A model generated the notes under the pieces. The model was not told the origin of the DNA. It worked only from the letters and a program-made list of their open reading frames with translations, and did no database searches. This document shows, piece after piece, positions 1 through 64,000 of a DNA stretch of 64,000 nt. The DNA comes from Haliotis rufescens. Lineage: Eukaryota. The first letter of the stretch is position 1; each line of letters opens with the position of its first letter. A program made the position numbers and the translations under genes. The DNA lies in assembly GCF_023055435.1 (NCBI RefSeq), contig NW_025963779.1:52576001-52640000 (forward strand). Direction: 5' to 3'.

Positions 1-510
1 TTTGATTATGAGGATCTTGCATTTAGGTGGTGTTTAGGCTATGATAGATCATTTCATGTTAGCCCCTTAACGTGTTTAGATGCAACACACCAAATGTGCA
101 TACCGATTAGAATTGAAACACATTCCTAAACATGTCTGGTATGTGTTTACATTCTTAACACAGTTTTACCGTGTGGTTTAGGTAGTGCAGTATATTTGTT
201 AAAATTGGATAAGTGGTGTTTACTAGTCTTCAGCGTCTTCGTGCAATCTACCAGGCAGGAGAGTAAATTCGTTGTTAACTAACATTCCGGCTGTTGTGAC
301 GTATTAAATTCGTAGAATTCACTTGGCTTTTTATCTCAGTGTGGCTGATAGCGCCGTTGAACAACAGTCACTCTTTTTACCATCTTTTGGGACTAATCGA
401 TAATGGTGATACCTGACAAATTGTAATTCTCTGTTTTAAAAACATATAATGTCTTTTTAAAAAAGGGTCTTGATAGATAATTATTTAGTGTGTGTGAATA
501 TCTCACTGAC

Positions 511-1179
511 CTCATCATCACTGGCGGCATCTTCAACTTTCATCTCTTTTAAATCTTCAACAAAATGTGTCAGCATCCCAGCTTTAGAAACCTTTTCAGC
601 AAAACTAAGACTACCGTCCGTGTTGTTCCACACAATCATTCGGATCAAGGACAACTTCTGAGCATTAATAAGCTGTGTCTTGTCTTCAGCGCCCAACACC
701 ATAAGCGCCATACATTTCAACCCAAGCGACTTCAGCAGTGTGACAAATGCTGCGTTCAGCACTTCAGCAGCCTCAGTCAAAGCAAAGTAATCACCCAGCT
801 TACGTCGGTCTGTATCATTGTGGTGCTCGAAACCCAAAAATGTCCAATTGTAAAGTTTTGAATATTTTCCATTCTTCGTAAAAGCATCATCCTTAAGTTG
901 TTGTATAAAAGCCTCAATTTCATTAAACTGCAAATTTAAATGTGGAAAATTCTCCTGCAGTTTCTTCATTTCAGCCTCTGTGTCCACTCCAGGAGGTACA
1001 TTGTTTACCGTTGGCTCAAGAGCGACATCAGGTTTTCCTCTTTCAGTCGATGTGTTCCCGCCAGAAGATACAGTATTGACCGGTGGCTTCTGGGAGACAT
1101 CAGGTTTCCCTGCCCCAGTCTTTGCTGCATCCGCGGTTTGGCGAGGCGGAGGCCTCTGCATGCTGCTTGTGCTGCCCAT
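511..1179 (-). CDS. Paralog A: first coding exon of a third family member (gene continues beyond the window start)
   Basis: ATG at 1179 (MGSTSS), acceptor AG at 1188-1189, phase-0 donor GTCAGT after DDE at 510. Shares RRKLGDYFA..AA, WNNTDGSLSFAEKV..G.L.HFVEDLK with exon 1 of B (LNYTDSSLYFCEKL..G.F.YFVEDLK) and C (WNYTDASVQFSERV..G.L.YFVGDLK). Confidence 0.82.
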
Positions 1180-2699
1180 CTGACTATCTGAAACCACAAG
1201 GAATCTTTAAGGCGAATTTAACATCGTTATTTGGTTATATTTGGTGGTGAGATATCCTGATGGTTAAACATTCGTTCGTCGCACCGTAGGCAAAGGGCTC
1301 GATTACTCATATGGGAATTTTATGTGAAGCCGGTTTCTGGTGTTCCTGTCTTGATATTGCTGAAACACGGCTAAAGCGTCGTAAATTTGTCCTCCTTGAT
1401 CAATATGTTCATCACGGGATTCCTGTCTCGCGTGTCAAGGATATTGTACGAGCGCTTCAATCAATGCCTCCGGGTTTATTTCGCCAAATTTGTAACACTG
1501 ATCGTTTAATACGGCAATGTAATGCCCACTAGTACCGGTTTTCATACTTGCATAACAGTATTTAAGGTCCCCACATTTCAGCTCGGAATAATGATACAAG
1601 AACGCATGCAATGCATGCCACTAATCAATATTCAATACATATCGATTTCTTCTTGGAAACATTTCTCCTTGATTTGGCTGTTATTCTATGTTTATTACAC
1701 TGCCGACAATTACCCCGGATGTTTTATTCAATATGCTACAATCGACAAAATGTTTTTTTTCAAACGGATGTTGTACACCTCCTGTTGCTACAACATTGCA
1801 ACAAAACGATTCAGCGTGCTGTGAGCCCGACATTAAATGACAACCAAATCACAACCCCCAAAGTACAAGTTCACTGCTTACCTCATAGCCTGTGGCACAC
1901 GGCTACATATTCCATGTGATTTGAGAGAATATGTAGGTCAAAAATGGCTGCCCGCATGCTTTTCCCCCCAACACAATGCTGACAAAAGTACCGTTATGTG
2001 TCCTCCTCGCCATGACGACGAGTATACAATAAAGCTCTGACAGATCCGTTAGGGGTCAGGGACCACGTACTCGAGTAGAGGGCAGACTTAATATGCGGTT
2101 CACAATGTGTTTGTTTACATGTGTGTGTTCAGTGTGTATGGCAGTGTTATACATCAAGGACTATGCGAAATGTTCGTAGCGTACTCACAAGACTCAGATT
2201 GCATGTGAAGGGCCGATCACCGCTTTTGGGTGTCCGTCCTATGAAGGGTTAATTTCGTAAAGCCAGGCAAATGAATATGTTTTGTTTGTGTTTGTTACCA
2301 CGAAGGTGTGCATTTCATGCAATAGATTTTGGAACAATTGATCGATATTAATTTAATAATTTGAATACTAAATTAAACCCATTTGGTTCCCAACTTTAGG
2401 CGCGTTAAGTGGGTATGTGTTGGTTACAATGACTGTTTTAAATGGATGTGAATAGCAACTCTTTGGCTATAGATTTGCTATGTATCATTTACTCGACGTC
2501 CCAGCACTCATCCACACATAGCTCATCCACTGGCAACTCAACCACTTATCCACGCACAACTACCCAACATTTCCACGCCACACACTCTCACACTGGCCGA
2601 CTCATCCACTGACTACTAAAACCACTAACCCCTCATCAATCATTAACTCATCAACTGGCCCTTAAATCACTCATCCACGAATATATACGTCCGTTCATT

Positions 2700-5270
2700 C
2701 ATTCACCCACTCACCCATTCATTCGCTATCTCATCCACTGACCACTCACCTACTTATCTATCCACTCACAACTCACCCATATTTCCACTTTACTCACTCA
2801 CTTACATCGATTCAGCAACTCATCCACTGATCAATCACCTACTTATCTATCCACTCACAACTCACCCATATTTCCAACTCACTCACTCACTTACATCCAT
2901 TCAGCAACACATCCACTGATCACTCACCTACTTATCTATCCACTCACAACTCACCCATATTTCCACCTCACTCACTCACATCCATTCAGCAACTCATCCA
3001 CTGACAACACACCTACTTATCTATCCACCCACAACTCACCCATATTTCCACCTCACTCACTCACATACATACATCCAGCAACTCATCCACTGATCAATCA
3101 CCTACTTATCTATCCACTCACAACTCACCCATATTTCCAACTCACTCAATCACTCACAAACATCCATTCAGCAACTCATCCACTGACCACACACCTACTT
3201 ATCTATCCACCCACAACTCACCCATATTTCCAACTCACTCACTCACTCACTCACTTACATCCATTCAGCAACACATCCACTGATCACTCACCTACTTATC
3301 CATCCACTCACAACTCACCCATTTGTCCACCTCACTCACTCACTCACATCCATTCAGCAACTCATCAACTGACCACACACCTACTTATCTATCCACTCAC
3401 AACTCACCACTATTACATGCCTCATTCACTCACTTATTCACATCCATTTGGAAACTCATCCACTGATCAATCACCTACTTATCTATCCACTCACAACTCA
3501 CCCATATTTCCACCTCACTCACTCACTCACTCACTCACTCACTCACTCACATTCATTCAGCAACTCATCCATTGACCACTCACCTACTTGTCTATCTACT
3601 CACAACTCACCAATATTTCCACCTTACTCACCCACTCACATCCATTCAGCAACTGATCCACTGACCACTCACCTACTTATCTATCCACTCATAACTCACC
3701 CATTTTCCACCTCACTCACTTACTCACATCCATTCAGCAACTCATCCACTGACCACTCACCTACTTATCTATCCTGTCAGAACTCACCCATTGTCCACCT
3801 CACTCACTCACTCACTCACATCCATTCAGCAATTCATCCACAGATCACTCACCTACTTATCTATCCACCCACAACTCACCCATATTTCAAACTCACTCAC
3901 TCACTCACTCACTTACATCCATCCAGCAACTCATCCACTGATCAATCACCTACTTATCTATCCACTCACAACTCACCCATATTTCCAACTCACTCAATCA
4001 CTCACTAACATCCATTCAGCAACTCATCCACTGACCACACACCTACTTATCTATCCACTCACAACTCACCCATTTGTCCACCTCACTCACTCACTCACAT
4101 CCATTCAGAAACTCATCCACTGATCACTCACCTACTTATCTATCCACTCACAACTCACCCATATTTCCACCTCACTCACTCACTCACTCATTCACTCACT
4201 CACTCACATTCATTCAGCAACTCATCCACTGACCACTCACCTACTTGTCTATCTACTCACAACTCACCAATATTTCCACCTTGCTCACCCACTCACATCC
4301 ATTCAGCAACTGATCCACTGACCACTCATCTACTTATCTATCCACTCATAACTCACCCATTTTCCACCTCACTCACTCACTTACTCACATCCATTCAGCA
4401 ACTCATCCACTGACCACTCACCTACTTATCTATCCACTCACAACTCACACATTTTCCACCTCACTCAATCACTCACTAACATTCATTCAGCAATTCATCC
4501 ACTGATCACTCACCTACTTATCTATCCACCCACAACTCACCCATATTTCCAACTCACTCACTCACTCACTCACTTACATCCATCCAGCAACTCATCCACT
4601 GACCACTCACCTACTTATCTATCCACTCACAACTCACCCATATTTCCAACTCACTCATTCACTCACTCACTTACATCCATTCAGCAACACATCCACTGAT
4701 CACTCACCTACTTATCCATACACTCACAACTCACCCATATGTCCACCTCACTCACTCACTCACATCCATTCAGAAACTCATCCACTGATCACTCACCTAC
4801 TTATCGATCCACTCACAACTCACCCATATTTCCACCTCACTCACTCACTCACTCACTCACTCACATTCATTCAGCAACTCATCCACTGACCACTCACCTA
4901 CTTGTCTATCTACTCACAACTCACCCATATTTCCACCTTACTCACCCACTGATCACATCCATTCAGCAACTGATCCACTTACCACTCACCTACTTATCTA
5001 TCCACTCATAACTCACCCATTTTCCATCTCACTCACTCACTCACTCACATCCATCCAGCAACTCATCCACTGACCACTCACCTACTTATCTATCCACTCA
5101 CAACTCACCCATTTTTCCACCTCACTCACTCACTCACTCACATCCATTCAGCAATTCATCCACTGATCACTCACCTACTTATCTATCCACTCACAACTCA
5201 CCCATATTTCCACCTCACTCAATAACTCACTCACCTTCATCCATTCAGCAACTCATCCACTTGCCATTCA
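2700..5270. repeat. Tandem satellite, 70-90 bp unit with a variable (CACT)n block
   Basis: catccattcagcaactcatccactgaccactcacctacttatctatccactcacaactcacccatatttccac(ctca)n. Confidence 0.95.
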
Positions 5271-6089
5271 ACCAGCTACCGTACCCGAATTACAAACATT
5301 ATTACATTTTACATTTTAAAACGAATGTGTTCCTCTTCATTTATATTCCATTGTAAGAAAGTAAAACATTACACACTGTATTATTGTATCATGTTTTATT
5401 TGTTTCACGATATCAATCCTACATACCCCAAGTCTTTTTAAGTCCTCTTGCCTTAAACCCTGTAATAAAGTTTCTTTTAAACGGGTTTGTATACATATAC
5501 CTTACGGTTGTAGTCAAGATGGTTGATTTGGTCCTGGGCGAAATTACATCAGTTTAAAGAGTAAAATATCTTATGTATTTTCAAACACAATTCATTCACA
5601 CCTACGTTGAGGCTTTGATTACTCTGATCGGTAGCCATTACGTGTAGTGGGCCGACCATTACATAAGCATCAAGACGTGCACATATTTCTCTGAAAGGAG
5701 TCCGAACATAAACTGATGGGCAAGTAAAAGTATGCCGATTTTGTTCCTTAAGTAATTGAATATTGAAGGAACTGTTATGAAAAGTTATCTGTGGTTGAGT
5801 ATTTTGTTTTGTAAACTTAAATTAGCTCTATAAAGATGAATCTTGTAAATTTGTGCCGAAAAAATCTTATTTACTGATTTTCAAAGATAAGGTGTATAGG
5901 ATACCCATCAGCAGGTGTGTTTTATGCGAACATTTGTTTTTAGTGTTTTAAAAGTTTTAAAAACAATTATATTATTTTTTGAAATAACAATGTAGAAGTA
6001 TTCTTTAATTGCTGACTAAGCGCCAGTACAGTTCATGTTTTAATATGAAATCGCTCATTTATTTTTTCAATTGCAAATCAAACATATGA

Positions 6090-8290
6090 CAAATGTAGAA
6101 GAGTTGACATTGTATGCTAAATGTAGTAGAGTTGACACTGTATGCTAAATGTAGTTGAGTTGACATTTAATGCTAAATGTAGTAGAGTTGACACTGTATG
6201 CTAAATGTAGTAGAGTTGGCATTGTACGCTAAATGTAGCAGAGTTGACATTGTATGCTAAATGTAGTAGAGTTGGCCTTAGCTACGTTGAATGTGGTAGA
6301 GATGACCTTAGCTATGTTGAATGTGGTAGAGATGTCCCAGGCTATGTTGAAAGTGGTAGAGAAGACCCCAGCTATGTTGAATGTAGTATAGTTGACCCCA
6401 GCCATGTTGAATGTAGTAGAGTTGACCCAAGCTATGTTGAATGTAGTAGAGTTGACCCCAGCTATGTTGAATGTGGTAGAGATGACCCCAGCTATGTTGA
6501 ATGTAGTAGAGTTGACCCCAGCTATATTGAATGTGGTAGAGATTGCCCCAGCTGTGTTGAATGTGGTAGAGATGACCCCAGCTATGTTGAATGTGATAGA
6601 GATGACCCCAGCTATGTTGAATGTAGTAGAGTTGACCCCAGCTATGTTGAATGTAGTAGAGTTGACCCGAGCTATGGTGAATGTTGTAGAGATGACCCCA
6701 GCTATGTTGAATGTAGTAGAGTTGACCCCAGCTATGTTGAATGTAGTAGAGTTGACCCAAGCTATGTTGAATGTAGTAGAGTTGACCCCAGCTATGTTGA
6801 ATGTGGTAGAGATGACCCCAGCTATGTTGAATGTAGTAGAGTTGACCCCAGCTATGGTGAATGTGGTAGAGATGACCCAAGCTATGTTGAATGTAGTAGA
6901 GTTGACCCCAGCTATGTTGAATGTAGTAGAGTTGACCCAAGCTATGTTGAATGTAGTAGAGTTGACCCAAGCTATGTTGAATGTGGTAGAGATGACCCCA
7001 GCTATGTTGAATGTAGTAGAGTTGACCCACGCTATGTTGAATGTAGTAGATTTGACCCCAGCTATGTTGAATGTAGTAAAGTTGACCCCAGCTATATTGA
7101 ATGTGGTAGAGATTGCCCCAGCTGTGTTGAATGTGATAGGGGTGACCCCAGCTATTTTGAATGTGGTAGAGTTGACCCCAGCTATGTTGAATGTGGTAGA
7201 GATTGCCCCAGCTGTGTTGAATGTGATAGGGGTGACCCCAGCTATGTTGAATGTGGTAGAGTTGACCCAAGCTATGTTGAATGTGGTAGAGATTGCCCCA
7301 GCTGTGTTGAATGTGATAGGGGTGACCCCAGCTATGTTGAATGTAGTAGAGTTGACCCAAGCTATGTTGAATGTAGTAGAGTTGACCCCAGCTATGTTGA
7401 ATGTGGTAGAGATGACCCCAGCTATGTTGAATGTAGTAGAGTTGACCCCAGCTATGGTGAATGTGGTAGAGATGACCCAAGCTATGTTGAATGTAGTAGA
7501 GTTGACCCCAGCTATGTTGAATGTAGTAGAGTTGACCCAAGCTATGTTGAATGTAGTAGAGTTGACCCAAGCTATGTTGAATGTGGTAGAGATGACCCCA
7601 GCTATGTTGAATGTAGTAGAGTTGACCCACGCTATGTTGAATGTAGTAGATTTGACCCCAGCTATGTTGAATGTAGTAAAGTTGACCCCAGCTATATTGA
7701 ATGTGGTAGAGATTGCCCCAGCTGTGTTGAATGTGATAGGGGTGACCCCAGCTATGTTGAATGTGGTAGAGTTGACCCCAGCTATGTTGAATGTGGTAGA
7801 GATTGCCCCAGCTGTGTTGAATGTGATAGGGGTGACCCCAGCTATGTTGAATGTGGTAGAGTTGACCCAAGCTATGTTGAATGTGGTAGAGATTGCCCCA
7901 GCTGTGTTGAATGTGATAGGGGTGACCCCAGCTATGTTGAATGTGGTAGAGTTGACCCCAGCTATGTTGAATGTAGTAGAGTTGACCCCAGTTATATTGA
8001 ATGTGGTAGAGATTGCCCCAGCTGTGTTGAAAGTGATAGGGGTGACCCCAGCTATGTTGAATGTGGTAGAGTTGACCCCAGCTATATTGAATGTGATAGG
8101 GATGACCACAGCTATGTTGAATGTGGTAGAGATGACCCCAGCTATATTGAATGTGATAGGGATGACCACAGCTATGTTGAATGTGGTAGGGATGACCACA
8201 GCTATGTTGAATGTGGTAGGGATGACCACAGCTATGTTGAATGTAGTAGAGATGACCCCAGCTATGTTGAATGTAGTAGACTTTACTTAT
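6090..8290. repeat. 30-bp minisatellite preceded by 28-bp variant units
   Basis: gttgaccccagctatgttgaatgtagtaga, roughly 67 copies. Confidence 0.97.
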
Positions 8291-9283
8291 AGCTATGATG
8301 AATGTGGAAGTTTGACATTCAACTGCTAAATAGGATTATGTTGACGTTTTAGATAACCGTTAACTGATAGCATTGAGATAATGTTAAATATGTATGTGGA
8401 ATGTTCCGATCGTTAACGCTGTTGAATACGACAGTGATTGCATCTGAATTTAGCCATGCCTATTGTTACTGAGTCTATAGCGATGCGGAATGTGTTGTTG
8501 TGAACAGTGGATTGTGCCAGGACGAGTATCTGATGATGTTCATTGTGAATCCATGGAAAAGAAGCCATTCTGATTATGTCGCCAGAATCTCTGGTTATCT
8601 CGAATGTGATTCCATGGCTTTACTCTACAATTTATGTGTGCTAAAGTCATATCTGTGCTGTATTAATTAAAGGTCTTGTATCAATTACTCAGCAATACGT
8701 TTGTTTATCTGTCGTGTTATGCACGTAGAAAGGTTTATCATATAATGGGTAGGTTCCTCGGCAGGATAAAGAATTAACCATCGGGAATCTGGATAAACTA
8801 CAGAGATAATTGCTATCATTATCAAAAGAACAGTCTAATATACTGAAAATCAGTGTCTAACTGTGACGTAGCTAAGGCATTTTATAAGTTTTGGCAACTT
8901 TGGAGAAACAATTTTGCGAGGGCACGAGGCCTAGCCAAGCGGGATCAGTAGCCATATCTGTGCTTGTAGACCTCTGCGGCTTGAAACCTTCTCCACAAAT
9001 TAAAATAGTTGGATTTGGCCGAAATATGTTTGAATTGTTACCTTGTTTCGTTTTGTCGCTGTGTGTACATCTGACTTCACAGCTTAACGTTATGACTGTC
9101 AACAACGTCTGACTGTGGCCGTGACGTCTCGTAGACTAGGTTTAGAGTAGCTTCCCTTTGACAAAGGGCAGTTTATCTAGCGGACAGACCGATGGATTGC
9201 CGCGAAAGGCAATTAAAAACAATTGTTGTTTTGCGTATATGTTGCTTCGCCACTGTATAAGAAACAGATTTCAGTTGGAACTA

Positions 9284-10800
9284 TACTAGCCACATAAAGA
9301 AACTGTGCACGGAGAAAATATAGATATCAGGGCACACCGTCCATATATGATAGGTTTGAACACAGCAATTATTTGAGACATTCAAACGCTCATGCACGTG
9401 CCATGCGATATGATCTCATTGATGGGGGCCTATGGACGTGCAATGTGTTACTGCACGTGCATCCTGTGCAGCTGTACACAGCATGTGCAACTCAAAATTC
9501 GCTGTCACTTTGGAAAGCATGATCTGTGGTCATTCAAAAATTCAAAACTTCTCAGGCGCAGACACAAGCATATCACAAGCAAATCATGCCAAGATTGACA
9601 GCTGCACAGCGTCATGAAGCCATTGGAATGATCCGAGCTGGAATGAGGCAACAACAGGTGGCAACACATTTCCAATGCCATCGTAACACGATATCGGCAT
9701 TGGTGAGGCGTTATCAGAACACAAATGACGTTGCCGACCACCCACGTTCAGGACGTCCCCGAGTAACGACGCCAAGACAGGACAGATGGATTCGAGTTAC
9801 ACATCTCCGACACAGGTTCCAAACGGCAGTAACGACGTCCCAGACAATCCCTGGACTGCGCCGTATCCATCCCAACACTGTCAGGAATCGTTTACGTCAG
9901 TACGGGATTCGACCACGACGCCCTGCCATACGTCCCATCCTGACACACCGTCATCGAGTCAACCGTCTAAGATGGTGTCGAATTCATGATCGCCAACCTC
10001 GAATATGGTGAAGAAATGTTGTCTTTACAGATGAATCGAGGTTCAACATTTCCCACAGTGACGGGCGCCAACGTGTCTACCGGCGTTTGGGAGAACGTTA
10101 TGCACGCAACTGTATTGTGGAGAGGAATCGTTTTGGAGGTGGCTCTGGGATGATTTGGGATGGGATAACAGCACGGCACCGAACCCCTTTGGTGGTTGTT
10201 CAGGGCAATCTCACCGGTGTTGGCTACAGAGATCAGATTCTGAGGCCTGTGGTAATTCCTTTCCTGCAACGTCATGGCCCGGGATTGACATTTCAACAGG
10301 ACAACGCTCGTCCTCACACGGCTAGGGTCGCAATGGATTTCCTTCACCATAACAATGTCATGTTACTGCCATGGCCTGCAATTTCTCCAGATCTCTCCCC
10401 AATAGAGCATGTGTGGGATGAAAAGGAGCGCCGTCTGCGTCGTCTTCCACATCCTCCAGATAACGTCCGTGACCTGGCACAGGATTTGAGGAGGATATGG
10501 CAGGCCATTCCCGAGGCCTTCCATGCCCATTTGGTGGACTCCATGCGTCGCTGATGCACTGCTGTGATTCACGCACAGGGTGGTCATACCCGTTATTGAC
10601 TTTGTGACTTTGTCGTTTGACCCTCTACTCCATTTTGATCTTCTGACGTCATCTCAACAGATGTTGTTCAGGTCCCGTTGACATTTTCTTATGGTCCGAT
10701 CATTCAGCTGCTACAGCGTCTGCATCATTTTGTTCTTGCTGTGTTGTATTTCAATCCAGAATATATTTTCTCCATGCACAGTTTCTTTATGTGGCTAGTA
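9284..10800 (+). mobile_element. Full-length Tc1 (DD34E) DNA transposon
   Basis: 39-bp terminal inverted repeats (tactagccacataaagaaactgtgca[c/t]ggagaaaatata, 1 mismatch), TA on both flanks, internal transposase. Confidence 0.93.
9586..10599 (+). pseudogene. Tc1 transposase with two in-frame TGA stops (10009, 10552)
   Basis: MPRLTAAQRHEAIG..GRPRVTT..FTDESRF..QQDNARPH..SPDLSPIEHVW..GGHTRY*; 34 residues between the second D and the E; single frame throughout. Confidence 0.9.
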
Positions 10801-10962
10801 TATATTGGCTACTGTCACTGTCCGACTGACACATCACTTACCCTGTGACGTAATAAATATTAATGGGCGCATTCCAGGAAAACTCGCAATGTTTCGGTAA
10901 TGTTTATGAGAGAGGGAAAGCGATTTTGAAGCACAGAATTAAAGAATGACATTAAATGATAA

Positions 10963-11118
10963 AGAGGTTATCACGCTTGTGTGTTTGGGGATGGTAAATA
11001 TCCTGTATTAGGAATAAACACTATGTATTTAATTAGCTCGCCAAGGCTCGCTAAATACAATGTTTATTCCTAATGCAGGATATTTACCATCCCCAAACAC
11101 ACTCGCGTGATAACCTCT
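10963..11118. mobile_element. Palindromic MITE-like element
   Basis: Roughly 58-bp imperfect inverted arms (agaggttatcacgc..gtttggggatggtaaatatcctgtattaggaataaaca); a half copy lies at 31490-31556. Confidence 0.7.
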
Positions 11119-12237
11119 ATGTCTTCGCAGAGTGTGATACACGACAGTGTGTTCCAGACTGTTAAATCCTGACAGATCAAATGGAAAGAGAAGTATTTAT
11201 GTTGACAATGATCAATAGTGGGCTTTCATAGAAAACCAAACGAAATCCATAATTTATCAAATACAACGCCAACACAAACTACATGTATACAAATGCACGT
11301 CATTCCCGTCAAACAGCGACGTGCATTGACGTGTAACGACAACTGGATCTCGTTATCAAGCTGAGCATCACATCAACACATATAAATGATGTACAAATAG
11401 CGGAATTAACATCCTATCAAACATGATAATAGCTCTGTTACAAATGTAAACCTAACACTTGTATGTGCTCTATTCAAATAACATAAGAAGCTGTAAGTTC
11501 ACGCTAGCCGGGCAATACGTGTGACCCAGGTAACGTGGCGTAACGTGTGTAGCCTCATTAGCTGGCAGTGAGGATTAACTATAATTATGTGTTATCAATA
11601 TGATCACATCGGGCTTTCCTCACCCATTAAGCTGACAAGCCGAATACTGTTCAAAGCGGCGTGAAACCCAACTTACTCGCTCACCCACTCTCTATGCATA
11701 TCAGAACATGAACCGGTTACAGGTCTAAGCAGCTATACATAAACCTCGATATAATATTAACCAGCGCTTACTATACATAAAGATACAGCAGTTTTCTTAG
11801 ATCGCGCCCGGTATTTACTTTCCGACGAAATGCATTTTGTTTTTTGTTTACAAAGATAAATACTAAAACCAAATCATTTATGTAATGTTTACCTCTTCCA
11901 TGGCAATCGTTTTTTGAATACCTCTACTCTGTTTCTTGCGGGGCACGGTTGACCCAATCGTCTAAGGAACCGCAATACGCGTCCCTCGGGCACACCAGAA
12001 ACCTATGATTGTTGGTCCGAATCCCGGCTCGCCCTGATTATGTTTCTGGGTTTGTCAGTACCATAGCCGTGCATGCCCAAAGTGGAAAACGCCTGAGACC
12101 TGCATCACTTCGAGCTATCCTCCCACATTAAGCCGATATGCCGCGATGTAACTGGAACACTGTTTAAGGCGGCGTAGAACCCACTCACTCAGGCCTCTGC
12201 TTCCTCGTACCAATGATAGGATTCACGAGGGCCTGTA

Positions 12238-12592
12238 GGTGAGGTGAGGTGAAATGGGGTTTAACGTCGCGTCCAAGATTATTGCACTTATATAGCGACG
12301 TGCATGTACGTGTGTGTGTGTGTGTGGCTGCTTGTACTAGTCCGGACTGATGCCGATTTATAGTGCTAGCTCACTGAGTTACCATGCCGCGGTTTACCAT
12401 GAATACCCCACTCAGACACAGCATACTGACTCCGAGCCGACCAGTCCTTGTTTTAGCCCCTTAATGTCGAGCGCCAGACAGGGTAACAACAAGTACCATC
12501 TTTTAACGTCTTTTGGTAAGACGCGGCCGGGGATCGAACCCCTGACCTTCCGCTCTCCGGGCGGACGCTCAACCACTAGACCACGGAGGCGG
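12238..12592 (-). mobile_element. tRNA-derived SINE family D
   Basis: Minus-strand head ccgcctccgtggtctagtggttgagcg..ggttcgatcccc; TSD agggcctgta at 12228-12237 and 12640-12649. Other copies at 13378-13628(-), 29347-29487(-), about 54175-54520(+), about 62998-63080(+). Confidence 0.85.
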
Positions 12593-12884
12593 TAGGTGAG
12601 GTGAGGTGAAATGGGGTTTAACGTCGCGTCCAAGATTATAGGGCCTGTAAGAACATACAGCGGTCTTACTTTTTCATCAGGTGTCGATGGTATCTTATAC
12701 ATTCACCAAACCGAGGCCATTGGCATTACATATTTCCAAACAATGTTCCGAATAAAAGCAAACGTAGGAGGTGTGCTTAACCTTTTTCCAGGTACATGAT
12801 TAATAATGACATCTGTTTGAGTCTTACGATAGACGTGCACCACATCGGTAACAAGTGGTGAACATCTGCAAGACATCGGCGTAA

Positions 12885-12983
12885 TCAGTTAAGACGTTCG
12901 ACTGCTTCGCTGAACCGCCTGATGTCTCTGAGGTCGTTCAAGTGAAGATCACCCTTGACATAGGTGTAGAAGAACTCCGGTGC
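12885..12983 (-). CDS. Paralog B exon 10 (terminal)
   Basis: ccacag|APEFFYTYVKGDLHLNDLRDIRRFSEAVERLN*. Confidence 0.85.
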   Translation of the reverse strand, partial: APEFFYTYVKGDLHLNDLRDIRRFSEAVERLN

Positions 12984-15900
12984 CTGTGGACAATATTGAA
13001 TATGTTACACACACAGTGCATTCCAAGTACCATTTGGGTATGACATCAAATACACTGATCATTATGGCGTGAGACAAGTGAAACCCATCATCCAGGGACA
13101 GACCATCAATCTTAAACCGCTATGATAACGTGACGCTATTGTTGATGCAGTTGATTCTGAGCCAAGACATTGCTGGTCGTTCTGAACGTGCATTTTGTGC
13201 AAGTAAGCCTGACGCAACTACACNNNNNNNNNNNNNNNNNNNNNNNNNNNNNNNNNNNNNNNNNNNNNNNNNNNNNNNNNNNNNNNNNNNNNNNNNNNNN
13301 NNNNNNNNNNNNNNNNNNNNNNNNNNNNNNNNNNNNNNNNNNNNNNNNNNNNNNNNNNNNNNNNNNNNNNNNNNNNNCCGGAGTAATGCCGATTTATAGT
13401 GCTTGCACACTGAGATACCATGCCGCAGTTTCCCATGAATACCCCACTCAGACACAGTATACTGACTCCAAGCCGACCAGTCCTTGTTTTAGCACCTTAA
13501 TGCCGAGCGCCAGACAGGGTAACAACAAGTACCGTCTTTTAACGTCTTTTAATATGACGCAGCCGGCGATCGAAACCCGGACCTTCCGCTCTCCGGGCGG
13601 ACGCTCTACCACTAGACCACGGAGGCGGTTATATCATTGTGATAAATTATAGAGAAAATATACATCAACTATGACGTGCCTTAAGTCCGAGAAATCGATT
13701 AATTTCTCCAATACATCATCCTTCAAGTTAAGTTGCACAAGTGGTTGTGATGACCATGTTCTACCATATGACGTGTTCCGTTACATTGCATTAACTAGAT
13801 AGCATGACTACAGACTAACTTGTGGTATCAATTGAAATATTCACACTTTTCCTTCCTTTGAACGGTCAGGAATGCATCGTTTTAGTGTGGAATTATTACT
13901 GCATGGTTATTCACATTATAGAAACGCGTATGTATACGTGATTTTGTTGTTCTGAGTTCTCATACCTTATAAGAAAGCTTCTTAAGGAACACCAAATCTT
14001 CACCGGATAGATCCTTCAGCGAGGAATGCCTTTAATGGAGAAAGTAGATAATTGTTCACTTTGTTAAAAGCACACTCAACAACACGACACACGGGACAAA
14101 CTACTTCAGAATCGTTATCCAGTACAAACCTGTTGACCCAACAGAACGCGGAGTCACTCGTCAATTGTATCTGCCCTATTCACGTCGACATAATCACTCC
14201 GCGACATAACTCGTGAATAGGGAGTGAATAATGGCAGTCAAGTAATGTAGTTTCACAGGACAACGAAACTGGCGGCGATAACATTTATAGAGGTCTCAGA
14301 CGTTTACCAGTTCGGTGAAACCCACGAGCACGGGTATGGTGCTGACAAACCTAGAAACATAATCGGGGAGAACCGACGTTCGAACCCACAATCGTAGGTT
14401 TCTGGCGTGCCCAAGGGAAGTAACACTGCACAGCGAATTGCGGCGCCTTAGACGTCTGGGCCCCCTGATTATGTTTCTGGGTTTGTAAGCACCATACCCA
14501 TGCTCGTGGGTTTCATCAAAGTGGTAAACGTCTAAGACCCGCACTACTACGAGCTTTGCTCCACTATCAAGCTGACACGCCGTGATATAACTTAAATATA
14601 GTTCAAAGCGACGTCAAACCATACTCACTCATATATGTGGGTTTCCAATATATACTACCCATCAAAAGTTTAGACTCACCAGTGTAAATGTAGCCACTCA
14701 CTATACTCAACTGTTTCAAACCAGATAATGCCAAATATTCTAAACTTTTTACAGGTACTGTTAACACATGAACTGTTGTGGCGTAAAACCAAATCTGTAA
14801 CGGTGAAAAGATTAGAGTTTTTCGTTCATTAATTGTTAAAACTCTGTGAAATGTCGCACATTTTTAAACAAAATTCGCACCAAAACGCAGGTGTTCACAT
14901 GCACGATAATACACGTGTTTTAGCAGCAATTTGACGCGGGATACTCGTGCAATTCATCTTTATAAGGATTGCAGTTGGCTCCTCTGAGTTAGTGGAGAAA
15001 TTCTTCTTTGATGCAAGCATGGGTAGAGGGAGAAGTCTCCGTATTGAGCAACGACACCAAGCCTTGGCACTGCTACAAGATGGCAGATCACAACGGTATG
15101 TTGCCAGACGTCTTGGCGTATCCCAATAGGCAGTTTCCAACCTCTGGGTACGCTTTCAACAGACCAACTCCGTCCAGGATCGACCCAGGTCGGGTAGGTC
15201 AAGGGTAACATCAGAGCAAGATGACCGATGCGTCTTTTTGCTGTTTCTCAGTGGCAGAAACATTACAGCCACAGCAGCCAATAATGCTTTCCAACAAGCT
15301 ACAGGACGACGTGTATCTGTATCAACAATACGCCGCCGATTACGTCACTACGGACTGCGGGCACGTCGTCTAGCTGTAAGACCTCTTACACCACGCCACC
15401 GTCAGAACAGACTGGATTGGGGAAATGGACATTTACGCTGGGGTCCCCGCAGATGGGCAAGGGTACTCTTCGCGTACGAATCAAGGTTCAATGTGCATTT
15501 CAACGATGGTCGGATCCCAGTCTATGGACTTCAGGGAGAGCGGTACGCTGACGTTGCTGTTGTGGAGCATGATCGATTTGGAGGTGGATCCGTTATGGTC
15601 TGGGGAGGTATCATCGTGTCAGCTTGTTTACAACAAAATGGGGTGAATCGAATGGATTAGCGAGCATTATCGCCCGATATGAACCCCACTGAGCATGTTT
15701 GGGATCTGCTGGGACGGCGTGTTTATGCCAGAGTTCCTCCCCCTGCTAACCTTCGCCAACTTCGCAATGCATTGTTTGAGGAGTGGCAAACATTCCCCAG
15801 CGGCAGATTGAACTGTTCTTTCGTGGTATTCAACGTCGATGCAATGTCTGTGTTAGAGCCAGGGGTGGTCATACCCGTTATTAAATTTTGCAATTTCACT

Positions 15901-18900
15901 TTTGTATGGTACTAGCCAATACGGCATTCTGGTTCACTAATCATCAATGCACACGTCCTTGTGAACAAGGATATGAAGACCTAAATGAATGATTTTGTTA
16001 TTTTTTATTGGTAGCTTTCACAAATACGATTTTCTTACGAGATATAGTGAGTGGTTTCAGTGAGTCTAAACTTTTGATGGGTAGTATATATGCATCCTGC
16101 ATCACTTCGGGCTTTCCTCCCATATTAAGCTGACACGCCGTGATATATCTGGAATACTGTTAAAAACAGCGTTAAACACAACTCACTCACTCAGAAAACA
16201 TAATCAAAGTAAACCGGGATTCGAATCCACGAACATAGGCTTCTGGCACGCTTGAGGGACGCAAATCTGTTCAGTGATTAACGCCCCACATATACATTTT
16301 ACGCCCCTGTTAATTGCGATGTAAGCACCTGCTGAAGCCGGACTTCACAAGCCAGTTGTGCACGTCCTTGTTGGACCACGTGGCAGTGGCGGGTCCCCTT
16401 GCTGCGTCCACGGGTGCGGCCTTCAGAACGGCAGCGGACGTCCTCACCTCACCCTGTCGGAACATGGTACAATGGTAACCGTTATCAACTAGATATCGTT
16501 AATTTATTTCACGGCCTGGAATTCCTTTGTGATCTTCACATTTCTAGGACGTAATTTTCAGTACTTCTCTGGATAGTTTTCAGTAGTGAAGACAGAGCAG
16601 ACAATTTCATAAAAATTTCCCGAAAAATATTCATGATCCCTAACTTTTTTTGTTCAATGTATGTGCAAACATCAGTAATAGGATCTAAACAGCAATATCA
16701 GTTGAATGGAAATCAAATGCAAATCCACGGTGTTTGTCATTCAGCTTAAGTTTTAAATGGACCCACTTGTACATTATATCTTTAACAAACCCCTTTCTAG
16801 CCTTATGCAAAGCCTAGTTTGCTATTCAATTCTTCACGGTTATGATCATAACGGTCCTCTATACCCTATACACGAATTTTGTACAGAATATTTTTATATC
16901 GTATGAGAACATAAAGTGAAGTGCATCGTTTGAACCATGACTCTTGTGATTAATGGTTCAACAGAAGCACTTCACTGTATGTTCCCATATGATGCCAAGA
17001 TAAACTTACGTCAACAACATCAGCTTTAAGCCCTTTGCCCTTTTCTCCTAATTCTCTGCTCAGCTCTATCAACTTCTTATTAAAGTCATATTTTCCACTG
17101 AAGTCGAAGAAGAGTTTGGTTCCTTTTATCATCCCCAACCAACCATCTGGCTTGTACTCCCTCTGCATCAGTAAGGGGATGATAGTCTTCTGTAGCGAGA
17201 ATGCGTACTCTGCCTCTGTAGCAGAAGGGGGAATAGTACCCAGAAGGATAGAATGAGCGTGTTTAATTATTTCCAATATTTGCACACGATTTTCAATGCT
17301 GATTTGTCAATTGAAGCCATGTGACGTCACAGTACTACATTGTTTTAAAAAATACGATCTGACGTCATCCGTGGGTCATGACGTCACAAATTGATAATAT
17401 TACGTCACCTAAACCATAGGATACTTTCAGTGAAGTTAATATATAGAATTTAACATTTCATACGTATGTTCTTCATTTTCTCTCTTAAAATATAATTGAG
17501 TAATATATAGCATAACCTACTCAAAACTCGGAATTACGTATAATCAGTCCCTCGTGAATTATGTAAGTCCTTTGCCGAAGGCTCAGGATTAAAGCTTCTC
17601 ATTCACTCGGGACAGATAATCCGCAATACCGCGTAGCTGGTTAGTTAGTCTGTATATGCCAATATAAACTCCAGGGACACTTGCCAATATAATCTCCAGG
17701 GACACTTGCCAATATAAACTCCAGGGACACATGCCAAATAAACTCCAGGGACACATGCCAATATAAACTCCAGGGACACATGCCAATATAAACTCCAGGG
17801 ACACATGCCAATATAATCTCCAGGGACACTTGCCAATAGCAAAGTCACAAGATGGTGATGTCAGGATTGGCATGTGAAAGACATGTCAGAATGGACAGCA
17901 ACACACAGTACAGATTCGCGCACCTTAAAACACGGATCCATTGGTCCTAGGTTCGAATCTACGATAACGATATTTGGTCTACTAGCACCATACCATGCCC
18001 AAGGCTATACAGAAAGTGCCAAGACCTAGAACCTGCATCTATTTGGACAGTTAGTTTTCGACAAACTCAACTTGCCCATTCAATCATTCGACCTTCATAC
18101 CATTACAACAATTCGAAGCATTGGTTCACTTATATACTTACCCCATACAGTTGTTGATATGGCTATATGGCTCACATTACTACAACAGTTGTATGACAAT
18201 GTACGTAACCAAGGCTTACCTGATCTACAATTTTGGCTCTCTTTGTACCTCTCCGACATGCACACCAACACCACAGACGCATTCTGCACGGCCTCCGCCA
18301 TCGCCTGTAGCGTGGAGCCCCCCATGTTGTCCACATCCATCCAGAGCTTATAGCCGTCAGCCTTCAGTAGTTCCTTCACCTGACAGAATATATGAAAGTG
18401 TAAACACTGACACATCCCGTATTGTAACTATCAATATATACGCGGAAAGACAATATCTTTTCGATATATGATTATAAACGTGGATGTTTAACTTCTTTTT
18501 GGATATGCATTTGAAATAGCAATGCAAACTCAGCATTACTGGCAATTGTACATACACACACATTTAACAGTTATGACTTGTGATGAATAACTGTTAAATG
18601 CGGCGTTTAATCCAACTCACTCAGTAATCGTGGCGAACCTGCAATCGAACCCACGATCATAGGTCTCTAGCGTGCCCAAGGGACGCGACTCTGGGCAGAG
18701 CCTTAGACGACTGGGCCACCCGTGCCCCCTCTGGATACTTAACGTCTATTAAGTTGAACTTAGCCATTGAGCGTTCTTTCCAAGCCCTGCTGTATCCCTA
18801 ACTGAGGCAGGTGCCACCAGTAGGACGGGACGTGCTTATCCTTTTGGGGAACACCTGGTGTCCTCACAGATTTTCAGTGATCCATTTATATAAATTTCAC

Positions 18901-21900
18901 CACTATTTTGACTTTTACGCCAAACAGAATCTGTTTAAACAGATTATTCTCTGGCGTTGACGTTTACGTTGACAATGACGTTATATATTAATAAAATATA
19001 TTACGGTGCTATGCTAAGTGTCACTAGGTTATAACGACGGTGTCGTATTTCATGAGACAAAATTTAAGTATTTAGAAGAATTGTGCTCCTTAAAATTAAT
19101 TACTGTTATCTTGATTTTGGTCACTCAAACCATAAATACAAGAACATACCATGAACTTTGTCATAAACTGGTGGCAAGAGAAACTATACCACTCAGTTGT
19201 TTGATTTCCTATTGAGGTATAGTTAGCGATATTATATCCAAAACATGAACTGCGCTGGCGCTTAGTCAGCCTTCAAAGAATACTTCTACATGCATTGGTT
19301 ATATTTTTTTAAATATGATTTGATTTAAAACTTTTTTCACACATACAACATATTACACAACTCCTGTTTGGTAGCTTAGACATCTTGCCTCTGAAAATCA
19401 AAGTTTGTTCTTGTTTCGGCACGAAATTACAACATTTCAAGCATGGTTGGGGTTATGTGGTTGCAAATTCATTTCTTAACCAAATCTTCACTGAACCAAT
19501 TTATTTTTACACAAAATTACCCTTTTTCACAAACTGTTGCAGGAATGAGTGATGTTAAATAGACATCGTCAAATTACATTAAAATGAACTCGGTATTTTT
19601 TTATTTTGCCCCTCTGGTTATTTGAACGGAATTACTTAAAGAAGACTACGTTTCTTTTAATTTATGCGATCTTTATGGATATACACAATGTAGATGTAAT
19701 TACATCGTAACAATATTTATATTACCCACACGAAGAAATCGATTCCAGATTTTACCATGTTATGGATTACATACAGCGTACATAATTGAAACATCAGATT
19801 CTCCAACAGTTATCTCTACTTACCTGAAGTAGAGTCTTCTGGTCGCCCCACTGGTAACTGATCATCACGTGACCGGATATGTCCACTTGTTGTTCTTTGT
19901 TACTCTTCTTGTTTTCTGAGGGAGATAAAAGAAACCACGATCAAAGAAGTAATACTTTGTCCGAAGAATCTGCCAATACTCACAATCTTCGTAAACCTAT
20001 TTTATCGACTGAGTAACAAAACTGCACACAGTGACTTACCACTCCCATAGCCAGTACCTTTCTGCCAACGTTGTACCTCTGGCACAGGTCAACAAAATGT
20101 TTCGATTCGTCACATCTTACTCAGTCCATTCAACAAACTACTTATATTTATCATCCATTGTATTTCTAAAAAGTCGACACATTTAGATTAACATACGTCA
20201 CGAATTGGTCAATTGCTTTATAAAATATGAAACGCGAACAACTATTTCCATTTGCGTATGTTCTATTTGTTTACAATACGGTTCCATCGTATCCCTTTCG
20301 ACAGCAAACACTACGATTATTCTGATATTCCCCATCGACGTGGCTGTTGTGAGATATCTTTATAATTAAGCAAATCAATCTGTAAATCACACTAGACTTC
20401 CATTAGCAAGACCAGCTCTGATGTCGGTATACGCGCCGTTGGAAACACGAAGAGAAAAGTCTGGTCACGTGGTATACCATTGAACTTGAGGCAGTGAACT
20501 CGCGCAAAATCATCACTGCGCGAGAGTGTGAAGTACTCTCCTTTCTAGCGGAACTATCGATACACCAATATCGCGATACGGTTACGTTACGATTTCAAGC
20601 TCATGGTAGAACCGTGGTACTGATCGAGTTAAAGGTATTGTCACCTTGGCACTGTTTTAGTCAAAGAGAGCGGTCGTACCGTGATAGTAACAGTTTACCA
20701 TGGCGGGAGATTTGCCCTACTGTCACAGTGCCGCAGTAAAGTAGGAAGAGCTTTTGAGCAGTAGTGTATCCATCATACCGTCTTTCGTCTTCATCTGTAG
20801 GACCCAGAGAGCTCCTTCTGAGGCTTTAGCAACAGCGTTATCCGAGGAAGTCTTTCGCTGCTTCAGTAAATCCATTAGCTCTTTGTTTTTCTGAAAAAAG
20901 GTTAAACCAATTTAAACAATGCTCTTCTTTATTAATTATTTTATTATTTCAACTTCATCAACAGACAATTTTCAATACCATTCATATTCGTTTCTAGGTC
21001 ACGAAAGAATAATTACCATCGGTCAATACTAGATGATAGTCGACAATCAAATCAATTACATGAAATAACCACTAGTTCGTACAAATGTGTTCTTAACCTT
21101 CAAATACAGAAGCCAATTGGATTTGGATTCATAATTCTCCAGGTTAAAGAAAGTGCGTGAGCATGAATTGAGGCCGCTTGTAGCAATATTCGAGGAATGA
21201 ATGCTTTAACAACTAGGCTATAAGCCACCTTCTCCATGTTAAACGACTGGCTCAGTCGTAGTGGCCGTCCCGGCATGTTTGAAATGGGCTGATTTTCAAA
21301 TCATTGTTGACCCTAATAATACACTGATAATGACAATGCCCCGGTGAAACAAACCATCAGACAAGCGACGAATGAATGACCCAAAAATAGGGACCATGAA
21401 GTCTAGTCTCACGTCTAAAGGTATTTAAAGCACTAACACAACGATTACATTTCTTTAGTTCCCATTAAACACCAGAATGATACAAACATTAAAATCTTTT
21501 CTGTTCTCTTCGTCAAAAGCCAGTTCCCAAACACACTTGACTGCCTTCTCAATCTCCTCATCGCTGCTACTGTCCCTCAACACATTCATCAACCTCGGCA
21601 ACACGCCCTTCTTCACAAGTAGAGTCTTATTGGAATCATTCTTGGCCAACCCTGTCATTCCATCTATCACTTCTTCAACACTGAAGCCATCAAACCGATG
21701 ACTTTGATACTTCCAGGCTCGCTCCAATATAAACAAAATGAAGTCAAACACGGAATCATCGGCAAGCAGAAGGTCGTTTTGGTCTTCATCCAGCATGTTA
21801 GCGAGAGACAGCAGAACCAACAGACGTACCTCTGGAACATAAGGAAATATAGGGCTGCAACGATACACCTTATTACGATACAATATATTCAGAGAATGAC

Positions 21901-24400
21901 AAAAACTGATTATCTCTCCCAAGTGAATTAATTTTGTAAGTCCTGATTGGAGAGGACGATTAGCAAATAATCTGTTATTGATCGTAATTCTTGGTATTCT
22001 TTGTATTATCCATAGTCTGTTTTTCAGGAAAACGTGGGTTCCACTGGAGACATCGGAACATGATGGAACATCACATAAAATCGTTTTGACGTCATGAACA
22101 ATGGATGATGTCATCTTCAAAGAGTTGCGACAATGCGTTCATATGAAGTCAAGTTGATAGGGGCAAGTCTTCTTTGCATATTTGCAAACAATAAAACATT
22201 GGAACAATTGGAACGAACTTGCTAATCAGCATTAAGCGTTACTAAAATAGTTTCACCTATTGTCTGTTCTCGTATTGGTAATATTATACGATATTAAGGC
22301 TTCGATACGTTACATGAAAACTTCTAATTCCGTTTTAAATCATTAATGGCACAATTTGAGACCTAACTCAAAACATATTTAATACGTTACGGTGAACTAA
22401 TGTGAGAACTGTTTGCAAGTTCTTTAAAAATTTATATGTTCTTCTTATTTCGTTTTGTATCGTGACAAAAGTATTGATATACGCGGGTGACATTAAGGCA
22501 CTGCGGGGGAAAATATTGACACTCGCCACAGAGTAATTATGTTCTCGATGTATTTAAAGATTTTCATTCATAATTAAATCCTTTGCGTCAATATACACAT
22601 ATTTGTTATTCTTACACGTGACTCGATGTGCTGGGAGCAAATACATATAGACGGTCATTGTGGCCAAGTTTCCGTTAAGCTGTACGACTACCAAGTAACG
22701 ACAGCATTTTGTATACATTTGTATCACTAAAATAGAAACGTTAATGATTTGTAGCTAAAACTGTGGCACCAACACAGTGGAATCCAAAAAAAACCACAAA
22801 TGTTTCTAAGCAGACATTTAACATTCGTTATTAACCTATTAACATCATCTAGTTACATCAGGACAATGGTTGTGAACGAGTCAGTGTGTTGACTTTAACG
22901 CCGCTTTGAAGATCAGTTCAGTACTATAGTTGCGTCTCGGCTTCATGCGGGGTGCACATCAGATGTTTGTTTGTTATTTAACGCCGCATTCAGCAATATT
23001 CCAGCTATATGACGGCGGTCTGTAAATAATCGAGTCTGGACCAGACAACTCACTGATTGGCATCATAAGCATCGGTTTACGCAGTTGTGAAACGATGACA
23101 TACATCTACCAATTCAGCAAGCCTAACCAGCCACTTCCCGTCAGTCGCCTCTTACGACAAGCATGGGTTGCTGAAGACCTATTCTAACCCGGATATTCAC
23201 GAGTAGATGCACATCTGAGGACGCATGGCTTCACATCACATTTCGGCGCTTTAGACAATGTACTTACTTTCAGATTTGGATTTAAGGAATGGCAAGAGAA
23301 CAGACACGGTGTCCAGTTTCCTTATTGTCTGTCTGATGGCAGGATTACGTGCCGAGTTGTACAGCACTCCGATAGAACCGACGAAACAGTCGTCGGGCAC
23401 CTTAAAGAGAGTTGTGACAATTCAGACATAAGGTCTGAATCAGTTATATCATGTTTAATCTGAGAACCGTAATACTTTAAAACCTGTCAAGAATAAAAGA
23501 AAATCCATTGCATCATAATTAGGACATGTACGACTGAATTCGGATTGGATTTTTGTTATCAGTGTTCATTTTCGATTCACAAATTGTGTTTTTGCTGCAT
23601 GTACGAAAAAACAACGAATCTTTATGGCTTGGATCTCAACATGACCACATTAAAACATTTGTATTCGTGGAATTGTAAGGAGAGTCTTGGAAATGTAAAA
23701 TTGATATTTTAGAATATTAACTCGAGAGATGAAAATATTAAATCGATATTTGAGAATATAAACTCACATCATCGAAGTCTTCCAGATGTGTACGGGATTC
23801 CTTTAGATCTTCAACGAAATATTTGAAGATACCAGTGTCAGCGAGTTTTTCACAGAAATATAAACTAGAATCAGTATAGTTGAGTAGCACTGATCTCAGC
23901 ATGACGAGGAACCCGAGAGGGGCATCTGCTTGGTGAGATTCAACAGTTCTGGCAGTGAATGCTGTCAAACCCGCCTCCTCTAACGCATCTCCATATGCCT
24001 CGGCAAATGAACCAGCAGCTCTCAGCAGGGCCATGTACCTCCCCAAGACCCGCTTCTTTTTATAATGCTTAAAATAAGAAGCTTCCATGCTGGATTCGAT
24101 ACTTTCCTGGAGATCAAGCCACTGCCATGTTGACTTTTGATTCTCCTCTAGTTTCTCAATAAGTGAGTGCATTTCTTCAAACACATAGAACAGCTCGGGG
24201 TGGTCTCTCTGTAAGTCTTGGGCCGTTTTGACGTCGTCCTCGTTATTTGCTGGAAGAAGTAGATCCATGGTCTGTGTCTTGCCAGCGCCAGCGGTTGATT
24301 CAATGTTTTCCGTCCCATGTCTTGGACGTTGGGTGGAAACTGGCTGGTCTTTGTGGGTAACACTGTTTGGCTTCCTTGCAGCGCTGCTTGAACTGCCCAT
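12885..24400 (-). CDS. Paralog B: myristoylated ARM-repeat / TIR / SAM-like protein, 10 coding exons, 655 aa
   Basis: Hand-spliced join (minus): 24400-23768, 23400-23268, 21831-21488, 20890-20779, 19915-19824, 18379-18220, 17215-17010, 16453-16329, 14029-13966, 12983-12885. GT-AG introns with the same phase series as paralog C (0,1,0,1,0,1,0,2,0); 1968 nt open; starts MGSSSS. Confidence 0.88.
13224..13377. other. Assembly gap in intron 9 of paralog B
   Basis: 154 N. Confidence 1.
13966..14029 (-). CDS. Paralog B exon 9
   Basis: HSSLKDLSGEDLVFLKKLSYK|gtatga. Confidence 0.82.
14653..16086 (+). mobile_element. Degenerate Tc1 transposon in intron 8 of paralog B
   Basis: 27-bp perfect TIRs tactacccatcaaaagtttagactcac with TA flanks. 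Transposase remnant about 15019-15884 (MGRGRSLRIEQR..ESRF..GGGSVMVWGG..SPDMNPTEHVW..GGHTRY) with stops, frameshifts and loss of the QQDNA segment. Confidence 0.9.
16329..16453 (-). CDS. Paralog B exon 8 (SAM-like start)
   Basis: GEVRTSAAVLKAAPVDAARGPATATWSNKDVHNWLVKSGFS|gtgctt. Confidence 0.8.
17010..17215 (-). CDS. Paralog B exon 7 (TIR C-half)
   Basis: EAEYAFSLQKTIIPLLMQREYKPDGWLGMIKGTKLFFDFSGKYDF..|gtaagt. Confidence 0.9.
17655..17838. repeat. 25-bp minisatellite, about 7 copies
   Basis: gccaatataaactccagggacacat. Confidence 0.92.
18220..18379 (-). CDS. Paralog B exon 6 (TIR core)
   Basis: VKELLKADGYKLWMDVDNMGGSTLQAMAEAVQNASVVLVCMSERYKESQNCRS|gtaagc; 160 nt as in C. Confidence 0.9.
19824..19915 (-). 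CDS. Paralog B exon 5 (TIR box 1)
   Basis: ..ISGHVMISYQWGDQKTLLQ|gtaagt. Confidence 0.85.
20779..20890 (-). CDS. Paralog B exon 4
   Basis: KNKELMDLLKQRKTSSDNAVAKASEGALWVLQMKTKD|gtatga. Confidence 0.82.
21488..21831 (-). CDS. Paralog B exon 3 (ARM repeats)
   Basis: VRLLVLLSLANMLDED...VWELAFDEENRKDFN|gtttgt. Confidence 0.88.
23268..23400 (-). CDS. Paralog B exon 2 (ARM-like)
   Basis: VPDDCFVGSIGVLYNSARNPAIRQTIRKLDTVSVLLPFLKSKSE|gtaagt. Confidence 0.82.
23768..24400 (-). CDS. Paralog B coding exon 1
   Basis: MGSSSS start; donor GTGAGT after EDFDD. Confidence 0.85.
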
Positions 24401-26051
24401 AGTGTCGTGCTACCTTTCAATGGAAATGAAAGTTGGTACATAAACCAGTTAACTCAGCCAATACCAGCAGACAACTTCACCCATTTTCTTCCGAAAATTC
24501 ATAGTTTTAATAGATATACTTTATCTTTTGCCTTGATGATTGGTGTTGGTGACCTTTATGAACATACGAATAACCTTCCGATATAATCCGTGATTCCAAT
24601 AGCAATAATTAAACGATAGGAGTTTACTGTTTCACTTACCAGGAAACCAATACCATCTTTGCACGTTGCCAAGAAATACATAAGTATGTTTTTTAAATCA
24701 TAGGATGGCAGTTACGCGGGCATGATTTTGTTTGAATTGGAACTTTATCGAAATATGAACCGGTTCCTAAACATTTTCCTCTTGAGCTAGGCACTCTAGT
24801 GTAACGTGTTTACTTACTACCTTCAGCGTATGCGAAACGTAGTCTGCGGGGGGTTACATACTTAATCCATACCGTATACATATCGCCCCAAAGCATTCAC
24901 GGTCAGAACAAGTTCCCAGTAATCTAATAAAGTATCGTGGTAGGAGGCGACAGAGTGATATGGCTCGGTGACTGGTTGATTTCGTGTCATCGTACCCCGA
25001 CGACATGGTATGTGGCTCGTTATATCAATCAGTGGTTTGTCTAGTCCAGACTAGATCATTTTCAGGCCGCCGCAGTATAGCTGGACTATTGCTTAGTGCG
25101 GCCTTAAACAACAAACAATAAAGAAAGCTACATATCCAAGGAACGTGGCTTCACACAATATATCCTGTGACACATTATCTTCAAAGTGTGTATTGAAGTC
25201 AAATATTTCAAAACACTGGCTACTACAAAGGAAAGTCATTACCCAAATAACTTATAGATTCCATATTTGTTTCACTAAAGATCTAGATAACATATATAAT
25301 TAATATCATTTCTGTATAGCCGATTTTATCTGCAACAGTTGAGGTTGTAGTTCGGATACAGTAATAGCCGTTCCATAACCACGCACAAAACAAACACCTA
25401 CACATCGAAGCTTGATGTAATGACATATATTAACTTTACCTATGCAGGTAGACTCGCGTATGAGCTTACCTGTGCGTGTTCTTTCATGAAAAGTCGTCAG
25501 TTGAGAAGGTTATCAACGTCCTGAGCACATGTCCACCAGACATAACCCATCCCAAGCATTTTATCAACACTCTACAATGCCATGTCTTGTTTCTCAGTTA
25601 AAGAAGTAAGGCACCATGACAACATGTACACAATCGATAGCCCGAGTTCAGAGCATGAATGCGTCCCGCTCGTCTCGCATTGTGGACTGCTCCCCCTATC
25701 TGAATACTGTTTGGATTGAATTGACGATCCACACGCACGTCGGTTTCCCGTAGGTAGTCCGTGGTGTGCAATCTGTTTCCAATCAGTTTATGTGGGCCAT
25801 TGGTAATCGATAAACGACTAGTCTGGTAATGATCGGATATTGCCGATATGGATGGATGGAGAGATTGATTTAAACCGGTTTTCGTTGTACATGGATCTGA
25901 CGTGTTTTCTTGTCGACTCAGAGATGACAATTACTGCAATTGGATTTTAACGTTAAGCCCACGCGACTATTCCGAACACACGGGTGCATTGCCATTTACC
26001 CAGATGCTCAAAGTGATTAACTTTAACTCGGTTTAGGTATATCTATGTTCA

Positions 26052-26410
26052 AGTGAGTGAGTGAGTAGGTATGATTTGACTCCGCTTTTAGCAATATTCC
26101 AGCAATATCACGGCGGGCGATGGGTCCCAGAAATGGAAGCCTGTGAATATCCGGGGTAGAAAAAGTCTTCAGCAACCCATCCTTGCCGTAAAAGGCGACT
26201 AACGGGATCGGGTGGTCAGGCTTGCTGACTTGGTTTGATGCATGTCATCGATCCCAATTGCGTGGATCGATACTCATGATATCAATCATTGGATTGTCTG
26301 GTCCAGACTCGATTATTTACAGACCGCCGTCATATAGCTGGAATGTTGCTGAGTGCGGCGTTAAACAACAAACAAACACCAGAAATGAGCTTCAAACATA
26401 GTACCCATGT
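26052..26410. mobile_element. Family A element nested in a family B tRNA-SINE
   Basis: Family B 3' half on the minus strand is split by a family A copy; ccagaaatg duplicated at 26127-26135 and 26379-26387. Confidence 0.75.
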
Positions 26411-27095
26411 ATGTGTATGTGTATGAGTTTCCATAATCTGCACTGTCCGCCTGGAACTGGCTTGTTTGAGTCCCCGTCAATGAGAGTGAAGGGCCTAGGA
26501 CAATCCGGGTTCGATTTCCCACCGATACAGAAAGGTATATTTTGCTTCATTAATAAGTCATTTCATTTACAACGCCGCTACGTCTCTCATATGGACTGCC
26601 GGTGTGAGATAACAATGATCAAACAATCAACGGTTTATCGCTATCCTTTGGACACCGCGTTTACAACATTTGTATGTCATGAAAAGGCACTTCACACCCA
26701 GAGAAGGGTCTGTTCGAACAATAAATCAACGTATTATTTGTTATTATTTCGATCAATGTTTTTACAGCATGTGCACGCTATGTGCATGCACTTCAAAACA
26801 GCGTCATGGTGATGGTGGTGGGGGTTGGTGATGGGGAGAGAAGATATTTCTGGTATTGTAATATTTAGCTTTTCTCATTTTAATTTAGATTTAACAGATT
26901 TTGACTTAACTCATCTACAACGTGTTCAAGCGTAAACTTCATGATAATCGAAAAAAATGGTAACTATATTGTCTTTTAACATACTTGAATACTTTAAGAT
27001 AGGTATTGTATTACAATGTATACAGGTAACATAAGTCCTGTTGTATTTTAGTGTCTAGTCAAGCCTAGTCTAAAGATGACCGGGCGATTAATGTT

Positions 27096-27113
27096 GTGAT
27101 GTGATGTGATGTG

Positions 27114-27157
<44 letters not shown>
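27096..27157. repeat. (GATGT)n plus (CT)n microsatellite
   Basis: Read directly from the sequence. Confidence 0.95.
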
Positions 27158-27161
<4 letters not shown>

Positions 27162-28685
27162 ACCCTTGTGTCTCTTGGTGTCAATATCAAATTCGTCATA
27201 ATTTTCAAGTGTACATATAATTATATATGCACATGTCTGAAATTGTTTCGAAGTTGGTAAAGTGTTAATTCAGCGTGTGCACACTCAGAGTATAGCACAT
27301 TAAAAAATGTTGCAATTTGACAAGCAACTATTTTCAGAAGTTTTTATCTGTTGGAATGGATAAAGTAAATTATCAAAATTATTTAATTCCTATAGGTTTG
27401 TACTTTCGTGAAGATCCGGGGTAGAATAGGTTTTCAAGAATCCATGCTTGCCGTAAAAGGCGATTATGCTTGTCGTAAGAGGCGACTAACTGGACCAGGT
27501 GGTCAGGCTCGCTGACTTGGTTGATGCATGTCATCGTATCCCAACTGCGTGGATCGATGTTCATGATATCAATCACTGGCTTGTCTGGCCCAGATTAATT
27601 ACAAACCGTCGTCAAAACAACGGCGTTCAACAACAACAAAAACCAAAAACAAATGATATGTTTGTTCCTGAAACAAGTCCATATGACCTAACACATCAGG
27701 CAATCGTAACTGTCTTAGAGGGTTTGTATTCTTTGTCAACTCATGGCAACTATATACGCTTGTTTGTGACAGATGTATGCCCAATACAGGTAAAGTTACA
27801 TCAGTGTGTCAGAGTGTGTAGGGTTGTATGTAACTTTAAGTTATGCAATTAAGAATTGAACGTCAGTTTGGATGGGTTCATTGAAGTGTGAACGATTTAA
27901 AATCGCTGGTTTAACTGTGAACCTCCGAGCTTGCGAGTTGCATCAGTGTGTCAGAGTGTGTAGGATTGTATGCCATTTTAAGTTATGCAAAAACAATTGA
28001 TACGCCAAGAATGTGTGTGACACATTTCATCCATGTGATGATTCGAACCCGGGTCATCGGTGTCGTATGTAAACGGTTTGACCACCTGACCAACCCAATC
28101 GCCCCGCAGATCGCAAAAAATATGATGCCACTCATCATGTATAATACATTTATGTTTGACATTCTACATGACTTGGTGACGAAGTGGAGACTTCATAAGG
28201 CTAAAAAATACCCCGTTTTTTCGAGGAGATCCACTGTAGTGGGCGTTAACGGCGTCCTGCTGTACTGTTATTTGACATGTCGACATCGCTCAAACTATGA
28301 TCTTTCGGCTTGTGATTACATCTCGACACAACGGATGATTAATCGAACGAAGTATGGTAATTTCGACACGTCGAGTTACTCCTGCACCAGTGCTGGTAGT
28401 TCGTACTTTGTTCACACCCTAACATGTCGGAACCGAGCGACACGCTATATTTCAATGTCGACATGTCGAGTTCCTCTGCCCGAATGTTGATTCAGTGACC
28501 TGATGAATAGTGTGTCCAGTATGCAGTCGTATTGTTATGTCGACATGTCGAGTTATCGCTGCTCGAGGTATATGTTCCTTTGTTTGCACCTGAGCACGAA
28601 CAAAGATTAGATACAGTCATCTTGCTAGTGTTCCCTGTTCGAGTATTGATTCAGGTAATTCATATTAAGTGTGTTGCAAGATCTG

Positions 28686-28781
28686 TTACAAATTCTCCAC
28701 AGCCTCGCTAAAGGTCATCAAGTCTTCCAAATTGCTCAAATGCAGGTCAGTCTTGATGTAATTGTAGAAGAATTCTGGTGC
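28686..28781 (-). CDS. Paralog C exon 10 (terminal)
   Basis: tttacag|APEFFYNYIKTDLHLSNLEDLMTFSEAVENL*. Confidence 0.85.
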   Translation of the reverse strand, partial: APEFFYNYIKTDLHLSNLEDLMTFSEAVENL

Positions 28782-31700
28782 CTGTAAAGAAAAGAACGTT
28801 ATCATTTAGCTATAATCGATACATGTGAATCTTCAGAATGTCCGTGTGAAGATCCGGGTTAGAATAGGTCTTCAGCAACCCATGCTTGTCGTAAAAGGCG
28901 ACTATGTTTGTCGTAAGAGGCGACTAACGGCATCAGGTGGTCAGGCTCGCTGCCTTGGTTGATGCATGTCATCGATCCCAATTGCGTGGATCGATGCTCA
29001 TGTTGCCAATCACTGGATTGTCTGGTCCAGACTCGATTACTTACAGACCGCCGTCATATAGCTGGAATATTGCTGAGTGCGGCGTAAAACAACAAACAAA
29101 CAAACGAATGTCCGTGTTTTAATAAAGACTCAAAGGCTAACGTTACTGTGATTATGACATGATTGTTTTTACACAACTTTAATGGATAGAGTGGTAATGT
29201 CATGAGTAGGTTGACAGAGTGGCGCTGGAGCCTTGTTCATGATACCGATCTCTGGGTTGTCTGGTCCAGACTCGATTGTTTTCAGGCCACCGTCATATGG
29301 CATGAATATTGCAGGGTGTGGCGTTGGGCAACAAACACCTACTGTTTTTTGTTTTAGCCCCTTAATGCCGAGCGCCAGACAGGGTTATAACAAGTACCAT
29401 CTTTTAACGTCTTTTGGTATGACGCGGCCGGGGATCGAACCCCGGACCTTCCGCTCTCCGGGCGGACGCTCTTCCACTAGACCACGGACTCAAATATGAA
29501 GTCATCATGATGAAAAGACTATACTCAGCTAATTTACATGATCTTGATTTAACAAAAATTGGAGCAATTAGAAAGTAACACCTGAGATGCTCTTTCTAAA
29601 TACTTGATTTAACCTTAATTTGTATTAATAACACATAACAAGGCAGAATTCCAATTTGACCTTTTTAAATAGTAATCATAAAAATAACGATACTGTTGTT
29701 TTAAGAGTATAGGGTCACTAATTTAAAGATCAGTTTACCTTACAGATCATTTGTCATGAGAAAAAGAATAATATATAAGACAAGGATACCACATTTTAGA
29801 TAATACACGACGTAGGAAGAGCGTAATAACTATTAAGAATCGCATTTTTATATTATGAATTTTGTGTTTTTGTAATAGCCACTTCAATATATTCAGCTGT
29901 TTACCTTGTATGAGATCTTACGGAGAAACATCAGTTGCTTTCCGGTGAGACTTTTCAACGAGGAGTGTCTGAAAAAACAAAGAAATGACCTTTGACCAAG
30001 TAACCCAAAACAAAGCAGAAATATTCTGAAACGTGAACACCTATCTAATGCATTCACTTCAGTGATCTTGGATCTGGATAGAACCACAACACGTCCAACT
30101 TGTTGATCAGGGGTGCGTAAAACCTACTGAATGCGTGAGTTTGGTGTTACAGCACTGTTGGAATATAGTTCCACATGACGTTTACCACTTTGGTGAAACC
30201 CACTTTCAGGGGAATCCACAACAGGTTCTGGAACAACTATGGGCCGCAAATCTGCCTCGAATCAAATCGAAATTATTGCCTGACAGTGTCATATATATAA
30301 CTTAATATAAATAACAGGGATTTATCAACGGAGAGGACGACAAAGATTAAATATTATGATTTTGTAAACTTTGTATCAACCACTTACTTGTCCAAGCTCA
30401 TTTTACAAAGCCAATTGTGAACGTCTTTGTTTGACCAGTTGGCAGTACCATCCGCACCCCGTGCAGCATCAGCTGGTTGAGACTTCACAATTGCAGTTGT
30501 CTCCCCCTAATAACAAGTTGATGAAATCTGTTGTAATAAGTTATGTAAACAGAAGCTGTGTACAATGAAACCCTGATAATCCGGACGGTGCAGCTCCAGT
30601 GAACTTGTCCCGATTAAAAATATCTCGATTGCCAGAATCATCGTTTTAGAGTAATATTTTTTGTACACGCTTCTGACAGAATCGTCCGGAAAACGAGGTC
30701 TCCAGCTGCAGAGTTACCAGGTTACACTGTATCAATGTCATGACAAAGTTTACAGCGCTAATGCTAACCAGCTGCATCCACGTGTCCTTTGTCAGGGAAG
30801 GGTACACTGATGCAGTGTAAGTCTAGCTCACAACTACGACAATCACGAAAATTCTAAACCCAAACCATTTTACTGACAACACGCATGAATGTGGTATTTT
30901 CTATTATTCCTAAAGATCAAAGATAAAATTTTCAAACTTCTTTTTCCTTTAGGGAGCAGTTCAAAAGTTTAAAGCGAAAAAAAAGTTACTTCCGTGAGTT
31001 TGGGGGCATTACCATATATTTCTAAAGTAGGGCATGCAGCGTTCAAGTACGTCAAGTTGGCTCGAGTTGTCGTTCATTTTTCATTGTGAAATATGAAACT
31101 TAGACCTGCTTTGAAATATTAAACCCCAGAAAGGTTTACTTTGTCGGATGTAAATAAGACCGTTAAGGAAGCTTAAGGAAATATGATTGCAGACCAAATG
31201 TCTAATCAGTCAACGCGTCCTCCAATATGCTGTCACTCACGTCAATGCTATCGGTTGATGATCCAGCCTTGCCCCGAACACCCAATTCTTTTATCAACTC
31301 CGATGCTTTCTGGTCAAAAGGGTATTTTCCACTGAAGTCGAAGAAGAGTTTTGCCCCTTTAATCAATCCCAGCCAGCCATCGGGCTTGTAGCCTCTCTGG
31401 AGAACGAGAGGTATGATGGGTTTCCGGAGGTCAAAGGCATATTCAGCTTCTGTAATGTGAATTCGTTTGTGTCAGTTTTGATGTGATACATAGAGGTGTG
31501 TGGGGGATGGTAAATATCCTGTATTAGGAATAAACATTGTATTTAGCGAGCCTTGGAATAGACCGGAAATAACTGCCCCTCAATGATAAGATCGGTAACT
31601 GTCCCTTCAAGGATTAGACCAGAAAGGCTCATTCCATCATCACTTGATTCATAAGGGTGTTAGATCTTACACAGACATGTAACTACGACTTAGTGAGGAA

Positions 31701-34700
31701 GTTTATCATCCACCTTATTACTCGTTACAAACTGGTATGTATGGACTAAACTCGATTATTTGTAGGTAGCGAATAGGATCTAAAGCTGCTTTGAAGAGTA
31801 TTTCAGTTTTATCATTGATTGCCAGCTAGGAAAACCTGAGGAGATTCTGATCTTCGATGTTTGCCACTTCAGTGAAACTCACCAGATGTGATGCTGACAA
31901 ATCAACTTAATAAGGACGAATCTGGGATTCGAACCCACGAGCATGGGTTTCTGAGTGAGTATGGTTTTACGCCGCTTTAAGCAATACTCCAGCAATATCA
32001 CGGCGGGGGACACCAGAAATGGGCTTCACACATTGTACCAACGTCGGGAATCGAACCCGGGTCTTCGGCGTGACGAGCGAACGCTCTAACCACTAGCCTA
32101 CCCGACAGCCCCTCATGGGTTTCATAGGTGAAAGAGATGCAGTTCTGTGGTGCATTAGCCAACTGGGCTACCCGTGTCGATACTTGTTAGCATCATAGGA
32201 TAATTCAAAAACTGCTGATTGCAGCGTAACGTAAACTTCATTTGTTTAACCATTAATACTGGTCTGAATATTGTGTCGCACGGGCCAATCCCTATCAACT
32301 AGAAATAATACTGAAACTAGTTGTCGTCCTACCTGATCTGCAGTTCTGGCTCAGCTTGTATCTCTCCGACATACACACCAACACCACAGACGCATTCTGC
32401 ACGGCCTCCGCCATCGCCTGCAATGTGGAGCCCTCCATGTTGTCGATGTCCATCCAGACCTTAAAATTGTGTTTTTTCAAAAACTCCTTGACCTTAAACA
32501 CAAGTATATGATTAAGATAACCTTAGAAATTATCAATCGATGTGTTTACAAGATTCGTAAGCTTCTAATGGCATGAAAAGTTTGATTTAAGCGCGTTCTT
32601 TTGTGGGATCAATGTTTTGCACTGTAGTTTACCAGAGTATGTGTTCTGTAATATGGAACAACATATGGTGCGACGAAAGTGAGTGAGTTTGGTTTAACGC
32701 TGCTTTGAACAGTTTTTCAGTGTCAGATTGCCGTGGAAGGAAAGTGGCACTGGTCTTAGACGTATACCACGTTCTTTTAACCCATCAGTAAGGTAGAAAT
32801 ATGATTAGGGAAAATCGGGATTCGATTAATGTCAATAGGTTTTGGCTTGTCAAAGGGACACAACTCCACAGCGAATTACAGAGCCTTAGACGACTGGCTC
32901 ATCCGAGCCCCCGAAAGACACCACAATCATGTATTTAGTTAGACAGAAAAGAACCATTAGATTTATTTCATGTCGAAGTATAACAAGAAACATACCTTGA
33001 TAAGCATTTTCTGGTCCGCCCACTGATAACTGATCATAACGTGGCCTGCATCCTGCACAATTTCGCCCTTCTTGACTGCATCTTTCTTCTTAAGTTCTGC
33101 TCGAAATGAAAGGGGAATACATTCTTCATAAACATTGACGAACTCTCACGCTTCGTGACTTTAGCCTCACTTTAAACAGATTTCAGTTTCAGGGGTGACA
33201 GTTGAATGTTAGAGAAGAGCCCTTGGCATCTTCCAGAGGCAAGGGCGTTAACTGACTGTAAACGTCCAGTTTCCACCCTTGCCGATTTAGGCTGGAATTT
33301 CTGTGCTCGATCGTTGCTCGTTGATATTACGAGTTATGTCCCTTCTATATCCTTCTATTGACCAATCAGATTCCACCTCTCATATCACTTATTTTTGGCT
33401 CGAAACGAAATTGCGGTGCCCAGTTATCTGATCGATAATCAAGATCTATATTTGTAATAATGCGGGTCTTCAAATAACGTGAGGACCTTGATTAAAAACA
33501 TGAAAAGATTTGTAAAATGTCTGTTGACGCAAAGTTAACGGTACACGTGATTTGCAAATCCTGAAATGGACCGAAATCTGCACCTCAGATTACGAATCGG
33601 ATGTCGATTTCTTTACGCGAGTTTCATTGGACTATGCATAAACTCGTATGTCCAGTCAAAATATAACTCCATAACTCCAGACAAGTTACACGAAAGCGTG
33701 TGGTATCATGTGACGCACCAGTTAACAACTTGGGGGAATGAGGACCAAGGAATTTTGGTTAGGATATTTTTACGGCCACTGCTACAAAACACGCATGTTT
33801 TCTGTGAAAGGGGGAGCGTAACACTTTAATTTTATTTAATTTTTATCTGGACATCCGAAATTTTCAGTAAACAGTTTCTTTTTTTCAGTAACGGACCTGA
33901 AGGCAAATTATATTATTTCATTATTTTATATTATGCAAGTTTTTTTTTTATCGGTAGTAAATAATGTGGGGGTTTTTTTAAAAGAAACAAACACACACAA
34001 GCAAGCACGCACGCACATACAAACCTGAGAAAAAACACTATATTTTCGCAGTATTTTTCGGGACAAAACAGGGTTCAAAAACAAAATGTCCAAAAAAATA
34101 TGGCATGGTCGTTCCCTTACTCTTGTTCCCTCGCTTCTCCTCCTGAGTGATGGCCCACAGAGCGCCCCCGGAAACCTTGGACAGTTTCTTATTGTTTTGT
34201 GATTCGTTCATTTTCCTCAGTATCGCCATCAGTTCAGCGTTTTCCTTAAAACCCAAGCAGCAACAGAATAGATACAAACAAAAAAACGTTATTGTAGTTG
34301 TGCTGTCAAAACAACCGTCACGCCAAATCTCAGGTTCGATTCCCCAGATTGGTAAATATTTGGTGTCAAATCTCGTAATATTTTAGAATATTGCTAAAAC
34401 AGATTAAAATCCTTATCATATCACTGAAATATCAATTCAAATAATTATTGATTGGATAATGGAGTAGTGTTGACGCCCCTGTGAGGCATACAACACCCAT
34501 TTCACGACCAGAAATTGGCTTCACGATTTCAGGCCATGTGAGGAATCGAACCCGGGTCTTCGACGAGCAAACGCTTTAACCACTAGGTTACAATACCACA
34601 ATCATTAACCCACGTGTCATTCTTCTAAGAAAAGGTTAAAGACTACTTTTGTAGTAAAGACTATACTCTGTTGATATGCATAACTGTAGAGAAAGTGACG

Positions 34701-37700
34701 TTAATCCTTGACAAATTTCACTTTAACGACCTACCACAAATATTCGCTGATTTTCCTTATCGAAAGCAAGCTCCCAAACACACTGAACAGCCTTCTCTCG
34801 CTCGTCATCTGATCCTTCCTGCATGACAGTCATCAACACAGGGATCGCTCCCTTCTCTGTGAGGATCTTCTTATTGTCATCGTTCTTCGCCAGTCCAGTG
34901 AGTCCAACTATCAGCTCAGACGCGGAGAAACCGTTGCAACGATGACGTTGATCTCTCCATGCAGACATTATCATGTTTAACATTATGGTAAAGACGGTAC
35001 TGTCTGCGAGTAGAGCTTTATTGTCATCCTCGTCGATTATGTTCGCCAGCAGCAGGAGAAGCATCATTTTCATCTCTGTTGAAAATTCAATGACAGACAG
35101 ACAGGATGACAGAAGCAATGTACTTTTACTGATGGCTTGGTCTGGACGTCCCTTTCATACTGAATAACACAACATACTTTTGTTAAAGTCAGATTAAGTA
35201 GTTCAATATAACGCATCTAAGTGCAACATCGTTGATTTATAATAAGGTGTATGTATGTAGCAGTAATTTTACTCTGGTTGGTTTGTGAAGCGGGTACCAT
35301 GGTAAACGATTTAACATCAAAAAGTAACATCAAATGCCTTTGAGGATACGATCCTATCTGGCAAAGCGAGGAATCATCATTCTCCCAATCTGGTCCCAAT
35401 CTGGTCCCAATGTGTCGCCCAGTTGATGATATTGATGATTTGTCACTAACGGATTGGGATAGTTAGTTATTGTTTGGTTGACGCAGATCTTTGTTGTTTG
35501 AATGAACTGACTCACATTTGACAGTACAGCACATGATTTATGCCCGGAACCCCGTGGTACCTTATGGTAACATTATGTCCTGCATGTGCAGCAGTCCAGA
35601 AAATACACACGCTCAGCATAGTCTTCAGTTTGTTTGTTGTTTAACACTCACTCAAAATATTCCAGCTATAAGACGACGGTCTGTCAATAATCGAGTCTGG
35701 ACCAGGCAATCAAGGGATTAACATCATGAGCATCGATCTGCGCAATTGAGATACGGTCCATGCATCAACCATGTCACAGAGCCTGACCACCCGATACCGT
35801 TTGTCGCCTCTGACGACAAGCATATGTTCTGAAGACCAACTGTAACCCTGATCTTCACGTCAACAGGAATTAATATTATTTGTTTGGGAGGTACCATTGT
35901 TAACTATTTGTATAGCTTCGGGAATATACAGAAATATAAGTTATCTATTGCATTATTTCATTCCTGTTGATCCCACTCACCTGGGGCGTCACCTTTAAGA
36001 TAGGCCATGGCTACAGACACTGTCCCCAGTTCCCTGATGGGTTGGCGGGTGACGGGGCTGTTGGAGCAGTTGTGGAGGACGCCCCTAGCAGACCGGAACA
36101 TTGGGTCAGTTGCTGACACCTGCAAAACAAGGATGAACAACAGACTGTCAACACATACACTCAACACACTGTCAACACAGACACACAACAAACCGTCAAC
36201 ATAGATACACCACAGACTGTCAACACAGACACAACAGACCGTCAACACAGACACAACAGACCGTCAACCCAGACACAACAGACCGTCAACACATACATAC
36301 AACACACTGTCAACACAGACCCACAACAAACCGTCAACATAGATACACCACAGACTGTCAACACAGACACAACAGACCGTCAACACATACACTCAACACA
36401 CTGTCAACACAGACACTCAACACACTGTCAACACAGACAGATACACAACAGACTGTCAACACAGACACACAACACACTGTCAACACAGACAGATACACAA
36501 CAGAATGTCAACACAGACACAAAACAGACTGTCAACACAGACACACAACAGACTGTCAACATGGATACGCAACAGACTGTCTACATAATTACACAACAGC
36601 TTGTCAACATGGATACACAACAGATTGTCAACACAGACACACAACAGACTGTCAACACAGAAACAACAGACTGTCAACGGTGATACACAACAGACTGTCA
36701 ACACAGCCACACAACAGACTGTCAATACAGACACACAACAGACTGTCAACACAGACACATAACAGGCTGTCAACATGGATACGCAACAGACTGTCAACGC
36801 GGATATACAACAGACTGTCAACACGGATACACAACAGACTGTCAACATTGATACACAACAGACTGTCAACACGGATACACAACAGACTGTCAACACGGAT
36901 ACACAACAGACTGTCAACACGGATACACAACAGACTGCCAAGACAGACACAACACACTGTCAACACAGACACACAACACACTGTCAACACAGAAAACACA
37001 ACAGGCTGTCAACATGGATACGCAACAGACTGTCAACATTGATACACAACAGACTGTCAACACGGATACACAACAGACTGTCAACACGGATACTCAACAG
37101 ACTGTCAACATGGATACACAACAGATTGTCAACATTGATACACAACAGACTGTCAACACAGACACACAACAGACTGTCAACACAGAGACACAACAAACTG
37201 TCAATACAGACACACAACAGACTGTCAATAAAGACACAAAACAGACTGTCAACACAGACACACCAGACTGTCAACATGGATACACAACACACTGTCAACA
37301 CAGACACACAACAGACTGTCAACACAGATACACAACAGACTGTCAATATAGACACAAAACAGACTGTCAACACAGACACACACCAGACTGTCAACATGGA
37401 TACACAAGAGACTGTCAACACAGACACACAGCAGACTGTGAACAAAGACACACAACAGACTGCCAAGACAGACACAACACACTGTCAACACAGACACACA
37501 ACACACTGTCAGCACAGACATGGATATACAACACACTGTCAACACAGACACAACACACTGTCAACACAGACACACAACACACTGTCAGCACAGACACAAC
37601 AGACTGTCAACATGGATACACGACAGATCGTATATACAGATACAGAACAAATCGTTAACATTGACACACAATTGTCTTGCAAGTATAGTTTTTTATACTT

Positions 37701-39685
37701 CGGTGTGAAAGACTGGGTTTTCTGAAGTTGAGAAAAGTGATTTTTTCTTTGCAGTGAAAACTAACGTTGATATTCCGCTGCTGGGAACAGAGCACGCTGA
37801 CGGAAGCATCGTACAAAAGTCCCCTCCCCGTAAAGTATCTCCTCTCACCCCTGACACAAACTGTTGACTTCCTTTTTACCTTAGTTCTGCAGGGACTAGG
37901 CAAAATAATGACAGATAGTCATTTGTGGAGTTAATATCTTTTCTGGCCGTTTGTTAGTCTTTTGAAAATAGTTCGGTATAAACTGTAAAGTTATCATTTA
38001 ACTCATCAATCGAGGCTGTTCGTTTCGCAAAGATAACGTTTGTTACTTTGACCAGCGTGTATTCTTTTGCTTCCAAAAGCGGTCTCGTAGATTTCAAGAA
38101 TATCTTTCGTTGAAGATGATTTTGTATATAATCATATCCAATGTATGGTTTCATTTTATTGACCTCAAATATATTTTGTTACTTTTTTTCATATTTTTTT
38201 TAAGATTTTGCATCACGAAACTTCTTTTTAGCAATTATTACATTTTTAATGAAATAATTTAATTTTCAGGTAAAAGTATATAAAACATAGGATATTCAAT
38301 GTGTTAAGTGAAATATTATGTTTGTCTCATCGAGTGACGGGGGGGGGAGGAGATATTTTCACCAGTGGCATAGTAGCCACTCTTTTTCCTCTTTCATCTC
38401 CTTTTCCTCGCCACTCGATGAGAGAAACATGCTATTTCACTCGGCACATAGAATATCCTCTATATAATAAGTCTTACCACTGTTTTGCCAATATGTCATT
38501 GGTTGTACCATATAGAGTCTTACTTCGGATATAATACAGTTGAAGTATCATTTAACACTTGAATTAAAAGAACAGATCAATTTCCTCCTACAAAGATTAC
38601 ATACTCGAAGTGATAGACACGGACATTAGTCCACTTTGTGAAAATTTAGAGGGACTAGTTGTTTACTCCCCAAATCTAGTATGTTACATTAAGCTACTAG
38701 TCTGATATGACCTGCGGACTCGTTAGATATGACCAATGGTGTCTACCTCGGAATCTTGCATCAGGTTGCATTACAATTTGACTACCGTCTGTTTTTCGAC
38801 AGCCATACTACAATTGTGTTCAGCTTGAATACATTTTTATATTCTGTCAGTTTGGTAGATATTGACAGTGAGATTCTGTGCCAATTTGATATTAGTTTGC
38901 AATGTTAAATGCTCTGTACTTACTTTGGCAGGGCTACCAGCTTCCTTCAGAATAGCCTTCAGGTCCCCCACAAAATATCGAAGGAGGCCACTGCCGCACA
39001 CCCTCTCGCTGAACTGGACACTGGCGTCCGTGTAGTTCCACAACAACCCCCTCATCTCCCGGATAAATTGGTAGCTCCCTTCCTCCGTCAGCTGTGCTCG
39101 TGATACTTTCTCCGTCAAGAACTCAAGTTTCCTGGCTTTAAGATACGAACTATACGTCTTGTACATAACATCAGCAGCGCGCGTGTAAGACAGGTACTCT
39201 GCAAATACGCGTCTGTGGGATTCATCCTTGTTCACGTATGAAAGTCCAATTGTCTTATGTGCGAGCATTCGAATCTGTTCCCCTTTGGTATCCAACATAG
39301 GATCTTCTTCGAGAGCGTGTATGAAGGAGTTGATGTCATCGAACCCAGACTTTAACCGAGGGTATTTGGTGACTAACTGCTGAGCCAATTGCAAACAGTC
39401 TTCGTTGGTGGCAGGTATATCCGAACTCATTGTGGAGGATAGGACTGGGGTCTGATCAGATGGATTGGTAGTGTGAGGGAGACCCGGTGCCTCTGGGGTC
39501 TGTATCAGCTGAATGTCAGATGTACCTTTTACCAGCTCTGTGGTTTGGCTGGAATGGACAGCTCCATCAAGGCAGTCCGCATTGAAACTCTCGCTGTCGT
39601 TTTGCTCACGAATGTGCGGTTTTTCGACTGTCGGTGCGAAATTGCTGTCTTGTGGAATTAAAGGAAAACTCGTTCCACATCCCAT
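28686..39685 (-). CDS. Paralog C: myristoylated ARM-repeat / TIR / SAM-like protein, 10 coding exons, 704 aa
   Basis: Hand-spliced join (minus): 39685-38924, 36119-35981, 35075-34735, 34244-34121, 33096-32996, 32492-32333, 31449-31241, 30506-30388, 29968-29905, 28781-28686. All introns are GT-AG with compatible phases; 2115 nt, no internal stop. Starts MGCGTS; ARM-like LLLLLANIID..GLAKNDDNK..AVQCVWELAF; TIR HVMISYQW..VWMDIDNM..SQNCRSEAEYA..GWLG; SAM-like WSNKDVHNWL..APEFFY. Confidence 0.88.
28848..29105 (+). mobile_element. SINE-like family A (non-tRNA structured head, (AAAC)n tail), copy with TSD
   Basis: 12-bp TSD gaatgtccgtgt at 28836-28847 and 29106-29117. Other copies at about 22965-23203(-), 26140-26377, 27407-27590, 35627-35861(-), 42056-42292(-), 49081-49330, 53431-53820, 58455-58555(-), 61180-61350. 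Confidence 0.85.
29905..29968 (-). CDS. Paralog C exon 9
   Basis: HSSLKSLTGKQLMFLRKISYK|gtaaac; 64 nt, same length as B exon 9. Confidence 0.82.
30388..30506 (-). CDS. Paralog C exon 8 (SAM-like start)
   Basis: GETTAIVKSQPADAARGADGTANWSNKDVHNWLCKMSLD|gtaagt. Confidence 0.82.
31241..31449 (-). CDS. Paralog C exon 7 (TIR C-half)
   Basis: EAEYAFDLRKPIIPLVLQRGYKPDGWLGLIKGAKLFFDFSGKYPFDQK..|gtgagt. Confidence 0.9.
31952..32113 (-). mobile_element. tRNA-derived SINE family B with TSD, inside a family C remnant
   Basis: B box GGTTCGATTCC on minus strand, (ACTC)n tail, TSD catgggtttc at 31942-31951 and 32114-32123. Confidence 0.85.
32333..32492 (-). CDS. Paralog C exon 6 (TIR core)
   Basis: VKEFLKKHNFKVWMDIDNMEGSTLQAMAEAVQNASVVLVCMSERYKLSQNCRS|gtagga. 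Confidence 0.9.
32996..33096 (-). CDS. Paralog C exon 5 (TIR box 1)
   Basis: ..DAGHVMISYQWADQKMLIK|gtatgt; absent from the ORF track. Confidence 0.85.
34121..34244 (-). CDS. Paralog C exon 4 (last ARM helix)
   Basis: ENAELMAILRKM...SGGALWAI..|gtaagg. Confidence 0.82.
34735..35075 (-). CDS. Paralog C exon 3 (ARM repeats)
   Basis: EMKMMLLLLLANIIDED...VWELAFDKENQRIFV|gtaggt. Confidence 0.88.
35981..36119 (-). CDS. Paralog C exon 2 (ARM-like)
   Basis: ttttgcag|VSATDPMFRSARGVLHNCS...LKGDAP|gtgagt. Confidence 0.82.
36139..37670. repeat. About 24-bp minisatellite in intron 1 of paralog C
   Basis: acaacagactgtcaacacagacac variants. Confidence 0.95.
38924..39685 (-). CDS. Paralog C coding exon 1 (acylation motif, disordered linker, helical/ARM start)
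   Basis: MGCGTS start; donor GTAAGT at 38923; upstream acceptor at 39756-39757. Confidence 0.85.
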
Positions 39686-40091
39686 GTAAAAGAGTATGTT
39701 CTTGTAACAAAACACACTGAGTCTACTGTTTTCTGTCTACTGTCTCTGCTGCTTTCTGGGGAAAAAAAAGATTTTATATTTGTGTCCGGTTCACAAAATA
39801 CAACGTCAAATATTAACGTCAAGGATTTTCAACATCACTTTCGAGTTGTCATAAGGGCCAATACGTGACAACCTTGGTCATTAAATTCAAAAGACTAAAT
39901 ATGATGTTGTAATTACATTATACTATTAATTATATATATTTAACTATACATAATCACTCAATTGCAATTAGTTGCAACAAGAAGCTAAGCCCCAGATTAT
40001 CGTGCTAATTTCTAATTCTCCTATTTATTGCATTAAACATCGTAAAGACTGATATACAATCAGGAATATGTTAATCTATCAGTTTATGACA

Positions 40092-40257
40092 AAACGTACA
40101 ACTTTATGGATAACAACTTCTGTTTTTTGCATATAGTGACGTTTCGATGTAGATTCTTACACCCTTATCAAGCTTGAGTATCGGTGTCAGAATCTACATC
40201 AAAACGTCGCTAAATGCAATAAACTATAGAAGTTGTTATCCATAGAATTGTACGTTT
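40092..40257. repeat. Spacerless imperfect palindrome, Penelope-like terminal repeat pair
   Basis: Arms of about 80 bp centred on tcaagcttga (40168-40177). Confidence 0.65.
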
Positions 40258-40314
40258 GGTTATCTACTAACCAACTTCTAGAATGTCATAAAACAGTTAT
40301 CAGTTTACGTATAG

Positions 40315-40435
40315 GTTAGACCACGAGGACCCTGTGTCTAATCGTGGAAATGGTCAACTAAACCATGAGGCGCGCAGCGCCAAGTGGTTTAAGTAACCAT
40401 TTCAACGATTAGACACAGGGTCCTCGTGGTCTAAC
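40315..40435. repeat. Palindromic element with 31-bp perfect arms
   Basis: gttagaccacgaggaccctgtgtctaatcgt and its reverse complement; central ggcgcgcagcgcc mini-hairpin. Confidence 0.75.
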
Positions 40436-43082
40436 ATACATAAACCATGTCCAACATTTATGGCACCTAAACTGCTTAAAAACATTGTTTTGTGAAAGGT
40501 ATTTCGAACGATTTTCAGGAACTCTGTACTCTGATCAAGATAATTGTAATTTCTTTTCTCTCTGTTCGTTTCGTTAAACGAAAAGCTACAAAATCACAAG
40601 TACTGAACAAATACTAGAATGCATAGAGTAACATACTGTATAAACATTGCATAAAACACATTTTGCGTATCATAAACGGATAAGCAATTAGTACTGATGT
40701 AAGTAAAATTTAGTTGTTAATTTCATACCCTTTCTCCATGTCGTCGTGGCAGAAGACTACCTTCGTTAGCCTTCAGTGCGGAATTCACGGGTTCGAATCC
40801 CGCTGGCGACAAACGTTTTTCATGAAATTGTTCTATCATCAAGGTGAATTATGAGGGGGAAAAGAAGTTCTGTCATTGCAAAGGGGTGTTTAACTGACAA
40901 TTCAGTAAGTTAGACCACAGACAAAGAAGCCATGGTGTATATTTACAGCAATCTATGCATAGACTGTCGACTAGAGTGAATATAAATCAGGGCGTCTTCA
41001 GTACATTTGAACAGAGTTACCTGCCTTTGACCACACTTTGCTTGTCTGGGAACAGCTGGTGATGTGTGGACAGTGACTGGAGTTGAGAGATTGTCGAAGT
41101 ACTTATATTTTATACATTTATATTATACCATTGATGTCCATAGCCTGTTGTACTGAAATATATCAATTATATTTGTACTGGAGAGACAGGTAGGCATCAT
41201 GCCTGTTTTCATTTGATGAAAATAAAATATTGTTTAAACAAAAACATATACTTAAAATATCTAACACAGCAAATAAAGATACATATCTGAGATTTATAAG
41301 TGTTAACTAAATCATGTGTTTAAAGTACGTTATAAGTTTACTGATTGTATACAATTTATAGTTAGATTGTGAACTATGGTATTTGGTTAAGTGGCGTGAC
41401 TACCCAAAGCAGGTGTCGTTCAGTGAGGACATCTGTCCCCGTGCAGGTATCTATCCCTACCTTCCTGAAGAAATTATTCCAAGTGTAGAAATCAGCACTG
41501 AAGTTTCAAACCTTTTCATGAAAGAGCTGGCACAGGTAAAACGTACACATCCAGAATTCTCTCATATCAATATTGTTAATACACAGTTAACAGCATACAG
41601 TTATTGCAACGTGAACGATTAGAACAACATTTTCGGAGTATTTGTTGTGAGCTTTGGTTAAACTTTGCAAAACAAATTCAGGTGCAATATTAAGGAAGTA
41701 TTTGACAAACAAACTTAGGATAGCAATTTGTATGCACGAGGCTGAGACATACTGAATTGGCAGATCAACAAGACAGTTGCAGAATGGAGTTTGTACTGTT
41801 CTAATCTCGTTGTTTCAAGATCGTAAAGCCCCCAGTTTGATTGCAGGTGTGACAGTTTAATCTCACGGGGCCCAGGTACGCAAATCATAACTCGCGTTAT
41901 TTACATCATAACTTTCAAATGGTTGAGTTGTGTGAAGTTGTTATTTCAAAAGATATACTTGTAGCCCTAAAATCTCCCCGTGAGTCTGAGCCACGTACTA
42001 TTGCGATCTCGAGACATCGCTGACAAAGCTGGAAATGTAGAATATTGTTGTTATAGTTTGTTTGTTTATTTGTTGTTTAACGCCACACTCAGCAATATTC
42101 CAGCTATGTGACGTCGGTCTGTAAATAATCAGACAATCCAGTGATTGATATCATGAGCACCGATCCACGCAGTTGGGATACGATATGACTTGCCTCAACC
42201 AAGTCAGCAGCCTAACCAACGATCTCGTTAGTCGCCTCTTTCGACAAGCATGGGCTGCTGAAGACTTATTCTAACCCGGATCTTCACGGGTCTTATTATA
42301 GCAATATCATAACCCATAGCAATATCATAACACAATTATGACACAAAAACTAGGCAGTTTAATTTCAGGATGTGAGTTTATTTCATAGCTATGCCATTAG
42401 ACTCCTATGCAGAAAATGTGCTTACGTGCTAAACGATTCACAAATATTTTGTTGCATGCAACAAATTGTATACAACTTGTACCGTGTGGTTGAGCTTTCA
42501 TTAGTTATGTGGCAGCCGGAGCGTTTGGCGCTGTGGGGCCCAGATCACGCTTTCTAACTGTCCGGGGCCCAGGACAAGCATTGTATCTTCCCAGAACGAT
42601 AATACTTGAAACAATATCCGGCTATGACAGGTGAACAAATAGCATTATAATTTATACTTTATAAGTAACACAGAACGAGTTATCACTCACCTCACAGAGC
42701 CTCGTGTGTTGACAAGAGATTTGATCTGTCCATTCACTGTCGATCCTCCAGTGTTCTGTGTATGTAGTGATGTGATGATTAATCCTGTTGCATGTTTCAT
42801 GTTCACTGTCCCAGTTCATAAACAAATGTGCTCACAACGTGTGTTTATACTGTTTTGATTATTTGTCAGCATAAATCTGTTTACTTCTGAACACCATGGC
42901 GACAAGGGAGATAATCGCCGGATAATCAGTCGTGCAAGGACAAACAGTCATTTTGCCTGCGCTTTGGGGCGGAGCATGTCGTTCTTGACCGGTTCTTGTC
43001 ATTCCGGGACACGCTGAATCTACTTGGAGGTTACGGAAAGGGGCGAGTGGTGACGAATATTGAAACAGGTTTGCTGTTTGCG

Positions 43083-44340
43083 TCACAGATCAGAATGGCA
43101 CTCTCACACAACACACACATCACTAGACCAACATCGCACTCTCACACATCACATATGTCACAGATCAGAATGGCACTCTCACACAACACACACATCACTA
43201 GACCAACATCGCACTCTCACACATCACACACATCACTAGACCAACATCGCACTCTCACACAGGTCACAGATCAGAATGGCATTCTCACACATCACCCAGG
43301 TCACAGATCAGAATGGCACTCTCACAAAACACACACATCACTAGACCAACAAACATCGCACTCTCACACATCACACAGGTCACAGATCAGAATGGCACTC
43401 TCACACAACACACACATCACTAGACCAACATCGCACTCTCACACATCACATGCGTCACTAGACCAGCATCGCACTCTCACACATCACATGCGTCACTAGA
43501 CCAACATCGCACTCTCACACATCACTAGACCAACATCGCACTCTCACACAACACACACATCACTAGACCAACATCGCACTCTCACACAGGTCACAGATCA
43601 GAATGGCATTCTCACACATCACCCAGGTCACAGATCAGAATGGCACTCTCACAAAACACACACATCACTAGACCAACAAACATCGCACTCTCACACATCA
43701 CACAGGTCACAGATCAGAATGGCACTCTCACACAACACACACATCACTAGACCAACATCGCACTCTCACACATCACATGCGTCACTAGACCAGCATCGCA
43801 CTCTCACACATCACATGCGTCACTAGACCAACATCGCACTCTCACACATCACTAGACCAACATCGCACTCTCACACAACACACACATCACTAGACCAGCA
43901 TCGCACTCTCACACATCACATGCGTCACTAGACCAACATCGCACTCTCACACATCACACAGGTCACAGATCAGAATGGCACACTCACACAACACACACAT
44001 CACTAGACCAACATCGCACTCTCACACATCACACACATCACTAGACCAACATCGCACTCTCACACATCACATGCGTCACTAGACCAACATCGCACTCTCA
44101 CACATCACATGCGTCACTAGACCAACATCTCACTCTCACACATCAGAGATGGCACTCTTACACATCACACACCAGACCAATATAGCGCACTCACACATCA
44201 CACAGGTCACAGATCAGAATGGCACTCTCGCACAAGACACACATCACCAGATCAGTATGACGCTCTCACACATCACTCGACCAATTGCAGCATGGCACCA
44301 AACACATCACACACGTCACCAGACCAACATGGCACTCTCA
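43083..44340. repeat. Composite minisatellite
   Basis: Alternating gtcacagatcagaatggcactctcacac and catcactagaccaacatcgcactctcacac units. Confidence 0.93.
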
Positions 44341-44620
44341 TATATCACACATTGTAACCACCTTACTTCAATAGAGCATCAAACCATACATGCAGGGGTG
44401 GTAGATAAAACATTATCCAACAACCATTGATCCATTTTCAGTTCAGTCACTGTCAGTTAATCGGAATTTGTCCATCATTTCCCGAAAATACTATTTAATA
44501 ACCTTTGGACTAGCGTTTTAGACTATGCCCTGGTAAAAGTCCAGTACAGATAGTCGACCGGAAAGTATGCAATATGAAAACATTATGGCGAAAATGTTGT
44601 GTAAAAACATTTCTGTGTGT

Positions 44621-44961
44621 CGGGTAGCCTATAGTTGTTAAAGCTTTCGCTCGACACGCCGAAGACCCGGGTTCGATTCCCGATTTGGGTACAATGTGTG
44701 AAGCCATTTCTTGTGTCCCCCGCCGTGATGTTGCTGGAATATTGCTAAAAGCGGCGTAAAACCATACTCACGCACTACACACTCTATATGTAGTGGCATA
44801 GAGAGAGTGGGTGAGCGAGTGTGGTTTTACACCGCTTTCAGCAATATTCCAGCAATATCACGGCGGGTGACACCAGAAATGGGCTTCACACATCGTACCC
44901 ATGTGGGGAATCGGACCGAGTCTTCGGCGTGACGAGCGAACACTTTAACCCCACAGCCCCT
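44621..44961. mobile_element. Two family B tRNA-SINEs, tail-to-tail inverted
   Basis: Plus copy about 44621-44775 (GGTTCGATTCC, ..gctggaatattgctaaaagcggcgtaaaacc); minus copy about 44803-44961. Confidence 0.8.
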
Positions 44962-47559
44962 AGTGATATATAAAAAAATCTATAATCACTGAGTTCAGAA
45001 ATAAAGCCATGTTAACTTAAACTTCTAGTGATGGAAACGCCAGGATGTTTGGGGTGGATATCCAGCTAACAAGGACATTTTGAGAATTGTCAATATGTGT
45101 TGTGAACTTCTTGCTAATTCTTCCAACGCTGACAATAAGCTATACAGAAAATAGTATATAAATCTTGAACCCTCCAAGAATTCAAATATCATAATCCACA
45201 CCATGGAAGCAGTTTATTCATGATATATAAGTTAACGTTTTTACAATTAAATGAAGATCATATCTAATCCAGTCAAAATATCCAAAACCAGACCGCTTCC
45301 GAGACAGACACACTGGCTTCTGAAACCCATGTCATTCGTGATATTCGTCGTTGACAATCAGCCAATGAGTGATGGTGTAAGAGCACGTGCAGATATGTGC
45401 TCAGGTACGTCTGCGCCTGAAAAAAACAGCGACTGGAGAGTGGTGATGATATTCGTGTTTCGGTGAGTCCAAACAAACGTTTTGGTGTCGACTATTTGGT
45501 GTTCGTTGTTATCAAGACAAGGAATGGTTGAACCAGTGCCGTCTATGCGGGTACCATTTTCCACGAAGTCCATTCAAACTGTAACTGACAGAAGCGCCCT
45601 TACAATATACAATACTACCTAGCTGTATTTTGTATGGGCGACGTTTCATTTACTGTGTAATTCTGATATAGATTCATTTGTTTAGTTCATTCATGTAAAT
45701 AGTAAGAAGGAAAAAATAAGTCAAGCTATTGTTTCAAATGAAACTAACTACAAAAAACGAAACAATGGTTGGAATGATTAGTCTACAAAGAACAATGAAG
45801 TTCAAGAGACGACCTAGAATTCTGTTTGTCTAGAGGTGGTCTTGAGACACCTCTGTGATTGCATAGGTACCAAACCAAAGATGATATATGCAAAATCAGA
45901 AAAAAGACTTTGTTTTCAGTTAATTTGGTATAAAAACATTAAACCACTGATCATGCCAAATATGTGGCTTACTAATAACAAGAGACAGAATGTTTATTTA
46001 CGCTTACCGGTATATTAATAATAATAATGTGTGTACTTATATTTCGCTAAACTCCCAACACAAGGTGTATGCTCAAAGCTCTAACAGTATCTCCCTGGTC
46101 AATAATTCAGTGTGCGCTTGGTTTTTTTTGTATTTATTCTCAGCTCCCTGGGGAGTATACAACCCAAGCTGCCTGTGAGGAGTTCAAAGCCAAGAATTAA
46201 CTGACATCTTTCCTTTCAGTAAAAAACAAAAACACTGGCAAGTCAATTAATTATTAGGAGTTTTGTTGTTAGTAACTTTCTATAAGTGAAGGTGTGTAGA
46301 GTATGATGCGTCCTAACAAGAAGGATGGCAGGTCATTCTTAATGGCTTAAGATACAGACTAAATAATACGCAACTGACATGCGTCCACTGGAGATGTGTA
46401 GATACAGGATGTTCTGGTAAATGTACAGCAGTTTGTTAGAAACCTGGTTGTCAACAAGACAGCCCTGAGGGCTCATCCTAGTCCTGCACCATGACTGTGG
46501 AATATATTTATTTTATTAAAAAAAACATGCTATGTATACTGAAGCAAGTCTAGCCAGCTCTAGCTACCTCTATTTCACATATGAAATCAGCATCAGGAAA
46601 ATTATTTGTTTAATTTTAGAGTCGAGAAGGGCATTGTGTAATATAAGATTTCATAGACTATATGTTAGTCTACCTCACCCCAATTACTTAACCCTTATCC
46701 AAGTGGTACAGAACTTTGAAAAAGCTGTAAGGAACAGTTCTTATAAGTGTTGAAGAGTATTGCTGTACTATGAGTTGACTATACTATGATATGTTATATT
46801 TGGTCATTATATATACTGAATACATTCAACTCTCTCTTATTCTTCTTCATCTTATTTTACATGGGCCCATCTCCTTTGCTTCTGAAGGGGTCGGCTTATT
46901 ACCCCTCTCGTCACTGGTGCATAACTTTGTTTTGATAACACTGTAGCCAAATTGAACCCTACCCTCTCAGCCTCCCTGAAGGAGCTGTGCCACAACATCA
47001 TTCCTCATTAATTACTGTTGTATATATATATGACTTAATCTTTGTCAGGTGACCGTGGCTACATAAACTTGGTCCTGGGAGGAAAGGAACAGAGCCTCCA
47101 AAGATACCCTAATATCATTATACAAGTCAATAATTAGACCCAAAATAGACTATTGATGTCAAATTCTCAACACTCTTAACTCAAAATTAAACTAAACTCG
47201 CTCCAATACCAAGCACTCAGGTAATCACACGCACACAACAGGACACACCACGTACAACACTGCAGGCTTTAACAGGCCAAATCCCTCTGGATCTTCACCA
47301 AGAACAACTTACAATGAAATTTTGGGCCTCCAACCGAGATAACCCACAGATCCAAAAAATGCTTAACAATAAATAAAATACTCCTCCAAGCACTAGTTTG
47401 AAAAAAAACTCTATTGGTTTCCAACGCATAGTAAACTACTTAAACACACACAAACGATTTAAAACTAAATACAGCACCAAATAGCTCTTTTATAACCAAA
47501 CTCAAAACCCCCAAAATAGACATAGCTCTCTCTACCATACTAAATAAATTGACCTAAAT

Positions 47560-48440
47560 ACCACCAAATATATGACACTAGCATACATACATGAAATATT
47601 GCCAAATTGGTGTCACATATACACAGACAGGTCCTTTGACCCGGACACAAAACGTACAGGTTTCAGCACCCACATCGACAAACCTACAACAGAAACCAAA
47701 TCCTGTAGGCTCCCCAACAATCAATCAATCAATCAATCTTCACAGCAGAATTAATGGGAATAACAGCAGCCCAACACAGCGTCCAAACTAAACAACACCA
47801 AAAAACCTTTATCCTTACAGACTCATTGAGTGGACTGCAGGCAATGAAAAATAAAAACATTAAAAAACGTCCAAAACCAATACTTCAGATACTTAGAAGT
47901 GCCAACAATCTCATCAAACTCAGCAAAGAGATAGAACTAATATGAATCCCTGCCCACATCGGTGTGTTTGGCAACAGCCAAATCAGCGCTAAAACTAGAA
48001 GAAATAAGCATTAACCTACCAATATCTAAAACCCAAATTAAAAATATCACTTAGGGGAAAATCTTCCAAAGTGGCAAAACAAATATCAGAAATCAAACAG
48101 AAAATTAAAACACTTGCTACAAAAGCTACTCAAAAACCAAAAATCTATCACAGAACCAAAAGAATTAACAGGGCAATAACAAAACTTCAAACAGGCCACA
48201 CTAAATTAAACTCATACCTACACCTAATGCCCACTTTCCACCACCTCACTAAATGGCCTGGCGGGCACCGTGTTCAAAATATGCATAATGTTGGAAAGTG
48301 CATGTTAAATCTCCAACAGGAAGAAAGTAAAGGAAGGAAAGGAACAGAATGATGCTTCAGAGCAAAATGGATATCAACAAACACCTAACATTACAAACAC
48401 TCCGCAGCCTGTTAAAGAAAGCACAAATTTTTAAAGCCAT
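47560..48440 (+). pseudogene. Decayed non-LTR retrotransposon 3' part with RNase H domain (I-group-like)
   Basis: Fragments IYTDRS, (A)ELMGI..A, FILTDSLSGLQA, LI*IPAHIGVFGN and ITKLQTGHTKLNSYLH across shifted frames; A-rich strand bias. Confidence 0.75.
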
Positions 48441-48460
48441 AGACATCTTCCTTTATTGAA

Positions 48461-48733
48461 GGGGGACTTGGGTGGCCCAGTCGTCTGAGGCGCCACGATT
48501 CGCTGCGCAGAGTTGCATCCTATGTGAGAAACCTATGATTGTGGGTACGAATCCCAGTTCTACCCGATTATTTTTCTAGGTTTGTCAGCACCATACCTGT
48601 GCTTGTGGGTTTCACAGAAGTGGTAAATGTCTGAGACCTGCATCACTTCGGGCTTTCCTCCCACATTAAGCTGACACGCCGCGATGTAACTGGAATACTG
48701 TTAAAAGCGGCGTTAAACCCAACTCACTCACTC
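48461..48733 (+). mobile_element. tRNA-derived SINE family C
   Basis: Head ggtggcccagtcgtctgaggcg, B-box-like ggtacgaatccc, tail aactcactcactc. Other copies at about 11938-12190, 14296-14630, 18630-18730(-), 55790-55940. Confidence 0.75.
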
Positions 48734-51700
48734 CTTATTAAAACTGGCCTTCTAGGCAGTAAATAATAACACCAAACAAAAAATCACTGCCAATCTAAAA
48801 CCCAAAACAAACAAAATAAAAAACAAATCACACCCGCCCAACTCTCCTTCATCCCTCCTCCTCCCGCAAAATTCCAAATTATAAATTCTTGAAAAACTGA
48901 AATATGCCACCCTAACACCCTCTCAGGTTGCTTCTTCTCTCGGACAAACCTTCCATTTTTGTCAAACCACACTAAATGGCCTGGCAGGCCAGTGTGAGAA
49001 ATACGCATGATGTTGGAACACAACACAACAGCCACTACAACAATGTGCTGACTGGCACATTCTGCTTCTTGTATATATGTGACTATGCTTGTCGTTAAAG
49101 GCGACTATGCTTGTCGTAAAAGGCGACTATGCTTGTCGTAAAAGGCGACTAACGGGATCGGGTGGTCAGGCTCGCTGACTTGGTTGATGCATGTCATCGA
49201 TCCCAATTGCGGGGATCGATGCTCATGATATCAATCACTGGATTGTCTGGTCCATACTTGATTATTTACAGACTGCTGTCATATAGCTGGAATATTGCTG
49301 AGTGCGGCATTAAACAACAAACCAAACAACCAAATCTTGTATGAATCTACCTGTATAAAATAAATTTGTATATACTACAAGCCATCAACTCGATGTTGTC
49401 ACTTCCTACTGAGAATCAACACAGACGACTCGCATATTGGAATATGCAAATAATTCTATTCATCATGACATGTGTCTATAACTCCTGCAGCATGCATGTT
49501 GATAGTACTGGTTAACTATATTACACATACTACTGATCTGATATCTCCTGAAATATGTTTCTCACAAAGTTAAAAACTTCAATATCTATTTGAATGTCTC
49601 AGGTTTTAAGATTACAGATAATCATTTACATGTGAACTACTGAGGGATGATTATTTAGATGCAAAAAAGATGAATTTGGTTGAATTGGAATTGTGTGTTC
49701 ATTCATTCATACTATGTTTATTACGTTTTAATTTCATAACTTTATCAGTGACAAAGCAATTCCAGATAGAAGGTTTTAAATAATATCCAAGTTGAATAAA
49801 TGCTTATATTAAGTTACTAAGAATGGAAAATATCCTGTGAAACATTCATGCTTCATGTGAATCCCATCCATCAACAGTTTATGTACACAGTTGCGTTGAA
49901 CATTTTATTGGAAAAAATAGTTATAAGTAAAATGTCTCCTGCAATCACGTCCACTAAAAATTTGGATGAAAATCTAAAAAAATTTTTATTGTGGCCTTAG
50001 TTACATATTACTGATGTTACCATGTGTAATTATGTATGTATTTATTTATTTTATGTTTGAACATATGAACAACATATAATATCAAACTAAAAGCAAATTG
50101 CCACAATTGTTGCAACTTATATTTTGACCATAATTCATCATTGCAGGCAATAATTGAGTTTAATGGATCATCTGATGTGTCTGCGCACTCACTATTTTTG
50201 TGTATTAGAAAATTATGTTACATAAAATAAAACCATAAAATATCCCCTGAATGAAATTTATGTCATGAATTCAAGTTTGTTTATTTTTTTTGGCTAACCT
50301 TATGGGATGGTGTCATGAGTAAAGAGACAAATATTTCTCAGTGTTGAAGTGAAGAAAACCGACTGCCTCGCTTGTTTGTCTGTCTTATCAAGCAAGCATA
50401 TGCACTTCTCACAAACCTACTTCACATAATGTCCCCCTGAAGTAAATCTACTTTTACACATTATCAATAGTTCATACGGACATTAGCCAGCCTTCTGTCA
50501 GGTAGCAATGAGTGATATCCACCCCCTAAGGACCACTGAGGAGAAATCAGCGCGCGTACATTTCAATCAGCACTAGGCTTGCAGTTGCTTCACAATAGCC
50601 TGTCTATATTCATGTTTACAGGTACATGCCACCTTCACGGTAACGCTTAGTGCCTATTATTAACCCATTTACTGCCCACAGCTATCGGAAGGCTAGAGAC
50701 GTGGTTCAGTACAACAATGACCATGTCAAGGGATTGATTTTGAAATCTACAAGTGAATAGACTGATAAGTACAGGCCTGTGGTGGTGAGAGTGCAGCCAG
50801 TGAAGATAATATGTACATTGCATGACTGAAATGAAAGTGTTTTACAGTGACATACATCCATCAGTGTGAGACATTACTAGCGTTGGGAGGTGATATTCAA
50901 CATGTTTCGTGGAGGAGGGATTTAAAACAGGACAAGTAAGTAGAACATGTCTATATTTATATAAACCTTCACTTGAGTATTTAACTCAGGTGTTCAACAG
51001 TAAATCTATCAATATATGAGCAAAACGGTAGGCGTAAGGACATAAATTCACAAAGGCGAATATATTTGTGACATGAGATGTACATAACTAGTACATTACC
51101 AAAAAGTTGATATATCAATTGGGTTTGTGACACTGAAATGTGCTTCCAGTACACACATGTATAGAGGAAAGAGAATATGTTGCATTCCGAGGGTCACAAA
51201 TATTCATTGTATCAAATTTGTGACAAGAAATATGAAAGTCTGTAGTTAAGGTAATTATCAAATATTACAGTACAGTTCACTACACCATTTCATTACTTTA
51301 CAGATCTCTCATATTGCCTGTAAGGATTCTTAAAATTAATTATAACCCCTGATCAAACCATGTAGACTGAAAATATAAAATCACATTTCTTAATATATGT
51401 CAAGCCATCTTTATGTCCATGGATGAATGACAGATGCAGTTGAAATGTTGGGGTGGTTTGTGGACTGCCTGGGTTAAGAGTTTAGGTTAGAACTGATATT
51501 CAGAGGTCAGATACATACTTGAAGCAAGAAGTTATTTCCGAGTTAGGACCAATTGATTGAAATTACCTAGAAATCATGTTTGGGAGTGTTTAGGGTAAGT
51601 AAGGGCGTGAGGTCTGTGCTAATTAAGTTACGAGGCAGAGAAGAAACAAGCATAATTAGATGTAACATTATTTCTATTTTTGTCATAAAGAAGGTCCACC

Positions 51701-51807
51701 AGACAGATTATCAAAATCAATGTAGTCTTTCCTCCAGGGGATATTACATTACATGCTAGTGTTAATTCTGAACCTGGTAGGATTTATTTATCATGTTCGT
51801 GATACGG

Positions 51808-52630
51808 ATACATGTAACATACATCTGTTATTGATGAGGGTACATGTAACAACATCTGTTATTGATTAGGTTACATGTAACACATCTGTTATTGATGAGG
51901 TACATGTGACACATCTGTTATTGATGAGGGTACATGTACCACTTCTGTTATTTATGAGGGAGGGTACATGTAACATACCCCTTGTAAGGTTACATGTAAC
52001 ACTGTTATGATGAGGGTACATGTAACACATCAGTTATTGATGAGGGTACATGTAACACATCTGTTATTGATTAGGTTACATGTAACACATCTGTTATTGA
52101 TGAGGTACATGTGACACATCTGTTATTGATGAGGGTACATGTACCACTTCTGTTATTTATGAGGGAGGGTACATGTAACATACCCCTTGTAAGGTTACAT
52201 GTAACATTGTTATGATGAGGGTACATGTAACACATCTGTTATTGATGAGGGTACATGTAACACATCTAATATGATGAGGGTACATGTAACACATCTGTTA
52301 TTGATGAGGGTACCTGTAACACATCTGTTATTGATAAGGGTACATGTAACATACACCTGTTATTAAGGTTACATGTAACACATCTGTTATTTATGAGGTT
52401 ACATGTAACACATCTGTTATAGATGAGGTTACTTGTAACACATCTGTTATTGATGAGGGTACATGTAACACATCTGTTATTGATGAGGGTACATGTAACA
52501 CATCTGTTATTGATGAGGGTACAGGTAACACATCTGTTATTGATTAGGGTACAAGTAACATACACCTGTTGTCAAGGTTACATGTAACACATTATTGTTA
52601 GGGTTGGATGTAACATACACCTGTTATTCG
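51808..52630. repeat. 30-bp minisatellite
   Basis: ggtacatgtaacacatctgttattgatgag. Confidence 0.93.
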
Positions 52631-55600
52631 TAAGGTTAGATGCGAAGAATCTCAAAGTATGTTGGTAGAGATAATGAAAAATCTTTCAGACATGCTAATG
52701 ATTTTCATGCCAAGTCAAATTATTGCTCAGCCTCAGTCTTTTTAAACAATATCTGCTTATTGATGAGGGTAATATTTGCTTTGGAGGATAGAATTGTTTT
52801 GGATACACATGGAGATTGTCATAAATAGTCTTGTATTACAAGGACCAGTGACTTGTGTCCAGCAGGATCTACCTGTTAGAGGGGACTTCATCAAAACAAC
52901 ATTACTCATAGTTCGATATATTTACTCTTGAACCAAGATATTTCATAAATCAATTTGATTACTGACTCCAGCCATAATTTACTATATCAATATCTGGTTA
53001 AGCATGTGAGCCCATTTATCATGTGGAAATTCTTGTTAAGTTGGTGACACGAGACTTATGATCTGAAGATATCTCTCCGTGCACATCGCAATATTCCAGT
53101 TGCTGCCTGCTGTGGGTTAAGGTGTGATCTGTGTCAGCATATCTCTGTGTGATCAGACAGTTGATGATCTTCTCTTTCATGCTTCATTGGGTCTTTTGTC
53201 TTCTTTAGTAACAGACCCAGTGGAATGTGGTAAGCTTCATAAAGGAAGGGTTCAAATCACACGTATGCCTTTTATTGGCGCACTTGCATAATACATGTAT
53301 GCCTTTTATTGGTAGACGTATGTCTTATACCTGTTATCACAAGTTTGTCTTGTTTGTATTATAGATACATGACTTGTACCTGTTATCACATGTGTGACTT
53401 GTATAATAGATTCATGGTACACATTTTTCAGACCCATAAAGATCCGGGGTAGAATAGGTCTTCAGCAACCCATGCTTGCCGTAAAAAGCGACTATGTTCT
53501 CATAGAAGTCCCGAATGGATTATTTACAAACCGCAGTCATATAGCTGGAATATTGCTGAGTGCGGCGTAAAACAACAAACCAACCAATTTCAGCAACCCA
53601 TGGGTGCCGTAAAAGGCGACTATGCTTGTCGTAAGAGGCGACTAAAGGGATTGGGTGGTCAGGCTCGCTGACTTGGCTAATGTATGTCATTGTATCCCAA
53701 TTGCGTGGATCAATGCTCATGATGTCAATCACTGGATTGTCTGGTCCAGACTCGATTATTTATAGACCGCCAACATATAGCTGGAATATTGCTGAGTGCG
53801 GCGTTACACAACAAACAAAAACACATTTTCATATGACTAAATGTACCTGTTCATATATATGTCTTGTAAGGGTGGAACAATACAAATCTCAAATGCACCA
53901 CAAAACATGGTCCTCAATACGACACATGATATATATGGACCAGTATCGAGATAAATGATTATACAAAATACATAATTTTACTTAAATAATGAAAGATTAA
54001 CCTTATCTTTGAAACGAGCTGTGTGCCAATTGTAAACCTGTCGCGATACACCAACTCACTAAACTTGTACTGTTTTTCATGTTCACACAATAGCCAATCG
54101 CAAGGATTAATACGTAGGGCTCTTCAACATGACTGGTTACACAGTCTTTGTTGTCATTACATGAACAATGAGGTCTGCCTCTGTTGTCTTGTTGATAGTG
54201 CATCTGAAGGCCGGTGGTTCGATTCCCAGCCACGTCATACCAAAAGCCGTTAAAAGATTGTACTTTCTGTTTCTCTGCCTGGCGCTCAGAATAAAGGGGA
54301 TAATACAAGGACTGGTCGGCTTTTAGTCAGTATAATGTGTCATAGTAGGGTATCCTATGTTAAACTGCAGTGTTGAATCTCAGCTGGCCAGCACTATAAA
54401 ACTAGCACTTGTCCGGGCTAATACAAGCACACACACATGAATGCATGCCTGCATCTGCGCACACAAACATGCATGTTGCCTTATAAGTGCAATATTCTTG
54501 AATGCAATATTAAACCCCCTCCTGTCTCTTGAACAATAACATTAACTGTGCCATTTGGAATGCCAAAGTTGCTACATGAGTCAGCAAGGTTTTGTGTTAA
54601 GTGAGGACAGTTATGAGAGGATCTTTTCCATCAAGACTAAGTGACTGTCTTGGAAGTGACTTTATTTTCGTCTTTGAATTTTAGAAACTTTAAAGTTCAT
54701 GGCATTTGTGTTGTTATTCTGGCATACTGGGATTACATATGTAAAGCAGAGATCTTTCACCAATAGTACTGTTCCCATCAAAGCAAATAACAAATATATT
54801 AGTCTGTTTGCCCTTAATTAAAATCAACCACAACTGTTGACGAGCTTGTCTGATCCACCATAAGCAGCTCATCTGGCCATGTAATCCAGGTATGCTTGAT
54901 TTACCTGAATGTCAACACAATAGTCTACACTATTGAGGCTTAGCAGCTTAGCAAGTTGAATCTTGTGGACTTGCTGTATGAGAGGGAGACAGGTGTGTCC
55001 TCACAAACTAAATATGTGGGCTTGTAATCAATAATTGAACTATATCTACAATCAGAATTATACACTGCTCCAAACAATCAGCCATGTAAGTCACTTGGGT
55101 CAGGACAGACAAGTCGTTTTGTTGTTTTACAGATCTACACCAGCTATGCCCTCAAATTTCACGTTTTTTCTTCTGGGAAACCACCTTGTTGCTTATATAT
55201 TTTCCAAAGCAATATTTTAGGAATCAGTATGGCAACACAACTTCATATGAAGCAAAATTCAAAATGAATTAACACCAGGATTTAGATTTGTTGTTAATAC
55301 CTTGTCAAAACATCAATTATGCTCTTTCATGGTCATAAGTTGAGTATTCATGACAGAATCCTGAATTTAAATATTTGTACTTATCTAAAGGTTATGTATG
55401 AGTTTATATGAGGTAGACACAAGGTGACTTGATGAAAAATATGGGTAACTTTTATTGAATTTGGTCACCAGACAGAGGGCTGCAATATGTGCCAGATGCA
55501 TGCAGTCATTCAGCCATGACAGTTTTCATTAACAGTACCCACTGTGTTGTGAAATTATTGGGTGCGACCTAAACCCATAAGCTACGTCCATTTAAGAACT

Positions 55601-58600
55601 TCAAGAATGCCATTCACCATAAGCTGGATAACGGTTGAGACTGATAATATTCTTTCCATTTTCTAAATCCCAGGTTTATTTTGAGAATCATACACTTCAT
55701 TAAGCATGTTCCAGGTTTCTTTTCCATAGGTACATCGACGGCCCGCTCCTCTAGCTAAGGCACAGCAATGCTACTGGTATGGCGGAATCCTGTGATTGTG
55801 GGTTTGAATCCCAGTCCTACCTGATTATGTTTCTAGGTTTGCCACCTTGTGCACACTAGTTTCACCAAGTGGTAAACACCTCATACCTGCATCGCTTTAA
55901 GCCTTCCTCCCACATCAACCTGGCTGGCGTGATGAAACTGAAACACAATAATGATACAGATTATTTCTTTTCAATATTTGCATTTTTATCACGTAGCAAA
56001 GTAATGATACTGGACATTGCTTGCTGAATCAACAGCAGTGCATGGGAGACGAGTGATTGCTATTATAGTAGGAGAACATCATGCACATCATTAACGATTT
56101 CAGCTTTTACAAAATGATTACAGTAACAGAATGTATGTTTGATCTAAGTTTCTTCTCTCCTGCTAATTAAATTGGACTGTTTAAGCACCACCTTTTGACA
56201 ATTGTTTGAGTGACATTTAATACAGCATATGAGGTTCTGTCAATATTTTTTATCTGAATCTGTTTTTAGTTTTAAGTAACAAAAGGGGATCTATTTATTA
56301 AAAAAAATTGTTTGTGCCAACAGAAACTAGGCTATGTCTGACCCATTCAGAGCAAACACCTGGAAAAGAATTTCAAAGCGCCATGTTTTGAAAAAAAGAG
56401 TGTTTGATGATAATTTTCATTTTAATTGCAGCTGGTTGAGGCATGTTGTGTTGTATGGCTGGTGAATGATCCATTGTACACAGTCTGTGATCAAACAGTG
56501 GGTTTAGTGTGCTGTGGTTAACAAAAGCAGCTTCAAGTCTTTTTTTCTTATACCCCATAAAAAGTACATTGGACAAGCTTTTACTCTGTGATACCTCTGT
56601 TCGTGAAGATCTGAGGACCCTTCCATGGGAGATCACATCAGGTGACCTTTCTAATCAGCCAGTCAGGCATCAAGGTCTTCCCTGTCTGTATGCACTTTGT
56701 GTTTGGCTGTGAATTGAGTTGTCTAAGATTGTGAGATGGAGTGATAATGCGATGCGGCGAAAGGTGACACATAACGCTAATGGTGCTGTCGCTTCTGAGA
56801 GCCATGGCATCTACACCCAAATAGGTGTACTGATGACAGTATCTTTGCGTTCTGTGGCTGCATCTCAAAATTTCTGAATGAAGGTGGTTAAAAAATGAAT
56901 CGGAATTGTTTTGGAAAGCTAACATCTGATTGGCTCAGGAACCCATGCATCATTCATTTGGATTGGGCAGTCCAAGTTCTCTAAAGGTTGATCTGCGGTC
57001 ATCTGCGGTCATCTGCTGTCATCTGCTGTGGAGTTGTCATCAGATCTTCAAGCAGACCCAGATATTGTATAGAGTAAAGAACTGATCATGAAAGTCCAGT
57101 TTCCACCCTTGCCGAACTAGGCTGGTATTATGGAGTTACATTTTTGTTTTGACTAACGAGTCTATGCATAGTCCATTCAAAATCGTGCAATGAAATCAAA
57201 ATCCGGTTCGTAAACTGTCATGCAGATTTCGGTCGAATGCAGGATTTGCAAAGCATGTGCACCACCAACTCGTCAATAGATATTTTCCAAATCTTTTCAT
57301 GTTTTTAATCAAAGTGATCACACCCGTCACACCCATCACACAAATCAACAAGATATAGCTGTAATGAAAAAACAAGAGATGGCAATATGAGGGAGACATT
57401 TAGATATTTTCTGCATGCAGAGCTCCAGATAACTTTTTGAGCAATTGAGTTATTACTCAAGGTTTTAATTTTAATTGGGTTATTACATTTTTCATTGGGT
57501 AAGCAGTGTTTTTTCACTTACATATTCATCACTCTATTGGGTTTTTAAAAAAAAATGAAATAATATTTTTGATGTATATAACAGTTCTAAATAAAGGCCT
57601 GACTCTGAAGGTGAATTAGCTCGTAATTGTGTTCTGGAATTTAGCCCCGTTGTACGCATGCTGAAAAAGCTTTTTGGGGTATTTACCCGTACTTTGTTTA
57701 TACATTTGAGTTTTTCATTAATGTATGCATTTCTGTATGCATGCTAATTTAATGTAATTGGGTTTTTAATATTTTTGGGGGGTACCATAGTTTACGCAAA
57801 TACGCTGCTTATCTGTAGCTCTGTGCATGGTTATATTGAATGAGAGTTCTGTGACTAAAATGTAGACACACCATTGTATGGATGATACAATGCAAAGTTT
57901 AATCTACATAAACTCATCTTCAAAATGAAGTAAAAACATTTTAAAAACAGTATGTGAAAGTCAGATTCAACTCAGAATAAGACATTTTGAATATCACACC
58001 TATTAAAATGCTGTAAAATAACAAAATTATAAAGTGTTAAATCTCATTCACACAAAGGCACAAATTTCATAATGTCACATTTAGAAAAAGTTGAGTGAAG
58101 GAAAATAATTACATTTTCAATATGGCTGCCATGGCAATAATGTCTGAATCAGATTTGCACATCTGGTGTTGATCATCTCTGCAAAGTTTCAGTTTCATAG
58201 GACTTATGGTTACAGAAATGTCAAACAAAGCATTTCTTCAGTCAGATGGAAGGATGGACGGAAGCTTTGATGTAAACTTAAAACTAACATGAACTTTTAG
58301 TTCAGGCAAGCTAACAGTTGGTAGGTAAAACAGGATGTTTTCACTCCACAACCAGGGAGAATATCTGTGAGAGCCAATTGGTTCTTTGAATTCAGCATTT
58401 CCCTTTCTGAGTGAGGTATAAGAGGCAACCACATGCATGTGTTCCAAAGTATGTTTTGTTTTTGTTTGTTGTTTAATGCCGTACTCAGCAATATTCCAGC
58501 TATATGACGGCGGTTTGTAAATCGAGTCTGGACCAGACAATCCTGTGATTGACTTCATTCTACACAACTTGGGATATGAAAGACTTTGGATGGTTTGTGG

Positions 58601-59639
58601 TTTACCTTTTCCCTGATTACTGATTGAATACCAGTAGATCACTGACCACTTAATAGTGTGATGCATCCGTTCTCTCACCAACCAATCACTCAGTAAATGA
58701 AGTCAAGGTATCAGCCAAAGCACTGAGATTGCATGGCACTTGATGAAATACTATTCGATTTTTTGTAAGGATATTTTCATTACCATTACACTATGATATG
58801 CCAGTCAGATTACTATTTAAATTTAATAAGTACAAAATAACCTAGCATCCCAATTAATTGTTGTACAGTACTATCCCAATCACTGAAATCAGTCACAGTT
58901 GCTGTCTGGCTGGACTTATGTGAGCTCATACACCATGGTGAAGTTTTTGTTTCCAAATTGTTTGTGTGGTTGTATTTAGATTTTGCCACACACGGTAATG
59001 TACCTTACACTTTGTAAGTGTTTTCCCAGTAAAGTCCGCAGTGATTGATCGTGTCGCAGTTATGGAAGTAAGGACCTTGTGAGTCAGCTGAATCAGCTCA
59101 TTTCTACACATTCTTACTGGTGGCACTCATGATCATACTTACACAAAAATAGAATTGTAAGCAGAAAGTAGTTTTTTGCAGCCCATTGTCTTCGCTGACG
59201 TCAGTAATGTCAAATTTAGTGTGGTAGATATTGAATGAATAATCAGTATTGAAAATCAAAATGCTTATTGATTTGTTGGATCAATAAGTAACAAAATATG
59301 TAACTAGAAAAGCCTTTCATAGGTGTTGTATCTATGCAGGCCTAGGAGATGTCTGCAATGCAGGTCGTTCCTCATCAGGAAGTGGAAACCGTCCCCAGGG
59401 AGCTCCTGCTCCACTCTTCATACCAGAACACAATTGCCTGGAACTCACTTCATTATCTCATGAAGAGAAGTAAAATGATCACAATTGATTGTTGATTGAT
59501 CTGACAGCTTGGGAGTCTGTATGAGAATTACAGACATCAGGAACTAACAATGTAGTCATTAGGGCCATAGACCCAGTAGCTCAACAACTGTACTGTATTC
59601 AGTTAATATTCTGTCCTCTCTCCCTACCGTATCCAAACC

Positions 59640-61035
59640 CTTTTCATATGCCCACTCCCATCCTGTCCCCACCCTATCCACCCCCATCTTATCCCCACCC
59701 CCATCTTATCCCTACCCCTTTCCTGTCCCCTCCCTATCCTCTACCCACACCCATCTTATCCCCACCCCCATCCTGTCCCTTCCCTACCCCCAAAAAACCC
59801 CATCTTATCCCCACCCCCATCCTGTCCCCTCCCTATCCTCTACCCACACCCATCTTATCCCCACCCCCATCCTGTCCCTTCCCTACCCCCTATACACCCC
59901 ATCTTATCCCCACCCTCTCATCCTGTCCCCTCCCTATCCTCTACCCCCATCCATCCTGTCCCTTCCCTACCCCTATACACCCCATCTTATCCCCACCCCC
60001 ATGCTGTCCCCTCCCTATCCTCTACCCACACCCATCTTATCCCCACCCCCATCTTATCCCTACCCCTTTCCTGTCCCCTCCATATCCTCTACCCACACCC
60101 ATCTTATCCCCACCCCCATCCTGTCCCTTCCCTACCCCTATACACCCCATCTTATCCCCACCCCCATCCTGTCCCCTCCCTATCCTCTACCCACACCCAT
60201 CTTATCCCCACCCCCATCTTATCCCTACCCCTTTCCTGTCCCCTCCATATCCTCTACCCACACCCATCTTATCCCCACCCCCATCCTGTCCCTTCCCTAC
60301 CCCCTATACACCCCATCTTATCCCCCCCCCCCCCTATCCTGTCCCTTCCCTACCCCTATACACCCCATCTTATCCCCACCCCCATCCTGTCCCCTCCCTA
60401 TCCTCTACCTACAACCATCTTATCCCCACCCCCATCTTATCCCTACCCCTTTCCTGTCCCCTCCCTATCCTCTACCCACACCCATCTTATCCCCGACCCC
60501 ATCCTGTCCCTTCCCTACCCCTATACACCCCATCTTGTCCCCACCCTCATCCTGTCCCCTCCCTGTCCTCTACCAATCCCCATCTTATCCCTATCCTGTC
60601 CTCTCCCCGTCCTCTACCAATCCCCCTCTTACATTGTATCTCTATCCTGTCCCCTCCCTGTCCTCTCCCAATCCACATCTTATCCCTATCCTGTCCCCTC
60701 CCTGTCCTCTACCCACACCCATCTTATCCCCAACCCCATCCTATCCCCTCCCTGTCCTCTACCCACACCCATCTTATCTCCACCCTCATCCTGTCCCCAT
60801 CCTGTCCCCTCCCTATCCTCTACCCATCCCCATCATATCCCCAATCCAATCCTGTCCCCTCCCTTTCCTCTACCCATCCCCATCTTATCCCCAATCCCAT
60901 CCTGTCCCTTCCCTGTTCTTTACCCATCCCCATCTTATCCCCACCCCATCCTGTCCCCTTCCTGTCCTTTTACCTATCCCCATCTTATCCCCAACCCCAT
61001 TCTGTCCCCTACCCACACCCATCTTATCCCCTATA
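59640..61035. repeat. C-rich low-complexity tandem repeat
   Basis: ccccatcttatccccacccccatcctgtcccctccctatcctctaccc variants; very few G on the plus strand. Confidence 0.93.
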
Positions 61036-61396
61036 AATATATACCCTCCTATAAACCCATGGGATTAATTTTGTACCAATCTCTTGAAACCTACAGTGGG
61101 TACCCAGGTAGGGTCAGGTAATAGGGGGGTGGGTGCCTGGGTAGTAAATATGGACTTGTCCCAGCCCTACCCAGCAGCCTTTGCTTGTCTTTCAAGGCGA
61201 CTCAGTGGGTAGGGTGATCAGGCCAAGTGACTAGGTTGACTGCCTGTCATTGTACCAACAGCGTGGATCATAATTTCAAACATTTGATTGTCGGGTCCAG
61301 AGTCAATTATTTAAAGCCTGCCTTCATATAGCTCAAATACTGGTAAGCAGTTTTAAATAACAAAGGGGAAATGATTAAAGCTTTATGTTGAAGCGC

Positions 61397-61858
61397 CCTG
61401 GTTTGTTTCACCACATGGGTACAGCGTAGGAAGCCTTGGGTTGTTTCACCACATGGGTACAGCGTAGGAAGCCTTGGGTTGTTTCACCACATGGGTACAG
61501 CGTAGGAAGCCTTGGGTTGTTTCACCACATGGGTACAGCGTAGGAAGCCTTGGGTTGTTTCACCACATGGGTACAGTGTAGGAAGCCTTGGGTTGTTTCA
61601 CCACATGGGTACAGCGTAGGAAGCCTTGGGTTGTTTCACCACATGGGTACAGCGTAGGAAGCCTTGGGTTGTTTCACCACATGGGTACAGCGTAGGAAGC
61701 CTTGGGTTGTTTCACCACATGGGTACAGCGTTATAAGCCTTGGGTTGTTTCACCACATGGGTACAGCGTAGGAAGCCTTGGGTTTGTTTCACCACATGGG
61801 TACAGCGTAGGAAGCCTTGGGTTGTTTCACCACATGGGTACAGCGTAGGAAGCCTTGG
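61397..61858. repeat. 38-bp tandem repeat, 12 copies
   Basis: gggttgtttcaccacatgggtacagcgtaggaagcctt, near-identical copies with no spacers. Confidence 0.95.
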
Positions 61859-63950
61859 GGTTTATCACTATGGTATTGCTGAAGTATGGCTAACAGCAGC
61901 ATTGCATCATAGTCACTCAATCATTCCACACGTGAACGGTCTTAACACCCATACTTCAACATTGTCCTGCAATAGTCTTAGCACAATACACTTTGTGAAA
62001 TGGTCCTATTATATTTGTGGATAGACCTTGATATACGATGACAATTTTGTGACTCATTTCAGTTTTTATAGATCTGTGCTGTTACTTTACACCCTGAGCA
62101 TATAGTCTGGAAGATAATTTTGGTGTTGAGATCTTTGTACAGTTCAGTTAAATGCTATTCATAACACACTCTTCAAACTTGGCATGGGACAAAGATAAAC
62201 TAGGTATGTAATTTCAGAATTGTTGATGATCATGTGAAAATAAGATATCTGTATTTTCAATCACTTTTGCACTAAAACTGTCAATGGGTTTATAACGCGA
62301 CCTGTAATAGCGACTTAGTTCAGTGCTTGAGATGTCATGATGTCACATGACACCTGACAGTGTGAAATGTACATTTATTGTTGACAGACGTGCACAGACA
62401 CAAGAGCATGTCTGAACTATGCAGTATGATGCAAAAAACATACTGTGCACGATACAGCAGAGGTTATGATGTTCACACAGGTAATCCACAATTGTAAGAA
62501 GCGTCCATAAAATCATATTTGGGGACTTGTTGACTACCACACATGAATAGTCATTTGTTGTAAAGAGTTCTGTTGTTCATTCAAATCAGCTGTGCATTTT
62601 ATCTGACTGACTTGTTCCTTTTCAAGTTCTGTACAGGTAATCAGTGATGCCTGAACTGTAGACTCAGTATACAAGGAACCCCAGACATAGTTTATATTTA
62701 CCTTGCAGGCTGAATTCTTTGTGATTATGGTTCAAATAAAGCCAAACATTTTTCTTTATGAAATATATTTGCTACTTATTTGAGGTAAGAATAAGTTTTC
62801 TGATGCTAATGTGAAGCTGCATATTCAGATTGGTTTAATATCATTTTTTTTTACCATACATTTCCCACCTTCACTCTGGATGTCATATTGACTAAATTAC
62901 TTTTGTGTCCAGTTCAATTCAGCTGTCCTGAGTATTGTGGTAACAAGTGTGTAAAGTCAAACGTGTTGAGATCCCTGTGCGGTCATGTGTGACTGACTCC
63001 GTGGTCTAATGGATTGAGCATCTTCCCATAGGGTGGAAGTTTGTGGTTTGATCCCCTGGCTGTGTGTACCAAAAGATTATCAAAACGTCCCTACATGTAA
63101 TAAACCAGAAGTTGTTATAACGTTGTACAATTTCTTATATTCTCCAGGTAAAAATGCATCACTTTCGTTATGCGAGCCAGGGACACTCTCATTTGCAGTA
63201 TTATATCATGACTTTGTGTTGATCTTAATAATAGGAAACAAACCATATTTTTTTCAAATGGACTCCTGGGAGTTTGATGCACAGAATATTTATGGTCCAT
63301 ATCTTCAATACTGCAAAAACAATGATCGCACAAAATGTTGGGTTTTTTCTTTAATTAATATTTCAAGAAAACTTAATACTTTCCTGTATGTGACAGAATG
63401 GTTTGCCCTAACACTGTTCAAAATCCATTTCCAAACTGCATCAGTTGATCTGTCACATCATTGATCGACAGAAACTTCAGAAGTAAATACTGGTCCAAAT
63501 GATCAAGATGTCTCTTTCTTATCTGGCTTATTGATACAATGTATTATTAAGATATTTATCATAATATGTTAGAAGATCATTTGTAACCTTTTCCTGAATT
63601 TTATTAATAATAACACTTATATTGATACATTGTAAGAACATTTCCAATATAGAAAAACATGAAATCATCTCTAATAAAGAACATAACATACATATATTTC
63701 AAACAAGTAAAGTTTGGTTTTCAGTATTGTAGTACATGTATGGAATCAAGTCACAAAAAATGCAACTTCTACAGAAAAGCATGCATTCCATGCAAAAGTT
63801 GACTTTTATGCAAGCCCCATGTATTTCACTACCCAAGAATGGGTATAAAAACATGTGCGTTAACGGGATTCCTTATCCATTGTTTAGCATCCTGCTGACA
63901 ACAACCACTCAGAAAAACAACAAAATTACGCAATTATTCAACATTACGAA

Positions 63951-64000
63951 ATGCCACGCCTCTCCGAAAATGAGCGTCTGCGAGCCATTGGTATGCTTGA
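63951..64000 (+). mobile_element. Start of a third Tc1 transposase, truncated by the window end
   Basis: MPRLSENERLRAIGML aligns with MPRLTAAQRHEAIGMI of the 9586 transposase. Confidence 0.65.

What the first reader, a model, noticed from the sequence alone, without database searches (positions are those of the whole stretch)
511..39685. Tandem cluster of lipid-anchored ARM-TIR-SAM proteins: candidate SARM1-like innate-immune NADase family with permuted domain order
Seen: three head-to-tail minus-strand paralogs, two complete with identical 10-exon phase structure, reading acylation motif - disordered linker - helical/ARM repeats - TIR - SAM-like. Known: SARM1 uses ARM (autoinhibitory sensor), SAM (oligomeriser) and TIR (NAD+ hydrolase) in the order ARM-SAM-SAM-TIR, and ARM-TIR genes are reported as expanded in some invertebrates, with little functional data I know of. 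Inference: these are not SARM1 orthologs but a locally expanded set of membrane-tethered sensor-executor proteins in which SAM clustering switches on TIR enzymatic signalling or cell death.
Basis: partly seen in the sequence, partly recalled or inferred. Interest (0 to 1): 0.85.

Follow-up and report, generated by a model that had tools for sequence, protein, structure and literature searches.

The report
Abalone tandem ARM-TIR-SAM-like gene cluster
The window holds three of six tandem red-abalone genes from a widespread but unstudied invertebrate family of probably lipid-anchored ARM-TIR proteins that keep the catalytic glutamate of NAD-cleaving TIR enzymes; the genes are real and already annotated, and their function is still inferred.

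Summary
Genes A (39685-28686) and B (24400-12885) lie on the minus strand. Each has 10 exons, all 18 introns are GT-AG, and the intron phases are identical (0,1,0,1,0,1,0,2,0). They encode 704 and 655 aa and match RefSeq Haliotis rufescens LOC124131329 and LOC124131331, both "uncharacterized". Gene C starts at 1179 and finishes outside the window. The array has six copies over about 98 kb, one probably a pseudogene.

The N gap lies in intron 9 of gene B, not in coding sequence.

Transcript-like contigs join exons 4-5 and 7-8 of gene A exactly.

- ARM repeats and the TIR fold are firmly confirmed.
- The C-terminal 75 aa is SAM-like only at weak level (below Pfam's cut-off; domain-only hhalign E 1e-4).
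- An MGxxx[S/T] myristoylation motif and an invariant Glu at the SARM1 catalytic position are family-wide.

The family is not local. It occurs in molluscs, brachiopods, an annelid, corals, amphioxus and a tunicate, and belongs to the already catalogued "ARM-TIR" class.

NADase activity, membrane tethering, SAM-driven clustering and an immune role are all untested. I rate it a new member of a known kind, of moderate interest. The scan's only related note (the split Glu codon) is on this same window.

The parts
28686..39685 (-). Gene A (RefSeq LOC124131329, 704 aa): 10 exons at 39685-38924, 36119-35981, 35075-34735, 34244-34121, 33096-32996, 32492-32333, 31449-31241, 30506-30388, 29968-29905, 28781-28686 (stop TAA)
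   Evidence: Splice sites and phases. P0184 matches the exons at 95-100% and has the same length. Transcript-like contigs join exons 4-5 and 7-8 with 0 mismatches.
12885..24400 (-). Gene B (RefSeq LOC124131331 isoform X2, 655 aa): 10 exons at 24400-23768, 23400-23268, 21831-21488, 20890-20779, 19915-19824, 18379-18220, 17215-17010, 16453-16329, 14029-13966, 12983-12885 (stop TGA)
   Evidence: P0012 is 100% identical over most exons, and lower HSP values come from HSP edges running into introns; exon 3, which fell under one search's identity filter, is covered by the P0012 HSP at window 21488-21904. Name.
511..1179 (-). Gene C exon 1 (begins MGSTSS; phase-0 donor at 511). Exons 2-10 lie outside the window at G000:C1:52574877-52569040.
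   Evidence: 96% to the H. cracherodii orthologue P0186.
39668..39685 (-). Gene A N-terminus MGCGTS: N-myristoylation consensus (Gly2, Ser6) plus Cys3 as a candidate palmitoylation site
   Evidence: 76 of 98 full-length family members start MGxxx[STAGCN].
24383..24400 (-). Gene B N-terminus MGSSSS: N-myristoylation consensus
34121..36119 (-). Gene A exons 2-4: armadillo repeats
   Evidence: Arm/ARM_PUB hits on exon 3 alone. The family profile hits designed ARM proteins, Vac8, ODAD2 and beta-catenin at E 1e-23 to 1e-13.
20779..23400 (-). Gene B exons 2-4: armadillo repeats (P0012 residues about 212-405)
   Evidence: Arm 25.7 bits against a cut-off of 20.6. PDB hits. AF2 helical solenoid at residues 54-402 with pLDDT mostly above 90.
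31241..33096 (-). Gene A exons 5-7: TIR domain. The catalytic-position Glu codon is split by intron 6 (G at 32333, AA at 31449-31448).
   Evidence: TIR_2 37.2 bits on exon 6 alone. Split codon.
17010..19915 (-). Gene B exons 5-7: TIR domain (P0012 residues 421-550). Glu492 codon is split by intron 6 (G at 18220, AG at 17215-17214).
28686..30506 (-). Gene A exons 8-10: linker plus C-terminal SAM-like helical domain
12885..16453 (-). Gene B exons 8-10: disordered linker (residues 556-580) plus SAM-like domain (residues 583-655)
   Evidence: SAM_3 19.7 bits against a cut-off of 22.6. Domain-only hhalign against SAM_2 domains of the same genome gives E 1.1e-4 over 64 columns, above 30 shuffles and a reversal. 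AF2 pLDDT 82-91.
13224..13377 (.). Assembly gap (154 N), inside intron 9 of gene B
13484..13623 (-). SINE-like repeat of about 140 bp in intron 9 of gene B. Other copies at 12448-12587 and, in intron 9 of gene A, 29349-29488.
   Evidence: blastn 93-95% identity. Very high contig depth in transcript-like runs.

Best explanation
The locus is part of a six-gene, same-strand tandem array (about 98 kb on chromosome contig C1) in red abalone. The genes encode a conserved invertebrate protein family.

Architecture, N- to C-terminus:
- an N-terminal MGxxxS/T motif, with Cys3 in gene A;
- about 50 disordered residues;
- an all-helical region of about 350 residues ending in canonical armadillo repeats;
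- a TIR domain;
- a disordered linker;
- a helical SAM-like domain of about 70 residues.

Most likely mechanism:
1. The protein is N-myristoylated (and, in gene A, probably also palmitoylated) and sits on the cytosolic face of a membrane. This is inferred.
2. The ARM solenoid binds a partner or ligand and controls the TIR. This is inferred by analogy.
3. The TIR is catalytically competent and consumes NAD+ once molecules are brought together. This is inferred from an invariant Glu at the SARM1, plant and bacterial catalytic position.
4. The C-terminal SAM-like domain contributes self-association or partner binding. This is inferred and weakly based.

The tandem amplification with divergent N-terminal and ARM regions fits a diversifying defence-type gene family.

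Shown here: gene structures, splicing at two junctions, the ARM and TIR folds, conservation of the motifs, and the taxonomic spread.
Not shown: lipidation, enzymatic activity, oligomerisation, immune role.
For: - Gene models and identity to RefSeq proteins.
- Spliced transcript-like contigs.
- Six tandem copies.
- ARM.
- Catalytic position: E492 is invariant in 28 of 28 members. The motif C[RK]xE[AG]xY is present in 105 of 120 homologues. It aligns with the catalytic Glu of TIR-1/SARM1 and with the C..E of Cat1. UniRef's automatic name for two members is 'ADP-ribosyl cyclase/cyclic ADP-ribose hydrolase'.
- Myristoylation consensus: 76 of 98 full-length members, including coral, amphioxus and tunicate proteins.
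- SAM-like tail: sub-threshold SAM_3, SAM_1 or SAM_2 hits in 7 of 28 members. Its first helix aligns to the start of SAM1 in C. elegans TIR-1. Domain-only hhalign gives E 1.1e-4, against a best shuffle of 0.05 and a reversed control of 0.0097. The AF2 model shows a confident helical domain.
Against: - No biochemical or expression-after-challenge data exist for any member that I could find.
- A conserved Glu is necessary but not sufficient for NADase activity. Other SARM1 pocket residues were not mapped.
- The TIR is structurally as close to non-enzymatic TIRs (Hydra TRR-2, MyD88, IL-1RAcP) as to SARM1.
- SAM assignment fails Pfam's cut-off, and whole-protein hhalign matched only helix 1.
- The SAM-like domain was never folded alone for a fold search.
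- Homodimer prediction gave no verdict.
- Cluster copies E and F, as modelled by RefSeq, lack the MG start. Isoform X1 of gene B buries it behind 9 extra residues. Membrane anchoring is therefore not universal.
Confidence: 0.45

Rival explanations
1. Non-enzymatic, lipid-anchored sorting or bridging adaptor. The TIR only scaffolds TIR-TIR assemblies with Toll-like receptors at membranes, as myristoylated TRAM does in vertebrates. The ARM and SAM-like domains recruit downstream factors. Molluscs lack TRAM, TIRAP and TRIF, so this family could fill that role.
For: - The N-myristoylation motif parallels TRAM (my own knowledge of Rowe et al. 2006, not checked here).
- The Aplysia survey found no MAL, TRIF or TRAM orthologues and proposes ARM-TIR proteins as novel TLR adaptors (PMC9334734).
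Against: - The Glu at the catalytic position is invariant across cnidarians, lophotrochozoans and invertebrate chordates, together with the surrounding S.NCR.EAEY motif. A pure scaffold would not need this.
- Pfam places the domain in TIR_2 (about 80 bits), far above the receptor-type TIR model (about 20 bits).
Confidence: 0.3
2. A housekeeping or neuronal/cell-biological regulator unrelated to immunity, for example membrane-associated NAD+ or nucleotide signalling. The abalone array would then be neutral tandem duplication.
For: - The family is ancient and broadly retained, usually in modest copy number.
- SARM1 itself acts mainly in neurons.
- Transcript-like contigs from several unchallenged data sets contain gene A.
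Against: - Tandem amplification with strongly diverged N-terminal and ARM regions (35-70% identity in exon 1, against 80% or more in TIR exon 6) and a pseudogenised copy look like birth-and-death evolution typical of defence genes.
- Corals show many paralogous clusters.
Confidence: 0.15
3. The C-terminal domain is not a SAM domain but an unrelated small helical module (family-specific 'xPEFFY' domain). The SARM1 analogy would then reduce to ARM plus TIR only.
For: - No member reaches Pfam's SAM cut-offs.
- Whole-protein hhalign aligned only 14 columns.
- hhalign probability is only 57%.
- The protein atlas score of 0.77 is within the range that shuffled proteins reach.
Against: - The domain-only profile aligns collinearly over 64 of 72 SAM columns, with a score of 25.3 against 13.1 or less for 30 shuffles.
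- Independent weak hits all point to SAM families.
Confidence: 0.3

Closest known systems
SARM1 / C. elegans TIR-1 / Drosophila dSarm (ARM-SAM-SAM-TIR NAD+ hydrolase)
   Same: Both combine an ARM-repeat region, SAM-type helical module(s) and a TIR that carries a Glu at the catalytic position. Full-length SARM1 chains are among the top Foldseek hits (E 2e-6).
   Different: - Domain order is ARM-TIR-SAM-like, with one divergent C-terminal SAM-like domain instead of two central SAMs that build the octamer ring.
- The N-terminus carries a myristoylation motif, not a mitochondrial targeting peptide.
- TIR identity is 15-20% and sequence E-values are 0.09-0.25.
- It is a multi-copy tandem family, whereas SARM1 is typically single-copy (PMC7075850).
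Invertebrate 'ARM-TIR' / ecTIR-DC proteins (Gerdol et al. 2017, cited in PMC6321704 and PMC6836662; the 11 ARM-TIR genes of the Aplysia immunome, PMC9334734)
   Same: Cytosolic proteins with an armadillo fold plus TIR, absent from vertebrates, widespread in invertebrates, and of unknown function. An Aplysia member (LOC101851026) is a direct homologue at 42% identity.
   Different: The texts I could read do not mention the N-myristoylation motif, the SAM-like tail or the invariant Glu. I could not read Gerdol et al. 2017 (not held), so the exact ecTIR-DC family number is unknown.
TRAM (TICAM2), the N-myristoylated TIR sorting adaptor of vertebrates
   Same: A TIR protein with an N-terminal MG myristoylation signal that places it on membranes (my own knowledge).
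Enzymatic TIRs of bacteria and plants (SPARTA TIR-APAZ, Cat1, ThsB, RPS4/RPP1)
   Same: TIR_2-type domain. The C..E catalytic motif aligns with Cat1. Fold hits at Foldseek E 7e-5 to 1e-3.
   Different: The partners are eukaryotic ARM and SAM-like domains. The genes carry nine spliceosomal introns and are conserved across animal phyla, so this is not a recent horizontal transfer.

Membership tests
TIR domain (Pfam TIR_2, PF13676) | Score above the curated cut-off (28 bits) and the flavodoxin-like TIR fold | tested here: met
Armadillo-repeat proteins | Tandem ARM repeats recognised by sequence profile and forming a helical solenoid | tested here: met
   Arm 25.7 bits against a cut-off of 20.6 for P0012, and up to 43.7 bits in relatives. 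The family profile hits PDB ARM proteins at E 1e-23. AF2 helices span residues 54-402. Foldseek hits designed ARM proteins at TMt 0.5-0.69.
SAM domain | Pfam SAM_1, SAM_2 or SAM_3 above the gathering score | tested here: not met
   Best scores are SAM_3 19.7 bits (cut-off 22.6) and SAM_2 17.3 bits (cut-off 20.5).
SAM domain | Collinear profile-profile homology to bona fide SAM domains, and a five-helix SAM fold | tested here: inconclusive
   Domain-only hhalign gives E 1.1e-4, probability 57%, 64 columns, above the shuffled and reversed controls.
SARM1 orthologue | Domain order ARM-SAM-SAM-TIR with tandem central SAM domains | tested here: not met
   The order is ARM-TIR-(SAM-like), with a single C-terminal module.
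SARM1 orthologue | TIR sequence specifically closest to the SARM1 group | tested here: not met
   SARM1 TIR E-values are 0.09-0.25 and identity 15-20%, no closer than Cat1, Act1 SEFIR or RPS4. No tree was built.
NAD+-cleaving TIR enzymes | Glutamate at the catalytic position (SARM1 E642 equivalent) | tested here: met
   E492 is invariant in 28 of 28 members and aligns to the catalytic Glu of TIR-1 and to the C..E of Cat1. The motif is present in all annotated cluster copies.
NAD+-cleaving TIR enzymes | Measured NADase or cyclase activity dependent on that Glu | not testable with these tools
   No assay data were found in the literature searches.
N-myristoylated proteins | Met-Gly start with a small, uncharged residue 3 and Ser/Thr/Ala/Gly/Cys/Asn at position 6 | tested here: met
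   Gene A MGCGTS, gene B MGSSSS, gene C MGSTSS. 76 of 98 full-length homologues fit the motif. Cluster copies E and F, and isoform X1 of gene B, do not.
N-myristoylated proteins | Actual lipid attachment | not testable with these tools
   Needs metabolic labelling or mass spectrometry.
Invertebrate ARM-TIR / ecTIR-DC class | Cytosolic protein combining an ARM fold and a TIR, conserved in invertebrates and absent from vertebrates | tested here: met
   Domains. Named homologues occur only in invertebrate taxa among the 120 listed hits. Absence from vertebrates was not searched exhaustively.

The most novel reading that the evidence does not exclude
This family is a second animal lineage of TIR NAD+-consuming enzymes, independent of SARM1. 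On this reading it is lipid-anchored to membranes and regulated by its own ARM sensor and C-terminal SAM-like oligomeriser. It would be conserved from cnidarians to invertebrate chordates, lost in vertebrates and the model ecdysozoans, and amplified in abalone as a defence array.
Probability: 0.3. Interest if true: 0.7.

Novelty: new member of a known kind. Interest (0 to 1): 0.45.

Why it matters
Enzymatic TIR signalling is well studied in bacteria, in plants and in one animal protein, SARM1. Most invertebrate TIR proteins have never been tested. This family is easy to define: an MG start, ARM repeats, a TIR with the invariant S.NCR.EAEY motif, and an xPEFFY tail. It is present in corals, molluscs, brachiopods, annelids, amphioxus and tunicates. 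That makes it a concrete candidate for asking whether membrane-tethered TIR NADases exist in animals beyond SARM1.

For abalone, which suffers withering syndrome, vibriosis and herpesvirus outbreaks, a six-gene array is a defined locus for expression and association studies. The finding adds no new gene models, since RefSeq already has them. What it adds is a sharper functional hypothesis.

Tried and rejected
- **Joined spliced proteins.** Exons were searched by reference. For full-length work I used the public proteins P0012 and P0184, which equal the models.
- **Whole-family hhalign against four abalone SAM domains.** It matched only helix 1 (14 columns, E 0.05). It was superseded by the domain-only comparison.
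- **Fold searches.** The searches with the 655-aa and 300-aa models were filled by ARM and TIR hits and say nothing about the SAM-like domain.
- **Complex prediction.** The SAM-like domain (residues 581-655, two copies) gave no verdict, score 0.02. This is not evidence either way. The tool was unreachable four times before that.
- **Protein atlas.** The C-terminal part scored 0.77 to SAM_3 and SAM_2 clusters, within the noise range. I treat it as a lead only.
- **Literature.** Gerdol et al. 2017 is not held, and the 2026 TIR-atlas preprint supplements do not list these accessions. The ecTIR-DC family or TIR clade number is therefore unknown.
- **Recent bacterial transfer.** Rejected. The genes have nine spliceosomal introns with phases conserved between paralogues, and the family spans several animal phyla.
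- **Gap disrupting the gene.** Rejected. The gap is intronic.
- **Window 40-64 kb.** It holds only minisatellites and repeat-derived ORFs, with no further family exons.

Full report
**What is in the sequence**

Six-frame translation shows three minus-strand sets of homologous open stretches and one N run at 13224-13377. I compared the two complete sets by tblastx and listed in-frame AG and GT sites around each block. This gives two 10-exon models with the same intron phases (0,1,0,1,0,1,0,2,0). All 18 introns are GT-AG, and coding lengths are 2115 nt (gene A, 704 aa) and 1968 nt (gene B, 655 aa). Exon 10 was found by nucleotide similarity between the two downstream regions. Gene A has it at 28781-28686 and gene B at 12983-12885.

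**The gap**

N 13224-13377 lies in intron 9 of gene B, between the exon 9 donor (13966) and the exon 10 acceptor (12983). It interrupts no reading frame. The same SINE-like element of about 140 bp sits in intron 9 of both genes (B 13623-13484, A 29488-29349). The order exon 9, repeat, exon 10 is therefore preserved across the gap. Orthologues from H. cracherodii and H. asinina are also 655 aa, and the H. cracherodii protein, whose C-terminus was printed, ends in the same residues. Physical continuity across the N run itself cannot be shown from this window.

**Independent support for the models**

A search of 1.8 billion representative proteins with exon 3 of gene A (collected) returned full-length relatives.
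- P0012 is RefSeq XP_046350499.2, [quoted passage not shown]. It is 655 aa and identical to gene B exon by exon.
- P0184 is LOC124131329, 704 aa, and equals gene A.

Fourteen public runs hold about 15% of the words of a 5.6-kb stretch of gene A, which is its exonic share. In three of the four runs laid (X2, X3, X6), contigs with 0 mismatches join 31240|30505 (exons 7-8). In two of them (X2, X6), contigs join 34121|33096 (exons 4-5). These are exactly the predicted sites, allowing for 1-2 ambiguous bases. Contigs of the same depth also cover exon 10. The runs are only guessed to be RNA, but contigs that skip introns at GT-AG sites are spliced molecules.

Full-length analyses used the public proteins.

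**Extent of the array**

Searching the whole assembly with exons 3, 7 and 10, and fetching 70 kb below the window, shows six same-strand copies between C1:52,517,509 and 52,615,685.
- Gene C is complete just outside the window.
- Copies E (LOC124131332, 619 aa) and F (LOC124131334, 609 aa) are intact, but their RefSeq models start at internal Met and lack the MG start.
- Copy D has an in-frame TGA in exon 3, no recognisable start, a duplicated exon 7 and no exons 8-10. It is probably a pseudogene.
- Six further family-like loci lie elsewhere: C1 at 6.9 Mb, two at 31.9 Mb, and 86.4 Mb, plus C257 and C334.

**Domains**

- TIR: TIR_2 scores 37-41 bits on exon 6 alone and 77-86 bits on full-length proteins.
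- ARM: Arm reaches 25.7 bits in P0012 and up to 43.7 bits in relatives (cut-off 20.6). A profile of 28 family members hits designed armadillo proteins, Vac8, ODAD2 and beta-catenin at E 1e-23 to 1e-13.
- AF2 model of P0012 built with that alignment: pLDDT 82.4, pTM 0.73. Residues 1-51, 406-419 and 556-580 are disordered. Residues 54-402 form helices, 421-550 form an alpha/beta TIR, and 583-655 form a confident small helical domain.

**Catalytic position**

In the family alignment, E492 (P0012 numbering) within S.NCR.EAEY is invariant. HMMER aligns it to the Glu of "HKE" in C. elegans TIR-1, which is the SARM1 E642 position by my knowledge of SARM1. It also aligns to the C..E motif of the NADase Cat1. 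The motif occurs in 105 of 120 homologues. Its codon is split by the phase-1 intron 6 in both genes (G|AA in A, G|AG in B).

**SAM-like tail**

Evidence is weak but consistent.
- SAM_3, SAM_1 or SAM_2 hit 7 of 28 members at E 0.0009-0.006, all below the gathering score.
- The first helix (W..DV..WL) aligns with the start of SAM1 of TIR-1.
- The SMS1 SAM domain is a PDB hit at E 0.29.
- Whole-protein hhalign against four abalone SAM domains matched only helix 1.
- I then cut the C-terminal 78 columns and compared them with ten SAM_2 domains from the same genome. This gave a collinear 64-column alignment with score 25.3 and E 1.1e-4. Thirty column shuffles scored 13.1 or less, and the reversed profile scored 16.4.
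- The isolated domain was never folded for a fold search.
- The homodimer prediction returned no verdict.

I call the domain SAM-like, not a proven SAM.

**Lipidation motif**

Genes A, B and C begin MGCGTS, MGSSSS and MGSTSS. Of 98 full-length homologues with the TIR motif, 76 start MGxxx[STAGCN] and 97 carry the xPEFFY tail. Attachment of lipid is inferred only. RefSeq isoform X1 of gene B adds nine residues ahead of the Gly, which would prevent myristoylation.

**Distribution and prior knowledge**

Named homologues come from the following groups.
- Gastropods: Haliotis, Gigantopelta, Patella, Littorina, Babylonia, Nucella, Aplysia, Arion, Plakobranchus.
- Bivalves: Magallana, Saccostrea, Sinanodonta.
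- Brachiopod: Lingula.
- Annelid: Dimorphilus.
- Stony corals: Pocillopora, Porites, Stylophora, Oculina, Desmophyllum.
- Invertebrate chordates: amphioxus and the tunicate Styela.

All are labelled "uncharacterized" or "TIR domain-containing". Two carry UniRef's automatic NADase name.

The ARM-TIR class is already listed in the Aplysia immunome, with 11 genes of unknown function (PMC9334734). It also belongs among the "evolutionarily conserved TIR-domain-containing" families of Gerdol et al. 2017, as cited in PMC6321704 and PMC6836662. A 2026 preprint notes uncharacterised, highly diverged eukaryotic TIR clades common in molluscs and cnidarians (PMC13142454). I found no functional study of this family.

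**Interpretation**

The family is neither local nor unannotated, however, and the functional chain from lipid anchor through ARM sensing and SAM clustering to TIR NADase or cell death is inference.

I favour a catalytically competent, membrane-associated TIR protein (0.45), because of the invariant Glu motif across more than three phyla. The main rival is a TRAM-like non-enzymatic sorting adaptor (0.3).

I class the finding as a new member of a known kind, with interest 0.45.

Noticed in passing
G000:C1:52552561-52556171 (outside the window, about 20-23 kb below its start): Cluster copy D looks like a pseudogene. It has an in-frame TGA in ARM exon 3, no Met at the position of the MG start, a duplicated exon 7, very short introns and no exons 8-10.
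   Followed up: partly
G000:C1:52517509-52543280: Cluster copies E and F (LOC124131332 and LOC124131334) keep the TIR motif and the xPEFFY tail. They have no MG start in the exon 1 reading frame, and their RefSeq models begin at internal Met. Half of the array may therefore not be lipid-anchored.
   Followed up: partly
window 24400-24409 and upstream: RefSeq isoform X1 of gene B (664 aa) begins MKEHAQHDT ahead of MGSSSS, using the AG acceptor at 24409 and an upstream exon. This isoform would not be myristoylated.
   Followed up: no
window 36137-37627: Minisatellite of 24-bp units, about 62 copies at 83% match, inside intron 1 of gene A. It creates long spurious Cys/Val-rich ORFs on both strands.
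   Followed up: no
window 2708-5261 and 6091-8307: Two large minisatellite arrays lie between genes C and B. One has units of about 89-92 bp and is strongly C-rich on the + strand (GC skew -0.6). The other has a 30-bp unit in about 68 copies and gives ORFs of 645-685 aa in several frames that are not genes.
   Followed up: no
window 12448-12587, 13484-13623, 29349-29488: A SINE-like repeat of about 140 bp, 93-95% identical between copies, is very abundant in transcript-like contigs (depth 10^4-10^5). The assembly gap abuts related repeat sequence, which probably caused it.
   Followed up: partly
window 28887-29073, 31879-32252, 33188-33748: Intronic stretches of gene A have enormous summed contig depth in all four runs laid. 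They are presumably dispersed transposable-element fragments that are transcribed elsewhere.
   Followed up: no
window 43081-44340, 51809-52628, 59667-61014, 61395-61859: Further tandem-repeat arrays lie upstream of the cluster. One is a C-rich array that yields a 462-aa Pro/Ser-rich pseudo-ORF. Another is a 38-bp unit repeated about 12 times at 97% identity. No family exons or convincing genes were seen in 40-64 kb.
   Followed up: partly
G000:C1:6931453-6937883, C1:31929726-31965458, C1:86368297-86381881, C257:4567484, C334:57027419-57034577: There are additional dispersed family-like loci (ARM exon and/or TIR exon hits at 46-72% identity). The copy at 86.37 Mb also has the exon 10 tail.
   Followed up: no
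G000:C35:34398801-34455148: Four SAM_2 hits lie within 57 kb on one strand, giving nearly identical SAM exons (KKLEKHIPLF...). This is a separate tandem SAM-domain gene cluster, seen while collecting control SAM domains.
   Followed up: no
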